Source: a virus
IMG/VR virus record: IMGVR_UViG_3300042446_001683
Length of the DNA: 64,000 nt
Strand: one strand, 5' to 3'
In this document: piece after piece, positions 1 through 64,000 of the stretch
How the letters are laid out: the number at the start of each line of letters is the position of its first letter
Numbering within the stretch: position 1 is the first letter of the stretch
Notes under the pieces: generated by a model
The model's database searches: none
The model's input: only the letters and a program-made list of their open reading frames with translations
Told to the model about the DNA's origin: nothing
Translations under genes and position numbers: made by a program

Positions 1-45
1 CTTACTCATGGGATTCGAACGCGAAGCAAAGCGCCCAACAATGGA

Positions 46-80
46 GACCTAGGCCTGATCAGCTTAGGTCTTTCCCTTTC
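46..80 (+). terminator. probable intrinsic terminator
   Basis: GACCTAGG...CTTAGGTC stem followed by a pyrimidine tract, just upstream of a promoter. Confidence 0.5.
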
Positions 81-90
81 TTAAGGATAG

Positions 91-122
91 CTTGCTCTAT
101 CACTAATACTATCATATATTGA
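91..122 (+). promoter_or_regulatory. Bacteroidota-type promoter, variant (CTTG-N20-TATATTGA)
   Basis: same 20-nt spacing as the repeated early promoter. Confidence 0.55.
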
Positions 123-149
123 GATATAAATAAATAATTAATTAAAGTT

Positions 150-359
150 ATGCGTAAATTAAATCGTACAGCAAAATTGGCGTTCTACAATGCACGTCAA
201 AGACAAGGTGACACTGCTCGCCTAGCAGAAACAACTGGTTATTCTACCAGTCATGTTTCAAACATCATTAACGGTCGCCGTTCGGTGAACCAAGACGTAG
301 CGAACGCTATGTACTCTATGAGCCGTCGTAGAATGAAAACTATTGAATTGGTTAAGTAA
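150..359 (+). CDS. XRE/Cro-like helix-turn-helix DNA-binding protein
   Basis: ARLAETTGYSTSHVSNIINGRRSV is a typical XRE HTH pattern. Confidence 0.75.
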   Translation: MRKLNRTAKLAFYNARQRQGDTARLAETTGYSTSHVSNIINGRRSVNQDVANAMYSMSRRRMKTIELVK

Positions 360-375
360 ACCAAATTAAGTTTTT

Positions 376-420
376 GCCAATGTGTGTTTTTTAGAGATGG
401 GCCCAACGGGGCCCACCTCT
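376..420 (+). repeat. intergenic cassette copy 1: TGTGTGTTTTT plus GGGCCC-loop-GGGCCC hairpin
   Basis: near-identical modules at 1226-1274 and 3324-3374. Confidence 0.7.
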
Positions 421-463
421 GTGTCTACCTCGCGCCATGGCGAGCATATTTATAATAAATGAT

Positions 464-940
464 ATGACTCCAGAAGAGAAAAAAGTATATGATAGAGAGT
501 ATGCTAAAAAACATTATAAACGTAAGACTATAGATAAAGGATTACCACCAGTCAAATCAGGTAATTACTGGAAGGAGTATCTGAAGCAGAAACGTCAGAA
601 TGATCCTAATTTTAGATTAAAATCAAATATAGGAAATCGAATTCGAGAAGTATTTCGTAAAAATAAATCATATAAAAATAATTCTACATTAGAAATACTA
701 GGGTGCACATTAGACGAATTCAAACAACATATTGAATCCCAATTTAAGCCATGGATGACTTGGGATAACTACGGGTGCAAGGTGCCTTCAGGGCCTGATG
801 TGACTTGGGATTTAGACCACATTATACCCGTTAGTAGCGCCATTAATGAGGATGATATTAAACGCCTCAATCACTATACTAATTTTCAACCGTTGTGTTC
901 ATTCCAGAACCGATTTATAAAACGGGATAATGTTGTGTAA
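464..940 (+). CDS. HNH-type endonuclease (start likely 464, not 437)
   Basis: WDLDHIIP...LNHYTNFQPL motif; TATTTATA at 447-454 lies inside the longer ORF call. Confidence 0.7.
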   Translation: MTPEEKKVYDREYAKKHYKRKTIDKGLPPVKSGNYWKEYLKQKRQNDPNFRLKSNIGNRIREVFRKNKSYKNNSTLEILGCTLDEFKQHIESQFKPWMTWDNYGCKVPSGPDVTWDLDHIIPVSSAINEDDIKRLNHYTNFQPLCSFQNRFIKRDNVV

Positions 941-956
941 TCTCTCTATACTTAGG

Positions 957-1000
957 TTTGGCCTTTGGGTAAAGCGATGTTATATTTAGTCATAATTAAA
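957..1000 (+). promoter_or_regulatory. early promoter, Bacteroidota sigma-A type (TTTG-N20-TATATTTA), first of about 17 near-consensus copies
   Basis: TTTG at 957, 1287, 1588, 2184, 2498, 2744, 3384, 4794, 5718, 8404, 8636, 10239, 32559, 48329, 49676, 50908, 53996, each followed 20 nt later (19 at 48329) by TATATT(T/C/A)A. Confidence 0.9.
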
Positions 1001-1012
1001 AAATATAAACAT

Positions 1013-1219
1013 ATGGAAAAGAAACAAACAGCGGTTGAATGGTTAGAAGAACAAAGACTTCAAGGTGCAAACCTTGATATTGTAATAGAACAAGCCAAGC
1101 AAATGGAGAAGGAGCAGATTGAAATGGCTTACAAAGAAGGTAATCATTCGGAAATGAGAGGTGGTAAAGTCATTTTTGAAAAAATGGAATCATACTACAA
1201 CGAAACTTACGGAGGTTAA
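1013..1219 (+). CDS. small hypothetical early protein (KQTAVEWL...AKQMEKEQI type)
   Basis: ATG after promoter and A-rich leader; the upstream extension is the promoter repeat. Confidence 0.75.
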   Translation: MEKKQTAVEWLEEQRLQGANLDIVIEQAKQMEKEQIEMAYKEGNHSEMRGGKVIFEKMESYYNETYGG

Positions 1220-1225
1220 TACCCA

Positions 1226-1274
1226 GCCATGTGTGTGTTTTTACAAGTAGGGGCCCAAAGGGGCCCCATCTTGT
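1226..1274 (+). repeat. intergenic cassette copy 2
   Basis: GCCATGTGTGTGTTTTT then ACAAG..GGGGCCC AAAG GGGCCCC..CTTGT. Confidence 0.7.
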
Positions 1275-1341
1275 TGTGTACCATTGTTTGGCTTTGTGGG
1301 TAATATTTATTATATTTAGGTATAATTAAAAATATAATATT

Positions 1342-1572
1342 ATGGAAAGATTAGAAATGTTAAGAGAAATGTTTAGTAAGTGTGGGGATGGTATTTTTGT
1401 AATGAGGATGGATAATAATGATAGATTTAGAATTTGTAGGGTTGATGGGAGAGTGAATTGGGTTAAGTGTAAAAAAATATTAAATGATAATAATATAAGT
1501 TTTATAGAAGGCCATGATGGGTATGGAATGATGATGGGTAGATGTATTGATTTTGATTTTAAAGGGGTTTAA
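1342..1572 (+). CDS. hypothetical early protein
   Basis: ORF directly behind promoter at 1287. Confidence 0.7.
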   Translation: MERLEMLREMFSKCGDGIFVMRMDNNDRFRICRVDGRVNWVKCKKILNDNNISFIEGHDGYGMMMGRCIDFDFKGV

Positions 1573-1640
1573 CCCCTTACACCTTTGTTTGGCTTAGCCG
1601 AACATGGATGTTATATTTATGTATAATTAAAAACACGAAT

Positions 1641-1907
1641 ATGAAAAATTTCAGAGAAGAACAAATTAACTCAACTTCAGAGTATTGTATTAACCAATAT
1701 TGGGAGAAGGAGACAAAAGTAGATGGTGTGAACATTACTTTTCATTATTGGATGAGAAAGGAAGGATGTAAAGGTTTTACAGGTGAAGAACGAATTATGA
1801 AGGTAGTAGGAGTTAAGGATGGTAAAAAGAGAATGGTTAGAAGTGTTTGGACAATTAATTTAGGAGAAGAACATTGTATTAAGGACATTATAAATAAATT
1901 TAAATAA
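1641..1907 (+). CDS. hypothetical early protein
   Basis: ATG behind promoter at 1588. Confidence 0.7.
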   Translation: MKNFREEQINSTSEYCINQYWEKETKVDGVNITFHYWMRKEGCKGFTGEERIMKVVGVKDGKKRMVRSVWTINLGEEHCIKDIINKFK

Positions 1908-1908
1908 G

Positions 1909-2178
1909 ATGGATTACGATAAACACACAAACGAAGTATTAGAGCGTTTACAGGCGCATCAGATCCTAGAAATACTAGCCACGGCTAACAAATCGATAGA
2001 ACAAGCGCTGAAGCAAATACAGGAACTAGAACATAATTCGATGATGTTCCTAGACATGAGACCAACTAGGGAGATCATGGACGACATCAACGCCTTGCAC
2101 TTGCACCTACACTTCCTACAGTCGGCTAAAAATTTCGCCAAGAACGAGGTACAGGAAATAGGGTTTTACCTTAACTAA
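1909..2178 (+). CDS. hypothetical coiled-coil protein
   Basis: abuts the upstream gene; helical heptads. Confidence 0.6.
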   Translation: MDYDKHTNEVLERLQAHQILEILATANKSIEQALKQIQELEHNSMMFLDMRPTREIMDDINALHLHLHFLQSAKNFAKNEVQEIGFYLN

Positions 2179-2240
2179 ACATGTTTGGTTATTGGGTAAG
2201 GTGATGTTATATTCATATATAATTAAAAAACAGATATAAT

Positions 2241-2480
2241 ATGAAAATTTACCTATTGAAAATTTGGCAGTACGATTCATCAAGTTTTGACTTGAACAAT
2301 GTAACCTGTTTAGCTTTTAAATCAAGAGATTTAGCTGAAAGGGAAATGGTTAAACATAATTTTGAAATAGCAATTGAAAATGGGGATGTAGATGAAAATG
2401 AAGGGTATGACAATTGGGAAATGATTGATTATGATAGTACCTCTTATGAAATTGAGGAATTAGAGGTAATTGAGGATTAA
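2241..2480 (+). CDS. acidic hypothetical early protein
   Basis: behind promoter at 2184. Confidence 0.7.
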   Translation: MKIYLLKIWQYDSSSFDLNNVTCLAFKSRDLAEREMVKHNFEIAIENGDVDENEGYDNWEMIDYDSTSYEIEELEVIED

Positions 2481-2553
2481 ACCTCTCTTACCATTTGTTT
2501 GGCCTAACGGGACATGGATGTTATATTCAGACATAATTAAAAAACATAAACAC

Positions 2554-2736
2554 ATGAAGACATTTAAGGTAGAAGAAACAGTTTTGAAAACAGTTAAACG
2601 AGTTTATTTTGTGGATGCTGAGGATGAGGAAGCAGCAGTTCACCGAGTGATGAGTCATCAGAAGGACGTTGATGAGGAGGATGAGGTGGATGAAGAAGTA
2701 ATTGATTATGAGGTAAAGAAATACAAATTTAAATAA
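2554..2736 (+). CDS. acidic hypothetical early protein
   Basis: ATG behind promoter at 2498. Confidence 0.7.
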   Translation: MKTFKVEETVLKTVKRVYFVDAEDEEAAVHRVMSHQKDVDEEDEVDEEVIDYEVKKYKFK

Positions 2737-2798
2737 TCTTAAGTTTGGCTCTCGGAGGACAGGACATTATATTTAGATCAATAATAAAAACAGATAAC

Positions 2799-3317
2799 AT
2801 GAAGACAGTATTAGAACAATTAATGGAGTTAAAAGATAAGATTAGCGCAATCGAAATTGCAGTGTGTGGTGACACCACCTGCGAGGATGCAGCTTGTGGA
2901 TGTGGATGTGATGAATCACCTGTGGAAGTGGAAGACGAAGGTCCTGAGTTTGATAGCGCTGGTTTCAGTAAAGAGGACCGAGTTGTGGATGGCCAGTACA
3001 TGGTAACAGAGGATAATAAGTACGTGGGACATGTTCACCTTACCAGAGCAGAAATGATCGACTTCGCCACTAGATTGACAGAACGAGTACTTGATTCAGT
3101 TAAGAAAGCGGTTACCGATATGGAATTAAACGCGGATGACGTGGTTGAAATAGAGTTAAATAGCTGGAGTAAAACAATTGAGGTGGAGTTAGACAATAAT
3201 ACACTTGCTAATAATGTTAATAGTGAGATTGAGGATGCGATTAATTTGGATCCGGATTCGATAAGTGATGAGATAGATGATATTTTTGGGGACATGTACC
3301 TAGAGAGGATCAGTTAA
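2799..3317 (+). CDS. highly acidic hypothetical protein with short Cys cluster
   Basis: ATG behind promoter at 2744; CGDTTCEDAACGCGC. Confidence 0.7.
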   Translation: MKTVLEQLMELKDKISAIEIAVCGDTTCEDAACGCGCDESPVEVEDEGPEFDSAGFSKEDRVVDGQYMVTEDNKYVGHVHLTRAEMIDFATRLTERVLDSVKKAVTDMELNADDVVEIELNSWSKTIEVELDNNTLANNVNSEIEDAINLDPDSISDEIDDIFGDMYLERIS

Positions 3318-3323
3318 GTAGTT

Positions 3324-3374
3324 CATGTGTGTTTTTAATTATATAGGATGTGGGCCCCATAGGGGCCCTTTTCC
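3324..3374 (+). repeat. intergenic cassette copy 3
   Basis: CATGTGTGTTTTT then GGGCCCC ATA GGGGCCC, then GTACC and promoter. Confidence 0.7.
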
Positions 3375-3437
3375 GTACCTAGGTTTGGCCTCTGGTGAGG
3401 GTGATGTTATATTTAGTCATAATTAAATAACACGAAC

Positions 3438-3701
3438 ATGAACAAAACAGAATCAAGAAAAGCGCTTAACAAGCTAGTATTTGAAATGGTAACAGGATTA
3501 GGTTACGAGGTAGTAGATGATGGAGACGGAGGACGAGTAACGTTTATCAAACCTGATTATAAAAATTATCATGACAGTATTGAGTATCACAAATCACGTT
3601 TTGACGTTTGCGTTTTAAATGACGCTAGTGATAAAGTTAAGGAGGATGGTGAGACAATTGAGTGGTTTATTAATATACAAAGAAAAGCATTAGACATATG
3701 A
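3438..3701 (+). CDS. hypothetical early protein
   Basis: behind promoter at 3384. Confidence 0.7.
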   Translation: MNKTESRKALNKLVFEMVTGLGYEVVDDGDGGRVTFIKPDYKNYHDSIEYHKSRFDVCVLNDASDKVKEDGETIEWFINIQRKALDI

Positions 3702-3943
3702 GTAAATTTAGAGCAACACAAAACGAATACCATAACGGGTTCCATATGACATTCAAAAATGGATACACTATAAGTGTCCAATTTAGTAAAACCAATTACT
3801 CAGACGGTGGTGAGACCACAGCTGAAATTGCAGCATGGGGTCCAGATAGGAAATGGGTGAAACTGAGCGAACATGATGATGTTCGTGGATGGTGTTCACC
3901 GGACGATGTACTCGAGGTTATGAATCAAATAGCAAATAAATAA
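3698..3943 (+). CDS. conserved phage hypothetical protein (FxNGYTISV...AEIA type)
   Basis: ATGA overlap with the upstream gene; familiar phage motif. Confidence 0.7.
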   Translation: MSKFRATQNEYHNGFHMTFKNGYTISVQFSKTNYSDGGETTAEIAAWGPDRKWVKLSEHDDVRGWCSPDDVLEVMNQIANK

Positions 3944-3944
3944 A

Positions 3945-4136
3945 ATGGCAAATAACAACACATCAAACGGAATCGGATTTGGAACAGTATTATTCCTAGT
4001 GTTCCTAGTACTTAAATTAACAGGTAACATCGACTGGAGCTGGTGGTGGGTGACTAGTCCATTATGGATACCGCTAGCGCTTATAGTAGTTATAGGTGGA
4101 ATTGGAGCACTAATATTAATAAGCCGAAACAAATGA
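3945..4136 (+). CDS. small two-TM membrane protein (LKLxGxIDWSWWWV family)
   Basis: two hydrophobic helices around the WSWWWV motif. Confidence 0.75.
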   Translation: MANNNTSNGIGFGTVLFLVFLVLKLTGNIDWSWWWVTSPLWIPLALIVVIGGIGALILISRNK

Positions 4137-4681
4137 AACGCCTAGTAATACACCCGACAGACGAGTCTACAGACTTCCTAGCGCCGATATACAACCGCTT
4201 ACCAGACGTCACACTAGTGACTACAGGATGTAGCCGCCTAGATATCATGGATATGATAGACGAGCACGACCAGGTGATCATGTTAGGCCATGGAACGCCA
4301 GGTGGACTGCTGAACGTATCTGGATTCAGAACAGGTATGTACATTGTGGATTCACTGGTAGCGGAAGCGTTAGCGCACAAGGACAACAGCATATTCATCT
4401 GGTGCAACGCCGACCAGTTCGTCCATCGCTACAATCTCAAGGGCATGTACTCCGGAATGTTCATCAGTGAGGTAGCGGAAGCGTCTTACTTCAAGATACT
4501 GACCGACCAGGATACGGTAGACAGATCCAATGATACGTTCGCACAGTTGCTGGGAGAGCGATTACTGGTGTCAGACGCTCTGGAGGATATCCATGCTAGT
4601 GTGGGACAGCAGTACCAGTTGCTAGCGGAGACAAACGACATCGCCAAATACAATAGCGACAGATGGTACGTTTCCTTATAG
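4133..4681 (+). CDS. putative caspase/CHAT-fold cysteine peptidase
   Basis: VIMLGHG and IFIWCNAD give a His-Gly / Cys dyad after beta strands; ATGA overlap start. Confidence 0.5.
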   Translation: MKRLVIHPTDESTDFLAPIYNRLPDVTLVTTGCSRLDIMDMIDEHDQVIMLGHGTPGGLLNVSGFRTGMYIVDSLVAEALAHKDNSIFIWCNADQFVHRYNLKGMYSGMFISEVAEASYFKILTDQDTVDRSNDTFAQLLGERLLVSDALEDIHASVGQQYQLLAETNDIAKYNSDRWYVSL

Positions 4682-4836
4682 TAGCGCTCATGCTAGCGGG
4701 ATGTTCCCCGACGACAACAGACATATATTGGGTGAGCCAGTATGGTGAGACGGTTCCGATCGTGATAACAGATACAACACTTGTGGACACTTGTTTGGCT
4801 CCGCGCCCAGGTGATGTTATATTTAGGTATAATTAA
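4663..4836 (+). CDS. small lipoprotein (57 aa, not in ORF track)
   Basis: MVRFLIVALMLAGC signal with LAGC lipobox. Confidence 0.5.
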   Translation: MVRFLIVALMLAGCSPTTTDIYWVSQYGETVPIVITDTTLVDTCLAPRPGDVIFRYN

Positions 4837-4849
4837 AAACAGATATAAC

Positions 4850-5107
4850 ATGAAATTTAGATCAGACAATGAAGCCCCAGTTACAGCAACTGAAGTAGCA
4901 ATCGAAAACATTTTAGTAAACAACGGTTACGATGTTAGTGATATCCAATTCCGTATATTCAAAGACAACGAACGTTATTTGAGAATCGGTTACTGGCAAC
5001 GCTTAAACGAAGACATTAGAGCGCAGTTATCAGGTCTGGTAGTATCTGAGTTTGATATGTACGATGACGATTGTGGTTACTTATTCAGTTACGAAATTAA
5101 ACACTAA
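4850..5107 (+). CDS. hypothetical early protein
   Basis: ATG behind promoter at 4794. Confidence 0.7.
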   Translation: MKFRSDNEAPVTATEVAIENILVNNGYDVSDIQFRIFKDNERYLRIGYWQRLNEDIRAQLSGLVVSEFDMYDDDCGYLFSYEIKH

Positions 5108-5121
5108 TAAAACATACGAAC

Positions 5122-5301
5122 ATGAAACGATTTCAAATTAAATACACTGGTGAGACAATGGACAAGTTCCCCGAAACCAGATACTGCAACTGCCCAGCAA
5201 CAGCAGACGCATATGAGGTACTAGACTGGAATGGTGCTAGCCGAATAGTAGGTACAATTGACATGTGTGAAGCATTCGTACGCTCATATTTCCAACAATG
5301 A
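5122..5301 (+). CDS. hypothetical protein (59 aa, not in ORF track)
   Basis: MKRFQIKYTG...SYFQQ, A-rich leader. Confidence 0.55.
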   Translation: MKRFQIKYTGETMDKFPETRYCNCPATADAYEVLDWNGASRIVGTIDMCEAFVRSYFQQ

Positions 5302-5462
5302 TGACAACGATGAGCTACAACGCCGCACTAGTGATGATGGAGGTCCATCGCCAGCAAGTGCCACATGGTGAACTGTCACCTAACCTAGTGAAGACGATCG
5401 CCGATGAAATTCATGTGTCGCTGACTAGTGAAGAGGTGGTTTACATTTCTGACCACGCTTGA
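5298..5462 (+). CDS. hypothetical protein (54 aa, not in ORF track)
   Basis: ATGA overlap; MMTTMSYNAALV...ISDHA. Confidence 0.45.
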   Translation: MMTTMSYNAALVMMEVHRQQVPHGELSPNLVKTIADEIHVSLTSEEVVYISDHA

Positions 5463-5767
5463 TCCTCCTGTGTCGCGGGAGTGCGCGTGTACACGGTATG
5501 TACATATACAGTACAACGTAAGCGCTACCATGCGCGTTGATATCCATATACCCGGTAGTCCTGAAACTCCTGGGAATGGATTAACCTTCAGATCATAAAC
5601 GATCTTTACGCGCCGATTTGTATATACATATATATTACCCACAACCACACCCCAATTTCCAAACTAACTCCTTCAATCAAAAATCGCAAGAAATGAAAAA
5701 ACTCCTTTAACAAAAAGTTTGGCATCGAGTGAGTATATACGTATATTCATATATAAAATAAAAACAT

Positions 5768-6025
5768 ATGATTTCATCAAGAGCAATTAGAAAAGGCATT
5801 ACTATCAAATTTGATGGTAAGGTAGTAGACAAAGCAGTGGTAGTAGAAGCGAGTAAAACATGGGAACCTAAGCACGCAACGCTGTTCACGAAGTTGCTAA
5901 AGCAGGGTGGTAAATTCACTGCTAACGGCGTTATAGTCGAAGTAATACCACAGGAACAAATGTTAACTTCACGAGGTGAAAAAGATGGTGGCATCATCAC
6001 TTCAGATCCTTTAGCACGATTTTAA
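5768..6025 (+). CDS. hypothetical early protein
   Basis: behind promoter at 5718. Confidence 0.7.
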   Translation: MISSRAIRKGITIKFDGKVVDKAVVVEASKTWEPKHATLFTKLLKQGGKFTANGVIVEVIPQEQMLTSRGEKDGGIITSDPLARF

Positions 6026-6036
6026 ACTAAATAATT

Positions 6037-6240
6037 ATGGAAGCAAAAGAAAAAGCAGAACAGTTAGTAAACAAAATGTTCAATTGGATAGCAGGTGGAA
6101 GCGTAATAGAATATGAAATGGCTAAAGAATGCGCTTTGATAGCAGTAGATGAGATATTAAAAGTAGCGTCATTTTACAATGATTCACAAGCCGAAGTAAC
6201 TTATTGGAACGAAGTAAAACAAGAAATTGAAAATCTTTAA
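6037..6240 (+). CDS. small hypothetical protein (AKECALIAVDEIL...YWNEVKQEI type)
   Basis: motif familiar from Bacteroidota phage small proteins. Confidence 0.75.
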   Translation: MEAKEKAEQLVNKMFNWIAGGSVIEYEMAKECALIAVDEILKVASFYNDSQAEVTYWNEVKQEIENL

Positions 6241-6243
6241 ATT

Positions 6244-6417
6244 ATGGAAGGTAAGTATGTAATCATAGATCTAAGAAATATGGATTTTATGAAGGATGAA
6301 AATGGTACTATAAAATACTATGATACCGAAGAAAAAGCAAGTCTTATATGTGGTATACATGAGCTTGAGAACGCTTGGGTAATGAAATTAATTTATAATC
6401 ATATAGAAGCACAATGA
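6244..6417 (+). CDS. hypothetical protein (57 aa, not in ORF track)
   Basis: MEGKYVIID...HIEAQ; tight operon spacing. Confidence 0.6.
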   Translation: MEGKYVIIDLRNMDFMKDENGTIKYYDTEEKASLICGIHELENAWVMKLIYNHIEAQ

Positions 6418-6557
6418 TGGATCAAATAGGTTATGGTATATTGTTTGCCTTACTAGGACTAGCAATAGCGTTTATAGTATATATTGGGGTATGGATGCCT
6501 AAAGATAAAATGAAGGGCCACGCCGGTAGAGGCAAATGTAAATGTTGTAAAGATTAA
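6414..6557 (+). CDS. small membrane protein with Cys-rich tail (47 aa)
   Basis: one TM helix then KCKCCKD; ATGA overlap. Confidence 0.55.
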   Translation: MMDQIGYGILFALLGLAIAFIVYIGVWMPKDKMKGHAGRGKCKCCKD

Positions 6558-6561
6558 AAAA

Positions 6562-6772
6562 TTAGCCCCGCTCGCGAGGGGATCGTAAAACACAGTAAGC
6601 CTCTGACATAAGCTCAAGTAACTGTTCTCATCGTATAGGAGATAGAGTTAGCCTTCTCGACGTCGTTTAAAAAGGCAACTATTAGTAAACTTTAGTACCC
6701 GTACTGAGGACGTAGGGCTAAGTAAGATACAATTCCGTCCCGCAGGGAGTAGAATGCTAAAGAACTGATAGT
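6562..6772 (+). ncRNA. candidate structured non-coding RNA
   Basis: ORF-free gap with several nested complementary segments (see findings). Confidence 0.5.
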
Positions 6773-6777
6773 AATAT

Positions 6778-6883
6778 AGTCAGGTGGCGTTTTGGAAAGC
6801 GCGGCACCTTCCAGGGTTGAGATTAACAGCTAATGGCACTCAAAATGATAAAGCTGAAGCAGGTTCGATTCCTGTCCTGACTA
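6778..6883 (+). ncRNA. tRNA-like RNA with expanded, non-canonical anticodon domain
   Basis: acceptor AGTCAGG/CCTGACT, D-stem GCG/CGC, T-arm GCAGG-TTCGATT-CCTGT. Confidence 0.7.
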
Positions 6884-6897
6884 CTAAAATTAAAATT

Positions 6898-7140
6898 ATG
6901 GCAAAATTAACAATAGAATTTGACCTCGTTGAGGAAGCAGAAGGAATACACTCTGCACTATACGGATACAAGTATAGAAGTTTACTTTGGGAACTAGACC
7001 AAAAACTACGTAGTGTCCACAAATACGGAAGTGCGTTACAAGGTCAAGGTGAAGCAACATCTGAAGAAATGGATGTATGTTACCGTCTAAGAGACGTTAT
7101 TAGAGAAATGCTACAAGAAGATAACTTAACAATAGAATAA
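6898..7140 (+). CDS. hypothetical protein
   Basis: true ATG lies after the tRNA-like element. Confidence 0.7.
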   Translation: MAKLTIEFDLVEEAEGIHSALYGYKYRSLLWELDQKLRSVHKYGSALQGQGEATSEEMDVCYRLRDVIREMLQEDNLTIE

Positions 7141-7141
7141 T

Positions 7142-7312
7142 ATGATTTCAATTATTGGATGGGCCTTACTAACAGGCCTACACACTCTCAACATTCGTTT
7201 ACACAAAGATGAACAAAAAGGATTTTGGTATAAAACATCTTGGTTTTTCTTAGGTTGGTCATCACTATCACTTTTATATGCTATTGGCGATGCTATTATA
7301 GCTAGCCTATAA
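7142..7312 (+). CDS. small membrane protein (56 aa, not in ORF track)
   Basis: MISIIGWALL...AIIASL, two hydrophobic stretches. Confidence 0.5.
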   Translation: MISIIGWALLTGLHTLNIRLHKDEQKGFWYKTSWFFLGWSSLSLLYAIGDAIIASL

Positions 7313-7339
7313 ATCGTATATACGTATTAAAGTGCAATA

Positions 7340-7375
7340 AGATGGGGTCCACGCATGGACCTCTCTTACTTTTTT
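7340..7375 (+). terminator. intrinsic terminator
   Basis: GGGGTCCA-CGCA-TGGACCTC hairpin then T-rich tail. Confidence 0.6.
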
Positions 7376-7377
7376 AA

Positions 7378-7385
7378 TATTTATA
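7378..7385 (+). promoter_or_regulatory. putative late promoter TATTTATA (representative copy)
   Basis: found shortly before starts at 447, 7378, 9870, 10784, 13278, 16663, 19288, 27227, 36557, 37152, 43020, 46770, 53265, 55382, 57510, 59432; one-mismatch copies at 32543 and 39723. Confidence 0.75.
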
Positions 7386-7388
7386 ACC

Positions 7389-8351
7389 ATGATTAAACTC
7401 ACTGACTTACTTAAAGAATTAGACCTACGTAGTGGAGACCTAGATGATAATATCACCCTAGAACAGGTATTAATAGCATTTTTAGAAGACTTTCAAATAC
7501 CTGAAGATGAATTCTTTACTGTAAGTAGAGGTAAGTTTAACTCTGAGGACTTTGATCTAAAACCTGGTGCTACATTCAATCCTAAGATACTTAAGAAAAC
7601 AACTCTTATATCTGATGGTGATTATGAGTTTATAGTCCCTTCTACTTACCGTGGTACTTTATATTTAGTAAATACTAAAGGTACTACTTTAGATGATTAT
7701 GTTATAGGGCAAGTAGAGGTAGAAAAAATATATATCAACGCGAATTCCGGGCGTACTAAGCCATATCGCATACCTGGTGCAGAGATACATTTAACATATG
7801 TTAGCCCGAAGTACCGCGGCAAAGGACTAGGCGTTAAGATGTATACTATGTTATTAGAAGCATATAAAACAATTTTCTCAGATAACATCTTATATCCTGG
7901 TAGCTGGAAGTTATGGATTAGTAAATTGGCTCCTATAGGTTTAAAACAAGGTAACTTTATTGGAGGTGAAGTAGGAGGAATTATTGTTCCGTTTACTCCT
8001 GAAGATATAAGTGATGCTAGTTTGATGGAAGGTATAGGAGTAGACCACTTAATACTATCTACTGAACCGCCTCAAGTATTACTCGACATTAAACAAGCAT
8101 TATCAGGTTTATCTCTATCTAAAGGGGATTATGGTATCTATGAAATGAGAACTTCAAATCTTAAAGTAACTCAATTAGATGAAATTGTTGACCAAGTTGG
8201 TTCGATTGAAGAAGTAATTGAAGAAGCTGGTTTAATACAAGTAGTTGGATTAAATGATGATGATAACTACCCAGCTATAGTAGTAGCGACTCAGGACGCT
8301 TTAGCGGTGATTCGCGAGGTAGGTGACGATGTTACTCTAGAAATCGTCTAA
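7389..8351 (+). CDS. GNAT-family acetyltransferase with MIKLTDLLKE leader
   Basis: YVSPKYRGKGLG acetyl-CoA motif A; SD...W downstream. Confidence 0.7.
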   Translation: MIKLTDLLKELDLRSGDLDDNITLEQVLIAFLEDFQIPEDEFFTVSRGKFNSEDFDLKPGATFNPKILKKTTLISDGDYEFIVPSTYRGTLYLVNTKGTTLDDYVIGQVEVEKIYINANSGRTKPYRIPGAEIHLTYVSPKYRGKGLGVKMYTMLLEAYKTIFSDNILYPGSWKLWISKLAPIGLKQGNFIGGEVGGIIVPFTPEDISDASLMEGIGVDHLILSTEPPQVLLDIKQALSGLSLSKGDYGIYEMRTSNLKVTQLDEIVDQVGSIEEVIEEAGLIQVVGLNDDDNYPAIVVATQDALAVIREVGDDVTLEIV

Positions 8352-8461
8352 TCCATTAATTTTCAACGTTCTAGTACCTTCTTGTAACCTTTCCGGGTGA
8401 GTGTTTGGCTTCCTGGTGAATGGATGTTATATTTAATATATAATAATTAATAATAACGACT

Positions 8462-8632
8462 ATGAACACAACAGTAATTGCAATTTTGATTTTGACAGCA
8501 GTAATCGCTCGAGTAATCGCGAATAAAAAGGCTGAAGTTAAACCAACAGCTAAACAGGAACTAGTTAGTTTTTTAGGTAATGTGACTGTTAATTTTGCGT
8601 TTTATATCGCTTTAACAATCATCTTTGGTTAA
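8462..8632 (+). CDS. small two-TM membrane protein (56 aa, not in ORF track)
   Basis: behind promoter at 8404; MNTTVIAILILTAVIA...FYIALTIIFG. Confidence 0.65.
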   Translation: MNTTVIAILILTAVIARVIANKKAEVKPTAKQELVSFLGNVTVNFAFYIALTIIFG

Positions 8633-8695
8633 GAGTTTGGCTCACCAGGATAAGGATATTATATTTAGGTATAATTAAAAACACAAATAAAGGTT

Positions 8696-8992
8696 ATGGA
8701 AAAAAGAAGAGGTCGCCCACCCGGGACAAAGAAACAAGAAGTTAAATTAGAAGTAAGCACAGCTGAACCTAAAAAAAGAGGCCGTAAGGCAGTTCAAAAG
8801 ATATTTATTGTACCTACAATTGATGCCTTAGAAGGTGAATTTGAAGGTTCAACATCTGAGAAGTTAAAGATATATGCGGACCAGGCAGTTCTTTTAGCTC
8901 AGGATATAGATAAGGATCCATGGAGAATGGATTATAGAGAAAAATACAGAAACACAATCAGTCGTATGTGTTCACTAATTCAAGAATTATAA
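8696..8992 (+). CDS. AT-hook-like DNA-binding protein
   Basis: KRRGRPPG and KKRGRK. Confidence 0.55.
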   Translation: MEKRRGRPPGTKKQEVKLEVSTAEPKKRGRKAVQKIFIVPTIDALEGEFEGSTSEKLKIYADQAVLLAQDIDKDPWRMDYREKYRNTISRMCSLIQEL

Positions 8993-9014
8993 ATAAAATA
9001 AATAAATAAAGGTT

Positions 9015-9818
9015 ATGCCACTAGATTTAAACAACAACACGTTTTTAACTGCTTCTGAAATTAGAGAGAAAGCAAGTTCAATTTTCACAACTACAAGTGC
9101 TCCAGGTACTAGTCAAAAGTACTCACACATTTCAACTAAACAGATCATTGATGATATGGAAGAATTAGGATGGGGTGTGGTGGATGCTAAACAAGTACGC
9201 GCCCGTAAAGGTGAAGGTTTTCAAAAACACTTAGTAGTGTTCCGTAACAATGATTTGTTCATTGAGGGTGCTGATGGTGATAATGTGTTTCCACAAATTC
9301 TATTAACTAATAGTCATGATGGTAAAAATGCGTTTACATTCACAGCTGGTTTGTTCCGAATGGTTTGTGAGAATGGTTTAGTAATTTCAACTCAAGAGTT
9401 TGAAAATATGAAGATTCGCCACTACGGATATGATTTTAATGAGTTACAAACTGTTATTAATACAATGGTAGGAGCGTTACCGTTAGCAGTTGAGTCAATG
9501 AATCGTTTCAAACAAACACAACTAGCTCAAGAACAAATTTTAGAGTTTGCTCGTAAAGCGGTTCAAGTACGTTTTGGTGAGGAACATGCGCAAAACATTG
9601 CAATTGATTATAACGCCTTAACCACAGCTACTAGACCTGAAGATCGTGGTACTGATTTGTGGAGTGTGTTTAATGTGATTCAAGAGAAAATTACTCAAGG
9701 TATGTTTGAGTACCAGTCAGGAGCTAAAGTAAGAAAAGCTCGTAAGATTAAGAACTTCAGACAAGACTTAGATTTGAATGCTAAGTTGTATGAGTTGGCA
9801 GCTGAGTTTGCTGCTTAA
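9015..9818 (+). CDS. DUF932/DUF945-family protein
   Basis: LLTNSHDG...AGLFRMVCENGL signature. Confidence 0.8.
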   Translation: MPLDLNNNTFLTASEIREKASSIFTTTSAPGTSQKYSHISTKQIIDDMEELGWGVVDAKQVRARKGEGFQKHLVVFRNNDLFIEGADGDNVFPQILLTNSHDGKNAFTFTAGLFRMVCENGLVISTQEFENMKIRHYGYDFNELQTVINTMVGALPLAVESMNRFKQTQLAQEQILEFARKAVQVRFGEEHAQNIAIDYNALTTATRPEDRGTDLWSVFNVIQEKITQGMFEYQSGAKVRKARKIKNFRQDLDLNAKLYELAAEFAA

Positions 9819-9840
9819 ACAGTTAGTGGTTGAGTATTAA

Positions 9841-9866
9841 GAAGGGAGCGAAAGCTCCTTTCTCTG
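9841..9866 (+). terminator. intrinsic terminator
   Basis: GAAGGGAGC-GAAA-GCTCCTTTC. Confidence 0.7.
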
Positions 9867-9899
9867 TTGTATTTATAATAAACACTTAAACACACAACT

Positions 9900-10175
9900 A
9901 TGATGAATTTTAAACAATGGGTCATCGATTTATTTAAAGATGAACGTGGCTCAACTTCAGTTAAACCGGTAATCGCATTACTTGGTGCTTTATTTTTAAG
10001 TACAACTATGACTATTAACTCATTTTCTCATGCTGATTTCTCACCAGCTGATAATTTAGTTGACGCTGTATTAATTATAACAGCTATAGGTATGGGTGCT
10101 GATACATTGGATAAGTTCTCTTCTCCACGTAAAAAAACGGAAAATACCAACAATACCGGTGAGGATAATATCTAA
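9900..10175 (+). CDS. two-TM membrane protein, possible holin
   Basis: two TM helices, charged C-terminus, late-type promoter at 9870. Confidence 0.5.
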   Translation: MMNFKQWVIDLFKDERGSTSVKPVIALLGALFLSTTMTINSFSHADFSPADNLVDAVLIITAIGMGADTLDKFSSPRKKTENTNNTGEDNI

Positions 10176-10200
10176 TATATAAAAATATAGATAGTCGTTT

Positions 10201-10227
10201 AAAGCCGGGTTAAGCCCGGCTTTTTTT
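10201..10227 (+). terminator. intrinsic terminator
   Basis: AAAGCCGGG-TTAAG-CCCGGCTTTTTTT. Confidence 0.85.
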
Positions 10228-10282
10228 ATTAATAAGAGTTTGGCTCCCCAATAGATGGATATTATATTCATCATATATAAAA

Positions 10283-10354
10283 GCTTCTTAAGCATAAAAG
10301 GTGATGCACCTGATTTGTACTCAGGATAAGTGGGTTCGATTCCTACAAGAAGCT
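10283..10354 (+). tRNA. trnT: tRNA-Thr(TGT)
   Basis: GCTTCTT/AAGAAGC acceptor, GCAT/ATGC D-stem, CCTGA-TTTGTAC-TCAGG anticodon arm, GTGGG-TTCGATT-CCTAC T-arm. Confidence 0.85.
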
Positions 10355-10358
10355 CTAC

Positions 10359-10499
10359 ACTCAAGTGGCGAAAGGATCAGGAGGCCCTGGTCGATGGTAG
10401 ACGCGACGTATGGTTATAACAACGTGGGTAAAAAATCATCTGAACAAGATGTGGTCATTATAATGGCAGCTCGTGCAGGTTCGATTCCTGCCTTGAGTA
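10359..10499 (+). ncRNA. tRNA-like RNA (Leu-type D-arm) with D-loop insertion and replaced anticodon domain
   Basis: ACTCAAG/CTTGAGT acceptor, TGGCG...GGTAGACGC, GCAGG-TTCGATT-CCTGC. Confidence 0.7.
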
Positions 10500-10504
10500 C
10501 AATA

Positions 10505-10578
10505 GCGCCCTTAGCTCATTCGGTTAGAGCAACTGACTCATAATCAGTAGGTACCTGGTTCGACCCCAGGAGGGCGCA
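10505..10578 (+). tRNA. tRNA with CAT anticodon, probably Ile2 (lysidine-modified) rather than Met
   Basis: GCGCCCT/AGGGCGC acceptor, ACTGA-CTCATAA-TCAGT; body resembles Ile2 tRNAs. Confidence 0.85.
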
Positions 10579-10592
10579 CTAAATTTTTTATT

Positions 10593-10736
10593 ATGATTTT
10601 ATTAACAGTTATTTTACTTATTGAAACAGTTTTATCAATTACTTATCTCTATACTATAAGTAAACGAGTAGAACAATTAGAGAACGAAATAAGTGAGTTA
10701 AAAACTCGACATATCAAACAACTATTAAAGGGTTGA
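10593..10736 (+). CDS. small TM plus coiled-coil protein (47 aa, not in ORF track)
   Basis: MILLTVILLIETVLSITYLY then heptads. Confidence 0.55.
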   Translation: MILLTVILLIETVLSITYLYTISKRVEQLENEISELKTRHIKQLLKG

Positions 10737-10794
10737 TTTGATGGTTAAAGCGGCTTAAAGCCGCTATTTCCCTACTTAACATATATTTATATAT

Positions 10795-11208
10795 ATGAAT
10801 ATTGACGATATTTTTAACTTATTTAAATCCCCTGAAGAGGAAAATGAGACTACTACCCAGGTAGACATGTCAGATCATCCTATTGTCTGGATGGGGATGT
10901 TTAAAAAGTTAATTATAAATTATAAGATATTTAGTAAACAGATGATAGAGTTTTTTGAATCATCTGATCCTAAATTAGATATAGATGATATTAAATTAGC
11001 TGGTGGTATGATGGTGTTTACTAGAGCTATGGATCATATTTCTAAAATAGACACCACTAACCAAATGCATCGTGATTGTATTATATTATACTCAGATGAA
11101 CATTTCTTAAAAGCATTATCGTCAGCACTTTCTCATTTTGAAGATTTAGAAGAATATGAGAATTGTGCTCTTCTTAAAAAAATACAAGACATAGCAAACC
11201 CCTCTTAA
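10795..11208 (+). CDS. hypothetical protein with C-terminal UvrB/C (UVR)-like motif
   Basis: FEDLEEYENCALLKK. Confidence 0.6.
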   Translation: MNIDDIFNLFKSPEEENETTTQVDMSDHPIVWMGMFKKLIINYKIFSKQMIEFFESSDPKLDIDDIKLAGGMMVFTRAMDHISKIDTTNQMHRDCIILYSDEHFLKALSSALSHFEDLEEYENCALLKKIQDIANPS

Positions 11209-11331
11209 AAATAGCTTGGCCTTGCAAGTCCTAATTCGTATTATATAAATACGGGTTTTAGGAAACATCTAAAACGTAGGAAATAAAGAACGTGGAATGT
11301 GACCACGGGTATATAAATAAATAATAAACGT

Positions 11332-11514
11332 ATGAAAAACAAAAACAACGTATTACATCAATTAGATAAGATAGATAATCTTGCTAATCAATTGAATTTT
11401 ATTGTTAAACAACAACAACCTTTAGAAACATATATAGAAGGTATTGAAAAATTAAAAGAAATAGTTGAACAAACTCGCTTATTCGTTGAGTCTGAACAAA
11501 CAATGTATAATTAA
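11332..11514 (+). CDS. hypothetical protein
   Basis: helical 60-aa ORF abutting the HD gene. Confidence 0.6.
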   Translation: MKNKNNVLHQLDKIDNLANQLNFIVKQQQPLETYIEGIEKLKEIVEQTRLFVESEQTMYN

Positions 11515-11515
11515 T

Positions 11516-12286
11516 ATGAATTTAACAGCAGAACAAATCCAACAAAACTGGATAGATTTTGAGGAAACAATCAAATCTTACATCAGTGAACCTCGTTGTT
11601 CACAGTTATTAGATTTTTATTCTAAATACTCAGAGCGTATTATGTTAATGCCTGCTGCTCATAAGAAAGAATATCATAATGCTTTCCCAGGTGGTTACGT
11701 AGACCACGTATTACGAGTAGTAGATTGCGCTCTTAAATTAAATAATGTTTGGGTTGAAATGGGAGTAGATGAGTCTACTTATACTAAAGAAGAATTAGTA
11801 TTCGCAGCTCTAAATCATGATCTAGGTAAAATGGGTGATGAGCAACATGAAGCATATATCCCTCAGGATGATCAATGGCGTAAAGATAAATTAGGTGAAG
11901 ACTATAAATTTAATGATCGCTTAGAATTTATGTCAGTACCAGATCGTAGTTTACATTTATTACTTTCTCATGGTATTTCAGTTTCTAAAAATGAATGGTT
12001 AGCGATTAAATTACATGATGGTCTATATGATGATGCTAACAAGCCATATTTAATGTCTTGGTCACCAGAAACTAAACCACGTACTTCATTAATTTATATT
12101 GTTCACCAAGCTGATTTGATGGCTGCTCGTATTGAGTTTGAGCGTGAATGGAATCCTAAATTAAAAGGTGAAGTTAAAAAAACAAATAACTTTTCAGTTA
12201 CTAAAGCACCTAAACAAACAATTAAGACAAAAACATTAAGTAATGTTAAGTCTCAAGGTTTAATGAACATGTTAGATAGTATATGA
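11516..12286 (+). CDS. HD-domain phosphohydrolase (YhaM-like)
   Basis: YHNAFPGGYVDH...NHDLGK...LHDG...HQAD. Confidence 0.85.
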   Translation: MNLTAEQIQQNWIDFEETIKSYISEPRCSQLLDFYSKYSERIMLMPAAHKKEYHNAFPGGYVDHVLRVVDCALKLNNVWVEMGVDESTYTKEELVFAALNHDLGKMGDEQHEAYIPQDDQWRKDKLGEDYKFNDRLEFMSVPDRSLHLLLSHGISVSKNEWLAIKLHDGLYDDANKPYLMSWSPETKPRTSLIYIVHQADLMAARIEFEREWNPKLKGEVKKTNNFSVTKAPKQTIKTKTLSNVKSQGLMNMLDSI

Positions 12287-12558
12287 TAATATTAACAATA
12301 ATATTAGGTTTAATGGTCGTGATCTTAGGATTCACGACCTTTAATCTTCTTAAAAAGAATGAGCGTCAAGAAGATATCTTAGCAGGATATATGGAATACT
12401 TAAGTAGAATATCAGGCATAATTGAATTATCAGATAAAAAACTTAAAGAAATAGACCATAAAGGCTCATTTGAATCAGATGATGAAATTGGTTTCTTTTT
12501 CCAATCTGTTAAACAACTTCAAGAAGCATTAAATGCTTTCCAAATTAAAAATTTATGA
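12283..12558 (+). CDS. membrane-anchored hypothetical protein
   Basis: N-terminal TM helix; overlaps both neighbours by ATGA. Confidence 0.7.
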   Translation: MIILTIILGLMVVILGFTTFNLLKKNERQEDILAGYMEYLSRISGIIELSDKKLKEIDHKGSFESDDEIGFFFQSVKQLQEALNAFQIKNL

Positions 12559-13271
12559 TTGAAATACAAGAGGCTAAAAAAAGAAAACCTAAAGGTGTTC
12601 AATACTTCACTCAAGATACAGAAAATGCTATTAACGAGTATAACTCAACAACTGATTTTGAGTTAAAAGATAAGATATATCGTGAACGTATCCATTATGC
12701 TTTCTTTAAATTAACAGAAAATATTATTCATACTTTTAAGTTTTATTATACTGAGGTAGATAATATTCAAGATTTACAACATGAAGTAATAACATTTTTA
12801 CTTTCTAAAATACATCTATTCAACCCAGCTAAGGGAGCAAAAGCATTCTCATATTTTGGTACTATTGCTAAACGTTATTTAATTATTACTAATACTAAAA
12901 ATTATAAGAAACGAGTAGATAAAGCACCCATTGAAGAAATTGAATCAAATGAAAATTTCTCCTACAGAATTGATGAAGGTTCATCACAAGATAGATTATC
13001 TAATTTCTTAGATGAATATGTCACTTATTGCACATCTAATATTTATACTTTATTCCCTAAAGAAACAGATGCTCAAATAGCAGATGCTATCCTTGAGTTA
13101 TTCCGTAAGAGAGAGCATATAGACATCTTTAATAAAAAGGCACTGTATATATACATTCGTGAGATTATTGATGCTAAAACCCCTAAAATCACTAAGATAG
13201 CCGACAGATTATATAATATATTTAAACAACATTATTATTTTTATCTAGAAAACGGATACACAAATTTCTAA
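12555..13271 (+). CDS. phage sigma factor, gp55-like (late transcription)
   Basis: DLQHEVITFLLSKIHLFNPAKGAKAFSYFGTIAKR resembles sigma region 2. Confidence 0.7.
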   Translation: MIEIQEAKKRKPKGVQYFTQDTENAINEYNSTTDFELKDKIYRERIHYAFFKLTENIIHTFKFYYTEVDNIQDLQHEVITFLLSKIHLFNPAKGAKAFSYFGTIAKRYLIITNTKNYKKRVDKAPIEEIESNENFSYRIDEGSSQDRLSNFLDEYVTYCTSNIYTLFPKETDAQIADAILELFRKREHIDIFNKKALYIYIREIIDAKTPKITKIADRLYNIFKQHYYFYLENGYTNF

Positions 13272-13296
13272 TGTTCATATTTATAAATAAAATATT

Positions 13297-13638
13297 ATGA
13301 ATGGACTAGACAATGTTGTATTTGGTAAAAAAAAATTCTCTGACATATTAGAGGAAATTTATACCAACCAACAAAAGAAAGACAAACAAATATCTATCCT
13401 GATATCAGAATTAAAACCACTTGTACAAGAAATAGGTGATGCTACTCTTATTGTTCCTTTGATTAAAGAATACTTAGAAATAAGTGTTAAAAATGATGAA
13501 CAATTAATTAAGATGGCTACTATCATTCAACGTATTATGAATAACAATGCTGGTCCAAATGATGGTGGTTTTGGTATTTCTGAAGAAGAAAAACAACAGC
13601 TACTAGCTGAATTAGATAAATTTAAGACTGAAGAATAA
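13297..13638 (+). CDS. conserved hypothetical late protein
   Basis: late-type promoter at 13278; helical. Confidence 0.7.
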   Translation: MNGLDNVVFGKKKFSDILEEIYTNQQKKDKQISILISELKPLVQEIGDATLIVPLIKEYLEISVKNDEQLIKMATIIQRIMNNNAGPNDGGFGISEEEKQQLLAELDKFKTEE

Positions 13639-14897
13639 TGGCCTCAATTATATCTGGCTTAAATGGTAGTGTATACTCAGCTGCTACTTCAACCACACCA
13701 AATACATTCAGTGCTCCTTTAGCTAATTCAAATTTTACATCAGCTAGAGTTAAATCTATCATATTAGATGATACACATGAGTATTTTATTGAATTTGGAG
13801 AATGGAGTAGTATAGGAACTATATTTTGGGAACCAATTGACCAGCCATATAGTGGTAGTGGTTATGATAAAAAATCATATGCTTCCCCTATTTTCCCAAA
13901 TATAAAACATTATCCATTAATTAATGAGATAATATACACAGTCCAATTAACTAGTACTAATATATCTACTAACTTATCAGCGAATAAATACTATTATTTT
14001 CCACCACTTAATATGTGGAATAGTCAAATGCATAACGCTCAACCAGGTTATGATGAAGATCCTTCAAATGATGCAGCCCAAACAGTTGATTATAATGCTT
14101 CTTTTCAAGGTGAAGTAAGACAAATACAAGATAATAGTTCTGAGATATTTTTAGGTAAAACATTTGTTGAAAATGCTAGTATATATCCTTTATTACCATA
14201 TGAGGGTGATATTATATATGAAGGAAGATGGGGTAACTCAATACGTTTAGGTTCTACTGTAAAAAATGCTAATAAACCTAATGATTGGTCTTCTGTAGGA
14301 ACAAATGGAGATCCTATCTTTATATTAAGAAATGGTCAAACTAGTACATTTGAGTATCCTTGGGTCCCTCAATTAGAAAATATTAATAATGATTCATCAT
14401 CTATTTATCTTACTTCTACTCAACAATTACCTTTATTCCCATCTAGTAACATACAAGATTCATTTGCGAAATCAACAGCACCAGAGTCTGTATCGCAATA
14501 CTCTAAAAACCAAATAATACTAAACTCAGGTAGATTAGTATTTAATGCTAAAAGTGATTCTATAATATTAGGAGCTAATAAATCTATTCATTTAACATCT
14601 AATGATACTATAGGAATAGACGGAGGTAATCAAATAACATTATCTGCTCCTAAAGTATATTTAGGTTCATCACAAGGAACAGAAGGAACTCAAATTCAAT
14701 CTGTTGTACTAGGAGATAGATTAAACTTATTGTTAGGTGATATAGCTATATTTTTAGGAACTTTAAGTATATCATTTGCTGGGGCTACTGATCCCTCTAT
14801 AAAAGCCATATCAGCTGATGCTTTTACATTAAGTAATCAAATATTAAATGAGGTTAATGGGGGAAATTTACTTTCTAAAAAAGTTAAAACAGCATAA
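13638..14897 (+). CDS. baseplate hub/central spike-like protein (gp5/VgrG-related)
   Basis: OB-like N-terminus, EGRWGNSIRLG, beta-strand repeats, position before gp25/gp6. Confidence 0.55.
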   Translation: MASIISGLNGSVYSAATSTTPNTFSAPLANSNFTSARVKSIILDDTHEYFIEFGEWSSIGTIFWEPIDQPYSGSGYDKKSYASPIFPNIKHYPLINEIIYTVQLTSTNISTNLSANKYYYFPPLNMWNSQMHNAQPGYDEDPSNDAAQTVDYNASFQGEVRQIQDNSSEIFLGKTFVENASIYPLLPYEGDIIYEGRWGNSIRLGSTVKNANKPNDWSSVGTNGDPIFILRNGQTSTFEYPWVPQLENINNDSSSIYLTSTQQLPLFPSSNIQDSFAKSTAPESVSQYSKNQIILNSGRLVFNAKSDSIILGANKSIHLTSNDTIGIDGGNQITLSAPKVYLGSSQGTEGTQIQSVVLGDRLNLLLGDIAIFLGTLSISFAGATDPSIKAISADAFTLSNQILNEVNGGNLLSKKVKTA

Positions 14898-16657
14898 TGG
14901 ATAATATATTATATATAGTACAAGGTACAATTATTGATAGATATGGGGATGCTATTAAAGGAGTAACTGTCACTATTAAATATGAATTACTTCAATCTAC
15001 CACTACTAGTGATATATCAGGCCAGTTTGTATTTGACTCAAATACAACTCCATTTATTAAAGGTATAGATAATTCTTTAATAACATTAACTTTTGATAAA
15101 GAAAATTTTAAACAACAAACTGTTAATCTACCACCACCAGCAATTGTACCATCAGAAACAGTACCTAGTATTGAAGGTCCAACTAGATTAAATGTTATTG
15201 ATGATGTTTTTTATATTTATAAAGTAGGAGATAAAGAATTTAGAAGCCAAAATAATAGTGTAGCTCAATCTAAGGCTACCACTTATTGGAATAATTTAAG
15301 ATTAAATCAAAATAAACAAATAACTGATTTATCTGGAGGAGATGAAGTACAATTAGAAGACGCCCCTCCTGCTCCACAAACAACTATTTCAGGAGTAGTT
15401 CTAGATGAAACTGGTAAACCTCTACCAGGAGCAACAGTTAATATTATTTCTTCTCCAGCCAAACCAACAGCCTCAGATATTACTAATTTAATCTCAAATG
15501 TAACATCTCCAAATGTTAGTGATGTAATAGCGAATCCTCCACAATTACCTGAGCCAACAACCCCAATAAATGAAACTTTAACAACTAAAGAAGATGGAAC
15601 ATGGGAATATAAAGTCCCAACTACTAATGTTGAGTCTAAAGAATTATCTATTACTTTTTCTAAAGATGAAAAAGAATTAAAAACAATAACTAACCCACAA
15701 CAAACTTTATTTATCCCTGAAACTAATGTAACTACTATAGAAGTACCTCGGATAACTTTACTTACCCCACCAGATATATCTTATACTGAGTCTAAAAAAG
15801 TTGAGCAAGAAGTAAAAACTGAAGAAAATAAAACATTAAGAGAACAAATAGATATTAATCTTCCACCACAAGATAAATTAGTTAATAGTATTAATTTAAA
15901 AAAAGAAGATATAAAACGACTATTAATTCCATTTGTTATAAGTTTACTTATTCCTTTTGGAGCAGCTGCTGTTCAAGGTATAACATCAAAACTTCCTATT
16001 GACCAAATTAAAAGTTTAGTCAAATGTCCTTCAGCCGCATTTATCACTAATTTAATAAATAAACGTAATAAACTAGTAAGACAAATAAATAATATATATA
16101 ACACTGTTAAATTATTAACATCTGTATTAGCAGGTACTACAATAGTTATAACTGCGATACAAGTTGGTATTAATGCTATAGGACTAATACCATCCCCACC
16201 AGGAGCACCAGGGGGAGCAGTAGTAGCCGCTGGTAAATTATCTAAAGCTTTAGAACAAGCTCAAATAACAGTTAGTGTTTTAACTTTATCTTTAGCGTCT
16301 TTTGGTGTGATATTAGGTACAATAATAAACTTACTAAATAGTTTAGATATTATATTACAATTTTGTGCTCAAGATAATAACATGGATTTTGAACAAATAA
16401 ATGAAGAAATTAATTCTTTATCTAACAATACAGTTAAAGTATTACAAAGTGAAGACAATACTTATAAAGAATTTACTTTATCAGTTAAAATAGACCAAAC
16501 AAATGAAAGTCAATATATTAGACGTTATGCTGTTGCTACTAATAAACAAGGAGTAGATGTACTAAGAACAGACTCTTCATTCGCCTCAGATCCAACTGTA
16601 TTGATAGATCAATTAAAATTCATAATAGATTCAAATCCTAGCATAACAGCTGAATAA
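14897..16657 (+). CDS. structural protein with carboxypeptidase-regulatory-like domains and hydrophobic C-terminal helices
   Basis: VQGTIIDRYGDAIKGVTV and ISGVVLDETGKPLPGATV. Confidence 0.6.
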   Translation: MDNILYIVQGTIIDRYGDAIKGVTVTIKYELLQSTTTSDISGQFVFDSNTTPFIKGIDNSLITLTFDKENFKQQTVNLPPPAIVPSETVPSIEGPTRLNVIDDVFYIYKVGDKEFRSQNNSVAQSKATTYWNNLRLNQNKQITDLSGGDEVQLEDAPPAPQTTISGVVLDETGKPLPGATVNIISSPAKPTASDITNLISNVTSPNVSDVIANPPQLPEPTTPINETLTTKEDGTWEYKVPTTNVESKELSITFSKDEKELKTITNPQQTLFIPETNVTTIEVPRITLLTPPDISYTESKKVEQEVKTEENKTLREQIDINLPPQDKLVNSINLKKEDIKRLLIPFVISLLIPFGAAAVQGITSKLPIDQIKSLVKCPSAAFITNLINKRNKLVRQINNIYNTVKLLTSVLAGTTIVITAIQVGINAIGLIPSPPGAPGGAVVAAGKLSKALEQAQITVSVLTLSLASFGVILGTIINLLNSLDIILQFCAQDNNMDFEQINEEINSLSNNTVKVLQSEDNTYKEFTLSVKIDQTNESQYIRRYAVATNKQGVDVLRTDSSFASDPTVLIDQLKFIIDSNPSITAE

Positions 16658-16675
16658 TCAAATATTTATAAACAT

Positions 16676-17041
16676 ATGAAAATCGACGGACTAAAAAAAT
16701 TAATTAAAGAAGCAGTACGTGAAGCAATTCAAGAAGAATTAAAAGACATTCTACTTGAAGCAGTTAAATCACCAAAAACAGTAGTACAGGAAACCTATGT
16801 TCCTGTTTCACCTTCAACAGTTAATCTTCAACCAAACCATACTACTGTAAATCATGATCTTAAACGTAATTTAAGAAGTATGATTGGAGGTGAATTTGAC
16901 GCGGTAATTACTGCTAACTCATCACATGCTCAACCATCTTACACCCCACCACCATCAGCTAATACTATGAGTGAAGGATCAAGTTTACCTGGAGGTGAAG
17001 TAAGTTTAGATCAAATAATGGGAATAATGAACGCTAAATAA
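16676..17041 (+). CDS. hypothetical late protein with LKKLIKE leader
   Basis: late promoter at 16663. Confidence 0.7.
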   Translation: MKIDGLKKLIKEAVREAIQEELKDILLEAVKSPKTVVQETYVPVSPSTVNLQPNHTTVNHDLKRNLRSMIGGEFDAVITANSSHAQPSYTPPPSANTMSEGSSLPGGEVSLDQIMGIMNAK

Positions 17042-17442
17042 TGGCTTATAGAGTACCAAATATAAATCCACTTGATGTAGGACAAAGAGTTGCTATAGGA
17101 GTTTCTATTCCTTTTAATCAACCTCAAGTCTTTACTCAAACTTATACTACATCTGATCAAATCAAATCAAATATAATAAATTTTATATTAACATCTAAAG
17201 GAGAAAGAGTTCTTAACCCTAATTTTGGTACTGATATAAGACAACAGTTATTTGAATCATTATCACCAACCACAACAGATAATATATCTAGTTTACTAAA
17301 AGAAGAATTAAAAACAAACTTCCCATCAGTTTTAGTAAATGAAATCTTAGTTATACCTCAATATGATACTAATTCAATTTTTATAACTATAAATTATTCA
17401 ATACTAGGGGGCAACCCAAATACTCTTAATATAACATTATAA
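17041..17442 (+). CDS. gp25: baseplate wedge protein, gp25-like
   Basis: QIKSNIINFILTSKGERVLNPNFGT. Confidence 0.85.
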   Translation: MAYRVPNINPLDVGQRVAIGVSIPFNQPQVFTQTYTTSDQIKSNIINFILTSKGERVLNPNFGTDIRQQLFESLSPTTTDNISSLLKEELKTNFPSVLVNEILVIPQYDTNSIFITINYSILGGNPNTLNITL

Positions 17443-19280
17443 TGGCTGAAATTAGAAATATCACATATTTAAATAAAGATTTTAATCAATTTAGAAATTC
17501 TCTTATTGATTATGCTAAAACTTATTTTCCAACATCATATACTGATTTTAGCCCTTCCTCTCCAGGAATGATGTTTATGGAAATGTCCGCTTATGTTGGG
17601 GATATAATGTCTTTTTATCTTGATAATCAAATTCAAGAAAATTTTATTCAATATGCTAGACAATCTGATAATTTATATGCTTTAGCATATATGTTAGGTT
17701 ACACACCTAAAGTAACATCAGTTTCAACAGTAGATATAGATATATATCAAAAAATACCATTAGTAGGAGACCTCCCAGATTATTCATATGCATTTTATGT
17801 AGCTGAGAATTTATCAATCCAATCACCACTACAATCTGCTGCTAAATTTTTAATACAAGATACAATTGATTTTGCTTTCTCTAGCTCATCAGATCCTACT
17901 GAAGTTACAGTATATGATGCTAATTATTATCTTTTAAAAAAAACTAGAAAAGCAATATCATCTGAAATAAAAACAGAAACATTTTCATTCACAACACCTA
18001 CATCATTTCCAACAGTGGAAATAAATAATTCTAACATAATAGGAATTTTAGATATAACTGATAGTGATGGGAATACTTGGTATGAAGTTCCATATCTAGC
18101 CCAAGAAATGATTTATGACACTATTAAAAATACTAATATAAATAATCCTTCATTGTCATCTGATAGTGGAGAAGCACCATATTTACTTCAACTTAAAAAA
18201 GTTCAACGTAGATTTGTTACTAGATTTTTAGATAGTACTACACTACAAATCCAATTTGGAGCTGGGACTAATACTAGTAATAATGATGAAGAAGTAACAC
18301 CTAATTCTGATAATGTAGGATTAGGATTACCTTATAGAAAATCAAAACTTAACACAGCATTCTCCCCAGCTAATTTCTTATTTACAGATACTTACGGAAT
18401 AGCTCCTTATCAAACAACTTTAACTGTTAGATATTTGGTAGGTGGAGGAATTCAATCTAATGTTGGAGCTGGTACATTAAGTGTTATTAATAATAAAGAA
18501 TTATTTAAATTCCAAAATAATAACTTAGACCCAATATTATCTAATGCTATATTTAATAGTGTAGCTGTAACCAACCCATTAGCTTCTAATGGTGGTGGAG
18601 CTGGTGACACAGATGATGATTTACGTTTAAAATCAATGGGTTCATTTACAACCCAACAACGAACAGTTACGCAAGATGATTACTTAGTACGAGCATTATC
18701 TTTACCTTCAAATTATGGTAATGTAGCTAAAGCATACATTGAGTCAGAAAAAATATCTAATTTACTACCTGGGGAAACTCCTTCAATATTAAATTTATTC
18801 ATATTAACATATGATATCAACAAACATTTAATTCTATCCTCCCCAGCATTAAAACAAAATCTTTCAACATATATATCTCAATATAGAGTGATAAATGATT
18901 CAATCAAAATTAAAGATGCATTTGTAATTAATATAGGTGTAGATTTTGAAATAATTGTTTTACCTAACTATAATAGTAATTTAGTAATAGCAGATTGTAT
19001 AGTAAAACTTCAAGATTATTTTAATATTGATAAATGGCAAATTAATGAACCTATAATATTGCGAGATTTATATGTGCTTTTAGATAAAGTAAATGGAGTC
19101 CAAACAGTTAAAAATATCAGTATTGTTAACAAATACGGCTCAGCTTTAGGTTATTCTAACTATTCATATGATGTTACTGGGGCGACAGTTAATAATGTTG
19201 TTTATCCATCATTAGACCCAATGATATTTGAAGTTAAATATCCTAATGTTGATATTAAAGGTAAGGTTGTAACATTTTAA
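17442..19280 (+). CDS. gp6: baseplate wedge protein, gp6/baseplate-J-like
   Basis: DFNQFRNSL...YTDFSPSSPG...AYMLGY; QQRTVTQDDY. Confidence 0.85.
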   Translation: MAEIRNITYLNKDFNQFRNSLIDYAKTYFPTSYTDFSPSSPGMMFMEMSAYVGDIMSFYLDNQIQENFIQYARQSDNLYALAYMLGYTPKVTSVSTVDIDIYQKIPLVGDLPDYSYAFYVAENLSIQSPLQSAAKFLIQDTIDFAFSSSSDPTEVTVYDANYYLLKKTRKAISSEIKTETFSFTTPTSFPTVEINNSNIIGILDITDSDGNTWYEVPYLAQEMIYDTIKNTNINNPSLSSDSGEAPYLLQLKKVQRRFVTRFLDSTTLQIQFGAGTNTSNNDEEVTPNSDNVGLGLPYRKSKLNTAFSPANFLFTDTYGIAPYQTTLTVRYLVGGGIQSNVGAGTLSVINNKELFKFQNNNLDPILSNAIFNSVAVTNPLASNGGGAGDTDDDLRLKSMGSFTTQQRTVTQDDYLVRALSLPSNYGNVAKAYIESEKISNLLPGETPSILNLFILTYDINKHLILSSPALKQNLSTYISQYRVINDSIKIKDAFVINIGVDFEIIVLPNYNSNLVIADCIVKLQDYFNIDKWQINEPIILRDLYVLLDKVNGVQTVKNISIVNKYGSALGYSNYSYDVTGATVNNVVYPSLDPMIFEVKYPNVDIKGKVVTF

Positions 19281-19299
19281 TATTTTATATTTATAACAA

Positions 19300-20388
19300 A
19301 TGGCAGTATACAAATTATTCCCTTCCCAAGACGCAACAATATATTCTAGATATCCTAATAAAAACACAGGATTAAATGAAATATTATCTGTAAGTATTGA
19401 GGACGCTCAAGATAGTGGTAATACCCAAGCTGCTAGAACTTTAATACAATTTTCATCTACAGAAATAGCGGATGTTATTACTAATAAAGTAAGTGGATCT
19501 ACTTGGAGTGCTTCACTAAGAGGATTCATAGCTGAAGCTAATGGGTTAAATTTTGATACTACTTTAGAAGTATATGCTGTGACAGGTTCATGGAATATGG
19601 GTACAGGAAAATACTCATACTCCCCAGAATATACTAATGGAGTAAGTTGGTATGATAGATTATCTTCAGGTAGTGGAGCATGGAGAACAGCGGGTTTTCC
19701 AACAGGAGTAACAGGATCATATGGTTCCGTGAGTGGTGGAGGTAACTGGTATACTGCCTCTTATACGCAGTCATTTTCATACTATGATGATAAAGATATA
19801 AACATAAATGTTACACCTATTGTTAGAAGTTGGTTCTCTGGGTCTATAGCTAATAATGGATTTCTTATTAAACAATCTGTTGAATTTGTAGATAATCTTT
19901 TATATAATATCAATTTAGATTATTTTTCAAGAGATACCCATACTATATATCCTCCACAATTAGAAATAAAATGGAGAGACTACTCATTTAACACAGGTTC
20001 ATTAACTGAACTAACCACACTACCAGCTACAATAGCTATAGATGAAAACCCAGGTACATTTAATCCTGATAGTATAAATAAATTTAGAGTAAATAGTAGA
20101 CCTGAGTACCCAACTAGAATATTCTCAACATCTTCTTATTATACTCAAAATTATTATTTACCTACAGCCTCATATTACGCTATTAAAGATACATACACAA
20201 ATGAATATGTAGTTGATTTTGATAATCAATTTACTCAATTAAGCGTGGATGCTAATGGAAGTTATTTTACATTATATATGAATGGTCTAGAACCTGAAAG
20301 ATATTATAGTATTTTAATTAAAACTATTATAGATAACAATGTTTTAATATTTGATAATGATTACACTTTTAAAGTAATAAATGGCTAA
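19300..20388 (+). CDS. structural protein (DNRLRE-like beta domain)
   Basis: QDATIYS...ARTLIQF...YPPQLEIKW; baseplate context. Confidence 0.55.
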   Translation: MAVYKLFPSQDATIYSRYPNKNTGLNEILSVSIEDAQDSGNTQAARTLIQFSSTEIADVITNKVSGSTWSASLRGFIAEANGLNFDTTLEVYAVTGSWNMGTGKYSYSPEYTNGVSWYDRLSSGSGAWRTAGFPTGVTGSYGSVSGGGNWYTASYTQSFSYYDDKDININVTPIVRSWFSGSIANNGFLIKQSVEFVDNLLYNINLDYFSRDTHTIYPPQLEIKWRDYSFNTGSLTELTTLPATIAIDENPGTFNPDSINKFRVNSRPEYPTRIFSTSSYYTQNYYLPTASYYAIKDTYTNEYVVDFDNQFTQLSVDANGSYFTLYMNGLEPERYYSILIKTIIDNNVLIFDNDYTFKVING

Positions 20389-20728
20389 TTATACCTTAAA
20401 TAAAACAGTTTATAATAGAAGAGAATATCTTAATGTTATTGATACTTCTTTTACTCAAATCACTCCTACTATACCTGTAGAAGATACAATAACTGTTGAA
20501 CAATTTTTTCAATATTACAGTAAGATATTTTATGATATTCCTGCTGAAGGGAATACCAATTCTCATGCTTATTTAGTAAAAACAAGTGGAGACTATATAA
20601 ATACTTCTAATACAAATGAAGATATACAATTATTATTAGATGAAATTACAGTATTAAGACAACAATTATTAATAATTGAACAACAAAACTTAAACTTACA
20701 AATTTCTTCTAGTGTACAAAATATATAA
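20381..20728 (+). CDS. hypothetical structural protein
   Basis: operon context; C-terminal coiled coil. Confidence 0.65.
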   Translation: MANYTLNKTVYNRREYLNVIDTSFTQITPTIPVEDTITVEQFFQYYSKIFYDIPAEGNTNSHAYLVKTSGDYINTSNTNEDIQLLLDEITVLRQQLLIIEQQNLNLQISSSVQNI

Positions 20729-20730
20729 AA

Positions 20731-23700
20731 ATGGCTGTAGATATAATTGACCTTTCTTCTCCAACACCTTATTCTTCAAATGATGAAGCGTTAATTTCAT
20801 CACAGATTATAACTTCTTCTTTTGATCCGGCAACAGATTATATAGAGTATATTATAACTACACCGAATAATTCATTCCAGACAGTAGATTATAAGTATAC
20901 TGATTATTCATTCCCAACAAATGGAACAGTAATTTCATCATCAGTAAGTGATATTATAATCAATCCTGATTTAGATTTAGGATCTAGAGGATTTGACAAT
21001 GGTGAATATAATGTATATTATAATTTTTATAAAAATGAACTTGGTTCTTCATATGATAACCAATCATTTTTTATTAAATCTATCTCACCAGATAGAACTG
21101 AAGTTGTAATCCGTAGTACAAATCCAAATAGTGATTTAGTAACCCAAGTAAATTCTTTTAAAGAATCATTATTTAATAATGTTTTATATTTTGAAGATTT
21201 TTATTTAAATTTTGGAAATAATGTTTTAACTGTAGCTAATAATATAGCTATTGATTCTACTACTTTTGATATAATAATTAATTTATATAATCCACTTCCT
21301 AATAACATCGGTATTACTGTTCCATTATGGATAGTAACTAAAATAGCTGATTCATTAGTATTTGATATATCAATTACCCCTACTCCTGTAACTCCAACAT
21401 TAGTATCTTTTGCTTTAAAAGGTCCTAACCTTAATTTAGATACTAAAGATTTAATAAATAATTCAACACCTTATACTAATTATAATGATCTCATTACTAG
21501 CTCATTATTATCTACTCAATATTCCCAATTAAATAATTTAATGTCTTCATCTGGGATAGAAATTAGTGTTAATTATACTGATTTTTCAAATTTTATCCAT
21601 TTCTCCTCAGCTGTACAAAGAATAAAAAACTTTCAATATAAAGTAACTCAAATATCTTCTTCTCAAGCTGAAATAAATGTTATTAACTCTTCATTCTCAG
21701 GATACGATACCTCAAGTAATACTAGTATTTTAACAAATCAAATTAATAATATAATTGATAATTTTGATGGGTATGAATATTATCTATATTATGGAACAGG
21801 TTCATATTCATGGCCTAAGTCTACCTCAACAGTTCCATATACTCTATACAGTCCAACCTCAGCCCAAGTAATTACTTGGTTAGGAGATGATGACCTAAAT
21901 AACCCATCAGGAATTTTAGGAAGCGCATCTATATTTGATGACCAAAACTCAGATTATTTACTTTATACAATTCCTGAGTATCTTAGAGATGATCCACAAA
22001 ATGACCCATATAAGTTATTCATTGATATGGTGGCTCAAAACTATGATAACATTTGGATTTATTATAAAGATGTGACTAATTTATATCAAGCTGATAATAG
22101 ATTAGATTATGGTATTTCTAAAGATTTAGTAGCAGAAGCATTAAGATCATTCGGTGTTAAACTATATCAAAATAACTTTTCATCAAACGATTTATACTCA
22201 GCATTCTTAGGGTATGGAGCTAGAAACCCATTAACTACACCTACATTACCTGTAACAGCTAACTCAGGCCAAGAATATATTAATAGTTATATTACATCTT
22301 CTTATGACGCATCTGTGATGCCATTAGATGATATTAATAAAGAAGTATATAAACGTATTTATCATAACTTACCTTATTTAGCTAAAACTAAAGGTACTAT
22401 ACCTGGTTTACGTGCTTTAATAAATTGTTTTGGTGTACCTGATACTATATTAAGAATCAGTGAATTTGGAGGTAGAGATAAAGATACTTCTACTTATGAT
22501 TATTTTGATCAACAGTATAATTACACTGCTGTTGCAAGTAGCTCAGCTATAATCTCAACCCCATGGTTTTTAAATACTGTGTGGAGTGCTAGTATTAACC
22601 AATTCAAAGCCTCATCAGTACAATTTAGATTTAAAACAAGTGATTTTGATACCGGGTCAAATTATCAACTTTGGAATTTATCCTCATTACTTGACCCAAC
22701 AAATTACCCTTCAGCTTCATTAGTTATTAAATATAGTGGATCAGGTTTAACTACAGGTTCATATAGTGGCTCAATTGTAAACCCATATTATCAACATGCT
22801 TATTTAACATTTTACCCAGATACAACTAATATTACAAATACAGCTAGTGTGTATTTACCATTTTTTGATCATAATTGGTGGTCAATTATGATTAATAAAT
22901 TTGAAAATACTTATACATTGTATGCTGGTAATAAATTATATTATGATGGATATGATGGTAATCAAATAGGATACTTAGCTTCTTCTTCAATCACATCATC
23001 TGTAAATTTTTGGACTGAATCATTCACCTCCACTTCAACATTTTTATCTTCATCTGTTAGTTTAGGTGGAACAACATACAATAGATTTACAGGTTCACTA
23101 CAAGAAATAAGATATTGGATTAAAACAGGAAGTGTAGATTCATTTAAAGATTTTGTAATGAATCCCCAATCTATAGATTATTCTGGGGAAGTTTTATATG
23201 ATGATTACTTAGTATTTAGATTACCTTTAGGAGGAGACTTATATACTAACTCAGGCTCAGTACATCCTAGAGCTACTGGATCTTGGGCTTCAACAAGCTC
23301 ATTTATAGCTTCTAATAACGCAACATTAACTAATGTTACTTTTACCCCTAATATAGAAACTAGATTCTTAAACTCTCCTATTATAGGTTTAAGAGGTAGA
23401 GTAACAGATAAAATACAAATTGTATCTTCTAGTTTACCTACAGGAAGTGTATTATCACAGTATACTAGCCTAGAACAAAATTATCCATCATTAAATAGTG
23501 AATCACCTGATGTTAATTTATTAGAAGTAGCATTCTCACCTCAAAATGAAATTAATGATGATATTATAGATTCATTAGGATATTTTAATATAGGTGAGTA
23601 CATTGGTGATCCAAGACAAGTATCTTCATCTGCTACTTCATATCCTGATTTAAATGCTTTAAGTAATAATTTCTTTCAAAAATATTTTGCTACATATAAT

Positions 23701-24753
23701 TTATTTGATTATATAAGATTAATTAAATATTTTGATAACTCATTATTTAAAATGATTAAAGATTTTGTTCCCGCAAGAACAAGTCTTACATCTGGTGTAG
23801 TTATTAAACAACATCTATTAGAAAGAAATAAGTATCCTCAACCACAAGTTGATAATACTCAATATCAAAATGCAACTACTTATTCATCAAGTTTAGGATT
23901 AAGTAGTTCATATAATTATGGAGAAGATTTAACATATAGTGGTTCTATTGACACTGCTTTTATAACTGGTAGTACTGGAGGAACATTTAACCAATATAAT
24001 GTACTTTCACCTAATCAAGATTACCCTTTTATAATAAGTGGTTCTAATTTTTATGTGACATCATCTGATATCTTAAATTATTATGTTATTTCATCTTCAA
24101 ATGCAAGTATAACAACTAATAACCCAATAAATAACAATTTTTATTGGGATCCAAATAGTGGTGAGATAATTACCTATTTTTACGGTGACATACAACTATT
24201 TGCATCTGGAAGTAATTCTGGGGGTGGTAATACATTTACAGTTTATTTATCATCATCACAACAGGGTACATTAGTTTCTTCTAATGAAGGATCTCTAACT
24301 TTTAATATCACATCATCTATATCTTGTTCATATGGTGAAAGATTTTCACTTTGGATTAAAAATTTAAATGTCCCACTTAATATACTTTACCCACAATTTG
24401 GTTTAACATATATTAACCCTTACTCAAATCAGACATGGCCTCAATATTATACTGGATCAACTGGGGTGTCTACCATAATCCATTCAACACAAGATGAGTT
24501 TTATAATGGAGAATTACCAGGAACAGAATATATTGTAACAAATGGAGAATTAAATGATGCTAATGATTTTAAATATCCTACTACTTTTGAAGTATATTAT
24601 GACCCAACATTATATCTAAGTAATATAACTCCACTAGAAAGCTTTTTAAATATTAATACTTCACCAAATCAAGGTGAAATATATTTATGGTATGATACCG
24701 GAAGTACAATTAACCCATCAATTACACCTGGAGCCCCAACAGGCGGAAGATAA
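20731..24753 (+). CDS. large baseplate wedge/structural protein
   Basis: 1340 aa; YKRIYHNLPYLAKTKGT...LINCFG wedge-type motif; LamG-like middle. Confidence 0.6.
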   Translation: MAVDIIDLSSPTPYSSNDEALISSQIITSSFDPATDYIEYIITTPNNSFQTVDYKYTDYSFPTNGTVISSSVSDIIINPDLDLGSRGFDNGEYNVYYNFYKNELGSSYDNQSFFIKSISPDRTEVVIRSTNPNSDLVTQVNSFKESLFNNVLYFEDFYLNFGNNVLTVANNIAIDSTTFDIIINLYNPLPNNIGITVPLWIVTKIADSLVFDISITPTPVTPTLVSFALKGPNLNLDTKDLINNSTPYTNYNDLITSSLLSTQYSQLNNLMSSSGIEISVNYTDFSNFIHFSSAVQRIKNFQYKVTQISSSQAEINVINSSFSGYDTSSNTSILTNQINNIIDNFDGYEYYLYYGTGSYSWPKSTSTVPYTLYSPTSAQVITWLGDDDLNNPSGILGSASIFDDQNSDYLLYTIPEYLRDDPQNDPYKLFIDMVAQNYDNIWIYYKDVTNLYQADNRLDYGISKDLVAEALRSFGVKLYQNNFSSNDLYSAFLGYGARNPLTTPTLPVTANSGQEYINSYITSSYDASVMPLDDINKEVYKRIYHNLPYLAKTKGTIPGLRALINCFGVPDTILRISEFGGRDKDTSTYDYFDQQYNYTAVASSSAIISTPWFLNTVWSASINQFKASSVQFRFKTSDFDTGSNYQLWNLSSLLDPTNYPSASLVIKYSGSGLTTGSYSGSIVNPYYQHAYLTFYPDTTNITNTASVYLPFFDHNWWSIMINKFENTYTLYAGNKLYYDGYDGNQIGYLASSSITSSVNFWTESFTSTSTFLSSSVSLGGTTYNRFTGSLQEIRYWIKTGSVDSFKDFVMNPQSIDYSGEVLYDDYLVFRLPLGGDLYTNSGSVHPRATGSWASTSSFIASNNATLTNVTFTPNIETRFLNSPIIGLRGRVTDKIQIVSSSLPTGSVLSQYTSLEQNYPSLNSESPDVNLLEVAFSPQNEINDDIIDSLGYFNIGEYIGDPRQVSSSATSYPDLNALSNNFFQKYFATYNLFDYIRLIKYFDNSLFKMIKDFVPARTSLTSGVVIKQHLLERNKYPQPQVDNTQYQNATTYSSSLGLSSSYNYGEDLTYSGSIDTAFITGSTGGTFNQYNVLSPNQDYPFIISGSNFYVTSSDILNYYVISSSNASITTNNPINNNFYWDPNSGEIITYFYGDIQLFASGSNSGGGNTFTVYLSSSQQGTLVSSNEGSLTFNITSSISCSYGERFSLWIKNLNVPLNILYPQFGLTYINPYSNQTWPQYYTGSTGVSTIIHSTQDEFYNGELPGTEYIVTNGELNDANDFKYPTTFEVYYDPTLYLSNITPLESFLNINTSPNQGEIYLWYDTGSTINPSITPGAPTGGR

Positions 24754-24768
24754 TTAAAATAAGCAACT

Positions 24769-25707
24769 ATGCCAGATTACGGATTTACAGTTAACGAAGG
24801 TGTCAAATATATTAAAGTTAATAGATACGATTCAGGAGGATTAGATAGATCTGATTACTTAGAACAGTTACAAACTATTACCCTAATATATCCTGATAGA
24901 GGATCAGTTTTATATCCTATTTTAACTACTCAAGAACAAGCTAATTTCTACTTATATGGGATATCAACTACTGAGGCTACGTCTTCTAAAGGAAATATCA
25001 ATAATTATAGTGTTACTAGTTCAAAAGCAAATCTTCAACCTCCAACTATTGGTAATCTTATAAAAGTAAGAAATTATAGTACTACAAATGGAAATAACCT
25101 AGGATACTTTGACGCTACTACAGGTGTATATACTTTTGGAGACACTCCTAATATACCAGTTAAAGTTAATGTAAATATATCAAATGTATCTAATGCTGCT
25201 ACAACTCATAGTATTTATAAAAACTCAACTGGTACATCTTATACAACATTAAACCCAGTTGACCCTGATAATTTATTAGGATTAGTTATAGGTAATGGTA
25301 GTATTGATATAACATTAACTGGAAGTTTATCATTAACAGAAACAGAAACTTTAGCTGTATATACTTATAATTTTAGTAATTCTGCTAGTGCTACTGTTAG
25401 TATGAGTATATATAATGTTACTCCCCAATTTGATGGCTCATCATCATTATCAATATTTGACCCAGATGCTCTTAATTTTGATTACAATGACTATAATCCA
25501 TTATTAGACAATGCAGAAACGCCTCAATATTCTAATATATGGATGGATGTAGATTATTCTCAAAATCCCTTGGTTCCTGTCAATTTTGGTCTTATCATAT
25601 CTGGAACAGCAGATAGAGCTTTTGTTCAAGACTCAAATTATAATTCAAAAGCATGGTCTAATTTGAGATATAACGGTAGTAGAACAAATTCATATAGAAC
25701 AATATAA
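24769..25707 (+). CDS. structural (tail/baseplate) protein
   Basis: S/T/N-rich beta protein in the tail module. Confidence 0.55.
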   Translation: MPDYGFTVNEGVKYIKVNRYDSGGLDRSDYLEQLQTITLIYPDRGSVLYPILTTQEQANFYLYGISTTEATSSKGNINNYSVTSSKANLQPPTIGNLIKVRNYSTTNGNNLGYFDATTGVYTFGDTPNIPVKVNVNISNVSNAATTHSIYKNSTGTSYTTLNPVDPDNLLGLVIGNGSIDITLTGSLSLTETETLAVYTYNFSNSASATVSMSIYNVTPQFDGSSSLSIFDPDALNFDYNDYNPLLDNAETPQYSNIWMDVDYSQNPLVPVNFGLIISGTADRAFVQDSNYNSKAWSNLRYNGSRTNSYRTI

Positions 25708-25708
25708 T

Positions 25709-27226
25709 ATGTCAGAAAATTTATATAGTGCAAATATTCAAGGAGATTTTAATACTCTTACCAATGATGGAAGTGGATATGGTGCCCTACCAGCTGCTGA
25801 AAAAAATCAAACATATTTTGCTTACTTTAGTAGTGTAGGAGGAACAGGTCCTGAACTTATAGACCAAACAGCTTATTTTGTAAAATATTTAATTGATGCT
25901 CAAGGTAATGTGGTTACTCCACAACCTAATTCTATTGATGTATTAAATTTAATACAAAATTTTGAGGCTGGGAAAATAGTAAATGTTACAAGTCTAGAAG
26001 GAACAACATTATTTAATTCATTATTAGGAACTAAAACGGTTACTGATATAGGAAGAATAGAAACTATTCTAACTTCAGAAACAGGTTCTGGAAGAAGAGA
26101 TTATATTACAACAATGAGTTTTTCTCAAGGAGGAACATCATTACAAACATCTTTTATTCCTGACTTTTCATTCTCAGCTAAAAAAGTTAATACAAGTACT
26201 ATAACAGCTACAACTTTTACAACTGTAGATTATCCATATGAATTATTTGATCCATCATCTAGTTATAATAACTCAACATACACTTATACTTTTTCAACTA
26301 GCTCATATGATTATAGCACTAAAGTTGTTTTTAAAGCTAGTATGTTAGTTAGTGGATTAAGTGCTAGTGAAGTACTATATATGCAAATAATAGAATCTAC
26401 TGATAATTTTGTAACATCTCAATCATTAGATATAGAAGTTGCTTCACCTGGAGCTAATTTTTCAAATTCAACTACTCCACCACTCCAAAGTATTATAACA
26501 ACAGAAGAAGGTAAAATATATAGAGCGCAAGGTGGTTTATCTAACTTAGGTTATTTAAATTACATACAAACTTTACCTCAAACATTTGAAAGTGGATCAC
26601 GAATAAGAGTAAGATACAAGTTAGAATCATTAAGTCCCTTTTCACCATCCTTGTTATTAGTTGGTTCTTCTCCTAACACATTAAATACTTCTTTTGTAGC
26701 AACTACTAATTATTCTAATGCTTTAGAAGTAGAAGCACCATACTGGGTAGCTCTAAGTTACCCAACATCATCTAATGTTACTCAATCTTTAATAACTTCT
26801 GTAAAATTAACTAATATACTTAATCCCCAAAGTGATTATACACAAATTAATCCAACATCATCATTAGGATTTAGTACCATCTTTTCTCCATCATATTTAC
26901 TTCCTGGTGATTATATACGTTTTGAATATGATAAAACTAAAATGTCAAAAATATACAATGTTAGTACATATACAATAGGAAGTGTAGGTTTAGCTCAAAT
27001 AGATATAATGCCACCAGTTCCATCAGGTTCTATTCTAGATCACTTTACAGTATTTAGAATAAACCCAAATGCAGGTAATCAAATAATACTAAACGTGCCT
27101 AAACCCACAGGTACAACAGGTCAACAATTAACTGGTTTTATTAAACCTCAATATGCTTCTCAAGAAATAGAAGACAATTTTACAACTATAATACAAAAAC
27201 TTGCCGCAGAAGGCTTATTAACATAA
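25709..27226 (+). CDS. structural (tail/baseplate) protein
   Basis: S/T-rich beta protein in the tail module. Confidence 0.55.
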   Translation: MSENLYSANIQGDFNTLTNDGSGYGALPAAEKNQTYFAYFSSVGGTGPELIDQTAYFVKYLIDAQGNVVTPQPNSIDVLNLIQNFEAGKIVNVTSLEGTTLFNSLLGTKTVTDIGRIETILTSETGSGRRDYITTMSFSQGGTSLQTSFIPDFSFSAKKVNTSTITATTFTTVDYPYELFDPSSSYNNSTYTYTFSTSSYDYSTKVVFKASMLVSGLSASEVLYMQIIESTDNFVTSQSLDIEVASPGANFSNSTTPPLQSIITTEEGKIYRAQGGLSNLGYLNYIQTLPQTFESGSRIRVRYKLESLSPFSPSLLLVGSSPNTLNTSFVATTNYSNALEVEAPYWVALSYPTSSNVTQSLITSVKLTNILNPQSDYTQINPTSSLGFSTIFSPSYLLPGDYIRFEYDKTKMSKIYNVSTYTIGSVGLAQIDIMPPVPSGSILDHFTVFRINPNAGNQIILNVPKPTGTTGQQLTGFIKPQYASQEIEDNFTTIIQKLAAEGLLT

Positions 27227-27252
27227 TATTTATAATAAATTATATATAAAAA

Positions 27253-27909
27253 ATGGGATATTTAAATAACCAAATTATAACAGTTGATGCTATCTTAACT
27301 AAAAAAGGTAGAGAACTATTAGCTAAAAACGACGGCACATTCCGTATTACTCAATTTTCATTATCTGATGATGAAATTGATTACACACTTTATAACCCAA
27401 ATAATCCTTCAGGTTCTGCTTATTACGGTCAAGCTATTGAAGGTATGCCATTATTAGAAGCATTCTCAGATGAAACTCAAATAATGAAATATCAACTTAC
27501 TACATTACCTCGTGGTACAGCTAAAATGCCTATTCTTAATATTGGATATACTAATATAGTATTGAAACAAGGAGCTTCACTTTCAATTACTCCTCAAACA
27601 TTAAACTATTTAGGTGGTTCACAAACTTATGAAGCATCAGGATATAACTTTACTATTGGTGATGTTAGAACAATGAGTGTATTTAATGGTGTAGGTATTA
27701 ACACAACACAAGCTACCTCACTAAATTCAACAACTACCTTAGGAACTAATGTATCTAAAACAGTAATTGGTACTACATTAAACATGGCTGGTACTACTAT
27801 TAATACATTGTTTGGTAACCAAACACAATTACAAACTGTATTAATAGTAACAGGTAGAGATAGCGGAGCAAGAGTAACTATTCCAATCACTATAACAAAA
27901 GTTAGCTAA
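27253..27909 (+). CDS. baseplate/tail-fibre attachment protein
   Basis: DAILTKKGRELLA...ITQFSLSDDEIDY. Confidence 0.6.
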   Translation: MGYLNNQIITVDAILTKKGRELLAKNDGTFRITQFSLSDDEIDYTLYNPNNPSGSAYYGQAIEGMPLLEAFSDETQIMKYQLTTLPRGTAKMPILNIGYTNIVLKQGASLSITPQTLNYLGGSQTYEASGYNFTIGDVRTMSVFNGVGINTTQATSLNSTTTLGTNVSKTVIGTTLNMAGTTINTLFGNQTQLQTVLIVTGRDSGARVTIPITITKVS

Positions 27910-27926
27910 TAAAAATATTATAAAAA

Positions 27927-28997
27927 ATGTCATATAAATCATTAGACCCTCAAGACTTCTTAGTTAGTGCCGATAGTGTAACAGCTCCATGTTGGACTAA
28001 TTATGTTTCTCCAATAACCGCACTATATACATCATCTGTACAAATAGCAGGGACATCAGGTAATTATTACTTAAATGTGTATAATGCTAATCCTTCTACA
28101 GATACCTCAGCTGAAATCCAATTTAACATAGCTTATGGTAACATAAATGGATCAGGCTCATTATTATATAACGCTGGTATAGATGGGTTATCTCCTTCAA
28201 GAACAGTATATGGTCAATTCCGTAATTTAATTTATGGGGATGAAAATACTAATTTTTCATTTTCAACAGTTACCCCAGCCCAACAAGATTTTTATTCTAT
28301 TACTATTGATAGAGCAAGATTTAAAGAATCATTATTCCCAGGTTCATTAAATTTAACATTATATTCTGCTTCTAGAAATATTACTTTAACAGATAATAGT
28401 TTAGACACAACCACAGTTACATACTGTGATGCAGGGCGAGTATTCCAAATTGTATCAGGAAGTGATGGAGCAGCAATAACAACAGCAAATAGTGCTCCTG
28501 GAGCTATTAGTGCTGGTATGACTATATCTGGGTCATATGGTTTATTCCTCCCAGACATTGGAACTATTATACTAAATGCCCCAGCATTAGATTTATCATT
28601 TGCTAATGGAGGTATTGCTTTAAATACTCTAAGAACATCAAATACTAATACAAATAATCCAACCCGTTTATTTTCAACATCATCTGGTAGAATAGGATTA
28701 ACTACAGGATCTATAACAAGTAGTTTCTCATTAAATAGTAATGAAACAATTACTTCTGATTTTGTATTTTGTAGAGCAAGAAACGCTGAATTTAATTACA
28801 CTGAAAACCCAAGTTTTATTTCAGGTAGCACAGGAGCAGTATTATATGATTTATTCATTAATAGTCCAACTACTTATATTACAACTGTAGGTTTATATAA
28901 TGATTCAAACGAACTATTAGCAGTAGCTAAATTATCTAAACCACTTAAGAAAGACTTTACAAAAGAGGCATTAGTACGTGTTAAATTAGACTTTTAA
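27927..28997 (+). CDS. baseplate/tail structural protein
   Basis: C-terminal TTVGLYNDSNELLAVAKLSKP. Confidence 0.6.
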   Translation: MSYKSLDPQDFLVSADSVTAPCWTNYVSPITALYTSSVQIAGTSGNYYLNVYNANPSTDTSAEIQFNIAYGNINGSGSLLYNAGIDGLSPSRTVYGQFRNLIYGDENTNFSFSTVTPAQQDFYSITIDRARFKESLFPGSLNLTLYSASRNITLTDNSLDTTTVTYCDAGRVFQIVSGSDGAAITTANSAPGAISAGMTISGSYGLFLPDIGTIILNAPALDLSFANGGIALNTLRTSNTNTNNPTRLFSTSSGRIGLTTGSITSSFSLNSNETITSDFVFCRARNAEFNYTENPSFISGSTGAVLYDLFINSPTTYITTVGLYNDSNELLAVAKLSKPLKKDFTKEALVRVKLDF

Positions 28998-29000
28998 TGA

Positions 29001-30371
29001 ATGAGTGCTTTCAAACAATTTCTAAGTACGGATGTCATTGTATCTCCGTTAGTTGTTAACAAAAGTTTTTCTTTTGAAGGGAGTGCATCTTTTATAAATA
29101 ATATTGATAGATTATTAGGGGTTAACATTAACCCCTCATCTTCTTTACAAGCATCTACCCAAATAACAAGTTCTATTTCTTCATCACAATTATATAATTC
29201 TGTAAAGCAATTATATTATACTAATTATATTCCTAACCCAATTAGTGGTTCACCTTATATTATTGATTTTAATGGTAATGTAATTGAAGATACTACTCAA
29301 ACTGATGTTTATAGTAGATTTTATAATTATGAATCTACAACTTTATTCCAAACTAATTCATTAGGATACACTTCAAATTATGGTTTTGAAAGATATTTTC
29401 CAACAGAATCAAATGCTCAAATAGGAGTAATATCTATATCTAAAAATTTATTTGGGGATTATATTAACCCAAACAGTTTAGATTTTTCAACTCAACAATT
29501 TTCATACCTCCCAGATGTCTTCCTATCAGCTTCATTAACTGCCTCTCTTATAAAAGATGATAATAATATAACATCAATTATAGATTCTAACCCATATATT
29601 ACCTGGTCTGAAAATACAGATTCTTTAGGATGGTTTAATGGTGGACAATTAATATTATTAAATAATATATCTTTTCCTATTGATTTATATATTGAAGTTA
29701 CAGCATCAAATTCAGTATCTACTACAGATATTACTATAGCAGTTTGTACTGGTTCTAACTACACTGATAGTATTAGTACCCACACATTTTCATCTTTCCC
29801 AAGTAATTATGAGTTTATAATTAGTTTAGATGAAACATATGTTGGAAATAGTCAAATTATTAGTCTTTTTCCTATTTGGAATATTTCCGATCCTTCATCC
29901 GCTAGTGTAAATTTAAACATAAAAATGCGAATGTATAAGTCTTCAATACCCCCTCTTAAAATTAAAGACAATGGTGAAGGATTAATATACAAAAGCGGTT
30001 CATCAGACTATGTTGGAGTAATAAATTATTCACATGGTACAATAGTAATTACTGATGGTATATTCTCTAGTTTTACATCATCTAATGATGTGACTTGCAG
30101 TTTCCAAAGTTCAAGAACAATATATGAAACACAATACAAATGTACTATTAGACCTGATGAATTTAACTTTAGCCTAAATCCAAGTTTAATATCAGGCTCT
30201 ACAGAAGGTACAGTTTATAATTTTGTAACAAGTTCATATTTTAGTCCATATGTTACAACAGTAGGTTTTTATAATGAAGCTCAAGAATTAATGATGGTGG
30301 CTAAATTAGGTCAACCTCTTCCAACAAGTCAAACAACTGACACAACAATATTAGTTAATATAGATAAATAA
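29001..30371 (+). CDS. baseplate/tail structural protein, paralogue of the upstream gene
   Basis: C-terminal TTVGFYNEAQELMMVAKLGQP. Confidence 0.6.
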   Translation: MSAFKQFLSTDVIVSPLVVNKSFSFEGSASFINNIDRLLGVNINPSSSLQASTQITSSISSSQLYNSVKQLYYTNYIPNPISGSPYIIDFNGNVIEDTTQTDVYSRFYNYESTTLFQTNSLGYTSNYGFERYFPTESNAQIGVISISKNLFGDYINPNSLDFSTQQFSYLPDVFLSASLTASLIKDDNNITSIIDSNPYITWSENTDSLGWFNGGQLILLNNISFPIDLYIEVTASNSVSTTDITIAVCTGSNYTDSISTHTFSSFPSNYEFIISLDETYVGNSQIISLFPIWNISDPSSASVNLNIKMRMYKSSIPPLKIKDNGEGLIYKSGSSDYVGVINYSHGTIVITDGIFSSFTSSNDVTCSFQSSRTIYETQYKCTIRPDEFNFSLNPSLISGSTEGTVYNFVTSSYFSPYVTTVGFYNEAQELMMVAKLGQPLPTSQTTDTTILVNIDK

Positions 30372-30375
30372 GATT

Positions 30376-30843
30376 ATGGTAAATTGGTTATATAAAGGTA
30401 AAAAAGTTGAAAGTATAGAAGATTTTGGTGAACATACTCCATTTGGATTTGTTTACCTTATCTCTAATACAGTTGATGGTAGAATATATATTGGTAAAAA
30501 ATTTCTACAACATAAGAAAACTAAAAAACTAGGCAAGAAAGCCATAGCTGAACAAACTGGTCCTGGTCGTAAAAAAACTAAAGAAGTCTCATATGCTGAG
30601 TCAGATTGGCAAACATATTGGGGTAGTTGTAAACCATTATTAGAAGACGTAAAACGTTTAGGTGAAGATAAATTCTATAAAGAAATATTAGACCTAGCAT
30701 GGTCATCAAAACACCTGTCATATCTTGAGGCTAAATATCAATTTAAAACAGATGTCTTAGAAACAAATAGCTATAACGATAACATACAAGCAAGATATTA
30801 TAGAAAAGACTTGGCAACTCCAAGTTCTATTGATATATTGTAA
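30376..30843 (+). CDS. GIY-YIG endonuclease (T4 endonuclease II-like)
   Basis: GFVYLI...YIGKK...ESDWQTYWGS. Confidence 0.8.
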   Translation: MVNWLYKGKKVESIEDFGEHTPFGFVYLISNTVDGRIYIGKKFLQHKKTKKLGKKAIAEQTGPGRKKTKEVSYAESDWQTYWGSCKPLLEDVKRLGEDKFYKEILDLAWSSKHLSYLEAKYQFKTDVLETNSYNDNIQARYYRKDLATPSSIDIL

Positions 30844-30845
30844 GT

Positions 30846-31775
30846 ATGGTAAATCAAGCTTTAGTAGCAACAATAAATTCTGTTTTAGGTACTGGTAAGT
30901 CTACCTCTAAAGGTAATTTTGCTTATCATTGCCCATTCTGTAATCATCATAAACCTAAACTTGAAGTTAATCTATCTGAAAATGAAAAAGGTGAACATCC
31001 ATGGCATTGTTGGGTTTGTGATAAAAGAGGTAAAAGTTTAGTTAAACTATTTAAATTAATAGAGGCTACTGCTGAAAAAATAAATGAGTTAAAATCATTA
31101 GTAAAATACACATCAGGTGCAGAAACAGTAGTAGTTGATAAAAAAGTAGAATTACCTAAAGAATTCAAACCACTATCAAACCAATATAATAGTATCGCAT
31201 ATAAGCACGCTTTCAGCTATTTAAAACGCAGACAAGTTACATCTAACGATATTATTAAATACAATATAGGTTATTGTGAATCTGGCAAGTATAACAACTG
31301 TATTGTAATACCATCATATGATAAAGATGGAATCTTAAATTATTTTACTGCTAGAAGTTTTGATAAAAACTCATCTATAAAATATAAAAACCCAGATGTA
31401 TCTCGTGATATAATACCGTTTGAGTTGTTTATTAACTGGAATATACCAATTATATTATGTGAGGGACCATTTGATGCGCTAGCTATTAAACGCAATGTTA
31501 TCCCACTGTTAGGTAAAAATATTCAACAAAATTTAAGAAAAAAATTAGTTACTTCTAAAGTACAAAAAATATATATAGCATTAGATAAAGATGCTATTAA
31601 ACAAGCTCTATCATTCTGTGAGGAGCTAATCAATGAAGGTAAAGAGGTATATTTGGTAGATATGCAAGATAAAGATCCTGGTGAAATGGGATTTGAAAAT
31701 TTTACAAATCTTATCCAACATACTGTTCCATTAACATTCTCAAGTTTATTTGAGAAAAAACTCCAATTAGTATGA
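30846..31775 (+). CDS. dnaG: DNA primase (zinc finger plus TOPRIM)
   Basis: CPFC..CWVC, LCEGPFD, ALDKD, KDPGE. Confidence 0.85.
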   Translation: MVNQALVATINSVLGTGKSTSKGNFAYHCPFCNHHKPKLEVNLSENEKGEHPWHCWVCDKRGKSLVKLFKLIEATAEKINELKSLVKYTSGAETVVVDKKVELPKEFKPLSNQYNSIAYKHAFSYLKRRQVTSNDIIKYNIGYCESGKYNNCIVIPSYDKDGILNYFTARSFDKNSSIKYKNPDVSRDIIPFELFINWNIPIILCEGPFDALAIKRNVIPLLGKNIQQNLRKKLVTSKVQKIYIALDKDAIKQALSFCEELINEGKEVYLVDMQDKDPGEMGFENFTNLIQHTVPLTFSSLFEKKLQLV

Positions 31776-32542
31776 GCAAAATAAAGCACTCGTATAAGCG
31801 TATATTAGAAATTTCTGAAGATCATAAACAAATAACACTACCAGATTCTAGATATTATAGAAGAAATAGTGATTATTACCCATCTGTTACTTATGTGTTA
31901 GGTACTTATCCTAAAGGTAAACATTTTGAAGATTGGTTAAAGAAAGTAGGCTATGCATCAGAATATATAGTTAAAAAAGCAGCTGAAGATGGTACTCAAA
32001 CTCATGAAATGATTGAAGAATACTTAAATGGTGAAGAATTAAAATTTTTAAGTCCATATGGTGTACCACAATATGATCCAAATGTTTGGATTATGTTCTT
32101 ACGTTTTGTAGATTTTTGGGAGACATATAACCCTAAACTAATAGAGACAGAAGTACATTTATTCTCAGATGAATTAAAAGTAGCTGGTACATGTGATTTA
32201 GTTTGTGAAATTGATGGTAAGTTATGGATCATTGACTTTAAAACATCTAACCATCTACAAACAGTATATGAATTACAAACAGCTGTTTACAAACAATGTT
32301 ACAAAGAATGTTATGGTTTAGAAGCTGATCATGCTGCTGTATTATGGTTAAAATCATCTAAACGTAAGGCTAGTAAAGATAAAATGCAAGGTAAAGGATG
32401 GGAAATAGCTGAATCAGAACGTACATTTGAAGAAAATTTAGAAATATTCAAAACAGTACGTAAGTTATTTGATCTTGAAAATCCTAAGTCCGCACCCGTG
32501 TTTGAGTCGTTTAGAACTACCGCAAAACGAGAAGACTTGTAA
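31772..32542 (+). CDS. PD-(D/E)XK exonuclease
   Basis: YPSVT, GTQTH, AGTCD...IIDFKTS, QTAVY. Confidence 0.8.
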   Translation: MSKIKHSYKRILEISEDHKQITLPDSRYYRRNSDYYPSVTYVLGTYPKGKHFEDWLKKVGYASEYIVKKAAEDGTQTHEMIEEYLNGEELKFLSPYGVPQYDPNVWIMFLRFVDFWETYNPKLIETEVHLFSDELKVAGTCDLVCEIDGKLWIIDFKTSNHLQTVYELQTAVYKQCYKECYGLEADHAAVLWLKSSKRKASKDKMQGKGWEIAESERTFEENLEIFKTVRKLFDLENPKSAPVFESFRTTAKREDL

Positions 32543-32595
32543 TATTTATGATAAAATGTTTGGCTTCGCCAAATTTTTTTATTATATTTAGCAAG

Positions 32596-33393
32596 ATGAT
32601 AAAACTAACTGACTTACTAAAAGAAGTACAAAATAAACCAAAAGCCATAATAATGGCTGGAGGAGCATCAGTAGGTAAATCAACAATCCTAAAAACAATT
32701 GATTCTCAATTAAAAGGATTTGAAAACTTAAATGCAGACAAATATGTAGAAGATAAAGACTCACCAATGTTTGGTAATTTATCTGCTGCCTCATCTCAAA
32801 TAAGAAAACAAGATTTACCTAACGCTATAGCAGCTAAACGTAATTTAATTTACGATACCACAGCATCCAATCTATCTACACTTCAACCAACATTAGATAT
32901 GTTAAATGAAGGTGGATATGATGTTATGATGTTGATGGTTTATGCTCATCCTATAGTATCATTTTTAAGAAACTATAAGCGTGAACGTAAAGTACCAGCT
33001 GCTGGTGTTTTAGGTACTTGGGCTAATGTTTATAATTTATTAGATGAATATAAAAATATATTTGGAGACAATTTTATTTTAGTAAATACACCATCAGGCC
33101 CAGAAGAAGAAGCAGAAATTGCTAACTTTGAAAAAGCATATAAAGACGGTACTCTAAAAGAATATTTTGACAGTTTATTATCTACAGGTCAATTTACTTC
33201 ATCATTCAGAAAAGATGATACTGAGTTATCACCTGAAGAAAAAGCTAAACGAGAAAAATCAAGAGAAAAAACAAAACAACAACTTTATCAAAACATTGAT
33301 AAAATAGCTAATACTTACGGGGATATTCAATCTAAATTGAATCCCATAGATAGTAAACAATTACCTACTGTTGTTAATAATTTTATTAAATGA
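32596..33393 (+). CDS. P-loop kinase (zeta-toxin/AAA_33-like) with MIKLTDLLKE leader
   Basis: MAGGASVGKS, NAD, IYDTT, RERKVP; true start at the second ATG. Confidence 0.75.
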   Translation: MIKLTDLLKEVQNKPKAIIMAGGASVGKSTILKTIDSQLKGFENLNADKYVEDKDSPMFGNLSAASSQIRKQDLPNAIAAKRNLIYDTTASNLSTLQPTLDMLNEGGYDVMMLMVYAHPIVSFLRNYKRERKVPAAGVLGTWANVYNLLDEYKNIFGDNFILVNTPSGPEEEAEIANFEKAYKDGTLKEYFDSLLSTGQFTSSFRKDDTELSPEEKAKREKSREKTKQQLYQNIDKIANTYGDIQSKLNPIDSKQLPTVVNNFIK

Positions 33394-35033
33394 GCTCATT
33401 AGTTAAATCACTTATATTACCATTTTTAACTGAGGTTGATTCTTTAGGTGAAGGATTAACTGTAGGTTTATTTGGAGGTGGGTTTCAACCACCAACTAAG
33501 GGTCATCTTGAAGTAGTTAAAAAAGCTATAGAAAAATATAACCCAAACAAATTTATTATATTTGTTGGAACAGGAGGAGGAAGATCAGATATTACTCAAG
33601 ATCAATCATTAGCTATATGGAACATCTATAAAAAGTATCTACCAGATAATGTTGAAATTATACCTTCACCTAACCCAGTATCTTCAATTTATAGATATGC
33701 TAAAGAGCATCCATTTGAGGATATTAAATGGTTTTTAGGATCTAGACAAGGTAATAACCAAGATTTTGAAGATTTTTATAAACGCTCTAAAGCGGTAGAT
33801 ACTCGTGATAATTTAGAAGCAATTAATATTGTCACTGCTAATGATGTTAGTGGTACTAAAGCTAGACAGGTACTAACAGATAAAGAATCATTATTTAACT
33901 ACTTACCAATTGAGTTATCAGATAGTGAAAGAGAAGAAGTATATAGTATACTTAATCCAATGTCTGAAAGTGAAGAAATAACAACTTGGGTTAATGAGGT
34001 TGTACCTGAACCTGAGATTGATGATATTGATGACTATGCTGATAGTGTTTTAAATCCAATTGATATTGACATACCACCTCATTTTATTGATAGAGTTAAT
34101 GATAAACGTAATCGTCCTGGAATTAAAACAGACGAGCTATATGATTTCTTTGATAAACTATCAGATGAAAAAGATGAGTTAGCTAATTTATTAGACCAAG
34201 GAGAAGTAGTAGCAACAGACTCAGATACTGATATTAATATCCCATTAACTAAAGATATTAAAAAAAGTCAATTACGTGATAAAGTAGTAGCGGTAGCTAA
34301 AACTATAATGCGTAAACCTAATTTTCAAACTACAAGTACTAAATTAACATTTGAACAGATTCAAGATGACAGTATAGTTTGTGATGATTGTGGTTGGACT
34401 TGGAAGATAAAAGATGGTGGTGATGATTTATTCATATGTCATAAATGTGGACATGATAATACTCCTAAAGAAACAAATAATTTCTTTGAACCAATCCAAG
34501 ACAAACAATTAGATTTAAACATATCATCAGAACCTACTAGAGTAGATTACTATAAAGATTATTATAAGAATTTATCACCATCAGATTTTAAAGTTGACAA
34601 AGATAAAGACAAAATAATAATATCCAATATTAGTAAAAAAGGTTTAGAAAATAATACTGACTTTATAAAAAAATTAGTATCACTAACAAGTTACATGATG
34701 GATCATATTAATATTGAACCATTACCAGATGTTAATTTTGTTGAAGATGATGTTAAGAATGCTGATGATTTCTTTGGTAAAACAGCGTATTATAACCCAA
34801 ATGATAAATCAATCACGTTATACACACTAAAACGTCATCCTAAAGATGTATTGCGCTCTTTTGCACATGAAATGGTACATCATAAACAAAATTTAGAAGG
34901 AAAATTAAATGATATACAAGGTCAAAATATAAATGAAGACGATTATCTAAAAGAATTAGAACGTGAAGCATATGAGTATGGTAATGGTTTATTATTTAGA
35001 GGTTGGGAAAATTCAATAAAGAAAAATGATTAA
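33390..35033 (+). CDS. multidomain protein: HIGH-type nucleotidyltransferase, RNase-like domain, Zn ribbon and HExxH metallopeptidase
   Basis: GGGFQPPTKGH and VSGTKAR; HFIDRVND..KTIMRK; CDDC/CHKC; AHEMVH..EREAY. Confidence 0.7.
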   Translation: MSSLVKSLILPFLTEVDSLGEGLTVGLFGGGFQPPTKGHLEVVKKAIEKYNPNKFIIFVGTGGGRSDITQDQSLAIWNIYKKYLPDNVEIIPSPNPVSSIYRYAKEHPFEDIKWFLGSRQGNNQDFEDFYKRSKAVDTRDNLEAINIVTANDVSGTKARQVLTDKESLFNYLPIELSDSEREEVYSILNPMSESEEITTWVNEVVPEPEIDDIDDYADSVLNPIDIDIPPHFIDRVNDKRNRPGIKTDELYDFFDKLSDEKDELANLLDQGEVVATDSDTDINIPLTKDIKKSQLRDKVVAVAKTIMRKPNFQTTSTKLTFEQIQDDSIVCDDCGWTWKIKDGGDDLFICHKCGHDNTPKETNNFFEPIQDKQLDLNISSEPTRVDYYKDYYKNLSPSDFKVDKDKDKIIISNISKKGLENNTDFIKKLVSLTSYMMDHINIEPLPDVNFVEDDVKNADDFFGKTAYYNPNDKSITLYTLKRHPKDVLRSFAHEMVHHKQNLEGKLNDIQGQNINEDDYLKELEREAYEYGNGLLFRGWENSIKKND

Positions 35034-35526
35034 ATTAAAAGAGTTATTAGAAGAAGTTGAAAACAACAAATATACTATCTATTGTGATTTAGATGGGGTA
35101 TTAGTTGATTTTGAAAAAGGTTATGAAGAAGCAACAGGCAAACCAATGTCTGCCGCAGGTGAAGGTCCTGAGTTTTGGGAACCAATACATAAAATGGGAG
35201 CTTCATTTTGGATCAAATTAAAATGGTTACCTGATGGACAAACATTATGGAATTATATTAAACCATTTAATCCAACATTACTATCAGCACCTTCACAAGA
35301 AGAATCATCTAAAATAGGTAAACGAGTATGGAAGAAAAATAACTTACCTGATGCTAAAATGATTTTAACACCAGCAAGATTCAAACAAAAATACTCAGGG
35401 GAAAATAAAATACTTATTGATGATATGGAAAAAAATATACAACAATGGAGAGATAAAGGTGGAATAGGAATATTACATACATCTACAGCAGATACAATTA
35501 AACAATTAAAAGAACTAGGATTATGA
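35026..35526 (+). CDS. HAD-family 5'(3')-deoxyribonucleotidase-like phosphatase
   Basis: CDLDGVLVDF, LSAP, ILIDD. Confidence 0.8.
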   Translation: MIKLKELLEEVENNKYTIYCDLDGVLVDFEKGYEEATGKPMSAAGEGPEFWEPIHKMGASFWIKLKWLPDGQTLWNYIKPFNPTLLSAPSQEESSKIGKRVWKKNNLPDAKMILTPARFKQKYSGENKILIDDMEKNIQQWRDKGGIGILHTSTADTIKQLKELGL

Positions 35527-35978
35527 AATACAGTTTAGTAAAACTATTAGAAAATGAGGGAGATGAAGCAACATTTTCAATCAATAAACAAACAAATGAT
35601 TTATTGTTAACCCCAATTGGTTCAACTATTGAAAAAGTAAAAGAAGCAATTAAGAATCCTAAGAATTATGAAAAACTATTTGCTAAGATTTCTAAATCAG
35701 CTTTAGAAGATTACTTTGGCCCACAAAATCCAGCCAAAAGAAAATCATTAGAAAAACAAAGAGGAGAAGCATTTCCCACTAAAACGGCTGCTGAAATAAA
35801 TAAATTTAAAGAAAAGTTAGCAAATCCTAATAAATTTAACTTTGAAGTTGAAGGTGAGTCTTTAAGATTCCCTCAATCTAAAAATACACTTACTTTAGTT
35901 CAAATGGAAAATGATTTAAAAGTAATTTTAGATAGTGCTAAAATAAAATGTAATATAGAAAAGGTTCCATCAAAGTAA
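35523..35978 (+). CDS. hypothetical protein with SLVKLLENE leader
   Basis: operon context. Confidence 0.65.
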   Translation: MKYSLVKLLENEGDEATFSINKQTNDLLLTPIGSTIEKVKEAIKNPKNYEKLFAKISKSALEDYFGPQNPAKRKSLEKQRGEAFPTKTAAEINKFKEKLANPNKFNFEVEGESLRFPQSKNTLTLVQMENDLKVILDSAKIKCNIEKVPSK

Positions 35979-35982
35979 TATT

Positions 35983-36552
35983 ATGGCTGAAAATGTTTTG
36001 AAAAAAGAATTTAAGGAGAAAGATGTACAACGTCTTCGTAACCTTATGCAAGGTAAATATGGTGAAAAAGCTACTGTAGGTACTGGTTATACTAAACAAT
36101 ATGAACATCATGAAGAAGGAGATGTATGGGAAGAAGATGATCGTACTTGGACTATTAAAAATGGTATTAAACAAAATATCACTAAATTAGACAAAGCTAA
36201 AGAGTCTCTTCACTTACCATTATTTTGCCCATGTTGTAATGGAATGATGAAACATAGGTATGATAAGCAGTTTTTTATACAGTATAAAAGATGTTTTAAT
36301 TGTCAAATTGAATTTGAAACTGATCTTAAAAAGAAAGGCTTATGGGTAGAGTACGAAAAACTCATAATCAACTCAGATATTGATGGACTTATAAATGAAT
36401 TTAATATTTGGGTTGATGAAGAAATGAATACTAAAAATGAGTCATTTATAACTGAAGCAGGTGATATGGAACGTTGGTCTGGTAATGCTAAACAAAAACT
36501 TCTTGAAAGTAAAGAAGAAACCATTAAGTATCTTGAGAGCTTGAAAAAATAG
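35983..36552 (+). CDS. zinc-finger hypothetical protein
   Basis: CPCC...CFNC. Confidence 0.7.
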   Translation: MAENVLKKEFKEKDVQRLRNLMQGKYGEKATVGTGYTKQYEHHEEGDVWEEDDRTWTIKNGIKQNITKLDKAKESLHLPLFCPCCNGMMKHRYDKQFFIQYKRCFNCQIEFETDLKKKGLWVEYEKLIINSDIDGLINEFNIWVDEEMNTKNESFITEAGDMERWSGNAKQKLLESKEETIKYLESLKK

Positions 36553-36577
36553 CCGATATTTATATATAAAATTAAAC

Positions 36578-36940
36578 ATGGATTTTGTAAAACTAATATC
36601 ATATTTATTCCATTCTCGTACCCAAGCTCACATATTCCATTTACAAACACAGTCATATGCTGAGCATATGGCTTTAAATGTTTACTATGATGGAATTGTA
36701 CCATTAATTGATGGTATTGTAGAAGCATACCAAGGTAAATACGGTATTGTAAAAGGTTACTCTAATTTTAATCTAATGGAGTATAATAATACTCAACAAG
36801 TAGTAGCGTACTTAGACGCATTATGTAAAGCAGTTTATGAAGTATACCAATCAACTGAGGACACTAACATACAAAATTTACTAGATGGAATTACAGATTT
36901 AATTAAATCAACTATCTACAAATTACAAAACTTACGATAA
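36578..36940 (+). CDS. ferritin/Dps-like four-helix protein (DUF5856 type)
   Basis: QAHIFHLQT.SYAEHMAL..YYD...DGIVEAYQG. Confidence 0.75.
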   Translation: MDFVKLISYLFHSRTQAHIFHLQTQSYAEHMALNVYYDGIVPLIDGIVEAYQGKYGIVKGYSNFNLMEYNNTQQVVAYLDALCKAVYEVYQSTEDTNIQNLLDGITDLIKSTIYKLQNLR

Positions 36941-37149
36941 TGGCTTTTAAATATAAATTAACTGAAGACAAATATGCTGGAACACAAGGCATGTTTAAAG
37001 ATCTTTTAGATAAATGGAATGCTGAAGATAAAGAAAAAGAAGCTGAAATAGCTAAACTCCCTCAAAATCTTCAAGATAAGATTAAAGGCATCGCTAAAGA
37101 AGCATTATCTAAAAAGAAATGTTATGAGTGCAAAACCATTAAAAAATAA
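36940..37149 (+). CDS. hypothetical protein
   Basis: TAATG coupling; YKLTE leader. Confidence 0.55.
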   Translation: MAFKYKLTEDKYAGTQGMFKDLLDKWNAEDKEKEAEIAKLPQNLQDKIKGIAKEALSKKKCYECKTIKK

Positions 37150-37169
37150 CATATTTATAATAAAATACA

Positions 37170-37532
37170 ATGAGTACTAAATTAAAATCATTAATACAAC
37201 AAATCATCAAAGAGGAAGTTGCTTTATTTGAAAAGAAAAAGAAAAAAGACGAATTACCTCCTCTAGATGTTGATGTTGATGTTGACGCTGAAGTAGCACC
37301 CGCTGAAGAAGCACCTATAGATGACTTATCTACTGACCCAAATATAGACATGAATATGGGAGCAGATATGGGTGGTGATTCAATTGAAAAACAAGTTGGC
37401 CAAGGCTTACAAACAGCATTAGACGCTGCTAAGCAACTACCAGACGGAGAAAATAAAGATAAATTAGTACGTCAAATTGGAAACACCGCTTTATTCTTTT
37501 TGAAAACACAAATCACTAAAGATCAAGCATAA
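37170..37532 (+). CDS. hypothetical late protein with LKSLIQQIIKEE leader
   Basis: late promoter at 37152. Confidence 0.7.
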   Translation: MSTKLKSLIQQIIKEEVALFEKKKKKDELPPLDVDVDVDAEVAPAEEAPIDDLSTDPNIDMNMGADMGGDSIEKQVGQGLQTALDAAKQLPDGENKDKLVRQIGNTALFFLKTQITKDQA

Positions 37533-37555
37533 TATAAACCAAACAAATAAAATCT

Positions 37556-37729
37556 ATGAACAGTCAAGAGTTATTAGAAAGAATGCAAGAGTTATTCGAG
37601 TTATTAGTAGCAGAACACTCAAAACCAGCAAAAGCAGCACATGGACGTGCTCGCAAAACAGCAGGTGAGATTAAGAAGGTAATTGCGGAATACCGTAAAG
37701 CTTCTACTGCTGAAGACAAAGCGAAATAA
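37556..37729 (+). CDS. Hc1 histone-H1-like protein (57 aa, not in ORF track)
   Basis: KAAHGRARKTAGEIKKVIAEYRKAS matches the Hc1 KAAxxRARK...EFRKAS pattern. Confidence 0.75.
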   Translation: MNSQELLERMQELFELLVAEHSKPAKAAHGRARKTAGEIKKVIAEYRKASTAEDKAK

Positions 37730-37749
37730 GAATTGTAAATTTGAGTTAT

Positions 37750-37775
37750 AGGGGAGCAATGCTCCCCTTAACTTT
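37750..37775 (+). terminator. probable terminator
   Basis: AGGGGAGC-AAT-GCTCCCCT. Confidence 0.6.
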
Positions 37776-37788
37776 AAAATAAATAGAT

Positions 37789-38457
37789 ATGCCATACAAA
37801 TTAAAAGGCAAATGTGTTTATAATAAAGAGACAGGTAAGAAGAAAGGATGTTCTTCATCTGTTAAAAAAGCTAAGGCTTATATGAGAGCTCTATATGCTT
37901 CTGAACCTATTAATGAGGGATTATCAGACGCAGTCTTAGACAGAGCAAAAGATGTATACTCAGCTATGAAAGCTGATGATAAAGCAATAATGAATGCTGT
38001 TGCTAAACATGGTAATAGCGCAGAAAATATATTGTGGGGTCGCGCAATCAACACAGCTAAAAAACAAGTACAGACTATGAGTGATACTAAATTAAAAGAA
38101 GTAATTAAAAAAGCATTATCTACACCTCCAGTAAGTGAGAAAAAAAGTAAAGAATTTCCTGACTTAACAGGTGATGGTAAAGTAACTAAAGCTGATATAT
38201 TAAAAGGACGTGGGGTAGATCTTAAAGAAGAAGTTGATTATGAAGGAGAAATGGCTAAATCTGAATTATATCGCTTAGTTAAAAACTCTCAAGAGTTAAT
38301 GCAAATGTTAGATGACGATACTCAATTAGAAGCATGGGTACAAAGTAAGATCACTAAAGCAGCTGACTATATAGCATCAGTTAGCCAATATTTAGGATTT
38401 CAAGCAGCTAACAAGCCAGAAATAGACGAAAGAACAGAATACACTTTAGATAAATAA
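37789..38457 (+). CDS. mosaic head-associated protein (small domains incl. EF-hand-like DLTGDGKVTKAD)
   Basis: segments separated by INE, VSE and LKEE. Confidence 0.65.
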   Translation: MPYKLKGKCVYNKETGKKKGCSSSVKKAKAYMRALYASEPINEGLSDAVLDRAKDVYSAMKADDKAIMNAVAKHGNSAENILWGRAINTAKKQVQTMSDTKLKEVIKKALSTPPVSEKKSKEFPDLTGDGKVTKADILKGRGVDLKEEVDYEGEMAKSELYRLVKNSQELMQMLDDDTQLEAWVQSKITKAADYIASVSQYLGFQAANKPEIDERTEYTLDK

Positions 38458-38458
38458 A

Positions 38459-39016
38459 ATGGCAAGTAAAAAGGAACTAGTAGATAAAATACAAGCTATA
38501 GCTAAACGTGTTTATGCTGCTAAAACAGCAGGTGAAACATCAATAGAAGCACAAGAAGATACATTTGGTGTTACACCAGATGATGTTAACTTTGAGGAAG
38601 AATTATTTCCTGTATTAGCTAAATTTCCTAAACTAAAAGAAGTTATAATAGATTTACTTACAGACCAATATGGAGATTTTATATCTGATATATGGTGGGT
38701 AGCTCCTCGTCCTACTACATTTAAAATTATATTAGCTAATGATCAACATTTCTATCTAATATACACTGAACGTTCTTGGATTGCTCAAGTTGAAGGTAAA
38801 AAATTCTATTTAGCTAGTTTAAATGAAGAACAACGTGCTGCAGCAGCTATAGCTCGTATATTACGCTATGGTGGAGGAGCAGAACCAGATAAAGACTCAC
38901 CAGTAGGTGAAGTACCAACAGGAGGAGAAATACCAGCAGATGAAACAACCCCAGAAACACCAACTGAAGAAACACCACCAACTGAAGAAACACCTGAAGA
39001 AACATTACCAGCATAA
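38459..39016 (+). CDS. hypothetical protein with acidic P/T/E tail
   Basis: ETPTEETPPTEETPEET low-complexity end. Confidence 0.7.
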   Translation: MASKKELVDKIQAIAKRVYAAKTAGETSIEAQEDTFGVTPDDVNFEEELFPVLAKFPKLKEVIIDLLTDQYGDFISDIWWVAPRPTTFKIILANDQHFYLIYTERSWIAQVEGKKFYLASLNEEQRAAAAIARILRYGGGAEPDKDSPVGEVPTGGEIPADETTPETPTEETPPTEETPEETLPA

Positions 39017-39018
39017 TA

Positions 39019-39345
39019 ATGAAAAAATTAAATAAGTTCCTTAATCATCCTGTATTACCTTGGGTATTAGTAATATTATTAGTGTCATTATTAATTATAA
39101 AAAGTCTTAAACCAGACCCAAGACCAGTAACACCTCCAGTTGATAATCGTATAGATAGTTTAAGTCATATTGTAGATTCATTGAATAAATCATATATTAA
39201 ACTAAAACAAGATTATGATAGTGCTCAATTAAATGTTAAAACAGAAATCCAATATATCCAAATAAAAAATGCTAAAGACATTTCTAATATCCATAATTTT
39301 ACTATTGACCAACGTGATAGCATGTGGTCAACACTTAACCCCTAA
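39019..39345 (+). CDS. TM plus coiled-coil protein, possible inner spanin
   Basis: N-terminal TM, Pro linker, heptads. Confidence 0.5.
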   Translation: MKKLNKFLNHPVLPWVLVILLVSLLIIKSLKPDPRPVTPPVDNRIDSLSHIVDSLNKSYIKLKQDYDSAQLNVKTEIQYIQIKNAKDISNIHNFTIDQRDSMWSTLNP

Positions 39346-39721
39346 ACGTATTGTCTTTAGCGGTGATACTGGTATATTTTTTACTAATAAACAAGAAATT
39401 GAGTTATTAGTAAAATTTAAACAACTTGAGGGTTGTAAACTTGAAATTGAAAAATGGAAAAGATATGCTAATGATGCTGATTTACAAATTGATAGAGAAA
39501 GAGAAGCATATACTTATTTAAATAAAGAGTATAAAAGTTTATTAACTGTATCTAAAGACTTCCAAAAGAAATATAATGATGAATATACTGCTCATGAGAA
39601 TACAAAAATTAAATTAGATAAAGCTGTTAATATTAAAAACAAATGGGTTAAATCAACATTTATAACAGGTGGAGTAGCAGTAATAATTATAGCACCTTTA
39701 GTTTATTTATTAGTTCATTAA
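39269..39721 (+). CDS. exported coiled-coil protein with C-terminal TM, possible spanin
   Basis: signal peptide ending VIAC (lipobox-like); C-terminal TM; overlaps the upstream gene. Confidence 0.5.
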   Translation: MLKTFLISIILLLTNVIACGQHLTPKRIVFSGDTGIFFTNKQEIELLVKFKQLEGCKLEIEKWKRYANDADLQIDREREAYTYLNKEYKSLLTVSKDFQKKYNDEYTAHENTKIKLDKAVNIKNKWVKSTFITGGVAVIIIAPLVYLLVH

Positions 39722-39733
39722 ATATTTATCAAT

Positions 39734-40933
39734 ATGAATATATTTGATAAATTCCTACATAGCGTTTCTTACAAATTCCCTAAGGGTTACCCAGATATGA
39801 GTAACCCTACTGATATTTCATTACTTGAATCTTTAATAAGTGAAGTATTAGGGCAAAGTGTAAGTTTAAATGAAGGTAGTATGAAACAAAATACAGTTAA
39901 AGCAATTCAAACTATTCTTAATTCAGAATTAGGTAAAAAATATAATTTTAAACCTCAAACAGATTGGTCTCGTTTAGGAAATATGGACAAAATATCTCCA
40001 GATCAATTCTTAGAAATTATTAAAAATACTTTTAATAATCCTCAAGTAACTATACTTAAACCTAAAGAAGGAGAAAATCCAAGTTCTAAATATAATATGT
40101 ATTTATTCACTACTTCTGAAGGTCCTGTTAAAATAATATTATCTGGTGGGGCTAATTTAGGTGAAAAATATGAAAGCAACTTCTATGATAAAATTAAATC
40201 ATCAGCTGGTACTTCATTAGAAGATATAACTGACCCTGATTTAAGAGAATTATACAATAAAATAGGCATTGATCCTGAAGATATCACCCCAGAACAAGTA
40301 ATACAAACTGGAAATAAAGGTACTAAACGTCCTATTGATTTTAATGGTCCTGAAAATAAAGGAGAAACAATATCAGATATAACAATTTTACCTGACACTT
40401 ATCTATCTATTAAAAATATAGCAGGTAGTGGATTTTATAATGGAGGAATCATTCCATTTATTGTCTTTGAAGATGGTAAAGTAGTTTATGATCCTAGTAA
40501 ATTTAATATTAAACCTGTTATAGCTCAATTATTTGAAACACTTAATATTGATCCTGAAAAGGTAGCCCAAGGATTAAATGAATATGCTACTAAACAAGGT
40601 GATATGTCTAACACATATGAAAATATAAGTGTAACTAATTCTGAAGATCTTAAAAAATTCATAGCATCAGGATATGATTATGGATACTGGTATGTTCGTG
40701 AAAAAGATAAAGGATTATTTGTTTATGATAATAGAACAGAAGATGATGTCTATAAATTTGTTGGTGATATAAAAAATGTTAGTGTTAAGTATCCTAATAA
40801 AGAGACAAAAACATTAACAGTAAAACTAATAGCAGACAGCCCAGTATTAGGCCCAGTAAATTATCTTATTGAAATACGAGATACTCAAGGTAAAGGAATA
40901 TTACCACTAAGTTTAAAAATAAGAACAACATGA
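39734..40933 (+). CDS. putative PD-(D/E)XK endonuclease with N-terminal leader domain
   Basis: GEKYE...ISDITI...LSIK; leader ends LESLISE..SLNE. Confidence 0.5.
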   Translation: MNIFDKFLHSVSYKFPKGYPDMSNPTDISLLESLISEVLGQSVSLNEGSMKQNTVKAIQTILNSELGKKYNFKPQTDWSRLGNMDKISPDQFLEIIKNTFNNPQVTILKPKEGENPSSKYNMYLFTTSEGPVKIILSGGANLGEKYESNFYDKIKSSAGTSLEDITDPDLRELYNKIGIDPEDITPEQVIQTGNKGTKRPIDFNGPENKGETISDITILPDTYLSIKNIAGSGFYNGGIIPFIVFEDGKVVYDPSKFNIKPVIAQLFETLNIDPEKVAQGLNEYATKQGDMSNTYENISVTNSEDLKKFIASGYDYGYWYVREKDKGLFVYDNRTEDDVYKFVGDIKNVSVKYPNKETKTLTVKLIADSPVLGPVNYLIEIRDTQGKGILPLSLKIRTT

Positions 40934-41574
40934 AACAACTAATAATAGAAGCAATAAAATCAGCTTTACTAGAACAACCTAATGTTGCTCCAACATTAAA
41001 TGAATCTAAACAATATAATTCTCCTATATCTGAGGAAATGAGATACCATATCTCTAATAAAATCCAAATCCATGAAAATATATTTCGTCCTGGTTCTAAA
41101 TCACATATAGAGTTAATTCATGAAGCTCGTATACTATGGAAACAAGGTATTATTGAACTTCAAGCTGAAGATAAAAAATTATTTGAAAATACAGATTTAG
41201 GTCGTTTTGGGATGTTTGAAGGTGAAATAGTACCTTTAGACTTACCAATGATGGAATTAGAAATATTAACAGAAGTAGAATTAGAAGAAGAAAAGAAACA
41301 ACCAGCGTTAGGTAAACCAAAACGTGGTGGTTCTAAAAAATTCTATGTTTATGTTAAAGATCCTAAAACCAAACGTATTAAAAAAGTATCATTTGGTATG
41401 GCAGGTGGTGGACTACGTGCTAAATTAAATAACTCTAAGGCACGCTCAGCATTTTCTAAACGTCATAACTGCCCACAAAAGAAAGATAGAACAAAAGCTA
41501 GTTACTGGTCATGTCGTCTTCCTCGTTACGCAAAGTTATTAGGATTTAAAACAACATTTTCAGGATTCTGGTGA
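40930..41574 (+). CDS. two-domain protein; basic C-terminal domain (VSFG..RHNC..YWSC)
   Basis: DUF5754/DUF6321-like motif pattern. Confidence 0.6.
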   Translation: MKQLIIEAIKSALLEQPNVAPTLNESKQYNSPISEEMRYHISNKIQIHENIFRPGSKSHIELIHEARILWKQGIIELQAEDKKLFENTDLGRFGMFEGEIVPLDLPMMELEILTEVELEEEKKQPALGKPKRGGSKKFYVYVKDPKTKRIKKVSFGMAGGGLRAKLNNSKARSAFSKRHNCPQKKDRTKASYWSCRLPRYAKLLGFKTTFSGFW

Positions 41575-41575
41575 T

Positions 41576-42034
41576 ATGAATATTACACAATTAATAGAAC
41601 AAATTCTTTTAGAAGAAAAGAAAAAAGCAGATCGCTGCAAACGTATTGCTGATCGTCGCTATGATAAACCATCTGCTTATAAGTCAGGTGCTATTGTTAG
41701 ATGTCGTAAAGGTAAAATTTGGAAAGACTTAAAAGAAACAGATGATCCACAATCTGGTAAAGCAGCTCCTTATGGATCAGGATATGCTAGATTAAAAGAA
41801 GTAATTCAAAAAATATTAAATGAAGACGAATCACTTTATAAATGGTTTAAACGTAGAGGTGCTAAAGGTAAAGAAGGTGGATGGGTAGATTGTAATGCAC
41901 CTGATGGAAAAGGTGGATATAAATCTTGTGGTAGAAAAGAAGGCGAAAAACGGGCTAAATACCCATCATGTCGTCCTACACCAGCTGGATGTAAAAAGAA
42001 AGGCAAAGGTAAAACTTGGGGTAAAACAAAATGA
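41576..42034 (+). CDS. basic Cys-rich mosaic protein (PSAY.SG and KWF..WVDC..CGR..YPSCRP)
   Basis: DUF5872-like motifs; internal LKE/LNE linkers. Confidence 0.6.
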   Translation: MNITQLIEQILLEEKKKADRCKRIADRRYDKPSAYKSGAIVRCRKGKIWKDLKETDDPQSGKAAPYGSGYARLKEVIQKILNEDESLYKWFKRRGAKGKEGGWVDCNAPDGKGGYKSCGRKEGEKRAKYPSCRPTPAGCKKKGKGKTWGKTK

Positions 42035-42390
42035 TTAAATTAGTAGATATACTAAATAAAATCCTATTAGAAGGTGATCCTAAAGTAGGTACTGGTAAAA
42101 AACCTAAAGGTTCAGGTCGTCGTTTATACACAGATGAAGATCCAACGGACACAGTACGTATTAAATTTAAAACTGTTCAAGATATTAAAGATACTTTATC
42201 TAAAACATCATTTAAGTCAAAACCACACGCTCGTAAATCCCAAATTATTAATTTAATTCACCAACGTGTTAGAGCGGCTTATGGTAGAGCTAAAGATCCT
42301 GAAGTAAAAAAACGTTTAAAAAATGCTTTAGAATACATCACAACTAAAAAAGAAGCATCTAAAAAGAAAACTAAATCTATAAAAAAATAA
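42031..42390 (+). CDS. basic hypothetical protein with MIKLVDILNKILLE leader
   Basis: GKKPKGSGRRLYTDEDP. Confidence 0.7.
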   Translation: MIKLVDILNKILLEGDPKVGTGKKPKGSGRRLYTDEDPTDTVRIKFKTVQDIKDTLSKTSFKSKPHARKSQIINLIHQRVRAAYGRAKDPEVKKRLKNALEYITTKKEASKKKTKSIKK

Positions 42391-42391
42391 T

Positions 42392-43015
42392 ATGTTAAAT
42401 ATTGATATCCCTAGTTTTAAAGCTTTAGTACGTAAATCATATTTTACAAAAAATTCAAAAGACACTGAGATTTTTTTAAACGTATATGTTTTTGGGGCCC
42501 AATCTATATCTGGGAAAATATTAACATTCCATGTTATGACTGATGATGGAATGGTCCGTAATAGAGTACCAATATCAGAAATATACACCAAAGTACCAAA
42601 AAATGATATCCCATTCCATTATAAACAATTATGGGATTGTTTCTCAGAAAATGTAGCTGTTATAGCTTATGACTTCTTAGCATATCATAAAGCACAAGTT
42701 GTATTAAAAGATGGTTCTAAAATTTGGGGTACATATTTATTTACTATAGATTGGTATAACAACCCATATAGTGATGAACCTTCAGATTATAAATGTGGTC
42801 ATATATTTAAAGCAGATGATGGATATTTACTTTGTCAACCTAATAATAGAATATTTTGGAAAGACTCAAATTGGGTAACTAAATCTCTCCCAGAAGATTT
42901 AAAACAATTTAAAGTAGATACTGAACTACCATCAGTTGAAAATCAATCTGATAGATGGGTAACTGAAGATGGGGATGCATTTTATTATGATGTTAATAGA
43001 ATAATAAATAAATAA
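42392..43015 (+). CDS. conserved phage hypothetical protein (QLWDCFS...QPNNR)
   Basis: recognisable conserved phage motifs, function unknown. Confidence 0.7.
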   Translation: MLNIDIPSFKALVRKSYFTKNSKDTEIFLNVYVFGAQSISGKILTFHVMTDDGMVRNRVPISEIYTKVPKNDIPFHYKQLWDCFSENVAVIAYDFLAYHKAQVVLKDGSKIWGTYLFTIDWYNNPYSDEPSDYKCGHIFKADDGYLLCQPNNRIFWKDSNWVTKSLPEDLKQFKVDTELPSVENQSDRWVTEDGDAFYYDVNRIINK

Positions 43016-43039
43016 CCCATATTTATAATAAATTTTGTA

Positions 43040-46000
43040 ATGAGTAATATTCATAAATTAATAGAACATTTAGTTAACAATTGGTCAAACAATTTATCTG
43101 AGGCATTAGCTCCAAGAGTTAAGCAACAGTTAATGGATAAATTTAAGCAAGAAGCAGATGATTTTAACATTACAATCTCAGATACAAATTTAAGTGACTA
43201 TATTGACTATTTTGATACTCGATTAAAAAATAATCCTAAAGTAACTGAAAAAGATTTAGCTAAGTACCCATTAAAATCATTAATTAAACTTGTATCAGCT
43301 TATAAAGGTTCAAGTAAAGAAGATGATGATGAAGATGTATCAAATATACCAGACGTTGTTTATAATGAAAATGGTCTTATAATTTATAGTGGTCATAATG
43401 AAGAAAACTGTTTAAAGTTTGGTAGAGGTGAGCAATGGTGTATCACTAAAGGATCATTTGGTAATTATCGCTATGATTCAAATAGAAAAAATCCAACATT
43501 TTATTTAGTAAAAGATACTAACTTACCAAATAGTGATAGAAAAAGTTTCTTTGTTGTTGTAGTAGGTAGTGATAATACTTACAAAGTATCAGATAGATCA
43601 AACAATGATGTTGGTGGTAGAGGAACAGAATGGAACAGATGGGAACCATGGTCATTTGTTGAACAAAATTTCCCATCAGTTCAAGGTTTAGAAAGAATAT
43701 TTAGATACATTCCTGTTAGTAAAGTTGAGCTATCAACTCGTCAATATGCTAATCAAGCTATGACTGTTGAAGAATGGGAAGTAGCACCACCAGATTTTAA
43801 AGAACGATATCTTATTATTAGAAAAGGAAAAACACTTTTTTCTGATATATCTAATGAAAAGTTTGTAAAAACTATTCTCCCAGACAATCAAGATATGGCT
43901 ACAGTAGTAGCTAAAAACTATGGGATGATAGATTTAAATACTTTATTACAAGAATTTGATTCTTTCTCTAACCAAAATCAAAAATCAATCATAGCTAACG
44001 CTCGAAGATTTACAAAAGTATCTACAGAAACTTTAAAATCACGTGGTATTCCTTTTTCAGCTAAAAAAGCAGTAGTTAATGGTGGATTACTTGATGTTCC
44101 TAATAGTGAAAGATACTATGTTTCTAATGATGATAAGGCTATAATTAAATTAAAATTTAATGGTGATGATGTATCAATGGGTTTATTTACTGAGAAAGAT
44201 ACATATCCTAATGTTAAAATAAACACTCGTACAAGTAGTATATTAAAAAGTTTACCTAGATTTGATGAGATGCCTTTTGATGCTTTATTAAAGTTAACAA
44301 AAGATAATCTTTTACCTAAAGACACTGTTGATAAAGTAATTGAAAAATCAAAAGAAGAAGACTCTAAATCAGCTATCGTAACAGCTAATACTGATGAAGG
44401 CGAGATAGTGTTAGATACAAATACTTTTAAAGCATATAAACCTGAAAATGGAGAATATACACCAGTACCATTTGAAGATGACTCTGTTCAAAGTATATTA
44501 AAATCAGACACAGTAGGTAGTGGTATTCAAGATGGTATTATAAGGATGATTTCAAAATTTGATAGCATCCCTTCATCAATACCTATGTCAACTATATCCT
44601 CAATAGTGAAACAAACTCCATCAGAAAAAAGAATAGTAAGAAAAGGAGATGATAATTTCATAATAATACCTAGTAGTACAGGGAATGAACTTAATTTATG
44701 GAATACAAATAATCCTTTAGATAGAAGTTCTGTAGCATTTAATTATAGAGAAGATGGAAGATTTGGTAGTGGAAAAATGGCAAATCAAGAAATATGGTCT
44801 GAATATTTTAATTATTTAAGATCTCAAAATTTAGCTTATGATTCTACTCAACTCCTTCCTTTAGCTAGTTCTCAATATTACGCTGGAGCAAAATTCTTAG
44901 CAGCTAATCCTCCTTTAACAGCTGATAACACATACAAACCTGCTCAATATGAAGGAACATGGTATATTATAAATCAAAATAATCCATCTGAGAGTAGAAA
45001 ACTTAGTCCACAAACAGGTAATTTACTTAGAGCTAATCTTACCCCAGCTAAAGTAGCTATAATACTAGGAACAAGACCACCTGCGGGAGCAGTTAGAGGT
45101 ACTAGAACACCTAGAACAGCAACCGCAGCAGCGGCTACACCACCTACAACTACTGGCCAAGTAAATGATGCTGTACGACAAGCAATTGTTGGAGCAGGTT
45201 TAGAACAAGGATTTACTGCCTTACCAGCTCCACTTAGAAGTAGAATATTATCAGGTACATTAGTAGCTAATGACAATGGAGTAGCAGGTCGTAATAGAGC
45301 ATTAGGAGACAGAGGACGAGTTACTAGAATTATATCTGCTGGTCAAAGTAGAATGTATATCATTCGTTTAGCTAGTGGTACTATGATAGGACAAGCATCA
45401 TTCCAACCTGAGGCAAGACACTTTATTATAACCGCTACTAGCGCGTTTAATATGGGTAGAGTAGGTAACTTTATAGATGCTTTAACAGCTCGTAACTTAC
45501 GTGAAACAGAAGACATATTACGAATAGCAATGGGAGCAGCAACACCAGAAGAACTAGAGGAAATTAAATCTAAAGTTAAAACTAAACCTTATAAAGATTT
45601 AGAAGTAACTAATGAACATATTATTCGTGAGTTTGATGAGAATATTGATCCTATTGAATTAAAATGGCATCGTGATAATGAAAACCGAATAGTAGAAATT
45701 GTAGGTAAAACTGATTGGAAAATACAATTAGAAAATCAACTACCAATTTCTATGAATCAACCTATTACAATACCTAAAGGTGAATGGCATCGTGTTATTA
45801 AAGGTAATGGTAAGTTAACTTTAAAGATAATTAAAGAAGAATCTACTCAATACAATATTGAAGGATTATTATTAACTAACACTGAAGATCGTCCACAAAA
45901 AGATATATTATCTGATATACGCTCATTACCTGGTATAACAATTGTATCAAGTAAAGATTATGACTTATCAGGTGAATCATCTGCATTTAGCAATCCTAAC

Positions 46001-46153
46001 TACTATACAATAATTAAAATGAAAGTAGATCCACATCCATATCCTAATGGATTTAAAGATGAAGATTTACAACAATTATTTACTGACATTAGAGCAATTA
46101 AAGGTGTTAGAAATTTCAAATTAAATAAATCTGTAGAGAAAAAAACTGTATAA
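43040..46153 (+). CDS. large multidomain (polyvalent-like) protein with cupin domain
   Basis: GRGEQWCIT domain; WHRD..WHRVIKG cupin; domains bounded by LSE, LRE and IKEE. Confidence 0.65.
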   Translation: MSNIHKLIEHLVNNWSNNLSEALAPRVKQQLMDKFKQEADDFNITISDTNLSDYIDYFDTRLKNNPKVTEKDLAKYPLKSLIKLVSAYKGSSKEDDDEDVSNIPDVVYNENGLIIYSGHNEENCLKFGRGEQWCITKGSFGNYRYDSNRKNPTFYLVKDTNLPNSDRKSFFVVVVGSDNTYKVSDRSNNDVGGRGTEWNRWEPWSFVEQNFPSVQGLERIFRYIPVSKVELSTRQYANQAMTVEEWEVAPPDFKERYLIIRKGKTLFSDISNEKFVKTILPDNQDMATVVAKNYGMIDLNTLLQEFDSFSNQNQKSIIANARRFTKVSTETLKSRGIPFSAKKAVVNGGLLDVPNSERYYVSNDDKAIIKLKFNGDDVSMGLFTEKDTYPNVKINTRTSSILKSLPRFDEMPFDALLKLTKDNLLPKDTVDKVIEKSKEEDSKSAIVTANTDEGEIVLDTNTFKAYKPENGEYTPVPFEDDSVQSILKSDTVGSGIQDGIIRMISKFDSIPSSIPMSTISSIVKQTPSEKRIVRKGDDNFIIIPSSTGNELNLWNTNNPLDRSSVAFNYREDGRFGSGKMANQEIWSEYFNYLRSQNLAYDSTQLLPLASSQYYAGAKFLAANPPLTADNTYKPAQYEGTWYIINQNNPSESRKLSPQTGNLLRANLTPAKVAIILGTRPPAGAVRGTRTPRTATAAAATPPTTTGQVNDAVRQAIVGAGLEQGFTALPAPLRSRILSGTLVANDNGVAGRNRALGDRGRVTRIISAGQSRMYIIRLASGTMIGQASFQPEARHFIITATSAFNMGRVGNFIDALTARNLRETEDILRIAMGAATPEELEEIKSKVKTKPYKDLEVTNEHIIREFDENIDPIELKWHRDNENRIVEIVGKTDWKIQLENQLPISMNQPITIPKGEWHRVIKGNGKLTLKIIKEESTQYNIEGLLLTNTEDRPQKDILSDIRSLPGITIVSSKDYDLSGESSAFSNPNYYTIIKMKVDPHPYPNGFKDEDLQQLFTDIRAIKGVRNFKLNKSVEKKTV

Positions 46154-46154
46154 A

Positions 46155-46757
46155 ATGAACAAAGAATTTTTAAAAATGCAAAAAACGGCTGGTTTAATAA
46201 CTGAAAGCCAATATGCTACTCTAATAGTAGAATCTGAAGAGCAAGAAATAGATCAAGCATTATCATCAGGAGTTAACGCTTTACAAGATTTAAGTTCTTT
46301 AGATGAAATTGAAGAACAACCTCTTGAAGAATCAGTTGTAGGTTTAGTAATTAGTGGATTATTAGCCGCTCCAAAATTAATAGAATGGTTAGGAAAAGGT
46401 ATAAGTATTATAACTAGACCATTTGTTGGTAAAGATGAAAATACTGTAGCCAAAAATATTATTAAATTTGGCCATAAATGGGAAAAATTTTATATAAAAG
46501 CTATAATAGCTGCTATTAAATTTACTAAATTTGGTAAACAATTATGGATGTTACCTGATAATAAAATAGATGAACAAAAATTAGTATCACTAGCTAAAAT
46601 ATTATATGGTGTAATTCTAAGTATAGCAGCTGGTAACGCTTTAAAAACTGTATTAAGTAGTTCTCATCCTATCTTAACAGCTATTGAAAGTGCTTTAGGT
46701 GGGGTTAAAGCGATAGAAATAGCTCAAATAGCATCTAAAGTTAAAGGACAAATTTGA
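46155..46757 (+). CDS. putative head-packaged membrane-type protein
   Basis: FLKMQKTAGLITE leader; hydrophobic helices. Confidence 0.6.
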   Translation: MNKEFLKMQKTAGLITESQYATLIVESEEQEIDQALSSGVNALQDLSSLDEIEEQPLEESVVGLVISGLLAAPKLIEWLGKGISIITRPFVGKDENTVAKNIIKFGHKWEKFYIKAIIAAIKFTKFGKQLWMLPDNKIDEQKLVSLAKILYGVILSIAAGNALKTVLSSSHPILTAIESALGGVKAIEIAQIASKVKGQI

Positions 46758-46792
46758 TAAAAACACACATATTTATAATAAAATAAAACAAA

Positions 46793-48244
46793 ATGGAAAT
46801 TAACAGACTACGTTCAATCATAAGAGAATCAATTAGCAACAATCTTAAAGAGATTGAAGATGTTGCAGAAAACGCAGCAATGGAAGCTAAATTAAATGCT
46901 TACACTGAAGCTATTGATAAAGTAAACAAAAAAATTGAAATGGCTGAAAGCCTTGAAGAAATGCAAGAATTAGTAGATCCTACTAAATTAAATGAACTTA
47001 AAAAACATTTAAAAACTCTTGAAAAATCTAAAGAAAAATTAGAAAAGGTTAAAGCTAAGAAAAACAAAGGTAAAGAAGTAGTAACTGACGAACCAGTTGA
47101 AGAAGCTGAAGTTGAAGAAGGAAGTGCAATGGATAGTATGGATAATGCTATAGTTCCTGAAATGGATTACACAATGGAGGAAGAAGAAGCAATAAATGAA
47201 TCATTCCTTAAAATGCAAAAATTAGCAGGTGTAATTACTGAAGCTCAATACAATCAAAAAAAAAGATTAATTGAGAATCAATTAGAAGAAATATCATTAT
47301 CTGGAGCTTTAAATAAAGTTAAAGATAAGATAGCAAGTTTACCTGCTTTTGATAAACTTATTAATTCTGTTGTGACTAAAATGTCTGAAAAAGACAAAGA
47401 AAACTTTAAAGCTAAATTTAATTTAGCTGAAGCTAAAGGTGCTCCTTCTTTAGAAGATATAATGACTAAAGTAGATGCTATCAACCTAGATAAAGATGCT
47501 AAAACTCCTGAAGATTTAAAAGAAGGAGCTGAAGAAACAGTAGACAAAATAGCATACGAAGTTGTAAGATTAGTTAAAAATTTAACTGGTCTAAACCTAT
47601 TAGCATTAGGTGGTCTTCCATTTGGATTTGTTATTAACTATTTAATAGATATGAGTCCATGGAGTTTCGGAGCATTCGTAGGCCCAGTTATTAGTTTAGT
47701 AGCATCATTAATAATCCATGGTATATCCAGAAAAATTTTAGGAATATCTCCAGATGATGAACTAATTGGAGAATCTGAAGACCAACAAGAAGCACCAACA
47801 CCAGAAAAAATAGCAAAAGATATTGCTAATAATATAGATCAATTAAAATCAAATCCTAAATTAAAAGCTATAGCTGATAAGATAGCTGCTGACCCAAAAG
47901 CAACAGAAGAATTAAATAAAATATTAGCTAAATTTAATATTTCTTTAAATGAAGGAGATATTGATGTTAATCCTCAAGATGTTTATAAAATAGCTTTAGC
48001 TTTTGCTAAAAAAGCAAAAACATTAGGTGAAGAAGAAGGTAATTATGGAGCATTATTTTTAGGTGGTTTATTTGGAGGAGGTGCTTTAGCTCGTTATATA
48101 GCTAGTCTTGGAGATATTATAACCCCAGAAATGAAAATGTTAGGATATTCTCCGTCTCATATGACAGCTGCTGTCCTTGGAGGTTTAGCAGCCGCTGCTT
48201 TATTAATGATAGGCCAGTATATATATGACAATTACAAAAAATAA
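46793..48244 (+). CDS. putative head-packaged multi-segment protein with TM-like helices
   Basis: LRSIIRE leader; FLKMQKLAGVITE; Gly/Ala-rich hydrophobic helices. Confidence 0.6.
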   Translation: MEINRLRSIIRESISNNLKEIEDVAENAAMEAKLNAYTEAIDKVNKKIEMAESLEEMQELVDPTKLNELKKHLKTLEKSKEKLEKVKAKKNKGKEVVTDEPVEEAEVEEGSAMDSMDNAIVPEMDYTMEEEEAINESFLKMQKLAGVITEAQYNQKKRLIENQLEEISLSGALNKVKDKIASLPAFDKLINSVVTKMSEKDKENFKAKFNLAEAKGAPSLEDIMTKVDAINLDKDAKTPEDLKEGAEETVDKIAYEVVRLVKNLTGLNLLALGGLPFGFVINYLIDMSPWSFGAFVGPVISLVASLIIHGISRKILGISPDDELIGESEDQQEAPTPEKIAKDIANNIDQLKSNPKLKAIADKIAADPKATEELNKILAKFNISLNEGDIDVNPQDVYKIALAFAKKAKTLGEEEGNYGALFLGGLFGGGALARYIASLGDIITPEMKMLGYSPSHMTAAVLGGLAAAALLMIGQYIYDNYKK

Positions 48245-48288
48245 ATAACATATAGACAGATTCATAGCCTGTCGATTTAATAAAAATA

Positions 48289-48328
48289 CTAAGGAGCTGT
48301 GGCCCACCCAAAAGGTGGGCCACCTTAG
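48289..48328 (+). terminator. strong GC hairpin ending the late block
   Basis: GTGGCCCACC-CAAAA-GGTGGGCCAC with CTAAG/CTTAG extension. Confidence 0.55.
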
Positions 48329-48365
48329 TTTGGCTTTTAAAATAAATTTATTATATTAATATTAT

Positions 48366-49646
48366 ATGAATAAGAAAATAGTAATTATAGGTGCGGGAGT
48401 AGCGGGTATAAACGCAGCTACTAAATTAGTCGATAACGGCTACCCAGGTGAATTAATCACCATTATAGACAAAGGAAATGATCCACATAATCGTTTACCT
48501 GAAGAGGTAATGACTGGTATGTTAGGCGCTGGTGGGTGGTCAGATGGTAAATTAACATACCATACTGCTATCGGAGGTGTACTATCAAAGTACTGCGGTG
48601 AAGAGAAAGCAATGGAATTAATGGATCAAGTTATTAGTAACTTTAGACGTTTCCATCCTAAACCAGAAGAAATATTTTGCTCTGACCCACAAGCAGAACC
48701 TGATTTTATTAAACCATATTTTGGATTACGTTTATTCCCAGTATGGCATATTGGTTCAAATTATCTACATGAAATTGCTAAAACATGGTATTCATATTTA
48801 ATTAACAAAGGTGTAAAATTTAAATGGAATACTGAAGTATCAGCCATTGATTTTAAAACTGAGTATATTGATATTAAGGATAGTTTAGAAGTAATATCAT
48901 ATGATGAATTAATATTTGCAGTAGGTAAATCAGGTATTGACTTTGGTAAAAAATTAGCAGACGAATATAACTTACCAACAGAACCAAAATCAGTACAAAT
49001 TGGAGTTCGTTTTGAAGCACCACAAAAATACTTCCAAAAATTAATTGATGTTAGTTATGATTTTAAACTATATCAAAAATTCAATAATGTATCATTACGT
49101 TCATTTTGTACTAACAATAACGCAGCTTATGTAGCGGTAGAAGAAACATATGGTGATATTACTTATAATGGTCATGCTAAAAAAGGTGAAGAATTTAGAA
49201 ATGATATGACTAACTTTGGTATATTAATGGAAATTAAAGGTATTGAAAATCCATTTGAATGGTCAAGAGAAGTAGTAAGTAAATTACAATTTAGAAATAT
49301 TGGGTTATATTATAGTCCATCTCGTACACCATCACAAACATCTGAAGGTGAAAGTATTAATACAGTTCAAGTTGGTAATCTAAACCAATTTAAAGAAGTA
49401 ATGGGTGAATATGCTGATTACATTATTAACTTTATTGACCAAATGAATAAAATATTTAAGTTTGGTAATGATTGGGGAATGTATATACCTGAAGTTAAGT
49501 ATTTAAGTCCTGAACCATTAGTAGATTATAAAAACTTAGCATTAACTGATTATCCTAATGTGCATTTTGTAGGAGATGCTTTATCTGCTCGTGGAATTAC
49601 AGTAAGTGGAGCGCAAGGAATATATGTAGCTGAGTCGCTCTTATAA
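48366..49646 (+). CDS. FAD-dependent oxidoreductase (COG2509-like)
   Basis: IIGAGVAG, GAGGWSDGKL, HFVGD..RGI. Confidence 0.85.
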   Translation: MNKKIVIIGAGVAGINAATKLVDNGYPGELITIIDKGNDPHNRLPEEVMTGMLGAGGWSDGKLTYHTAIGGVLSKYCGEEKAMELMDQVISNFRRFHPKPEEIFCSDPQAEPDFIKPYFGLRLFPVWHIGSNYLHEIAKTWYSYLINKGVKFKWNTEVSAIDFKTEYIDIKDSLEVISYDELIFAVGKSGIDFGKKLADEYNLPTEPKSVQIGVRFEAPQKYFQKLIDVSYDFKLYQKFNNVSLRSFCTNNNAAYVAVEETYGDITYNGHAKKGEEFRNDMTNFGILMEIKGIENPFEWSREVVSKLQFRNIGLYYSPSRTPSQTSEGESINTVQVGNLNQFKEVMGEYADYIINFIDQMNKIFKFGNDWGMYIPEVKYLSPEPLVDYKNLALTDYPNVHFVGDALSARGITVSGAQGIYVAESLL

Positions 49647-49726
49647 AGACTATACATAACATTTGACATGAAGGGTTTGGCTTTGCCGGACCCTTTTGTT
49701 ATATTTAGCTATAATTATAAATACTT

Positions 49727-50920
49727 ATGGCGAATTTACAAGAAGACCTATCAAGAATAGGCAAACAATTAATGTTTAGTGAACCATTCTACGGTATATT
49801 CATGTCAACTCTTAATAAAGTTGTAAGAAAGGATTTACCTACTGCTGGAGTTTCTAAAAATAACATTAATTATCAACTAGCTATCAATGAGGAATTTTGG
49901 AACTCATTAGATAATGACAAAAAGAAGATAGGTCTATTAAAACATGAGCTACTTCATATATGTTTTAACCACTTAGAAGATAGAGAGTGGTTTCCTAATC
50001 ATGAATTACATAATATAGCTGCGGATTTAGAAATTAATCAATATCTAACACCAGAGTATTATCCAACAGATGATATTATATTATTATCGTCATTTCCCGA
50101 ATTAAATCTACCTGAGAAAGCTGGTACTAAAGTGTATTATGGATTGTTACAACAAGCATTAGATAAAGGTACAAGTCCATCATTACAAGCATTAATGGAT
50201 AGTTTAACAGGAATGGATGGTGGTTTACACCCAACATGGAAAGAATTTGATGGTATGGGTGAAGCTGATGCCAAATTAGCTAAAGCGCAAATTGAACATC
50301 AAATTAAAGAAATTGTTAATTCACAAAATAATCAAGGTAGAGGATTCATACCTGATGAATTACAAAGTTGGATTGATAATATGTTTGAAGAAACAGAATC
50401 TTCATATGATTGGAAGTCATATTTTAGACGATTCTGTGGTACATCTTCAAAAACATATACTAAAAAAACAAGACGTAAACTAAATAAACGTTTCCAAGAA
50501 AACCCAGCATTGAAAATCAAAACTAAAAAGAAAATATTAGTAGGAGTTGACACATCAGGTTCAGTTGGTGAAAAAGATTTAATTGAGTTCTTTAATGAAA
50601 TTAATCACATGTATAAAACTGGTGTATCAATTACTGTAGCTGAAGGTGATGCTGATATTCATAATGTATATGAGTATAAAGGAGATGTGCCTGACAAAAT
50701 AACAGGTAGAGGTGGTACTGATATGAATCCATTTATTACATATTTTAATAAGCATAGGGAGTTTAACAGCTTAATCATATTAACTGATGGCTATATAGGC
50801 GAAAATGAAGTTAAGACATTTAAACCAATGATGATGGTTATATGTTCAAATGGTGATGATATAGAAACAGTAAAAGGAAATGGATGGGGCCACACAATCA
50901 AGATAAGTTTGGCTTCTTAA
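49727..50920 (+). CDS. metallopeptidase-like plus vWA protein (DUF2201 type)
   Basis: HELLH..NIAADLEIN; VDTSGS MIDAS, GGTD, LTDG. Confidence 0.85.
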   Translation: MANLQEDLSRIGKQLMFSEPFYGIFMSTLNKVVRKDLPTAGVSKNNINYQLAINEEFWNSLDNDKKKIGLLKHELLHICFNHLEDREWFPNHELHNIAADLEINQYLTPEYYPTDDIILLSSFPELNLPEKAGTKVYYGLLQQALDKGTSPSLQALMDSLTGMDGGLHPTWKEFDGMGEADAKLAKAQIEHQIKEIVNSQNNQGRGFIPDELQSWIDNMFEETESSYDWKSYFRRFCGTSSKTYTKKTRRKLNKRFQENPALKIKTKKKILVGVDTSGSVGEKDLIEFFNEINHMYKTGVSITVAEGDADIHNVYEYKGDVPDKITGRGGTDMNPFITYFNKHREFNSLIILTDGYIGENEVKTFKPMMMVICSNGDDIETVKGNGWGHTIKISLAS

Positions 50921-50958
50921 AATACAAATGTTATATTTAATTAAAATAAATAAAGGTT

Positions 50959-52152
50959 ATGGCAAAACAAAAAACAAAACACGCTGAAGTGTCTCTAAAC
51001 ATTAAAGAGGCAAAACAATTCTTAAAACACATCATAAATAACAATCGTTATTTACAATCGAATGGTAAGTTACCTGTAGCCGTTGAGGTAGTTGGTGACT
51101 CTGGTATTGGTAAAACATCAACAATTTTACAATTAGCCAAAGAAACAGATCTAAACTTTGTTAAGTTGAACTTAGCTCAAATTGAGGAGCTAGGTGACTT
51201 AGTAGGTTTTCCAATCCGCCAATTTGAAGTATGTAAAACTGATAATGACTGTTTATGGATTGACGAACATGCAGTAGAAGAGTATACTAAACAAGGTTAC
51301 AAATTTACAGGTCTAAATCGTATGAGTTACTGTCCACCTGAATGGATTAGTGGCAAAACTAATGGAGGTATCTTATTATTAGATGACTGGAACCGCGCTG
51401 ATGTTAGGTTTATTCAAGCTGTTATGGAGTTAATTGATAGACAACAGTATATTAGTTGGACATTACCTAAAGATTGGCATATTATATTAACAAGTAACCC
51501 GGATAATGGAGACTATTTAGTTAATAGTATTGATAGTGCTCAAAAAACACGATTCATCTCAGTTAATCTTAAATTTGATATTAATTGTTGGAGTGAGTGG
51601 GCTGAAGATGCTACAATAGATAGTAGATGTATTAACTTCTTACTTAAACATCCAGAATTGGTATCAACTAATACTAACTCAAGAAGTATTACAACATTCT
51701 TTAATTCAATCTCATCATTAAATTCATTTGATAGTGAGTTAGGTTTAATTCAAATGATTGGTGAGGGTAGTGTTGGGCCTGAGTTCACAACTATGTTCAC
51801 AATGTTTATTAATAATAAATTAGATAAAATCATCTCACCAGAAACTATTATGACTCATGAAAGTGAGGAGTATGTTTTAAATACTTTAAAAGGTATTATT
51901 GGTAAGGGTGATAAATATAGAGCAGATTTAGCATCAATTTTATCAACTCGTATTGTTAACTTTAGCTCATATTATGCTAAGAATAATAAAGTTGAAAAAC
52001 CATATATTGATCGTTTAGCGTTTTTAATGAATGAAGAGTTGTTTGCTATGGATTTAAAATATAAAATTGTAAAAACAACTTACAATAACAACCCATCAGC
52101 TTTTAAATCATTAATGTTAAATAAAACTTTAATTCAATTTTTAACTAAGTAA
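50959..52152 (+). CDS. MoxR-like AAA+ ATPase
   Basis: GDSGIGKT, ILLLDDWNRA, TSNP, AQKTRF. Confidence 0.85.
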   Translation: MAKQKTKHAEVSLNIKEAKQFLKHIINNNRYLQSNGKLPVAVEVVGDSGIGKTSTILQLAKETDLNFVKLNLAQIEELGDLVGFPIRQFEVCKTDNDCLWIDEHAVEEYTKQGYKFTGLNRMSYCPPEWISGKTNGGILLLDDWNRADVRFIQAVMELIDRQQYISWTLPKDWHIILTSNPDNGDYLVNSIDSAQKTRFISVNLKFDINCWSEWAEDATIDSRCINFLLKHPELVSTNTNSRSITTFFNSISSLNSFDSELGLIQMIGEGSVGPEFTTMFTMFINNKLDKIISPETIMTHESEEYVLNTLKGIIGKGDKYRADLASILSTRIVNFSSYYAKNNKVEKPYIDRLAFLMNEELFAMDLKYKIVKTTYNNNPSAFKSLMLNKTLIQFLTK

Positions 52153-52154
52153 TT

Positions 52155-53264
52155 ATGAAAAATCAAAATATAGGACATTTAACAACTGTTAATTCTGGTC
52201 ACCCTCACCGCATCGAAATATTTAATGTAGGTTACAATTTAATAGGAGGTATTATACCTGAAGATTATCAAACTAAAATTAAAAATTTCTTAAATGAAAT
52301 AAAAGATAATAAATTAACTGATGACAGTGCAGTATATATTACTCCATTATCTGAGTTACCTTCATATAAACTTAAAAATTATATTGAAGAAAATAAGTTA
52401 AATATAACTACTGCTCGTAAACTTGAGAAATTAGATACTCTAATTATTAATAAAGAATTTATTGAAAATCATTACCATAATATTACAGTATGGGATAGTC
52501 TTACAAGAACATATTTAACTAATCATATAACTGACTATTTAGTATTTCCAATAAATGTTTTAATAGAAGATCCTAAATTTAAAAAACATATCAATCCAAT
52601 GAAAAATAAATGGAATGATATAACTATAAAAGGAAAAAAACATATTACTCATTATTGTGTATCAATGAATGAATATAATAATATATGTTCTAAAATTCCT
52701 GCCTTCCAAACTATTAAAGATAAAGCTACAATACATAGAGGAATTAGACTTGAAGGATCACACGGTTCTAAAAAAGCATTTGATAGTTTAGAGTTTTATA
52801 TTAATCTATTAGATAATGTTAAAAAACATAATTTAAAAGTTGTATTTGATTCAAATGTAAATGAAGATATTAATAAAGGATTAGTTATTGATTTTGATAT
52901 ATTCCAAAATTTATATGGAATGTTAAAAAGTACTGATACTGGTAATTGGGAGGTAGCAAAAGAAATTATTGCTAACTGTGAGTTTGAAGCATCAAAATCT
53001 TATATTATAGCTTTATATAATATGTTTATGGATTTGCGTAAAACAAGTCCTAATAAAAATTATAATTTAGTTAAAAAAGTATTAGATACTAAAAAATTAG
53101 GCATAAGAATACAATATAGAGGATATGTTCCGGCATTTGAATCATTGTTAGCACATTTTAGTGATAAATGTCCTGAGTTGATCCCACAATTAATGCCTTG
53201 TTTAATTTATCGTATAAACGACTTAGCTAAAAAAGAAGTAATTAAAGAGATAACACTTGCCTAA
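52155..53264 (+). CDS. hypothetical protein in MoxR/vWA operon
   Basis: 2-nt gap to the ATPase gene. Confidence 0.7.
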   Translation: MKNQNIGHLTTVNSGHPHRIEIFNVGYNLIGGIIPEDYQTKIKNFLNEIKDNKLTDDSAVYITPLSELPSYKLKNYIEENKLNITTARKLEKLDTLIINKEFIENHYHNITVWDSLTRTYLTNHITDYLVFPINVLIEDPKFKKHINPMKNKWNDITIKGKKHITHYCVSMNEYNNICSKIPAFQTIKDKATIHRGIRLEGSHGSKKAFDSLEFYINLLDNVKKHNLKVVFDSNVNEDINKGLVIDFDIFQNLYGMLKSTDTGNWEVAKEIIANCEFEASKSYIIALYNMFMDLRKTSPNKNYNLVKKVLDTKKLGIRIQYRGYVPAFESLLAHFSDKCPELIPQLMPCLIYRINDLAKKEVIKEITLA

Positions 53265-53286
53265 TATTTATACGTAAACAATATTA

Positions 53287-53769
53287 ATGGCTAAAGTAGT
53301 ACTTTTAAGTTGTACCAAATCAAAGACTAAACATGCAGCTCCAGCACAGGAGCTGTATTCTGCTTCTCCAATGTTCCAAAAAACATTAGAATATGGTAAA
53401 TCACTCAAACCAGATAAAATGTATATCTTATCTGCTAAACATCATTTAGTTCCTTTAACTAAGAAATTAGAACCTTACGATAAAACTCTTAAGGAAATGC
53501 CTAAAGATGAGAAAGAAAAATGGGGTGAAGAAACAATTAAACAGATGAAGTCAGCAGGTATTAATCCTGAAAAAGATCAATTTGTATTCTTAACAGGAAG
53601 CGAGTACATGAAACCATTAGCCAAATACATCCCAGATGGCAATACAGAAAAACCAATGGAAGGTAAACGTTTTGGAGAGCGTTTAAAGTGGTTAAACTCA
53701 CAAGTACAAAAATTAACTGAAGCATTTAAACGTTTAAAAAATCTTATATATGAAAGTCTCAAAAAATAA
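53287..53769 (+). CDS. DUF6884-like protein
   Basis: LLSCTKSK..APAQELY...ILSAKHHL...PYDKTL. Confidence 0.7.
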   Translation: MAKVVLLSCTKSKTKHAAPAQELYSASPMFQKTLEYGKSLKPDKMYILSAKHHLVPLTKKLEPYDKTLKEMPKDEKEKWGEETIKQMKSAGINPEKDQFVFLTGSEYMKPLAKYIPDGNTEKPMEGKRFGERLKWLNSQVQKLTEAFKRLKNLIYESLKK

Positions 53770-53989
53770 ATTAAACGAATATATTCAATTATATTTAAAC
53801 GACTTAGAAGACTATGGCGACAGTCAAACTGATTTATTAATAGCTGAATCAACATTAAATACATTCAAGTTATTATTAGTTGAATCTAATCAAGATGTTC
53901 CAACTATATTACGTGAAGCTATAACAAAGTCAGAACATGAACAGCGTGAAGTGTTTGAAGATTTCTTAGATTATCTAGAAAATATATAA
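53750..53989 (+). CDS. hypothetical protein
   Basis: overlaps the upstream gene. Confidence 0.6.
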   Translation: MKVSKNKLNEYIQLYLNDLEDYGDSQTDLLIAESTLNTFKLLLVESNQDVPTILREAITKSEHEQREVFEDFLDYLENI

Positions 53990-54044
53990 CACTTGTTTGG
54001 CTATTAGGGATAAAGATGTTATATTTAATAAATAAATTAATAAC

Positions 54045-54299
54045 ATGAAAGAAGTAAAACCATTAGTTGTAGATGAAACATTAAAAACAAAAAAATTCAC
54101 ATCACCTGACGGCACAGTACGTCATATTAAAGATGGTAAGTTACATAACTGGGAAGGCCCAGCATTAATTACACCAGAAGGTAAAGAAGAATATTATATT
54201 AATGGTGTTCAACATACTAAGGACAGTCATAAAAAAGCTAGAAAAGATGGAGTTGGATTACCATGGTATAAATCAGGTGTAGCTAAACAAAGATTCTAA
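54045..54299 (+). CDS. small protein with LHxxxGPA beta-repeat
   Basis: GKLHNWEGPALITPEGKEEYYING. Confidence 0.7.
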   Translation: MKEVKPLVVDETLKTKKFTSPDGTVRHIKDGKLHNWEGPALITPEGKEEYYINGVQHTKDSHKKARKDGVGLPWYKSGVAKQRF

Positions 54300-54854
54300 A
54301 TGAAAATAGGTTTTATTCTTCCTGGACGAGAGTTTTCAGAAAAATTTATAAACAGTTGGACAAGTACATTAAAATCAATCCCTAAAGAATGGGATTGGTT
54401 TCTAGTTACTGGGTATGTTCCAAATGTATTCTATAATAGACAAGCATTACTTGATAGAGCTAAAATGTTAAGACCAACTCACTATATGTGGATTGATAGT
54501 GATCAAGTATTTAATTTTCAAATGCTTGAAAGACTAATAAATCATAACTTACCTATAGTCTCAGGGATATATAAGAAAACACCAGATATATTTGCTTGCT
54601 GTGGGCTAGATGGTCGAACATTAACTGTTAATGATATTGAAGGACAAACGGATTTAATTGAGGTTAAAGCAAATGGAATGGGTTTTATGTTAGTTAAACG
54701 TGAAGTACTTGATTATATAGTTGATCCATTTGAACCTATTGATCCTGATCAATGGGAAGATTTTACTTTTCAAGAAAAAGCTAGGCAAAGAGGATTTAAG
54801 TCATATATTGATCCTACAATTATAGTAGGACATGAAAAAAAGATAGTATTATGA
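54300..54854 (+). CDS. GT-A (family 2-like) glycosyltransferase
   Basis: MWIDSD, GMGFMLVKREV, EDFTF, VGH. Confidence 0.8.
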   Translation: MKIGFILPGREFSEKFINSWTSTLKSIPKEWDWFLVTGYVPNVFYNRQALLDRAKMLRPTHYMWIDSDQVFNFQMLERLINHNLPIVSGIYKKTPDIFACCGLDGRTLTVNDIEGQTDLIEVKANGMGFMLVKREVLDYIVDPFEPIDPDQWEDFTFQEKARQRGFKSYIDPTIIVGHEKKIVL

Positions 54855-55381
54855 AAATAGGATTTTGTGGAACAATGAGTGTAGGTAAATCTACATTAGT
54901 AAATGCATTAAAGGAATTACCTGAATTTAAAGATTATTATTTTGCTACTGAGCGTAGTAAATATTTACGTGATTTAGGTATTCCATTAAACACTGACAGT
55001 ACATTAAAAGGACAAACAATATTCTTAGCTGAACGCTGTTCTGAGTTAATGAGAGAAAATGTTATCACTGATAGAACAATTATTGATGTAATGTCATTTG
55101 CTAAATGTGCTCAATCAATTAATAGTGATGATAAAATAGCATTTACTAAATATGCTGCCCCATTAATTTGGGAGTATGATTATATATTCTATGTATCACC
55201 AGTTGGAGTTGATATAGAAGATAATGGGGTTAGAGAAACAGATGCTGGTTATCGTAAGTTAATTGACATAACTATTAAAGGTACTATAAGTGAGAATTTA
55301 AATCAAATTAAAAACTTAGCATTCATATCAGGTACTACTGAAGAAAGAATTAAACAAGTTAAATCTTGTCTAGGTTTTTGA
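54851..55381 (+). CDS. P-loop kinase (AAA_28/NadR-Ttd14-like)
   Basis: GTMSVGKST, ITDRTIID, EDNGVR. Confidence 0.8.
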   Translation: MKIGFCGTMSVGKSTLVNALKELPEFKDYYFATERSKYLRDLGIPLNTDSTLKGQTIFLAERCSELMRENVITDRTIIDVMSFAKCAQSINSDDKIAFTKYAAPLIWEYDYIFYVSPVGVDIEDNGVRETDAGYRKLIDITIKGTISENLNQIKNLAFISGTTEERIKQVKSCLGF

Positions 55382-55406
55382 TATTTATACGCAAAAACTA
55401 AACACA

Positions 55407-55913
55407 ATGAAATTATCTGAATTAAAAAAACATATTGAAGAAAATATTGTTGAAATCTTAGGTGAAGTAGATGCTGATAGAACAAGAGGTACTGTTGTTG
55501 TAGCTAAAAATACACCTCCAACAGAACTTAAAAAGCTAACAGCACAAGGAGTTGATGTGGAATTAAAATCAATGGAAGAAGCTAAAGATGAAGATGAAGA
55601 AGTAGAAGATACTTATGGTAAAGAAGATGAAGATGATAAAAAAGACGCTAAAATAGCTAACGCTGAACCAACAAAAGCTGAACTTAAGAAATTAGATAAA
55701 GAGTTTAGTTCAACTAAATTAGCTAAATCATTATCACCTGCTGATAAAGAAAGATTAGACAAGCTAGAGTCAGGTATTAAGAAAAAATTAGCTAACCCAA
55801 CTAAAGAAAATATTGAAATTGTTAGACAACTTATCAAGAAGCCAGAAATTAAAAAGTTGTTTAAAGATGGAGGTAAAGATCTTAAAGCATTAATATCTGA
55901 CGTTATCAGATAA
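55407..55913 (+). CDS. charged late protein with KLSELKKHIEE leader
   Basis: late promoter at 55382. Confidence 0.7.
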   Translation: MKLSELKKHIEENIVEILGEVDADRTRGTVVVAKNTPPTELKKLTAQGVDVELKSMEEAKDEDEEVEDTYGKEDEDDKKDAKIANAEPTKAELKKLDKEFSSTKLAKSLSPADKERLDKLESGIKKKLANPTKENIEIVRQLIKKPEIKKLFKDGGKDLKALISDVIR

Positions 55914-55937
55914 TACCTCCCTTAATAAGGGTTACTT

Positions 55938-57509
55938 ATGAGTCAAGACATAAAACAAATAATTCGTGAAGAATACCTGAAGTGCGCCTCTAATCCGGCG
56001 CACTTTATGCGTAAATACTGCTATATTCAACACCCACAACGTGGTAGAGTATTATTTAACCTATACCCATTTCAAGATAAAGTACTTAACTTATGGAAAG
56101 ATAATCCATACGATATAATACTTAAATCAAGACAATTAGGTATATCTACTCTAGTAGCAGGTTACTCTTTATGGTTAATGTTATTCCATAAGGATAAAAA
56201 TATCTTATGTATAGCAACTAAACAAGAAACAGCTAAAAACATGGTGACGAAAGTTAAATTCATGTTTGAAAACTTACCTTCTTGGTTAAAAATAACAGCT
56301 GAGGAAAATAATAAATTAACATTACGACTAAGTAATGGCTCCCAGGTTAAAGCAGTATCAGCAGCTGGTGATGCAGGTCGATCTGAAGCAGTTTCTTTGC
56401 TGATTATAGATGAGGCCGCGTTTATTGATGGTATTGGTGAGATTTGGGCATCTGCTCAACAAACCTTAGCAACAGGTGGTGGAGCAATTGTGTTATCTAC
56501 CCCATATGGTACTGGTAATTGGTTCCATCAAACATGGGTTAAAGCAGAAGCAGGTGAAAACCAATTTTTACCTATTAAATTACCATGGTATGTTCATCCT
56601 GAGCGAGATGAGAATTGGAGGAAACGACAAGATGAATTATTAGGTGATCCTAGAATGGCGGCTCAAGAATGTGACTGTGATTTTAGTACATCTGGTGATG
56701 TAGTATTTTATCCTGAGTATATAGACTTTATTGCTCAAACTTATATTAAGGATCCCTTGGAGAGGCGCGGAGTCGATCATAACTTATGGATATGGGAACC
56801 AGCAGATTATAGTCGTAGTTATATAGTTGTAGCAGACGTTGCTCGAGGAGATGGAAAAGATTTCTCAGCATTTCATATTATAGATGTTGAAACAAATACT
56901 CAAGTAGGTGAATATAAAGGACAATTATCACCTAGAGAATTTGGTTATTTGTTAGTAGCAATAGCCACAGAGTATAATGAAGCACTATTAGTTGTTGAAA
57001 ATGCTAATATAGGATGGTCAACAATTGAAGCAGTTCAAGAAAGAGGATATAGAAATTTATACCATTCTCCAAAAACTGAAGCTACAAACGCTGATTCTTA
57101 TTTAGATAAGTATGATGATCCATCAAAAATGACACCTGGATTTACAATGTCTTTAAAAACAAGACCACTTGTAATTAGTAAATTTAGAGAGTATATTGGA
57201 GATAAAAGTGTTATCATACAATCTAAACGATTATTAGAAGAAATGAAAGTGTTTATTTGGAGAAACGGCAGACCAGAAGCACAATCAGGATACAATGATG
57301 ATTTAGTTATGAGTTTTGGAACAGCAATGTACATAAGAGACACAGCTCTTAAATTTAAAACACAAGGAATGGATTTAACTCGTGCAATGCTTAGTAACAT
57401 TACTGTAGTTAAAACAAACCAACAAGGTATTTACGGAACAACATTCAACAACAATCCATACAAAATGGATTTTGGACATGGATCTGAAGACATTAGTTGG
57501 TTATTATAA
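55938..57509 (+). CDS. terL: terminase large subunit (T4 gp17-like)
   Basis: LYPFQ, KSRQLGIST, LIIDEAAF, STPYG, ADVARG, DDLVMS. Confidence 0.95.
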   Translation: MSQDIKQIIREEYLKCASNPAHFMRKYCYIQHPQRGRVLFNLYPFQDKVLNLWKDNPYDIILKSRQLGISTLVAGYSLWLMLFHKDKNILCIATKQETAKNMVTKVKFMFENLPSWLKITAEENNKLTLRLSNGSQVKAVSAAGDAGRSEAVSLLIIDEAAFIDGIGEIWASAQQTLATGGGAIVLSTPYGTGNWFHQTWVKAEAGENQFLPIKLPWYVHPERDENWRKRQDELLGDPRMAAQECDCDFSTSGDVVFYPEYIDFIAQTYIKDPLERRGVDHNLWIWEPADYSRSYIVVADVARGDGKDFSAFHIIDVETNTQVGEYKGQLSPREFGYLLVAIATEYNEALLVVENANIGWSTIEAVQERGYRNLYHSPKTEATNADSYLDKYDDPSKMTPGFTMSLKTRPLVISKFREYIGDKSVIIQSKRLLEEMKVFIWRNGRPEAQSGYNDDLVMSFGTAMYIRDTALKFKTQGMDLTRAMLSNITVVKTNQQGIYGTTFNNNPYKMDFGHGSEDISWLL

Positions 57510-57535
57510 TATTTATATACATAATTTAATATAAA

Positions 57536-59419
57536 ATGGCAGATACAAGTGTATTTACACGACTAAGACGATTATTCTCTACTGATGTTATCATCAGAAA
57601 TGCTGGGGGTAACGAACTTAAAGTAATGGATGTTAACAGTATTCAAGCTACTGGAGAATATCAAACTAACTCACTAATAGACCGTTATAGTCGTATTTAC
57701 TCTAACAATAGTACATCACTTTATGGTGCTCAATTAAATCTTAATTGGAAATATCTACGTACTCAAATCTATTCTGATTATGATGCAATGGATACTGACG
57801 CTATTATCGCGTCTGCTTTGGATATAATCGCGGACGAATGTACCCTTAAGAATGATATGGGTGAAGTACTTCAAATTAAGAGTAGCGACGAAGATATACA
57901 AAAAATACTATATAATTTATTCTATGATGTATTAAACATTGAATTTAATTTATGGTCTTGGATTAGACAAATGTGTAAGTATGGTGATTTTTTCTTAAAA
58001 TTAGAAATAGCTGAAAAATTTGGTGTATATAATGTTATACCATATACCGCTTATCATATTGCTCGTGAAGAAAATTACGACCCTAAAAATCCAGCTGAAG
58101 TAAGATTTGCATTTAGCGCTGATGGATTCTCAGGCGGAACAGGATTTTATGGAGTAACAGGACAAGGTAATTATAGTTCAAATAAACAGGACAATAAGAT
58201 ATACTTTGACAACTATGAAATGGCTCACTTCAGATTAATTACTGATGTAAACTATTTACCTTATGGTCGTTCTTATTTAGAACCAGCTCGTAAGTTATTT
58301 AAACAATACATTTTGATGGAAGATGCAATGTTAATCCATCGTATTTGTCGCGCCCCAGAAAAACGTATTTTTTATATTAATGTTGGTTCTATTCCTCCAA
58401 ATGAAGTAGAAAACTTCATGCAGAAGACTATCAACACAATGAAGAAAACTCCATTAGTTGATCCTCAAACAGGTGAATATAATTTAAAGTATAACCAACA
58501 AAATATGTTGGAAGACTTTTACATACCAGTTAGAGGTAATGATTCATCTACTAAGATTGAACCTACTAAAGGTATGGATTATAATGGTATTGAAGACGTA
58601 GCGTACCTAAGAGACAAGTTATTTGCTGCTTTAAAAGTACCTAAAGCATTTATGGGTTATGAAAAAGACCTAACCGGTAAAGCAACATTAGCAGCAGAAG
58701 ATATTCGTTTCGCTCGTACAATTGATCGCATTCAACGTATTATATTATCTGAGTTAAATAAAATAGCATTAGTTCACTTATATACTCAAGGGTATAGAAA
58801 CGAAGGTTTAACAAACTTTGAATTAGATTTAACTACTCCTTCTATCATTTATGATCAAGAAAGAATAGCATTAATGAAAGAAAAAGTAGATTTAGCTCGT
58901 AATATTATTGAAACTAAGATATTACCTACTGATTGGATTTATGATAATGTATTCCACTTAAGTCAAGATCAATTTGATGAATATCGTGATTTAATTGCTG
59001 AGGATCAAAAACGTATCTTTAGAATGAAACAAATTGAAAACGAAGGCAATGACCCATTAGAATCAGGTAAATCATATGGTACACCTCATGATTTAGCCGC
59101 GTTATATGGTTCAGGTCGTTACAATAGTGGGGTACCTGATGGATATGGTGATGATCTTACTTTAGGTCGCCCTAAAGAAAAAGCATCTACTATTGGTACT
59201 CAAGACAATTACTTAGGAGTTGATAGATTAGGTAGTAAAGGTATGAAGAAAGGTGATGATACTGGTGAAGATAAATCATTAAGAAATAATTTTAAAGGTG
59301 GATCACCATTAGCATTAGAAAATCTCCAAAAGAAAACACTACTTGAATCAATGGATAAAAAACTTGTATTTAAAAAAGACGATTCTTCGTTATTAGATGA
59401 ATCTCAAATACGAGAATAA
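57536..59419 (+). CDS. gp20: portal protein (T4 gp20-like)
   Basis: MEDAMLIHRICRAPEKRIFYINVG, EDFYIPVRG, ALKVPK. Confidence 0.95.
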   Translation: MADTSVFTRLRRLFSTDVIIRNAGGNELKVMDVNSIQATGEYQTNSLIDRYSRIYSNNSTSLYGAQLNLNWKYLRTQIYSDYDAMDTDAIIASALDIIADECTLKNDMGEVLQIKSSDEDIQKILYNLFYDVLNIEFNLWSWIRQMCKYGDFFLKLEIAEKFGVYNVIPYTAYHIAREENYDPKNPAEVRFAFSADGFSGGTGFYGVTGQGNYSSNKQDNKIYFDNYEMAHFRLITDVNYLPYGRSYLEPARKLFKQYILMEDAMLIHRICRAPEKRIFYINVGSIPPNEVENFMQKTINTMKKTPLVDPQTGEYNLKYNQQNMLEDFYIPVRGNDSSTKIEPTKGMDYNGIEDVAYLRDKLFAALKVPKAFMGYEKDLTGKATLAAEDIRFARTIDRIQRIILSELNKIALVHLYTQGYRNEGLTNFELDLTTPSIIYDQERIALMKEKVDLARNIIETKILPTDWIYDNVFHLSQDQFDEYRDLIAEDQKRIFRMKQIENEGNDPLESGKSYGTPHDLAALYGSGRYNSGVPDGYGDDLTLGRPKEKASTIGTQDNYLGVDRLGSKGMKKGDDTGEDKSLRNNFKGGSPLALENLQKKTLLESMDKKLVFKKDDSSLLDESQIRE

Positions 59420-59456
59420 CAACTTCATATATATTTATAGATAAATTATTGCTAAA

Positions 59457-60311
59457 GTGAATATAAAACACTCGAAGTACAAAAATACTGGAATCCTTTT
59501 TGAATTGTTAGTAAGACAAATCACAGCTGATACCTTATCTGGCAAGGAATCACCAGCAACAACAATTCTTAAGAAATACTTTACTAAAACTGAATTAGGT
59601 AAAGAATACAAGTTATACGAAAATTTCTTTAAGTATACTAACATTAGTGAAGCTAAAGCCAATATGGTTTTAAATACGCTTATTGAAAGTTCAAAACACT
59701 TAAATCGCTCAACTCTTAAGAGACAAAAGTATAATCTTATTAAGGAGATTAAAAATCATTATAATTTAGAGGATTTCTTTAAAATGAAATTACCTAATTA
59801 TAAAGCTCAAGCTTCATTATTTACTTTATTAGAAGTATATAATAGTGAAAACTTATCTAATCCAACTCAAATTATTGAGAATAAGACAGCACTTTTAGAA
59901 TACTTAACACAATCTACTATAGATAAAAAAGAAGTTAAAAACAGTATCTTAGAAGAATTTAAACATCAAGATAAAGATATTCGTATATTAACATATCGAG
60001 TATTACTTGAAAAGTTTAATGATAAGTATGCTGATTTAAATGAAAATCAAAAGAATACTTTAAAAGAATTTATTAACAGTATTGATAGTACTTCAAAATT
60101 AAAAGAATTCTACAATACTAAAATAAATGAAATTAAAAGTACATTAGGTACTTTAAATAAAAAAATTACTGATAAAGCTATTCAAATTAAAATAAATGAA
60201 GTTATAAACATTCTACCTAGTTTAACTAAGAATGAAAAAGTTAATGATGATCATTTAATTAATCTCTTACAATACTATGCGTTAGTAGAAGAGTTAGAAT
60301 CAGCAAAATGA
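59457..60311 (+). CDS. conserved head-assembly-region protein (GTG start)
   Basis: KHSKYKNTGILFELL; late promoter at 59432. Confidence 0.7.
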   Translation: MNIKHSKYKNTGILFELLVRQITADTLSGKESPATTILKKYFTKTELGKEYKLYENFFKYTNISEAKANMVLNTLIESSKHLNRSTLKRQKYNLIKEIKNHYNLEDFFKMKLPNYKAQASLFTLLEVYNSENLSNPTQIIENKTALLEYLTQSTIDKKEVKNSILEEFKHQDKDIRILTYRVLLEKFNDKYADLNENQKNTLKEFINSIDSTSKLKEFYNTKINEIKSTLGTLNKKITDKAIQIKINEVINILPSLTKNEKVNDDHLINLLQYYALVEELESAK

Positions 60312-60778
60312 GTAAACGAGATAAAATAAAAGATTTAGTCGTTAAACGCTTAAAAGAAGAAAGCGCTACAGGTACTGGAGCGTCTTTCACAGCTGGTGAA
60401 GGAATAAATTACGCCACACCAGTAGCAGGTAAAGCTAAAAATTACTATTATAAATTAGGCTTTAAACCTGTTAAAACTACAAAACCTAAAAGTTTTGATA
60501 TAAAAAAATTATGGGAAGAAGAAACTCCTGAATTTGATGTTGAATCATTTATAGTTTCATTACCAACAGAAGACGAAAAACTAAAAGAATATATAGCAGG
60601 ACGTTTAGGTGACTTTAACCTACTATCAGGAAAATTAAAAGAACTTATAACATTAATTAGAGACGCTAAAAAAGAAACAATAGCATCATATAAACAAAAT
60701 CCTCAATATAGAGCAGTATATGGTACTGATTTAGCAGTTTCGTTAGTAGACAATTTGATAAAATTATTTAAAAAATAA
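60308..60778 (+). CDS. putative prohead core/internal protein
   Basis: RLKEE leader; located between portal and protease. Confidence 0.6.
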   Translation: MSKRDKIKDLVVKRLKEESATGTGASFTAGEGINYATPVAGKAKNYYYKLGFKPVKTTKPKSFDIKKLWEEETPEFDVESFIVSLPTEDEKLKEYIAGRLGDFNLLSGKLKELITLIRDAKKETIASYKQNPQYRAVYGTDLAVSLVDNLIKLFKK

Positions 60779-60780
60779 AC

Positions 60781-61716
60781 ATGGAACAAACACTTCAATC
60801 ACAATATAACCTTATTAAAGAAGGTAAAGGTAACAAAGCAGTATTTTTAAAATCTGCTTATCGTTTATTCCCAGACATGTTATCACCTGTTAACACATTC
60901 GAGGATACTGTTAAAATTCTTAAAAACAGAAGCATTATCAGTGAAAATGTAGGTGGATTAGTTACAACTGGTAAAAAACAAGATTGGCATGCTATTTTTA
61001 ATGAGAACATGACTGCTCTTAAAGAAGAAAAAGAAGCTAAAGCTGAAGAAAAAGAAACTACTAAAGAAGTTACAGACATGGCTACTCGTGGATATGATTA
61101 TAAAGACGAGAAAAACTATGATAACATATTTGGTCAAGAATTCTTAAAAGGATACTACACTGAAATGAAAGATCCTAAAAACTCTGATAAAAATGTTGAA
61201 GAATTAAAAGCAATTGTAGCTAAAAACTTAGCTAAAGATATTAATTTTTATGTTAAAGATGGTCAATTTGGAATTAAAGGAGTAGGATATACAACTGAAG
61301 CACCTGGGTTAGGTACACCTAAGGAACCTAAAGGTAAATTTAAATCATCAGGATATGGTGACTTAAAAGAATCAGTATTACGTTCTCAAATTCAACTTCT
61401 AATTAAAGAAGTATTAAATGAACTCCCTCCTTTAGAAGCAGGTGAGATGGGAGTATATGAAGGTGAACCAGTATTTATTATAGCTGTGTCTATGCATGCT
61501 AAAACAAATAAAGACGAACCTCAACCATTTTCATACACTATTGAAAAAAATGGTAAAATATACAGAGAAGTTCCTATTAGTGCTGTCACACCAGCATCAT
61601 TAGCTGAAGCTGAAGATAAAAAAGAAGATAAAGAAGAAGCTAAAAAGAAAAAAGAAGACCTTAAAAAGTTAGATGCAGAGTGGAAGAAAAAATTAAAAAC
61701 TGGTGATATAGACTAA
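60781..61716 (+). CDS. putative prohead core/internal protein
   Basis: multiple IKE, ISE, LKE, LNE and LAE sites. Confidence 0.6.
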   Translation: MEQTLQSQYNLIKEGKGNKAVFLKSAYRLFPDMLSPVNTFEDTVKILKNRSIISENVGGLVTTGKKQDWHAIFNENMTALKEEKEAKAEEKETTKEVTDMATRGYDYKDEKNYDNIFGQEFLKGYYTEMKDPKNSDKNVEELKAIVAKNLAKDINFYVKDGQFGIKGVGYTTEAPGLGTPKEPKGKFKSSGYGDLKESVLRSQIQLLIKEVLNELPPLEAGEMGVYEGEPVFIIAVSMHAKTNKDEPQPFSYTIEKNGKIYREVPISAVTPASLAEAEDKKEDKEEAKKKKEDLKKLDAEWKKKLKTGDID

Positions 61717-61717
61717 T

Positions 61718-62326
61718 ATGAAACAAGTATTAATAGAAACCCAATTTTTTACTGCTAAACCTTTAAAATTAGTTGAAGGTACTGTACCAACAAGTAATCC
61801 ACTTGTTGAAGGTATCTTAGCTACTTGTGAGGTTAAAAATGGTAACGGTCGTTACTATTCAAGAGAATTGTGGGAACGTGAGATGGATAAATATATGGAA
61901 AATGTTAATGCTAATAGAGCATTAGGTGAATTAGACCACCCAGACTCATCTATTATTAACTTAAAAAATGTATCTCATAATATCAAGAAAATTTGGTGGG
62001 ACGGAGATAATGTAATGGGTGCTATTGAACTATTACCTACACCATCAGGTAATATCTTAAGAGCATTATTTGAAAACAAAATACCAGTAGGTGTATCATC
62101 ACGTGGTATGGGTTCATTAAAACAAATGGGTGATTTAATGGAAGTACAAGATGATTTTGAACTATTATGTTGGGATTTTGTATCTACACCTTCTAACCCA
62201 GGATCATACATGAAAGAAAAAGGTATGATGAATGAATCTAAAAATATCCAACATAACAAATATATTAAAGCAAATTCTATTATCACTGAAATACTTTGTG
62301 CTAATGGAACATGCCCAATATTTTAA
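61718..62326 (+). CDS. gp21: prohead protease (T4 gp21-like)
   Basis: KNGNGRYY, ALGELDHP, VSH, GVSSRGMGS, DFVSTPS. Confidence 0.95.
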   Translation: MKQVLIETQFFTAKPLKLVEGTVPTSNPLVEGILATCEVKNGNGRYYSRELWEREMDKYMENVNANRALGELDHPDSSIINLKNVSHNIKKIWWDGDNVMGAIELLPTPSGNILRALFENKIPVGVSSRGMGSLKQMGDLMEVQDDFELLCWDFVSTPSNPGSYMKEKGMMNESKNIQHNKYIKANSIITEILCANGTCPIF

Positions 62327-62354
62327 CCCCTCCTAGAATAGTATTTTAGGACTG

Positions 62355-62385
62355 ATGTCTCTCGAAAGAGAGACATTTCTTTTTT
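62355..62385 (+). terminator. intrinsic terminator
   Basis: ATGTCTCTC-GAAA-GAGAGACAT-TTCTTTTTT. Confidence 0.85.
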
Positions 62386-62526
62386 ATAAAAGGTGACTTT
62401 ACATAAATCCATATATATGTATGCTCAAATATGCTACCACAATCTACTATGTAGCATCTATTATTAAACAATCTATTACGTTTCTTAATAAACGTATTTC
62501 CAAAACAATTTAATTGAGGACAAAAA

Positions 62527-63588
62527 ATGAACAGAGAAATGCTCAAAGAAGCAATCGCTGAGGCTAAGACCATTAAGGAAACTGCTATCGCGAATGCAAA
62601 AGCTGCTCTTGAAGAAGCATTCACTCCACAACTTACAGCTATGTTTGCTGAAAGATTAAACGAGGAAGATGCTGAAAAAGAGTTAGAAGAAAACTACAGT
62701 GTGGAAGAAGAAGGATTAGAGGAAACTTTTAATCTAGATGAAATCCTAGCTGAGTTAGAAATGACTGACGAAGCTGATGAAACAGTTTCTGAAGATGACA
62801 TGGGAATAGATGAAGATCTAATGCTCGAAGAAATGTCAGATGAAGAAATTGAAGAGTTAGTAATGAAAGTTATTGATGACATGATCCAAACTGGTAAGCT
62901 TATGCCTGGAGAAGGTGAAGAAGAAGAAGGTGAAGAAGACTTAGAGGACGTTGAAGATTTAGACGGTGAAGAAGTTGAAATCGAAGACGAAGAAATTGAA
63001 CTTGATGAACTTTTAAACGAACTTCTTGATGAAGAAAAAGTATCTGAGACATCATTTGCAGATCCTCAAACTTTACAATTAGTAGCCCAAGCCGCAGATT
63101 TTTTAAACATCAGTAAGGACGCTGTAATGGCAATAGTAGCAGGTTTGCCTGCGACAGTAGCAGCAGCTGGATTCTTAAGAGGTTTATTAAGAGGCAAAAA
63201 GGAAGCTACTAAAGAAGAAGTTGAAAAAACAGCTGACACTAAAGAAATGGAAGAAACTATCGCTGAGTTAAGAAATGAACTAAACGAAGTTAATCTATTA
63301 AATGCTAAGTTACTTTACACTAACAAAATCTTTAAAGCTAAGAATCTTACCGAATCAGAAAAAATAAAGGTTTTAAACACGTTTGACAAAGCAGAAACTG
63401 TAAAAGAAGTTAAATTAGTATTCGAAACATTGACTGAATCTTTCAAAGCAGTAGCTAAGAAAGCACCAATTAAAGAATCACTAGGATCAGCTTCTAGAAG
63501 TATCGCTCCAGCTCAAACAAAACAACCAATTATTGAAGTAAACGATGCATTTGCTCGTATGCAAAGATTAGCTGGTATTAAAAAATAA
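62527..63588 (+). CDS. gp22: prohead scaffolding/core protein (T4 gp22 analogue)
   Basis: very acidic coiled coil between protease and MCP; C-terminal RMQRLAGIKK. Confidence 0.8.
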   Translation: MNREMLKEAIAEAKTIKETAIANAKAALEEAFTPQLTAMFAERLNEEDAEKELEENYSVEEEGLEETFNLDEILAELEMTDEADETVSEDDMGIDEDLMLEEMSDEEIEELVMKVIDDMIQTGKLMPGEGEEEEGEEDLEDVEDLDGEEVEIEDEEIELDELLNELLDEEKVSETSFADPQTLQLVAQAADFLNISKDAVMAIVAGLPATVAAAGFLRGLLRGKKEATKEEVEKTADTKEMEETIAELRNELNEVNLLNAKLLYTNKIFKAKNLTESEKIKVLNTFDKAETVKEVKLVFETLTESFKAVAKKAPIKESLGSASRSIAPAQTKQPIIEVNDAFARMQRLAGIKK

Positions 63589-63619
63589 AATTAATAAAAA
63601 CAAAAACCCGATTTAAAAA

Positions 63620-64000
63620 ATGGAAACAATTCAATCATTAGTCGAGTCCGCAAATCCATGGAAGTCACTTCAAGGTGACGCTGCTAGATTAGCAAACAAA
63701 TGGAGCAAAACCGGCCTTTTGGAAGGTTTAGGCGAAGACGTAAACAAAAACAACATGGCTTTGATGTTGGAAAACCAAGCAAAGCAATTAGTAATTGAAA
63801 CCTCACAAGTTAACGGAGGATCAGCTACATTCACTTCTGGTACATCTGGTGAGAACTGGGCTGGAATCGCATTACCATTAGTACGTAAGGTATTTGGTCA
63901 AATCGCAGCGAAAGAATTCGTTAGCGTTCAACCAATGAACTTACCTTCTGGTCTTGTATTCTTCTTAGATTTCCAATATGGTACTACTAAGAACCCATTC
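63620..64000 (+). CDS. gp23: major capsid protein (T4 gp23-like), runs off the window end
   Basis: KWSKTGLLEG..LENQ..LPLVRKVF..VSVQPMNLPSGLVFFLDF. Confidence 0.95.
   Translation, partial: METIQSLVESANPWKSLQGDAARLANKWSKTGLLEGLGEDVNKNNMALMLENQAKQLVIETSQVNGGSATFTSGTSGENWAGIALPLVRKVFGQIAAKEFVSVQPMNLPSGLVFFLDFQYGTTKNPF

Follow-up and report, generated by a model that had tools for sequence, protein, structure and literature searches.

A structured hairpin RNA family located beside tRNA genes in uncultured freshwater phages

Organization of the locus

The window, the whole 64,000-nt stretch of viral DNA analysed here, has a low G+C content (~30-35%), carries nearly all of its genes on the plus strand and contains a baseplate gene (baseplate wedge protein by Pfam and PHROGs). 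It looks like a low-G+C phage genome. The best explanation of its source is an uncultured freshwater phage, myovirus-like by its baseplate gene, in which the gap described below heads a tRNA island. Using blastn and megablast, no match in GenBank phages was found for 20 kb of the window, for the gap, for the hairpin RNA within it (the rod) or for the adjoining tRNA-like gene. The main features of the gap are:

6562 to 6677, plus strand: module U, a conserved structured RNA module of ~116 nt (MFE z +1.46)
6678 to 6772, plus strand: the rod, a 95-nt hairpin RNA (model R1, 107 bits, E 5.6e-27; MFE z -2.25)
6778 to 6883, plus strand: tRNA-like gene (Rfam tRNA model RF00005, 32.7 bits; missed by ARAGORN)

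No plus-strand ORF of at least 30 aa occurs between the ORF ending at 6557 and the ORF starting at 6898, and the rod has 41% G+C as compared with ~30-35% in the window. The preliminary description of this DNA had likewise called the gap free of ORFs and relatively GC-rich. Upstream lies a small ORF (6414-6557) whose stop codon is found 5 nt before the start of module U at 6562. The neighboring ORFs of the window (GNAT, DUF932 and baseplate wedge protein by Pfam and PHROGs) were uninformative on the RNA.

The tRNA-like gene begins 5 nt past the rod end, and the tRNA model hit (6778-6883, 32.7 bits) bears out the earlier statement that the element abuts such a gene. Its acceptor stem, D arm and T arm are perfect, and 47 nt stand where the anticodon arm of the model has its 13 inner positions. 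ARAGORN and Rfam at gathering thresholds have their sole matches in the window in a tRNA-Thr (10283-10355) and a tRNA-Met (10505-10579); a permissive Rfam scan of 6300-7100 adds a single real match, the tRNA model at 6778-6883. A second anticodon-less tRNA-like gene of 141 nt (10359-10499), with acceptor ACTCAAG/CTTGAGT, a D arm and the T arm GCAGGTTCGATTCCTGC, is located between the tRNA-Thr and the tRNA-Met. Between the two tRNA clusters are a DUF932 protein (E 4.6e-31) and a protein with a weak GNAT match, at 9015-9818 and 7389-8351, respectively.

Within 6562-6772, no family among the 4,227 models of Rfam 15 reaches its gathering threshold. The best sub-threshold matches were CRISPR-DR10 (16.6 bits against a threshold of 39, E 1.1) and mir-9412 (15.5 bits against a threshold of 70, E 8), and neither ARAGORN nor RF00005 gave a tRNA or tmRNA signal. 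The gap RNA had not been recognized at first as a tmRNA, SRP RNA, RNase P RNA or riboswitch, and the Rfam scan, which found no family match, agrees. Identity as a small ORF, tmRNA, SRP, RNase P or 6S RNA was without support in these searches.

Structure and covariation of the rod

The rod consists of three helices:

6678 to 6686 with 6764 to 6772, plus strand: P1, double changes in 9 of 9 pairs, e.g. AAACACAUU/AAUGUGUUU
6690 to 6697 with 6755 to 6762, plus strand: P2, 96.3% of cells paired, double changes in 6 of 8 pairs
6704 to 6712 with 6736 to 6745, plus strand: P3, covarying pairs and a small internal loop

The rod folds modestly better than shuffled sequences (z -2.25, matched by 6 of 200 shuffles); U (z +1.46) and the whole 341-nt gap (z +0.45) do not, so that the expectation of an energy better than that of shuffles held for the rod only. 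Energy alone would refute most of the claim of a structured RNA, and the case rests on comparison with other sequences.

Rod alignment A1 comprised 67 distinct copies, and pairs were counted on a hand-made structure. An RNAalifold fold had recovered P1 and P2 and missed P3 because MAFFT gaps broke the register, and was set aside. In A1, 85.5% of the cells are paired versus 34-50% when the partners are slid by 1-3 columns, double changes occur in 21 of 29 pairs, and the covariation score is 0.445 as opposed to 0.176 for shuffled alignments, none of 500 shuffles reaching the observed score. Within P3, pair 33-77 is AU in 38 sequences, CG in 18 and UA in 10; pair 40-71 is GC in 40 and AU in 25; pair 41-70 is AU in 40 and CG in 26; and C32-G78 becomes U-A in 8. 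Pair 21-92 is AU in 36, CG in 17 and UA in 12. An unbiased mutual-information scan of 165 distinct copies ranked the same nested pairs at the top.

All pairings quoted in the preliminary description were found where it had placed them, and the three that it assembled into a long rod, ACTATTAGT/ACTGATAGT (6678/6764), CTTTAGTA/TGCTAAAG (6690/6755) and GGACG/CGTCC (6708/6736), all display compensatory changes among the 67 distinct homologues. On this comparative evidence, the rod is a real structured RNA whose three pairings lie far beyond chance.

At one position of P2, a U·G pair is kept by 66 of 67 sequences; at one position of P1, it is kept by 48 of 67. Because a conserved U·G would be an A·C mismatch on the opposite strand, the rod is read from the plus strand, as are the tRNAs. 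The plus-strand RNA structure originally proposed from G-U pairs is thus upheld by G·U pairs conserved in up to 66 of 67 homologues. The same pairs bear on a DNA-level reading, in which the stretch would act not as RNA but as a mobile element with inverted repeats, a site of recombination or a binding site for a protein. The rod arms are indeed inverted repeats, many genomes carry the element, and hairpin Pa, in module U, is terminator-like on the minus strand. We nevertheless consider this reading extremely improbable, given that the conserved G·U pairs (66/67 at the P2 pair, 48/67 at the P1 pair) exist on the plus strand only, that the orientation to tRNAs is strictly constant, that the P1 arms differ in sequence among phages, and that the stretch is present in RNA libraries.

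The apical loop and its candidate docking site

The core of the rod contains the following elements:

6715 to 6736, plus strand: apical loop 22-mer GGGCUAAGUAAGAUACAAUUCC, near-invariant, the exact 22-mer in 97 IMG/VR stretches
6746 to 6754, plus strand: 3'-side bulge GGAGUAGAA, conserved, candidate docking site of the loop
6728 to 6730 with 6749 to 6751 (UAC:GUA), and 6734 to 6736 with 6746 to 6748 (UCC:GGA): candidate docking pairs

Both the loop (6713-6735) and the bulge GGAGUAGAA are almost invariant across homologues, an invariance that is partly built in for the loop, which served as bait in several scans. In the scan that fixed the flanks and left the loop free, most copies nevertheless had an identical loop, and 25 distinct variants departed from it at 1-3 positions. 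Positions C6718 and G6722 change jointly (CG 156, UA 6, UG 1).

The variants that do occur are informative about docking. In L024, a find of the covariance model, the loop UAC is changed to UGG together with a change of the bulge GUA to CCA, and a loop C to U change likewise accompanies a bulge G to A change. In all IMG/VR copies with otherwise canonical loops, A to G is the sole change at position 61 and C to U the sole change at position 62; these changes are wobble-compatible, so that pairing with U83 and G82 is kept, and no single change of G82 or U83 alone was found in the IMG/VR scans. G80 is replaced by A in three sequences, in which C27 stays C and C67 is U in two of the three, a pattern that favors CC 6735-6736 over CCC 6698-6700 as the pairing partner of GG 6746-6747. 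A first model that paired C27-C28 with G79-G80 is disfavored for the same reason. The CCC at 6698-6700 can instead pair with the loop GGG at 6715-6717; these bases are invariant, and the match is extended by the partly covarying pairs 29-46 and 30-45.

We interpret these changes as follows. The 22-nt loop probably docks onto the AGUAGAA bulge, as one double swap and the wobble-compatible changes indicate, and the one double-swap sequence together with three wobble-compatible lineages suggests a candidate kissing-type double pseudoknot around P3.

Module U and its relation to the rod

The upstream module has the following predicted elements:

6566 to 6569 with 6578 to 6581, plus strand: hairpin Pa (CCCC/GGGG), covarying, 100% of cells paired
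6592 to 6596 with 6621 to 6625, plus strand: stem Pb (ACAGU/ACUGU), invariant, enclosing Pb2
6604 to 6606 with 6614 to 6616, plus strand: Pb2 (UGA/UCA), covarying from UGAG/CUCA to UUAA/UUAA
6626 to 6629 with 6639 to 6642, plus strand: hairpin Pc (UCUC/GAGA), invariant in 22 sequences
6645 to 6647 with 6656 to 6658, plus strand: hairpin Pd (GAG/CUC), with loop UUAGCCUU at 6648-6655
6651 to 6654 with 6673 to 6676, plus strand: candidate pseudoknot Pe (GCCU:AGGC), with two changes only, both wobble-compatible

A search with nhmmer found U (6555-6680) in ~25 fetched loci, 22 of them distinct. Among these 22 homologues, 97.3% of cells are paired versus 38-51% when slid, and double changes occur in 8 of 34 pairs. 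Its sequence is very conserved, and alone it folds worse than shuffles (z +1.46). Judged by the alignment, U is conserved in ~22 distinct loci, with covariation weaker than that of the rod. At one Pa pair, CG becomes UA in 5 sequences, and at another it becomes AU in 1, so that CCCC/GGGG is converted to CUCC/GGAG or CCAC/GUGG. The ACAGT/ACTGT pairing (6592/6621) is constant in the 22 homologues. Two optional hairpin insertions occur in U, each covarying internally; other phages carry an extra hairpin inside Pb, where the inserted CUAUAC/GUAUAG covaries. The Pd stem reaches 7 bp in long forms of the module and shows A-U to G-C changes.

Two longer-range pairings had been put forward for this region. 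The first, AGTTAGCCTT/AAGGCAACT (6646/6672), survives in its core, GCCU 6651-6654 with AGGC 6673-6676, and not in its remaining pairs; the core is a possible pseudoknot formed from the loop of the covarying Pd (6645-6647/6656-6658), according to the alignment. The second, a pseudoknot between TTAGCCC at 6562 and GGGCTAA at 6715 in the rod loop, is not borne out. It conflicts with Pa, since both use the same C run, which is already engaged in that covarying hairpin, and in most loci the rod occurs without the upstream sequence. The comparative data point to pairings within the rod, between loop and bulge, in preference to pairing of the loop with 6562.

These results bear on whether the gap is a single 210-nt RNA, with U and the rod acting as a unit and the rod loop GGGCUAA paired with UUAGCC in U. 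We regard this as unlikely. The modules are contiguous in the window and in ~16 distinct contexts, RNA contigs of two studies span both, and UUAGCC occurs also in the Pd loop (6648-6655), where it is free to pair. However, the rod occurs without U in more than 90% of its contexts with its loop unchanged, U precedes it in only 16 of 186 distinct rod contexts, and the two need not adjoin: U lies 640 nt upstream of the rod in L004, and in L002 it is followed directly by the tRNA-like gene, with no rod adjacent. Moreover, the site at 6562 is occupied by Pa, the complementary bases are invariant and so lend the proposed pairing no covariation, and chance could well supply a 6-nt match within 116 nt. 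The claim of one indivisible RNA of ~210 nt is not supported, U and rod occurring independently in other phages, and by comparison among these phages the gap comprises two evolutionarily separable parts, module U (6562-6677) and the rod (6678-6772), each a conserved, folded RNA.

Some minor features of U were also observed. The hexamer AUCGUA occurs at 6582 and 6630, with a third copy in long forms of U. Across 6553-6591, Pa followed by AUCGUAAAAC weakly resembles a CRISPR repeat (Rfam CRISPR-DR10, E 1.1). A role of Pa as a CRISPR repeat or mimic (RNA anti-CRISPR) was rejected, as the invariant 13-mer after the hairpin occurred at most twice per genome and formed no arrays in 401 genomes of the class of the sole rod-bearing metagenome-assembled genome (MAG). 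Pa also looks like a minus-strand terminator, but the upstream A-run is not conserved among homologues, and this candidate was dropped as well.

Size and distribution of the rod family

In IMG/VR and lake metagenomes, at least ~265 copies of the rod were found in at least ~260 loci. The apical 22-mer GGGCTAAGTWAGATACAATTCC was present in 97 IMG/VR stretches, and a scan of the flanks only, with the loop left free, found 109 stretches. When three positions of the loop were freed, at least 120 matches were obtained in the metagenome collection, and the run records identify the holders as lake-water and freshwater samples. A looser pattern, GTACCY...GGGAGTAGA, was abandoned, its matches being mostly due to chance (3 of 100 loci pass the model). 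Among 185,579 species genomes, a single one carries a rod, on an 81-kb contig of a Bacteroidia MAG. No rod was found in 50,697 GenBank phage records (blastn, E up to 1).

On sequence comparison, the rod is a member of a large, undescribed family of phage RNAs that lies between tRNA genes in hundreds of contigs. Neither Rfam 15 nor the GenBank phages contain it, and in the searchable literature its sequence strings retrieve unrelated papers only. The family is new relative to Rfam 15 and GenBank phages; published candidate viral RNAs include 8,495 unnamed ones from IMG/VR (PMC10690425), among which the rod may figure.

Association with tRNA genes

With ARAGORN and 200-nt flanks, a canonical same-strand tRNA was found beside 93 of 174 distinct rods, and none was found on the opposite strand. 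When a simple acceptor-plus-T-arm detector was used on top of ARAGORN, a same-strand tRNA or tRNA-like gene was located within 200 nt of 142 of the 174 distinct copies (82%), mostly 0-10 nt from P1; the other 18% had no recognizable tRNA beside them. As in the window, an AGTCAGG-type tRNA-like gene is found 3' of 43 of 186 rods. The 5' neighbor of the window's rod is module U and not a tRNA.

The 3'-end 25-mer of the tRNA-like gene (acceptor and T arm) occurs in 43 IMG/VR contigs. The genes that it marks form a tRNA-shaped family in which the acceptor stem, D arm and T arm are constant and the middles are very different. Several of these loci also hold the rod, and some hold the upstream module U. 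In these contigs (L001-L043) the family is large. Its members share a T arm, a D arm like that of tRNA-Leu and an acceptor stem that is identical throughout; the anticodon arm is replaced by unrelated modules, 30-90 nt long, and several such genes may be arrayed on one contig, e.g. L010.

No protein family was found near rods beyond ~30 of 258 loci (~12%), which indicates that the link is to tRNAs and not to a protein gene; a protein partner from the neighborhood was dropped as a candidate on this ground. HNH endonucleases are among the commonest protein neighbors. So are an RNase H-like family (PF04308) and the HAD domain found in "Swiss Army Knife" RNA repair proteins (PF18143); genes for these two recur within ~1-1.5 kb of rods in about 23 loci each (e.g. 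L324:2575-3165 and L319:703-1158). These neighbors hint that the tRNA islands belong to RNA-repair or counter-defense modules.

Presence in lake RNA libraries

Fourteen lake DNA runs cover most of the stretch, and six metatranscriptome runs cover a short part of it. Four RNA runs were aligned to the stretch. Two RNA contigs from two studies, of 195 nt (6573-6767) and 185 nt (6584-6767), lie on the gap as whole contigs and both end at 6767. In a third RNA run, contig starts fall at 6776/6777, beside the RNase P site predicted at 6778, and one contig of that run bridges 6713-6802, which fits a precursor. This evidence consists of assembled metatranscriptome contigs, which may contain DNA and cannot show true ends or strand. 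Within that limit, the contigs cover U and the rod and bear on the question of a transcript raised in the preliminary description. They hint that, in this phage, U and the rod persist as one RNA that ends just before the RNase P site.

A model for the rod RNA

Starting from the observed fold, strand, family, tRNA context and presence in RNA libraries, we infer a processing route, a tertiary docking and an action in trans. With moderate confidence, we propose that tRNA-processing enzymes release the rod from the transcript of the tRNA island as a small, stable RNA whose conserved core acts in trans. The gap would encode a non-coding RNA at the head of the tRNA island. In the rod, the long P1-P2 stem would carry a compact core in which P3 is capped by the near-invariant 22-nt loop, and this loop would fold back to meet two conserved strands, CCC and GGAGUAGAA, at the base of that helix. 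The rod would be transcribed jointly with the flanking tRNA or tRNA-like genes. Of the host enzymes that process tRNA ends, RNase P would then cut at 6777/6778, where the downstream tRNA-like gene begins; an upstream tRNA, if present, would be cut past its discriminator base by RNase Z or an equivalent 3'-end enzyme. The product would be a stable RNA of ~100 nt; in the phage of the window, the rod would stay joined to U in an RNA of ~200-215 nt. The conserved core may bind a conserved partner in trans, either a host or phage protein or an RNA, most plausibly from tRNA, translation or RNA-repair and counter-defense biology.

The position between same-strand tRNA genes and the long P1-P2 stem would also suit a cis-acting spacer of the tRNA array, which would insulate pre-tRNAs, block exonucleases or present an RNase III or RNase E site and be functionless once released. 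We think such a role quite improbable. A stem alone would do for it, yet 22 loop bases and a 7-nt bulge are almost invariant among widely differing phages while the stems drift, and the RNA contigs suggest that the rod persists.

Similarly low is the probability that we assign to a new class of self-cleaving ribozyme that trims the ends of neighboring phage tRNAs, an activity proposed for HDV-like theta ribozymes, with the loop-to-internal-loop pairings forming the active site. Most rod copies lie within a few nt of tRNA 3' and 5' ends, conservation of the compact core is very high, and the two candidate pairings of its loop with internal-loop strands resemble the twister topology. Theta ribozymes beside phage tRNAs set a precedent (PMC10879173). 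On the other hand, no Rfam ribozyme family matches the rod even at E up to 10, the helices are arranged in an order unlike that of the HDV fold, no cleavage site can be assigned, and the RNA contigs run unbroken through U, the rod and the junction of the rod with the tRNA-like gene. RNase P and RNase Z would suffice for release.

A broader proposal is that the rod represents a new catalytic or ligand-binding RNA class with a kissing-type double pseudoknot core, serving as a tRNA-array ribozyme or as a defense decoy or aptamer, which we hold to be doubtful. If it were true, the core would pair CCC with GGG, and UAC and UCC with GGAGUA, wrapped round P3; the ribozyme version would mature phage tRNA arrays without host enzymes, and the decoy or aptamer version would disarm host tRNA-targeting defense. 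Phage tRNA islands are now read as modules of counter-defense and translation takeover. The non-tRNA RNAs that they contain, of which RNAC and RNAD of T4 are the classic cases, have been functionally obscure for decades. Hundreds of natural variants of the rod, a defined fold, a near-invariant loop and evidence of expression in lakes make the question of function testable for this family.

Comparison with known RNAs

Among the nearest known systems are small RNAs of phage tRNA regions. RNAC and RNAD of T4 are small non-coding RNAs in a phage tRNA cluster that are co-transcribed with tRNAs and whose function is still unknown (PMC3014915). The rod is similar in being found in a phage tRNA cluster on the tRNA strand (82% of 174 distinct copies), but it is not tRNA-shaped; its long stem, candidate pseudoknotted core and invariant 22-nt loop have no described counterpart among those RNAs. 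Blastn against the 50,697 phage records (E up to 1) gave no homology of the rod to the tRNA-region RNAs of T4 or T5.

In the twister ribozyme, internal-loop strands of a stem pair with both halves of the terminal loop, and the candidate pairings of the rod would give it a similar topology. Membership was rejected on model scores and helix order: no Rfam twister model matches, and the conserved nucleotides differ. Theta ribozymes, 1,753 of which adjoin phage tRNAs in phages that apparently infect Bacteroidota and Bacillota (PMC10879173), are, like the rod, small and compact and lie against tRNA genes of uncultured phages; they are pseudoknotted, as the core of the rod may be. Membership in the HDV-like and theta group was rejected too, with no HDV-family Rfam match at E up to 10 and a different helix order. 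The covarying helices of the rod are nested hairpin helices with the 5' and 3' ends paired, whereas HDV-like ribozymes form a nested double pseudoknot and have their cleavage site at the first base of P1; with the candidate docking included, the rod has the strand order B5-P3-B3-D5-P3'-D3 in a closing stem, versus the nested P1/P2/P3/P1.1 of HDV.

Orphan structured RNA motifs of phages and metagenomes have been found by comparative genomics, among them the Rfam motifs of Weinberg et al. 2017 (PMC5737381). The rod resembles them as a covarying, phage-borne RNA motif in metagenomic DNA, but none of the 4,227 families of Rfam 15 corresponds to it. As a family it is new within a known general kind, the orphan small RNAs of phage tRNA clusters, and for that kind both its support and its conservation are unusual. 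It extends the set of orphan structured RNAs by a widespread, well-supported family and serves as a marker of its freshwater carrier phages.

Variants of the rod

In some phages, a hairpin is inserted in the 3' strand of P3. Optional hairpin insertions are typical of structured RNAs. In L367, L394, L405 and L019, the extra hairpin (e.g. UACAUUUAUGUA) lies in the 3' strand of the P3 internal loop and turns the rod into a three-way junction. Two rod copies occur ~1 kb apart in five loci; the paired rods of L064, L080, L086 and L100 differ in P3 type and in one loop base, which marks them as diverged paralogues. The sole variable loop base (6724 in the window, column 56 of A1; A or U) tracks the P3 sequence type, with A accompanying the CUGAGGACG and CCGCUGACG types and U accompanying the CAGCGGUGAG type.

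Follow-up and report, generated by a model that had tools for sequence, protein, structure and literature searches.

Genomic context of element B

The window analysed here is the complete stretch of 64,000 nt taken from the virus record IMGVR_UViG_3300042446_001683. It is an AT-rich (approximately 30% G+C), myovirus-like contig of a lake phage, in which terminase, portal and baseplate genes are present. On its plus strand an RNA gene of 141 nt, designated element B, is located between two tRNA genes. The features of this locus are as follows.

10201–10223, plus strand: intrinsic terminator of the upstream gene, with a G+C-rich stem of 10 bp and a T run behind it
10239–10270, plus strand: putative early promoter of the tRNA-Thr/element B/tRNA-Met operon, in which 20 nt of spacer separate a −33 box from a −7 box
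10283–10355, plus strand: tRNA-Thr, anticodon TGT (ARAGORN; Rfam tRNA model 58.7 bits)
10359–10499, plus strand: element B, a 141-nt tRNA-Leu-framed RNA gene with no encoded CCA, defined by its sequence and 14 distinct homologues
10505–10579, plus strand: tRNA with CAT anticodon (Met, or Ile2 if modified; ARAGORN; Rfam tRNA model 68.2 bits)

Element B is separated from tRNA-Thr by 3 nt and from tRNA-Met by 5 nt. A position between two genuine tRNAs had already been proposed in the first-pass annotation, which was made from the sequence without database searches, and it was corroborated by ARAGORN and the Rfam tRNA model, both of which call the tRNA-Thr and the CAT tRNA on either side. The promoter-like motif upstream of tRNA-Thr is present in 22 copies in the window compared with 2.3 expected, at sites from 957 to 10270 and later. 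Twelve of the 22 copies are located on the plus strand within the first 10.3 kb, the early region, and the motif occurs about once per early gene. The copy at 10239–10270, which ends 12 nt 5′ of tRNA-Thr, may act as a promoter. Since it follows just after the terminator and precedes tRNA-Thr by this short distance, the genes for tRNA-Thr, element B and tRNA-Met look like one early transcription unit, which the terminator would isolate from the 91-aa ORF upstream. The promoter type hints at a host from the Bacteroidota.

Proteins encoded near the element or its relatives comprise a DUF932 protein, a GNAT, a thymidylate synthase and a DUF559 endonuclease; among the neighbouring proteins no RNA enzyme or partner protein was consistently linked to the element. 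In a cultured-phage database the region was matched by ordinary tRNAs only and no annotated relative was found. Two further observations concern the surroundings of the CAT-anticodon tRNA at 10505–10579. This tRNA could be tRNA-Ile2 (with lysidine) instead of tRNA-Met, and AUA accounts for 47% of the Ile codons in the late genes of the window. On its 3′ side, the region 10584–10736 contains a short ORF and a weak stem-loop.

Collection of homologues and conservation

For the comparison of related loci, 50 related viral contigs were fetched via the neighbouring DUF932 protein and more were added by three pattern scans. In the scan with the 5′ 16-mer of the element about 75 of the 90 matches were chance matches in coding DNA, while the remainder gave the alleles described below. 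A long-gap scan of viral contigs for the frame pattern mainly returned adjacent pairs of ordinary tRNAs and was set aside, and a second anchor scan for further 141-nt variants revealed nothing new. Cellular copies of the frame were not found by a pattern scan of 185,579 species genomes, which returned four chance matches in coding DNA.

Element B is 92–96% identical to its counterparts in 11 relatives, compared with 83–90% identity at third codon positions in the gene next to it. Being more conserved than these third codon positions, it is under purifying selection, and it represents a conserved, selected and structured RNA gene. All 141-nt versions belong to one shallow clade. The fold of the element was tested on an alignment of 14 distinct versions with lengths of 141 or 142 nt.

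The tRNA frame of element B

Element B has an intact acceptor stem, D stem and T arm together with the discriminator base; its D-loop contains an additional hairpin, and its anticodon and variable parts are remodelled. The parts of the frame are located as follows.

10359–10365, plus strand: 5′ strand of the acceptor stem, pairing with 10492–10498; discriminator A at 10499
10368–10404, plus strand: D arm with a 3-bp D stem (10368–10370 with 10402–10404; element positions 10–12 with 44–46) and an enlarged D-loop keeping A14, A15, G18 and G19
10375–10392, plus strand: additional D-loop hairpin of 7 bp with a 4-nt loop (element positions 17–23 with 28–34)
10475–10491, plus strand: T arm of 5 bp with a 7-nt loop containing U54, U55, C56, R57 and A58 (element positions 117–133)

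The acceptor stem (element positions 1–7 with 134–140) consists of seven Watson-Crick pairs in element B and is completely paired in all 14 sequences, with pair 1-72 being A-U in eight of them and G-U in six. It is directly followed by a linker of two bases and a Leu-type D-arm start, and the D-arm sequence is close to its counterpart in the canonical tRNA-Leu(TAA) of L033, one of the relatives. The helices of the acceptor and the T arm are paired in 100% of the alignment cells. For the D-loop hairpin this value is 98% in the 14-sequence alignment, with changes from U-G to U-A and from G-C to G-U, and in L267, a partial copy at a contig end, one A-U pair of this hairpin is changed to G-C. The variation of the homologues at T-loop positions 57, 59 and 60 follows that of real tRNAs. 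Four copies of the T-loop 11-mer are present in the window, where 0.25 would be expected, and one of these belongs to copy A, the tRNA-framed RNA described further below.

The nucleotides U8, A14, A15, G18, G19, U48, U54-U55-C56, A58 and A73 are invariant in the set of 141-nt sequences and in the four alleles found at this position in related phages. The determinants of bacterial leucyl-tRNA synthetase (LeuRS) are A73 and the core formed by U8-A14, A15-U48, G18-U55 and G19-C56, and the anticodon arm is dispensable for charging (PMC2377443). All nucleotides of this set are present in element B, with their pairing in three dimensions being predicted. A leucine anticodon (NAG or NAA) is not present in the element, whose anticodon-like loop shows UAU.

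Structure of the central region

Between the D arm and the T arm the revised fold comprises the following parts.

10406–10425, plus strand: anticodon-like arm of 6 bp with a bulged A (element positions 48–51 and 53–54 with 62–67; A52 bulged); its 7-nt loop at 10413–10419 would present UAU
10426–10472, plus strand: variable arm of 47 nt forming a three-way junction
10426–10429 with 10469–10472: base helix of the variable arm (element positions 68–71 with 111–114)
10436–10452: hairpin V2 (element positions 78–83 with 89–94); pair 79-93 is C-G, U-G or U-A
10454–10467: hairpin V3 (element positions 96–98 with 107–109); changes from U-G to U-A and from C-G to U-G
10458–10464 with 10413–10419: putative contact between the V3 loop and the anticodon-like loop (element positions 55–61 with 100–106)

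In the alignment 99% of the cells are in standard pairs, compared with 26–47% when the partners were slid by 1–3 columns. Two-sided changes were observed in four pairs, namely 69-113 (G-C, A-U and G-U), 79-93 (C-G, U-G and U-A), 78-94 and 61-100, and there are many G-U pairs, which are compatible with an RNA of the plus strand only. Pair 69-113 of the base helix is G-C in 10 sequences, A-U in three and G-U in one. The anticodon-like arm is paired in 100% of the cells with a single change from U-A to U-G, and its loop, which contains U33, A37 and A38 together with a G at position 32, is invariant in 13 of the 14 sequences.

All seven pairs of the putative loop-loop contact can be formed in each of the 14 sequences. 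In L020 both partners of one of these pairs are changed, from A-U to G-C, which represents a single compensatory event. Both loop segments contain palindromic A/U hexamers (element positions 56–61 and 100–105), and the two hexamers are better regarded as the loops of two local hairpins, which may kiss.

The acceptor, the D-arm start, the D-loop hairpin, the T arm, the small hairpin (element positions 79–83 with 89–93) and the two hexamers had all been placed correctly by the first-pass annotation. Its nested "branched anticodon region" had to be abandoned: the long-range helix of this region conflicts with the covarying base helix 68–71/111–114, and the predicted energy of that model is −30.1 kcal/mol, about 8 kcal/mol worse than the −37.9 to −38.9 kcal/mol of the revised nested model. 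On account of this covariation and of the energy, two hairpins with a loop-loop contact are preferred to a nested central helix.

A small ORF of 17 codons inside the element (element positions 52–105) was rejected as a coding sequence, as L020 has a 1-nt insertion that shifts its frame. When antisense targets within the window were sought for the centres of copy A and element B, the longest matches had 11–12 nt, which is no better than in shuffled sequences (10–15 nt).

Alleles at the same position and related tRNA frames

In related phages the same frame holds unrelated centres. At one syntenic slot four unrelated centres, giving alleles of 100, 110, 141 and 163 nt, were found on the same acceptor and D stem, and the other alleles are always located just upstream of a tRNA-Cys and/or a CAT tRNA. 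The D-loop hairpin is common to the alleles of 100, 141 and 163 nt. Four bases cap the "anticodon" stem in the 100-nt allele, which also has an ordinary short variable hairpin. The 163-nt allele forms a long branched rod in which no anticodon arm can be recognised, and the 110-nt allele has another D-loop hairpin, another T stem, two small hairpins and a 4-nt loop. Among the four slot alleles, the 7-nt anticodon-like loop is confined to the 141-nt allele. When the four alleles are aligned with the canonical tRNA-Leu(TAA) from a more distant relative, the nucleotides U8, G9, A14, A15, G18, U48 and A73, the D stem and the core of the T-loop are invariant.

Side observations were made at loci with the 163-nt allele. 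GOLLD RNA (RF02032, 260–266 bits) is encoded on the minus strand at L233:1985–2401 and L256:837–1251, directly upstream of the tRNA island with this allele. A framed RNA of copy-A type (about 100 nt) lies at L233:1630–1717 on the minus strand between a tRNA-Glu and the 163-nt allele, and after it a non-coding gap of about 210 nt without any assignment follows (L233:1417–1628).

A second, much larger family with a tRNA frame is represented in the window by copy A:

6778–6883, plus strand: copy A, 106 nt

Copy A reaches 32.7 bits with the Rfam tRNA model in sensitive mode. A scan with its 3′ 23-mer detected at least 160 sites in at least 120 contigs (loci L274–L353, e.g. L284, L298 and L319) and thereby at least 143 distinct sequences, with lengths of 65–182 nt among the matches listed. 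Among these listed matches, the acceptor is fully paired at 148 of 160 sites, the D arm is of Leu type in about half, and up to seven copies of the frame are found per contig within 5 kb. Some members reach 39–41 bits with the Rfam tRNA model. The centres are hypervariable; no shared motif or k-mer was detected among 75 of them. In L319 (reverse complement, 1217–1287) a canonical 71-nt tRNA-Lys(TTT), whose acceptor and T arm are exactly those of the copy-A frame, adjoins three non-decoding members with this frame. Because the copy-A frame holds a canonical tRNA there, the frames are derived from real phage tRNAs. The region 6450–6777 of the window, immediately upstream of copy A, is ORF-free and relatively G+C-rich; no Rfam family was detected in it at E-values up to 1, and it may represent either another structured RNA or a leader.

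A third frame with another acceptor stem exists in versions of 95, 116, 120 and 121 nt, among others in L030 (5909–6024), L399, L400, L403 and L410. Three further unrelated hairpins were found here at the same site in the D-loop. The anticodon-like stems of this frame covary and carry 6-nt or 8-nt loops, and two members have a T-loop without the usual U55 and C56.

The earlier proposal that a family of RNAs uses the tRNA frame as a scaffold for variable RNA domains was thus extended to four centres at the slot, at least 143 centres of the copy-A family and four in the third frame. Judged from these sequences, element B is part of a large family, not yet annotated, whose members place many different inserts in one tRNA frame.

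Tests of the identity of element B

ARAGORN called nothing between the tRNA-Thr and the CAT tRNA, and the Rfam tRNA model gave no hit on 10359–10499 with permissive filters and E-values up to 10. The latter model also matched no allele of element B in 20 related loci. Standard searches for tRNAs and RNA families therefore miss the element entirely, which constitutes an annotation blind spot. Among the features of a canonical tRNA, a 7-bp acceptor with discriminator and a T arm with U54-U55-C56-R57-A58 are present in element B. A 5-bp anticodon stem with a 7-nt loop kept in the orthologues is not, as its stem has 6 bp with a bulge, the slot alleles have 4-nt loops or no such arm, and the third frame has 6-nt or 8-nt loops.

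A tmRNA is characterised by an alanine-type acceptor with G3-U70 and a conserved tag reading frame. This identity was rejected for element B, in which pair 3-70 is U-A and the 17-codon frame is shifted in L020; no tmRNA was called by ARAGORN. A YrlA or Y RNA-like identity, which would call for a score above the threshold of the family with the Ro-binding helix included, was likewise dismissed, the sole match being a partial one over the T arm with 20.1 bits compared with a threshold of 69 bits. In its intron mode ARAGORN returned a different isotype and a different intron for each relative, and these calls were regarded as forced fits.

Comparison with known RNAs

RNAs of tRNA clusters without an explained role have been known in phage T4 since the 1970s. 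The closest known analogue of element B is T4 species 1 RNA (rnaC), together with species 2 RNA (rnaD). The former is a stable, expressed RNA of the T4 tRNA cluster whose role is still not explained (PMC3014915, PMC9697503). With about 139 nt, rnaC is similar in length to element B; it likewise lies in the tRNA cluster of a myophage directly after a tRNA, and it ends with a canonical T arm and, next to this, an acceptor-like strand paired with the 5′ end. The combination typical of rnaC, i.e. an RNA of about 140 nt in a phage tRNA cluster with an acceptor-like helix next to a T arm, is found in element B as well. However, rnaC is without a D arm and has only five of seven acceptor pairs, whereas in element B the Leu-type D arm is complete and its loop bears the additional hairpin, and element B occurs as an allelic series. 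No homology to rnaC or rnaD was detected when a profile of element B was compared with the T4 tRNA region by nhmmer at E-values up to 10.

With bacterial class II tRNA-Leu, e.g. tRNA-Leu(UAA), the element shares the acceptor, the D stem, G18 and G19, A15-U48, the T loop, A73 and the tRNA spacing; it differs in the 18-nt D-loop hairpin, the bulged 6-bp anticodon stem, the UAU and the branched variable arm of 47 nt. Allo-tRNAs, tRNA-Sec and tRNA-Pyl also deviate from the 7/5 cloverleaf; their variable arms are long, and they come from metagenomic finds (PMC5389517, PMC7609411), but they have kept a decoding anticodon arm. Neither a hairpin inside the D-loop nor a branched variable arm is described in a review of non-canonical tRNAs.

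An engineered counterpart is the tRNA scaffold, in which the acceptor, T and D arms are retained, the anticodon arm is replaced by an insert and the product is processed and stable in E. coli (PMC3753655). These "tRNA scaffold" fusions (Ponchon and Dardel; PMC3753655) resemble element B in exchanging the anticodon arm for a structured insert, and they rest on recognition by tRNA enzymes and resistance to decay. Element B differs from them in being natural and multi-copy and in having an additional D-loop arm. The tRNA-like domain of tmRNA similarly sets an acceptor and a T arm around a large non-tRNA body, but element B has a full D stem, no G3-U70 and no tag frame that is kept among the relatives. 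GOLLD and ROOL are large structured RNAs beside phage tRNA genes whose role is likewise not explained, and GOLLD sits near phage tRNA islands (bioRxiv 10.1101/2024.12.08.627333). In sequence and size they are unrelated to element B, and none was detected in the window by the Rfam search.

Discussion

Element B is probably unable to read codons. It is not regarded as a decoder because the 7-nt loop occurs in the 141-nt allele only, the 6-bp stem is bulged and this loop and the V3 loop are complementary to each other; moreover, its relatives at the slot share the acceptor and D stem but carry unrelated centres without a 7-nt loop, so that a non-decoding RNA is most likely. The explanation favoured here, which is considered fairly probable, regards element B as the gene of a stable RNA that does not decode and is built on a class II (leucine-type) tRNA frame.

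Several other explanations were weighed against the same data. If element B were a tRNA-Leu gene with intervening sequences that are removed to yield an ordinary tRNA, the resemblance of its D arm, after subtraction of the 18-nt hairpin, to that of the canonical tRNA-Leu of L033 would be accounted for. In Rfam, however, no intron or ribozyme family was matched at E-values up to 10, the insertions of 18 and about 35 nt are far below the size of self-splicing (group I) introns, no bulge-helix-bulge motif is visible, and in-silico removal of the insertions leaves UAU, which is not a leucine anticodon. The mutually inconsistent intron calls of ARAGORN among the relatives and the canonical tRNA-Leu(TAA) that a relative bearing element B already has elsewhere also argue against it. 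This explanation is therefore considered highly improbable; splicing is unlikely, and the distinction drawn in the first-pass annotation between an RNA with a tRNA frame and an intron-bearing tRNA-Leu stands in favour of the former. Only slightly more credit is given to a decaying tRNA pseudogene or a recombination scar without a function of its own. Phage tRNA islands are recombination hot spots, the centres look as if swapped at the boundaries of the frame, and endonuclease-like genes are present in some islands. Element B is, however, better conserved than the synonymous sites of the adjacent gene, four helices show covariation, and in the sister family the acceptor is intact at 148 of 160 sites among the matches listed; such a remnant is therefore considered very unlikely.

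Both remaining alternatives assign a function to element B. One of them is a working oversized elongator tRNA, the UAU of which reads the abundant AUA (or a near-cognate codon), which is charged by IleRS or LeuRS and whose additional arms either do not interfere or act as identity elements. The 7-nt loop with U33, a purine at 37 and A38, which is the same in 13 of the 14 versions, the presence of C4-G69 and A73, a tRNA island that otherwise serves A-ending codons (Thr TGT) and the codon use of the phage (AUA 38.6 and UUA 61.4 per 1000) are consistent with it. Against it stand the bulged stem of 6 bp, the G at position 32, the complete complementarity of the loop to the V3 loop, where the sole change in the loop is compensated, and the corresponding loops of the slot alleles and sister frames, which have 4, 6 or 8 nt or are absent. 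A Leu-type body with A73 would furthermore put leucine at an Ile codon, and both ARAGORN and the Rfam tRNA model reject the element. Decoding by the 141-nt allele is thus rated as quite unlikely, and it is retained because of U33, A37 and A38 in the loop and the frequent AUA. A little more weight is given to a decoy or sponge in an arms race, in which the tRNA-Leu-like upper half titrates a host factor directed at tRNAs or sensing them, for example a tRNA-cleaving or tRNA-modifying defence toxin, or the synthetase itself, while the centre is unrecognised and thus free to vary. A constant frame with a replaceable centre, the early promoter motif upstream of element B and the up to seven copies per contig of the sister frame (among the matches listed), which would raise the dose, fit such a role. 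It is still held to be unlikely: the helices of the centre are under selection, which is needless for an irrelevant spacer, no defence system with such a target was identified, and the centres were not minimised by deletion but range from 65 to 182 nt among the matches listed.

For the favoured stable, non-decoding RNA the following course is proposed. Element B would be transcribed together with tRNA-Thr and tRNA-Met from the early phage promoter and would be excised by the tRNA enzymes of the host, with RNase P acting at the 5′ end, followed by trimming of the 3′ end and addition of CCA. Excision by tRNA-processing enzymes is proposed since the element keeps the minihelix of acceptor and T arm as well as the tRNA spacing. 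The product would take on an L-shape and escape decay as the engineered fusions do. It would then act via its tRNA-like upper half and elbow without reading codons, with the D-loop hairpin and the variable centre as add-on surfaces. As the upper half keeps the LeuRS nucleotides and the anticodon arm is not needed by LeuRS, the RNA may be bound or charged by this enzyme, or it may occupy another protein that reads the tRNA shape. The size of the D-loop presumably matters for LeuRS in E. coli, so that the insertion in the D-loop could block charging. In this sense we infer that the element may be a mimic with a binding partner. The benefit could come either from the frame, acting as a sponge or decoy, or from the inserts, as displayed domains or as cargo on a scaffold.

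A wider idea is put forward tentatively, as a possibility of clearly lower confidence. Lake phages may encode a class of "cargo tRNAs", i.e. Leu-type frames, recognised and perhaps charged in the manner of tRNA-Leu but non-decoding, each of which shows a different structured domain, in some cases along with an additional arm in the D-loop, in arrays of up to seven per genome in tRNA islands, some of them with GOLLD. The variable domains would be the functional and fast-evolving part, for instance protein-binding modules against host defences or modules for the loading of RNA cages, and element B would be a module with an internal loop-loop lock.

The natural frame keeps exactly those parts that are needed by the processing enzymes and by LeuRS, which is the same design as that used for engineered RNA production in bacteria. 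With the natural set of variants it can be asked what the frame recruits and what the inserts are for, and also whether the body of a tRNA tolerates an arm in the D-loop together with a branched variable arm. Element B shows the idea of a tRNA-cluster RNA as known from T4 to be general and modular, with one frame being reused in nature with many inserts.

Follow-up and report, generated by a model that had tools for sequence, protein, structure and literature searches.

N-terminal leaders shared by unrelated proteins of a distant T4-like phage of Flavobacteria probably mark capsid-packed proteins

In phage T4, IPI, IPII, IPIII and Alt carry a capsid-targeting sequence (CTS) that is removed by the prohead protease gp21 (Mullaney & Black 1996, reviewed in PMC9026906 and PMC3012670). 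Gp21 cuts after L/I-X-E, and residues 1-10 of IPIII are enough for targeting; within the tag, positions 4 and 7 control targeting, positions 8 and 10 processing (PMC9026906). The N-termini in the T4 record read MKTFKEFIKE (IPI), MKTYQEFIAE (IPII/III), MAKINELLRE (gp24) and MELITELFDE (Alt). Polymorphic ip loci of T-even phages were found through their signal sequence, which is conserved (Repoila et al. 1994, cited in PMC9026906 and PMC12373910), and related phages carry at least 10 Ips (PMC12373910). These loci share with the case described below a variable gene cluster in which the N-terminal signal alone is conserved and genes are swapped between related phages. However, they are confined to close T4 relatives and their characterised members are anti-restriction proteins, whereas here each leader type occurs at 120 loci at least in environmental phages. 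In the giant phages phiKZ and SPN3US, the prohead protease processes head and ejection proteins (PMC5694885, PMC7411985, PMC9026906). The likeness is that a relative of gp21 acts on many proteins inside the head, cutting after the Glu of a short motif, and that cargo loses N-terminal propeptides; the cut-site logos are displayed apart from T4's (PMC9026906).

The window, that is the whole 64,000-nucleotide stretch of viral DNA analysed here (IMG/VR record IMGVR_UViG_3300042446_001683), belongs to a distant T4-like lineage of Bacteroidetes (T4-like phage of Flavobacteria). Its leaders are short N-terminal amphipathic helices with the core hydrophobic-x-x-hydrophobic-hydrophobic-x-Glu. The type A leader is MIKLxDLLKE, most commonly in the form M-I-K-L-x-D/E-L/I-L-x-E. 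Like the T4 CTS, it is a tag of about 10 residues at the extreme N-terminus of otherwise unrelated proteins. All four functional positions of the T4 tag (hydrophobic 4 and 7, Leu or Ile 8, Glu 10) are matched, with Leu 4, 7 and 8 plus Glu 10. The tag ends on L/I-x-E in the presence of a homologous S77 protease and of the same site type in scaffold and major capsid protein (MCP), and T4, too, has one enzyme among its bearers (Alt). The differences lie in the sequences (MIKLxDLLKE and MKKSQLxxxIKE as compared to MKT[YF]xEFIxE), in the coexistence of at least two widespread leader types with a mimic of the scaffold tail, and in the bearers, many of which are predicted enzymes or multi-module proteins rather than small basic inhibitors. 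The enzyme-like and multi-module bearers and candidates are as follows:

7389..7418, + strand: type A leader MIKLTDLLKE of a GNAT-like gene (7389-8351; Acetyltransf_1, E = 8e-5)
32596..32625, + strand: type A leader MIKLTDLLKE of a zeta-toxin/polynucleotide-kinase-like P-loop kinase (gene 32596-33393)
33390..33434, + strand: candidate leader MSSLVKSLILPFLTE of a multi-domain protein of 547 aa, in line with the motif in its hydrophobic version
35026..35055, + strand: type A leader MIKLKELLEE of a HAD 5'-nucleotidase (gene 35026-35526)
46793..46828, + strand: candidate leader MEINRLRSIIRE of a 483-aa modular protein, with a late box (46769-46777) directly upstream

The first-pass annotation had rightly read MIKLTDLLKE as the start of 7389 and 32596 and MIKLKELLEE as that of 35026; the leaders it reported are present, and their real extent exceeds what it had envisaged. 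MIKLTDLLKE is the only part common to 7389 and 32596, and the two leader DNAs differ by 3 synonymous changes in 30 nt. Homologues of 7389 with the same leader were found in L028, L079 and L103. In the kinase, the Zeta_toxin match (E = 8e-13) covers a domain from residue 11, and in the AlphaFold model residues 1-10 (pLDDT 52) form a free, low-confidence helix, followed by a kinase fold modelled with confidence, whose closest folds are zeta/PezT and Pnkp kinases. An upstream ATG at 32548 was rejected as start of this gene, the true start being 32596. The nucleotidase matches phrog_2643 (E = 6e-25), residue 12 onward being matched from profile position 3. Since the members of the type A kinase alignment were picked by their leader, this alignment is circular for the leader, and the HAD homologue survey, with residues 15-166 as its query, alone is independent. 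Among 120 HAD homologues, 79 have a MIKL-type leader, two have none, three start similarly to MELARLREEE, and four are inner modules beyond the MELARLREEE-like junction. The orthologue of 35026 in the relative G004 is without leader; that in Flavobacterium phage immuto has MKKVMGNLADLLLEE. The 33390 protein combines a cytidylyltransferase-like domain with a weak M91-like peptidase match, and its G004 orthologue (96497) starts with MSLGKYIAQFLLE. Residues 334-479 of 46793 exist in immuto as a separate protein with a leader (103762). Both 33390 and 43040 chain several enzyme-like modules in tandem, which related phages keep separate. In this they are similar to the polyvalent proteins of phages and conjugative elements, reportedly described by Iyer, Burroughs, Anand, de Souza and Aravind in 2017; to our knowledge, that description includes neither the leader nor the hydrophobic-x-Glu junction logic.

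The remaining bearers and candidates are:

16676..16711, + strand: start MKIDGLKKLIKE, with the motif, of a protein of 121 aa within the baseplate/tail block
35523..35552, + strand: weak candidate leader MKYSLVKLLE, with Glu at position 10, of a basic 151-aa protein
37170..37217, + strand: candidate leader MSTKLKSLIQQIIKEE of a 120-aa acidic protein, late box 37151-37159 directly upstream
40930..40974, + strand: candidate leader MKQLIIEAIKSALLE of a 214-aa basic protein
41576..41617, + strand: leader MNITQLIEQILLEE of a DUF5872-like basic protein (weak DUF5872 match)
42031..42072, + strand: type A-derived leader MIKLVDILNKILLE of a 119-aa basic protein (pI 10.4)
46155..46205, + strand: second kind of tag, MNKEFLKMQKTAGLITE, a copy of the scaffold C-terminus FARMQRLAGIKK with the end I-T-E
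55407..55442, + strand: start MKLSELKKHIEE, then IVEILGE, of a 168-aa gene directly upstream of the large terminase
60308..60361, + strand: helix MSKRDKIKDLVVKRLKEE at the N-terminus of a basic protein of 156 aa

The leaders can be exchanged at a fixed junction, one mature family having different leaders in different phages. The C-terminal domain of 40930 recurs after MIKLLDILHE (G004 99709) and MIRLQEIVG (immuto 101226), and the mature start KK(K)ADRC..RIA of 41576 also follows MIKLTDILKEVLEE (G004 100547) and ..YIENIIKEILSE (immuto). In 42031, Glu10 is gone and an L-L-E site is present at residues 12-14 instead; its homologues in L025 and L045 have MIKLVDLLKE, a short linker and then DPKVGTGKK. 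The 46155 tag clusters with those of immuto 111631 and 25470 and of G004 107176 and 64185. Gene 60308 lies between portal and protease, the place of the T4 prohead-core genes 67/68, and has orthologues with a type B leader (immuto MKKSQIVKAVQEVLEE, L187 MKKSQLKQMIKEVLEEE). The start of 35523 is off the strict motif defined below, and neither G004 nor immuto yielded an orthologue. The gene at the position of 55407 differs in G004 and immuto, each version beginning with a leader-like helix; 55407, for which no family match was obtained, could encode cargo or the small terminase. The motif of 16676 is kept in a BLAST-supported orthologue (G004 82076) and, at the syntenic place with N-terminal likeness only, in immuto 81481, both behind a late box; 16676 likewise yielded no family match, and its status as cargo is uncertain.

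The location of 16676 and its syntenic counterparts in the baseplate block favours another reading, namely that the leader is a protease-removed propeptide keeping harmful enzymes inactive or sequestered, or a docking helix for other late assembly (core-only helpers, tail, baseplate), the mature proteins being neither kept in the head nor delivered. The T4 core proteins gp67, gp68 and gp22 have comparable helices, but end up degraded and expelled instead of being injected (PMC9026906), and zeta-like kinase, GNAT and nucleotidase make up a potentially harmful set, zeta-type kinases being bacterial toxins. However, the 10-residue layout is that of the T4 tag sufficient for packaging (PMC9026906), many bearers are small and basic like the T4 internal proteins, and a zymogen role gives no account of one leader on more than 40 unrelated families. 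We consider this reading unlikely.

The strict motif, [LI]xx[LI][LI]xE, was scored in the first 25 residues of the window's proteins, where it is found in 7389, 16676, 32596, 35026, 37170, 41576, 42031, 46793, 55407 and 55938. It occupies 11/2,250 N-terminal positions as compared to 15/18,080 elsewhere (5.9-fold, Fisher p = 5e-5), and shuffling the first 25 residues leaves 0.8 +/- 0.9 genes with a match (maximum 5) instead of 10. N-terminal enrichment is 7.7-fold in the complete relative G004 (13 genes versus ~2 expected) and 7.4-fold in immuto (11 versus 1.5). It is weaker in T4, with 3.5-fold for the strict pattern and 2.7-fold for a broader hydrophobic version, which picks up IPI-III, Alt, gp24 and gp68; known head proteins make up 6 of the 29 T4 N-termini flagged by this version. 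Staphylococcus phage K shows no N-terminal enrichment (0.75-fold) and that in Cellulophaga phage phi14:2 is not significant, both phages having ~30% GC and no S77 protease. The enrichment is confined to the N-terminus and is seen in the window phage, two relatives and T4; gene by gene, the motif alone is a poor predictor. Some copies quoted in the first-pass annotation have to be revised. SLVKLLENE, IKSALLE and LKKHIEE depart from its own pattern, though each has an L-x-E site; 55407 does have a strict N-terminal copy, which is IVEILGE. LESLISE of 39734 begins at residue 31, within a conserved domain, and is no N-terminal copy. The two copies claimed for the scaffold exist, and so do the internal ones in 41576, 60781 and 53287, but the latter occur at about the background rate and are unsupported as marks of cargo.

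IMG/VR was scanned with a degenerate DNA pattern encoding MIKLxDLLKE. This gave at least 120 loci, almost always at the start of an ORF, as compared to 2 loci for a scrambled control with identical residues and degeneracy. The type A leader heads 44 unrelated protein clusters among the matches listed; the two leader types each give at least 120 loci and, among the matches listed, 44-76 unrelated clusters in environmental phages. Window bearers of the core MIKLxDLLKE are the GNAT-like protein, the zeta/PNK-like kinase, the HAD nucleotidase and a small basic protein. Across 103 non-redundant leaders among the matches listed, synonymous codon variation is about that of the rest of the same genes. 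As synonymous codons drift, selection acts on the leader peptide, not on the DNA. The core leader is N-terminal, real and portable between unrelated proteins, and since it occurs on dozens of unrelated families in uncultured relatives, it is probably a tag for capsid-packed proteins.

The motif might instead be a by-product of AT-rich coding (rich in Lys, Ile, Leu and Glu) and of helical N-termini, with no common function, in line with the background rate of internal copies, the relaxed-pattern matches in T4, most of which are not known head proteins, and single matches such as TerL (55938), where the motif is absent in orthologues and probably due to chance. The shuffling result, the two phages of equal GC content, the scrambled control and the invariant peptide with drifting codons all speak against it. 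For the core set this explanation is refuted; it holds only for individual weak matches and as a general account is extremely improbable.

A link to head maturation is provided by the following features:

61718..62326, + strand: prohead protease of the gp21 family (Peptidase_S77, E = 9e-29)
62527..63588, + strand: scaffold protein with N-terminus MNREMLKEAIAE, C-terminus FARMQRLAGIKK and 21 [LI]xE sites
63620..63799, + strand: predicted MCP propeptide ending in QLVIE (residue 60)

The Peptidase_S77 match bears out the gp21 homologue proposed at 61718, and the leader ends in the L/I-x-E site type of this protease. In giant phages, the first position of the cut motif is taken by a small residue, not Leu/Ile, and we know of no single portable 10-residue leader described for them. 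The [LI]xE density of the scaffold is 5.9% versus 1.4% background, a four-fold excess; T4 gp22, which starts with MLKEQLIAE, has 16 such sites in 269 aa. In alignment, the end of the MCP propeptide coincides with the site at which T4 gp23 is cut (FLTE|AEIGG), and the predicted junctions read QLVTE|AN in G004 and QIVSE|AN in immuto (LVIE/LVTE/IVSE in the clade). S77 is encoded in all eight near-complete leader-bearing genomes tested, 4/4 complete type A genomes and 4/4 type B genomes at least 93% complete; leader-bearing contigs without S77 are 38-67% complete. In type A loci of 1-15 kb, the recurrent neighbours among the matches listed are TerL (27), portal (22), S77 (20) and MCP (13). Leader, S77 protease and head genes go together. 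Portability by itself is no proof of capsid targeting, and the leader could serve as a handle for another dedicated enzyme or chaperone with many clients, in the style of a RiPP maturase and with the capsid uninvolved. However, only the T4-type head and neighbouring conserved genes recur beside leader genes among the matches listed, no radical-SAM or other protein-modifying enzyme does so there, and both the S77 site type at the end of the leader and its match to the T4 tag speak against such a handle, which is very unlikely.

Expression of the leader genes was assessed from these elements:

43019..43027, + strand: example of the late-type box ATATTTATA
7377, 36556, 37151, 46769, 53264, 55381, 57509 and 59431: further late-type boxes
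39722 and 32543: variants of the late-type box
32559..32590, + strand: early promoter of the host type (Bacteroidetes), TTTGGC-N-TATATTTA, preceding the 32596 operon

The box ATATTTATA occurs in 17 copies, all on the + strand and mostly just upstream of gene starts, versus 7.9 expected on both strands. Isolated leader genes in early blocks have their own late-type box in 3/3 phages, such as 7389 with its box at 7377-7385. The 32596 operon follows a host-type promoter (12 such sites versus 0.05 expected) and has a late-like box only further upstream, so that 'late' is not clean there. By nearest promoter, the N-terminal motif is present in 8/50 late-unit versus 2/38 early-unit genes; the difference is not significant (p = 0.18).

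Portability, peptide selection, the T4 layout, the linkage to S77 and head genes, the shared site type in MCP and scaffold and the negative controls indirectly support the capsid address proposed in the first-pass annotation, whose cargo list, however, was too broad. TerL is rejected as cargo, 39019/39269, taken for 'membrane peptides', are a spanin-like pair without leader, and the 'nuclease' 39734 has no family support. Instead of a large and varied arsenal, a realistic count suggests ~8-12 candidate cargo proteins in the window. No virion proteome of immuto phages was found in the literature.

Taken together, we regard the leaders as capsid-targeting propeptides of T4 type, carried by a distant clade, with a probability of about 0.7. 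Docking partner, cleavage, presence in the virion, injection and the roles of the enzymes are what we infer beyond this. The leader helix would dock a freshly synthesised protein in the prohead core as this assembles. Once the shell has closed, the protease encoded at 61718 would cut after the leader Glu, as it would cut scaffold and capsid protein at such sites. The mature protein would then remain within the head, and at least some of these proteins may exit with the DNA at infection, by analogy to T4 IPI-III and Alt.

The first-pass annotation had proposed that many late proteins of this phage share a scaffold-mimicking leader, comparable to the T4 tag removed by the gp21 protease, that loads them into the head for injection with the DNA. 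The leaders it quoted were located at the positions reported, and most of them fit its pattern, [LI]xx[LI][LI]xE (strict motif), with the exception of LKKHIEE, SLVKLLENE and IKSALLE. Among 90 plus-strand ORFs, the density of the strict motif within the first 25 residues exceeded that of all other positions 5.9-fold (p = 5e-5), and ten window genes carried it N-terminally as compared to 0.8 expected, and a maximum of five, when the first 25 residues were shuffled protein by protein. For comparison we used the complete genome G004, a 173-kb IMG/VR genome syntenic with the window, and the genome of Flavobacterium phage vB_FspM_immuto (immuto; host, Flavobacterium sp. LMO8), whose group comprises the closest cultured relatives, the head genes being ~68% identical in nucleotide sequence. 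The same test revealed a 7.7-fold enrichment in G004 and a 7.4-fold enrichment in immuto. In T4, N-terminal enrichment amounted to 3.5-fold with the strict pattern and to 2.7-fold with a broader hydrophobic pattern, which picks up IPI, IPII, IPIII, Alt, gp24 and gp68. Neither Staphylococcus phage K nor Cellulophaga phage phi14:2 showed N-terminal enrichment; each has ~30% GC and no S77 (gp21-family) prohead protease. Thus, the enrichment in the window and its relatives is explained neither by base composition nor by a general tendency of N-termini to form helices. For single genes the predictive power of the motif is weak, as exemplified by a chance match in the large terminase (TerL) and by relaxed matches in T4, which are mostly not known head proteins.

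Leaders resembling MIKLxDLLKE (type A) comprise ~10 residues at the extreme N-terminus, with few in-frame codons upstream (median) and domain profiles that start from residues 11-12. The products of genes 7389 (GNAT-like) and 32596 (kinase), named like all window genes by start coordinate, have MIKLTDLLKE as their sole likeness, and the underlying DNA differs at 3 of 30 bases, all synonymous. A degenerate DNA pattern for M-I-K-L-x-D-L-L-K-E matched at least 120 IMG/VR loci, as compared to two loci for a scrambled peptide of the same residues and codon degeneracy, and nearly all matches among the 120 loci listed coincide with an ORF start. Stripped of the leader, these 120 listed proteins form 44 clusters without detectable similarity between clusters. 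The observation of a shared N-terminal leader was thus confirmed and extends far beyond the window. Each of four complete genomes holds two to four MIKL-type gene starts and none matching a reversed control pattern. Across 103 non-redundant leader copies, synonymous codons vary roughly as in the remainder of the same genes; therefore, selection acts on the peptide and not on DNA or RNA, and this codon test rules out a nucleic acid-level repeat, RNA or DNA, as an explanation of the leader.

A second leader, MKKSQL-x-x-[LI]-I-x-E (type B), is common in immuto; it likewise matched at least 120 IMG/VR loci and heads at least 76 unrelated clusters among the matches listed. The leaders are short and near-invariant, and the immuto phages represent a cultured clade of bearers; a literature search did not find the strings MIKLKDLLKE, MIKLTDLLKE, MKKSQL.. 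or similar ones. A third type, (M)ENFDLKKFLVENKLT..N..LLKE, starts four unrelated immuto proteins (1803, 103762, 117587 and 118588; loci L121 and W02) and is not present in the window. Moreover, the C-terminus of the scaffold (window 63550-63588) ends with ..FARMQRLAGIKK, and the scaffolds of immuto, G003 and G004 have the same C-terminal motif. Several unrelated proteins begin with, or are interrupted by, this same ..[RK]MQ[KR]LAG[IL].. stretch with I-T-E or L-K-E behind it:

Occurrences of the scaffold-tail-like stretch
Window, 46155-46205
Window, inside 46793-48244
immuto, 111631 and 25470
G004, 107176 and 64185

This mimic of the scaffold tail is possibly a second address.

To follow one cargo family, homologues of the HAD nucleotidase 35026 were searched with residues 15-166 only, the leader being excluded from the query, and the best 120 matches were sorted:

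N-terminal arrangement of the best 120 matches to 35026
MIKL-type leader plus short variable linker: 79
Domain right at the start, without leader: 2
Short leader of another kind, MELARLREEE-like: 3
Module inside a longer protein, directly behind the same ..ELARLREEE junction: 4
Long N-terminal fusions of other kinds: 8
Short extensions of other kinds: 7
Truncated at the N-terminus, or domain motif not detected: 17

The G004 orthologue is leaderless, and the immuto orthologue carries MKKVMGNLADLLLEE. A DUF5872-like basic protein starts with MNITQLIEQILLEE in the window, MIKLTDILKEVLEE in G004 and ..YIENIIKEILSE in immuto, the mature start being common to all. Thus, the point at which leaders are acquired, dropped or swapped is a fixed junction ending in hydrophobic-hydrophobic-x-Glu. 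In several longer homologues (P0105-P0109, P0117 and P0118), the HAD nucleotidase is the last module behind a junction ..AYAMELARLREEE, which doubles as a stand-alone N-terminal leader in other 35026 homologues; these longer proteins have a polyprotein-type organisation with leader-like joints. In an AlphaFold model of kinase 32596, the first ten residues form a free helix of low confidence (pLDDT 52), followed by a confidently modelled P-loop fold, which is nearest to zeta/PezT toxins and polynucleotide kinases. A search for homologues of this kinase in cultured phages matched only Pelagibacter phage HTVC008M, the Melnitz phages and Atu_ph07; in Atu_ph07 the kinase domain lies inside a protein of 779 aa. 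The order of P-loop kinase followed by HIGH-motif nucleotidyltransferase (window 32596-35033) is kept in HTVC008M, a distant T4-like pelagiphage (106562-109011; locus L169), where the kinase starts with MIPFILKE and the transferase with MKTLKELLRKK.

All real genes of the window lie on the plus strand, and its right end is a T4-type head module:

Head module of the window
55938, +, large terminase (TerL)
57536, +, portal
59457, 60308 and 60781, +, three small genes
61718, +, prohead protease, Peptidase_S77 (E = 9e-29)
62527, +, scaffold
63620, +, major capsid protein (MCP), start only, at the window end

Gene 60308, whose orthologues bear a type B leader, corresponds in position to T4 core genes 67 and 68, and in genome G001 a MIKL-led gene lies immediately downstream of the protease gene. 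The S77 protease is present in 4/4 complete type A genomes and, among type B genomes of at least 93% completeness, in 4/4 as well; leader-bearing contigs without it are 38-67% complete. Neighbours in the 1-15 kb around type A leaders (120 loci listed) include the large terminase (27), portal (22), S77 protease (20) and capsid protein (13), and the two conserved genes flanking the window's cluster also recur there. These surroundings bear on the alternative that the leader is the tag of some other dedicated modifying enzyme (RiPP-like, radical-SAM type), for which one linked enzyme gene would be expected. However, neither a radical-SAM enzyme nor another candidate modifying enzyme recurs within 1-15 kb of the leaders among the 120 loci listed, where only T4-type head genes and the neighbouring conserved genes do so, and this alternative is therefore disfavoured. 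A DUF5856 Dps/ferritin-like protein without leader is encoded within the window's cargo cluster (36578-36940); in G001 (locus L125), a DUF5856 protein lies two genes past the prohead protease and adjoins a MIKL-led gene.

For T4, the capsid targeting sequence (CTS) is regarded in the literature as the only feature common to the diverse internal proteins of T-even phages and as a means to find them (PMC3012670, PMC12373910). The first ten residues of IPIII suffice for packaging, targeting depends on residues 4 and 7 and processing on residues 8 and 10, with gp21 cleaving after L/I-X-E (PMC9026906); T4 cargo enters the host together with the DNA (PMC12373910).

First ten residues in the T4 record
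IPI: MKTFKEFIKE
IPII and IPIII: MKTYQEFIAE
gp24: MAKINELLRE
Alt: MELITELFDE

MIKLxDLLKE has Leu at positions 4, 7 and 8 and Glu at position 10, and its layout therefore equals that of the T4 CTS position by position. MIKLKELLEE is CTS-like as well (hydrophobic at 4 and 7, Leu/Ile at 8, Glu at 10), and the window's other leaders keep the core with a register shifted by 2-6 residues. As in the T4 system, the tag sits on otherwise dissimilar proteins, a gp21-family S77 protease is encoded alongside, and scaffold and MCP have a cleavage-site type in common, although in the window MCP the first position of the site is Val instead of Leu/Ile. The maturation site of T4 gp23, FLTE/AE (slash, cut or predicted cut), aligns with QLVIE/TS in the window, LVTE/AN in G004 and IVSE/AN in immuto. 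The scaffold contains 21 [LI]xE sites in 353 residues, that is four times the background rate, and its start MNREMLKEAIAE/AK resembles MLKEQLIAE/AQ of T4 gp22. In immuto, leaders are predicted to end with the Glu of MKKSQLRQIIKE, MIKLIDLLTE and ..RMQKLAGIITE, and the MCP to be cut after IVSE. Co-folding of the scaffold with the first 40 residues of the 42031 product scored 0.00, in a run without controls, and speaks as little for binding as against it. No virion proteomes of immuto or other flavobacterial T4-like phages were found in the literature. Most likely, the mechanism is capsid targeting and protease release of the T4 type, in a lineage that is distant and largely uncultured and has leader sequences of its own.

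Regarding expression timing, a promoter-like Bacteroidetes host-type signal, TTTGGC-N-TATATTTA, precedes window genes in 12 copies as compared to 0.05 expected. The box ATATTTATA occurs in 17 copies, on the plus strand only, as compared to 7.9 expected, and lies a few bases ahead of portal and tail genes and of many leader genes; from its likeness to T4 TATAAATA we infer that it is of late type. Such putative late-type boxes precede most leader bearers, and leader genes stranded in early blocks have one of their own (7389 in the window, and three genes each in immuto and G004). Operon 32596-35983 lies behind a host-type promoter, with a late-like box 50 bases further upstream. T4 internal proteins are made both early and late, and the host-type promoter of this operon does not contradict capsid targeting, nor does it support it. 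The split of bearers into early and late by nearest promoter was not significant (p = 0.18). Another upstream motif, TATAAATAAAT, whose core is identical to the T4 late promoter TATAAATA, precedes genes 150, 1909, 9015 and 11332, which have neither an early box nor a ATATTTATA box; it may represent a middle or alternative promoter class. The early block (window 1-8000) has a GC content of 36-40% as compared to 28-32% in the remainder, and several mechanical ORF starts in it lie upstream of the early promoter, the true starts therefore being further in.

Concerning individual cargo, the four type A genes (7389, 32596, 35026 and 42031) are strong candidates, and so are 41576 and, with its scaffold-tail mimic, 46155; 33390, 37170, 40930, 46793 and 60308 are probable cargo. 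The status of 35523, of 16676 in the baseplate block and of 55407 is uncertain, the latter gene being in small-terminase position and not conserved in relatives. Several candidates have basic mature parts (pI 9-10.4), and T4 internal proteins are basic. Other listed items did not stand. The internal copies turned out to be non-cargo or unsupported, orthologues of TerL 55938 are without the motif, and LESLISE of 39734 starts at residue 31, inside an N-terminal domain conserved in relatives. The pair 39019/39269 encodes a spanin-like transmembrane protein and lipoprotein. These genes (39019-39345 and 39269-39721, +) overlap, the first product having an N-terminal transmembrane helix and the second a lipoprotein-type signal ending ..NVIAC, and together they look like an i-spanin/o-spanin lysis pair. 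ORF 10301 was rejected as cargo and is a spurious mechanical ORF, because tRNA genes lie there:

tRNA genes
10283-10355, +, tRNA-Thr (TGT)
10505-10579, +, tRNA-Met (CAT)

Taken together, we propose, at slightly less than even odds (about 0.45), that an N-terminal hydrophobic-x-x-hydrophobic-hydrophobic-x-Glu constitutes a readable, lineage-wide address code, in which near-invariant leaders, at least the two of MIKLxDLLKE and MKKSQLxxxIKE type, would designate far more than 100 unrelated families as cargo that uncultured aquatic T4-like phages package into the head, release by the protease and probably inject. The families so addressed may include kinases, nucleotidases, acetyltransferases and polyprotein modules, and by analogy with T4 a large injected enzyme arsenal is plausible. 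The head-borne proteins of T4 act ahead of any phage gene expression: IPI-III disarm host defences and Alt re-programmes RNA polymerase. The tag could also load foreign proteins into the heads of non-coli phages. If the leaders work as in T4, they would provide a sequence-only list of first-strike proteins, many enzymes among them, for a large and mostly uncultured group of aquatic phages. If the address code holds true, the injected-protein repertoire of a major environmental phage group could be compiled from sequence alone.

Follow-up and report, generated by a model that had tools for sequence, protein, structure and literature searches.

A portable leader resembling the scaffold tail is a candidate capsid-targeting propeptide in a T4-type lake phage

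Introduction

The internal proteins of phage T4 are diverse, and the only part common to them is the capsid targeting sequence (CTS) (PMC3012670, PMC9026906). This element is taken off once it has brought its protein into the prohead, and related phages differ in the repertoire of cargo it serves (PMC9026906, PMC3012670). The T4 protease gp21 cleaves after L/I-X-E (PMC9026906). In phiKZ and SPN3US, a protease related to gp21 cuts many head-internal proteins, among them those of the inner body and those ejected, behind Glu, the sites in their propeptides being redundant (PMC9026906). The scaffold of 80alpha and CpmB of SaPI1 have in common a C-terminal helix-and-hook (with an R-I-I-K motif) that binds the capsid protein (PMC5644958). 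The cargo peptides of encapsulins, in turn, are short, reside at the C- or N-terminus of diverse cargo, and are bound by a pocket on the inside of a shell with the HK97 fold (PMC8229669).

Here, a viral DNA of 64,000 nucleotides (IMG/VR virus record IMGVR_UViG_3300042446_001683; "the window" refers to this whole stretch) is described, in which the C-terminal tail of the scaffold recurs within a short leader on two other proteins. The motif, searched for under several spellings, was present in no paper found in the literature.

Results

The window is the T4-type head module of a lake phage, the closest cultured relative of which is Flavobacterium phage immuto. It encodes a protease of the gp21 family together with a scaffold of the gp22 type and a capsid protein of the gp23 type. 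The prohead protease of the T4 gp21 family (61718–62326, plus strand) was recognized by its matches to Peptidase_S77 (E 8.8e-29) and phrog_207 (E 2e-56) and is the enzyme predicted to take the leaders off. The start of the gp23-type major capsid protein (63620–64000, plus strand) matched Pfam Gp23 from residue 78 onward (E 5.5e-10), and comparison with the N-terminus of T4 gp23 placed the predicted end of its propeptide at V-I-E near residue 60. The ORF situated between protease and capsid protein (62527–63588, plus strand; 353 aa) was assigned as the scaffold, that is, the gp22 counterpart, on the basis of its position and of homology, its N- and C-terminal regions being similar to those of T4 gp22. 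It is acidic and contains 21 [LI]-x-E sites (11.6 expected). Neither the scaffold nor the two cargo ORFs described below had a match in Pfam or PHROGs, and when the scaffold and the leader profile were searched against PDB sequences, all matches were due to low complexity or chance.

The last 12 residues of the scaffold (63550–63585, plus strand) form a tail consisting of the motif core, F-x-[KR]-M-Q-[KR]-x-A-G-[ILV], and two or three residues, after which the stop codon follows. All scaffold homologues fetched (44/44) end in the core plus one to six residues. The tail is also found at the extreme C-terminus in immuto and in Microcystis phage Mel-JY01, and an uncultured phage of 484 kb (LR756508) has a near-identical one with a single G-to-D change; T4 gp22, compared with the window scaffold, lacks such a tail. 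A leader search of Mel-JY01 and of the 484-kb phage gave no matches, so the tail by itself does not imply a cargo system.

When all six frames of the window were scanned, the core occurred three times: at the C-terminus of the scaffold, at residues 5–14 of ORF 46155 (encoding 200 aa), and at residues 138–147 of ORF 46793 (encoding 483 aa). The pattern M-Q-x-[LT]-A-G-[LIV] was likewise confined to those three places. Thus, the recurrence of the scaffold's terminal motif in these two ORFs, as claimed in a previous sequence-only reading of the stretch, was confirmed without any further copies, and the I-T-E it had described after both non-scaffold copies is indeed there. When a profile was made exclusively from the leaders of other genomes, leaving out those of the window itself, it matched the two leader copies at E 1e-16 and 7e-15, and the scaffold tail was its third-best match among 1401 frames (sequence E 0.019). 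As a profile from other genomes matches all three copies, the recurrence is not attributable to chance.

The end of the leader fits a gp21-type L/I-X-E site, with Glu at P1. I-T-E followed the leader in 144 of the best 150 profile matches, and a second [LIVM]-x-E was located no more than 16 residues further on in 119/130 leader proteins, compared with 18/130 in a control window.

The 200-aa protein starts with the leader itself (46155–46205, plus strand; 17 residues), which ends in I-T-E with Glu17 as the predicted P1 residue. In the AF2 model, residues 3–11 are helical and residues 12–16 are coil, that is, a 9-residue helix is followed by a 5-residue coil. The remainder of the predicted propeptide (46206–46331, plus strand) comprises I-V-E26, an acidic disordered linker (pLDDT < 50 for residues 29–57), and L-E-E59, which directly precedes the conserved domain and the Glu of which is invariant in 26 orthologues. 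The predicted mature domain (46332–46757, plus strand) was modeled as a bundle of helices, two of which are moderately hydrophobic, and had no match in Pfam, PHROG, PDB, BFVD, or Atlas; the ESM Atlas contained only unnamed viral clusters, below 0.9. Foldseek against PDB and BFVD, and a wide alignment with VIA, returned nothing significant for the model, the best hits (Z 6) being generic helical hairpins. Among 45 orthologues of this protein, 19 carried the leader described here and the others a leader of a second (21) or third (5) kind; irrespective of which, [LV]-x-E immediately preceded the mature domain in 45/45. For the two unrelated kinds found on orthologous cargo, the terminal [LIV]-x-E is the sole common feature. 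Exchange of leaders applies to both cargo families of the window, each of which bears other leaders in other phages.

The 483-aa protein has the motif inside. Its N-module (46793–47191, plus strand) resembles a scaffold of small size, in which an amphipathic leader at the N-terminus is combined with a coiled coil and a stretch of acidic residues. Residues 1–160 are kept as a unit at six other loci (L003, with 91% identity, L036, L040, L047, L019, and L004), with a differing downstream part, and the N-module also stands alone, with the motif close to the C-terminus, in L040 (155 aa) and L104 (175 aa). The internal leader copy (47192–47242, plus strand; residues 134–150) ends in I-T-E150, and L-I-E and Q-L-E follow within 15 residues. 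The middle cargo module (47243–47773, plus strand) contains two hydrophobic helices (residues 267–308) and ends at an I-G-E site (47765–47773); in alignments, homologues without it have the module boundary where the leader ends. The C-terminal cargo module (47774–48244, plus strand) is homologous to immuto gp092 and comprises a small subdomain of helices, a helix with G-G-x-x-G-G-G, and, at its C-terminus, a hydrophobic helix with basic residues behind it (AF2 model: pLDDT 74, pTM 0.68). Stand-alone homologues of this module have the leader described here attached directly, and the immuto version bears the second kind. Searching the module against PDB with Foldseek yielded no significant hit; the rows for colicin A, BAX, and apolipophorin were weak (E about 5, TM about 0.2).

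How far the leader is distributed was assessed on viral contigs, which contained 70 distinct leader proteins belonging to 36 unrelated clusters, often two to four per contig; a larger set of 137 leader proteins formed 56 clusters. The initial search for loci used the window's own eight N-terminal residues as the seed, which inflated N-terminal look-alikes. A profile of the leader only, which corrects this bias in part, yet was derived from those same seeded loci, matched 1507 protein clusters (E ≤ 1e-3) among 1.84 billion representatives; in the best 150 of the 1507, the leader was N-terminal in 136, near-N-terminal in 10, and internal in 4. Placement of the motif differs between proteins, as it is found at the C-terminus in the scaffold and in N-modules that stand alone, and internally in fusions; one protein of 805 aa has it at both ends, and certain large proteins carry an N-terminal copy without the I-T-E site. 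In 60 leader proteins, Q9, A12, G13, and E17 were invariant. The third codon positions of the leader varied (share of the commonest base: 0.54 for F5, 0.46 for L6, 0.44 for L11, and 0.50 for L14), which, together with the fixed residues, indicates at the level of the sequence that selection acts on the leader as protein.

Leaders were also counted genome-wide, in immuto and in complete relatives. The profile search of relatives that had been suggested along with the sequence-only reading gave four to five matches in each of two complete relatives and of two that are 78–82% complete. Peptidase_S77 was present in 3/3 of the most complete relatives tested for it, G001–G003 (all of these four but the complete genome G004). 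The cargo proteins are mostly small, acidic, and soluble-looking, with a median net charge of −10, and comparing 60 of them with Pfam and PHROG resulted in just two single DUF matches and three marginal PHROG matches. Papers naming immuto or Mel-JY01 contain no virion proteomics.

A late-promoter-like sequence, ATATTTATA, lies upstream of the 483-aa ORF (46769–46777, plus strand) and again at 43019–43027, upstream of the operon containing the 200-aa ORF. Seventeen copies of the word are present, on the plus strand only, compared with 7.9 expected over both strands, and it also precedes the portal, baseplate, and other late ORFs. In RNA libraries, a few short contigs matched the 483-aa ORF; as carry-over of DNA is possible, these are not considered evidence of expression, and no meaning attaches to stretches that lack such contigs.

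Discussion

The observed distribution of the motif, its independence of position, the swapping of leaders on orthologous cargo, the Glu sites, the co-occurrence with the protease, and the late-type promoters are consistent with the 17-residue leader being a removable capsid-targeting propeptide that mimics the scaffold tail, a functional counterpart of the T4 CTS; we put the probability of this reading at roughly 0.7. Because the core of the tag would be a copy of the scaffold's extreme C-terminal tail, a tagged protein is proposed to take the docking place of that tail in the assembling prohead. Two receptors are conceivable, and the present observations fit either: the capsid protein on its inner face, by analogy with the 80alpha scaffold, or the scaffold core, by analogy with the T4 CTS. 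Once the prohead is assembled, cleavage by the gp21-type protease behind the Glu of I-T-E and behind the second [LIVM]-x-E, a few residues further on, would free the mature cargo within the head. In the window, the tag would serve two conserved head-internal proteins, one of which (200 aa) is predicted to shed about 59 residues, while the other (483 aa) would be a polyprotein in which a small module resembling a scaffold precedes the tag, with two cargo modules, separated by I-G-E, behind it. The predicted cuts fall behind E17, E26, and E59 in the former and behind E150 and I-G-E in the latter.

The sequence-only reading had been more specific, in that it took the motif for a second targeting signal docking membrane-active ejection peptides on the inner capsid. 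In such a scheme, the two window proteins would be cut into hydrophobic helices that enter the host membrane at infection. The Gly/Ala-rich hydrophobic helices it had described are present in both window proteins: with a Kyte-Doolittle mean of at least 1.6 over 19 residues as the threshold, there are two segments in the 200-aa protein (residues 61–79 and 143–161) and three in the 483-aa protein (residues 267–285, 290–308, and 456–474). Membrane activity would also agree with the invariance of the G-G-x-x-G-G-G helix of the C-module, with the retention of the C-terminal hydrophobic helix and its basic residues, and with the two AF2 models, both of which are helical bundles able to bury hydrophobic helices. 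However, only 12/70 and 12/137 tagged cargo proteins (about 9–17%) reach the same threshold, which lends no support to a tie between the tag as such and membrane-type proteins, and the peaks of the 200-aa protein are themselves borderline (1.65–1.72) and broken by charged residues. Nor are [LI]-x-E sites, which had been proposed to separate the helices, in excess over shuffled sequences, with 7 versus 4.2 expected in the 200-aa protein (z 1.6) and 13 versus 10.1 in the 483-aa protein (z 1.1). Particular sites are conserved even though the totals match those of shuffles, but they mark the module boundaries, not the space between each helix. No significant fold match to pore formers was obtained either. 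What persists of the earlier proposal is a portable, scaffold-derived signal with a protease site after it, without the membrane tie; an element specific for membrane-active peptides is regarded as improbable.

A receptor in the scaffold core, contacted tail-to-tail or tail-to-scaffold as proposed for the T4 CTS, instead of the capsid protein, is rather unlikely, though the strongest of the competing explanations. In T4, the core is the target of the propeptides, and gp22 is co-purified with the internal proteins (PMC9026906). Pointing the same way are the 483-aa protein, whose N-module resembles a second small scaffold with the same tail, and the 805-aa protein, whose two terminal tails would fit cross-linking within the core. 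Against it stands that conserved C-terminal tails touch the capsid protein in 80alpha, where this was solved, and in P22, where it follows from genetics (PMC5644958). The motif might otherwise be a docking site for the prohead protease, or a degron, that marks substrates for cleavage and not for incorporation, as it adjoins conserved Glu sites and is part of the scaffold, a protein degraded by T4-type proteases (PMC9026906). On the scaffold, however, it is terminal and no cleavage site follows, orthologous cargo makes do with two unrelated leaders that agree just in their last three residues, and L/I-X-E suffices for the T4-type protease (PMC9026906); such a role is quite improbable. Upstream of many leader genes, the late-promoter-like word recurs, as does a conserved stretch ahead of the ATG, and contigs from metagenomes frequently match the leader but diverge beyond it, as if a DNA cassette of promoter, ribosome site, and first codons were shuffled, or kept for translation, with the peptide being a functionless by-product. 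This idea is very improbable in view of residues that are fixed while synonymous sites vary, of a peptide that is also conserved internally and C-terminally, away from any promoter, and of a match to the scaffold tail that exists at the protein level.

Extending the propeptide reading, the tag could be regarded as a copied capsid-docking tail that acts as a sequence-readable label, with any ORF starting with it being loaded and injected and the other leaders mimicking other parts of the prohead core. This is put forward tentatively and at somewhat less than even odds. If true, it would reveal, from sequence alone, upward of 1500 families of injected proteins, small and for the most part acidic, as candidate anti-defence or host take-over factors of a widespread aquatic clade of T4-type phages, and the three kinds of leader would constitute a multi-tag loading code. 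Proteins injected alongside phage DNA are hard to learn of without proteomics on the cultured phage; if the tag marks head cargo, a simple profile search would list those of abundant, mostly uncultured phages of lakes and seas. The large and diverse tagged set is as expected of an arms-race arsenal like the T4 internal proteins, and the match between tag and tail suggests how such tags may originate, namely, by copying of the scaffold's own docking peptide. To our knowledge, contacts between scaffold and shell in T4-type heads are still poorly known, and tag and tail would provide a concrete peptide–receptor pair for them. A natural tag this short that brings its own site of release might also be of use for loading foreign proteins into capsids.

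Among the known systems, the propeptides of phiKZ and SPN3US differ from the window leader in being long, in having no single conserved tag, and in using S/A-X-E as the site. The end of the Thermotoga maritima encapsulin peptide, with small hydrophobic residues, Gly, and basic residues, is similar in style to the window tail, a likeness for which no homology is claimed; unlike the window system, encapsulins involve no protease step, scaffold, or DNA. The 80alpha/CpmB pair parallels the window in that the scaffold has a conserved peptide as its extreme C-terminus, of which a second protein makes use as well. There, the peptide is a short helix with a few hook residues and a hydrophobic and basic end, and both users bind the same site in the procapsid. 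As a criterion, an 80alpha-type peptide has an amphipathic helix of ∼11 residues and a hook of ∼5 residues, to be compared with helix 3–11 and coil 12–16 in the leader model; the hydrophobic moment of the motif helix was not above that of shuffles in 4/5 copies and clearly above only in Mel-JY01. The second user in 80alpha is the size-redirecting scaffold of a satellite, whereas those in the window are predicted cargo; the 80alpha motif, unlike the window tag, is always C-terminal and never removed by a protease, and its binding to the capsid protein was established by cryo-EM and genetics, while the window tag is known from its sequence.

In its proposed function, the leader comes closest to the T4 CTS. 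A leader profile searched against the complete T4 genome found no match at E ≤ 1, so kinship in sequence is absent. The window tag also differs from the CTS in copying a C-terminal tail of the scaffold that T4 gp22 does not have, in occurring internally and C-terminally as well, and in being followed almost always by a second cleavage site. Moreover, at least three kinds of leader are exchanged on one mature protein, unlike in T4, and the cargo is mostly acidic, whereas the T4 internal proteins are basic. As is predicted for the window leader, the CTS of IPI, IPII, IPIII, and Alt is a short N-terminal propeptide on unrelated small proteins that ends in an L/I-X-E site for the gp21 protease, and the window phage shares with T4 the family of its protease as well as a scaffold like gp22 and a capsid protein like gp23.

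Results

A T4-type head module fills window positions 55938–64000. It opens with the large terminase gene (PF03237). Next come the portal, matching Portal_T4 at E = 3.6e-69, and three further conserved ORFs in the portal-to-protease interval. The prohead protease, with matches to Peptidase_S77 (E = 8.8e-29) and phrog_207 (E = 2e-56), precedes an acidic 353-aa ORF (62527–63588), and the first part of a gene for a gp23-type capsid protein comes last. Judged by its place between protease and capsid protein, by the similarity of its N- and C-terminal regions to T4 gp22, and by homologues in the same place in Flavobacterium phage vB_FspM_immuto ("immuto") and Microcystis phage Mel-JY01, the 353-aa ORF is the scaffold. 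By portal identity, immuto is the closest cultured relative (63%); Mel-JY01 stands at 52% and an uncultured phage of 484 kb at 43%. The stretch is present in lake-water metagenomes from many studies.

The core M-Q-x-[LT]-A-G-[LIV] was found exactly three times in a six-frame scan of the window: at the start of the ORF for a 200-aa protein (46155–46757), at residue 141 of a 483-aa protein (ORF 46793–48244), and within the last 12 residues of the scaffold. A leader-only profile, for which other genomes alone supplied the leaders and the window copies were excluded, was run against 1,401 window frames; it recovered the two leader copies (E = 1e-16 and 7e-15), ranked the scaffold tail third (E = 0.019), and also found the tail in one complete relative (E = 0.008). 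Scan and profile thus bear out the sequence-only reading that these three places share a motif. In each of the 44 scaffold homologues retrieved from viral contigs, including diverged ones found without the tail pattern, the C-terminal end consists of the core plus one to six residues, and the immuto and Mel-JY01 scaffolds end likewise; that of the 484-kb phage has Asp instead of Gly but is otherwise the same. A search of 50,697 phage records found a comparable scaffold C-terminal region in these three phages only, and T4 gp22 has no such tail. By these comparisons, the tail is an old, conserved feature of the scaffold.

Searching with the 200-aa protein yielded 53 loci, most matches covering only its first 20–30 residues. 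These loci encode 70 distinct leader proteins, often two to four per contig, whose mature parts fall into 36 clusters without detectable similarity. Q9, A12, G13 and E17 were invariant across 60 leader proteins. At the third codon positions of F5, L6, L11 and L14 the commonest base reached a frequency of only 0.44–0.54; as synonymous positions are free to vary, the leader is conserved at the protein level. Because the first eight residues of the window's own copy had seeded the locus search and thereby biased the locus set, a 30-column leader profile (itself built from the seeded set) was compared with 1.84 billion cluster representatives. It matched 1,507 clusters (50% identity, fragments included) at E ≤ 1e-3, of which 131 reached E ≤ 1e-10. 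In 136 of the best 150 the leader was N-terminal, in 10 it lay no more than 35 residues from the called start, and the other 4 had it internally; 144 of the 150 continued with I-T-E, and the median protein length was 130 aa. Two complete relatives (161–163 kb) and two that are 78–82% complete gave four to five matches each, and immuto carries two leader genes (gp083 and gp230) in addition to the scaffold tail; the whole genomes of Mel-JY01, the 484-kb phage and T4 gave none. A short lake-metagenome contig (depth 2.9, 5–7 mismatches) joins 46153 directly to 46759, omitting exactly the 200-aa gene (46154–46758); it probably stems from a relative without this cassette.

In L/I-X-E sites, T4 gp21 cleaves behind the Glu; the N-terminal propeptides of T4 internal proteins, 10–19 residues long, have this site at the end (PMC9026906). 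The Glu of I-T-E is invariant in the leaders. Of 130 leader proteins, 119 have a second [LIVM]-x-E no more than 16 residues on; in a control window of the same width, placed 25–40 residues further along, 18 of the 130 have one. E59 of the 200-aa protein is invariant in 26 aligned orthologues, and [LV]-x-E immediately precedes the conserved domain in all 45 homologues. The AF2 model of this protein (pLDDT 70.8, pTM 0.63) consists of a helix (3–11), a coil (12–16), a disordered acidic linker (29–57) and a helical bundle (60–197). Among the relatives checked for the protease, the three most complete all carry Peptidase_S77. From the conserved Glu sites and the presence of the protease, removal of the leader by cleavage is predicted. 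The L-x-E-type sites pointed out in the two membrane-type proteins are not enriched, their [LI]-x-E counts matching those of shuffled sequences (200-aa, z = 1.6; 483-aa, z = 1.1); enrichment over shuffles was seen for the scaffold (z = 3.4) and the protease (z = 4.0), as well as for ORFs 40930 (z = 4.5) and 41576 (z = 4.8). ORF 59457–60311 in the portal-to-protease interval, conserved with counterparts in immuto (gp073) and Mel-JY01, shows the strongest excess in the window (17 vs 5.8 expected, z = 5.7) and is therefore likely a heavily processed core protein.

The M-Q-x-L-A-G leader or a diverged form heads 19 of the 45 homologues of the 200-aa protein; 21 carry another leader, with M-D-x-F-D at its start and L-L-x-E at its end, and in 5, immuto gp095 being an orthologue with this kind, an amphipathic leader ending in [LV]-x-E stands in for it. 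Stand-alone homologues (173–185 aa) of the C-module of the 483-aa protein have the M-Q-x-L-A-G leader attached directly, one homologue is composed of N-module, leader and C-module, and that of immuto (gp092) bears the M-D-x-F-D kind. Because the three unrelated peptides are interchangeable on the same mature protein and share only the terminal cleavage site, the best explanation is that they serve as targeting propeptides of equivalent function; among the sequence comparisons, this swapping is the strongest argument for such propeptides. Amphipathic leaders ending in [LI]-x-E or L-L-x-E head many window ORFs (starts at 7389, 16676, 32596, 35026, 37170, 40930, 41576, 42031, 43040, 46793 and 55407); it is this kind that takes the place of the M-Q-x-L-A-G leader on orthologues of the 200-aa protein. 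Residues 1–13 of ORF 40930 are closely similar to the N-terminus of the T4 core protein gp67. The M-D-x-F-D-[LY]-[KR] leader, ending in N-x-L-L-x-E, occurs in proteins P0018–P0038 and in immuto gp092 and gp069 (locus L001:11807–12355 and 33242–33469); no copy was found in the window.

Residues 1–160 of the 483-aa protein form a conserved unit of amphipathic N-terminal leader, coiled coil, acidic stretch and motif. At one locus (L003) this unit is 91% identical and the remainder of the protein different; at two others (L040 and L104) the unit occurs by itself, with the motif close to its C-terminal end, and resembles a small scaffold. Behind the motif, a middle module with two hydrophobic helices is separated by an I-G-E site (47765–47773) from the conserved C-module, and this boundary aligns with the leader end in homologues lacking the middle module. 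The protein is read as a polyprotein with predicted cuts at its module boundaries. Proteins of 805 aa (L105:1105–3519, in relative G002) and 874 aa (P0077) carry the scaffold-tail motif at both termini, without I-T-E, and have no homologue in the window. Stand-alone N-modules, fusions and the double-ended 805-aa protein suggest that the motif works N-terminally, internally and C-terminally, like a short docking peptide. Large window ORFs in this gene cluster are fusions whose modules stand alone elsewhere; a cupin-like segment near the C-terminal end of the 1,037-aa ORF 43040–46153 is a separate 85-aa gene in immuto (gp098, L001:9830–10087).

The proposal that the tag goes with membrane-type proteins was not supported as a general property. 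Both window proteins contain hydrophobic Gly/Ala-rich helices, which makes a membrane role after ejection possible; the tag itself is not tied to such proteins, since two samples of 70 and 137 cargo proteins included just 12 each with a comparable hydrophobic segment. Tagged cargo is mostly small and acidic (median net charge −10, 83% negative in P0046–P0195, a sample dominated by one large cluster and hence not independent). Fold and family searches gave no match indicating a function for either window protein.

The word ATATTTATA, which resembles the T4 late promoter, occurs 17 times in the window, each time in gene-strand orientation, where 7.9 copies would be expected over both strands. 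Copies directly precede portal, baseplate and tail ORFs, ORF 46793 and ORF 43040, whose operon includes the 200-aa ORF, and the word is also found before many leader genes in relatives. A distinct promoter-like pattern, TTTGGCT followed ∼17–19 bases on by TTATATTTA, is found at 32550–32595, 48300–48365, 49660–49726, 50925–50958 and 53990–54044, upstream of ORFs 32596, 48366, 49727, 50959 and 54045, respectively.

Discussion

The tag would position its cargo at the docking place of the scaffold tail, and the prohead protease would later remove it. The scaffold of phage 80alpha ends in 16 residues that form an 11-residue helix plus a 5-residue hook and bind the N-arm of the capsid protein; SaPI1 CpmB reuses this motif to bind there as well (PMC5644958). 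An affinity for the core is ascribed to the capsid targeting sequence (CTS) of T4 internal proteins, and these proteins co-purify with gp22 (PMC9026906). The receptor of the tag may be the capsid protein or the scaffold core, either being compatible with the data. Packaging, receptor binding, cleavage and ejection of tagged proteins are all what we infer from these comparisons.

In the literature library searched, no paper was found to contain the motif. In its predicted function the tag resembles the T4 CTS system, in which diverse internal proteins have only the targeting propeptide in common (PMC3012670). It differs in that its sequence is another one, without a match in T4, and is a copy of the scaffold tail, and in being position-independent with a tandem cleavage site. 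Whereas T4 internal proteins are basic, the tagged cargo is mostly acidic; the cargo set is also very large, with three kinds of leader side by side.
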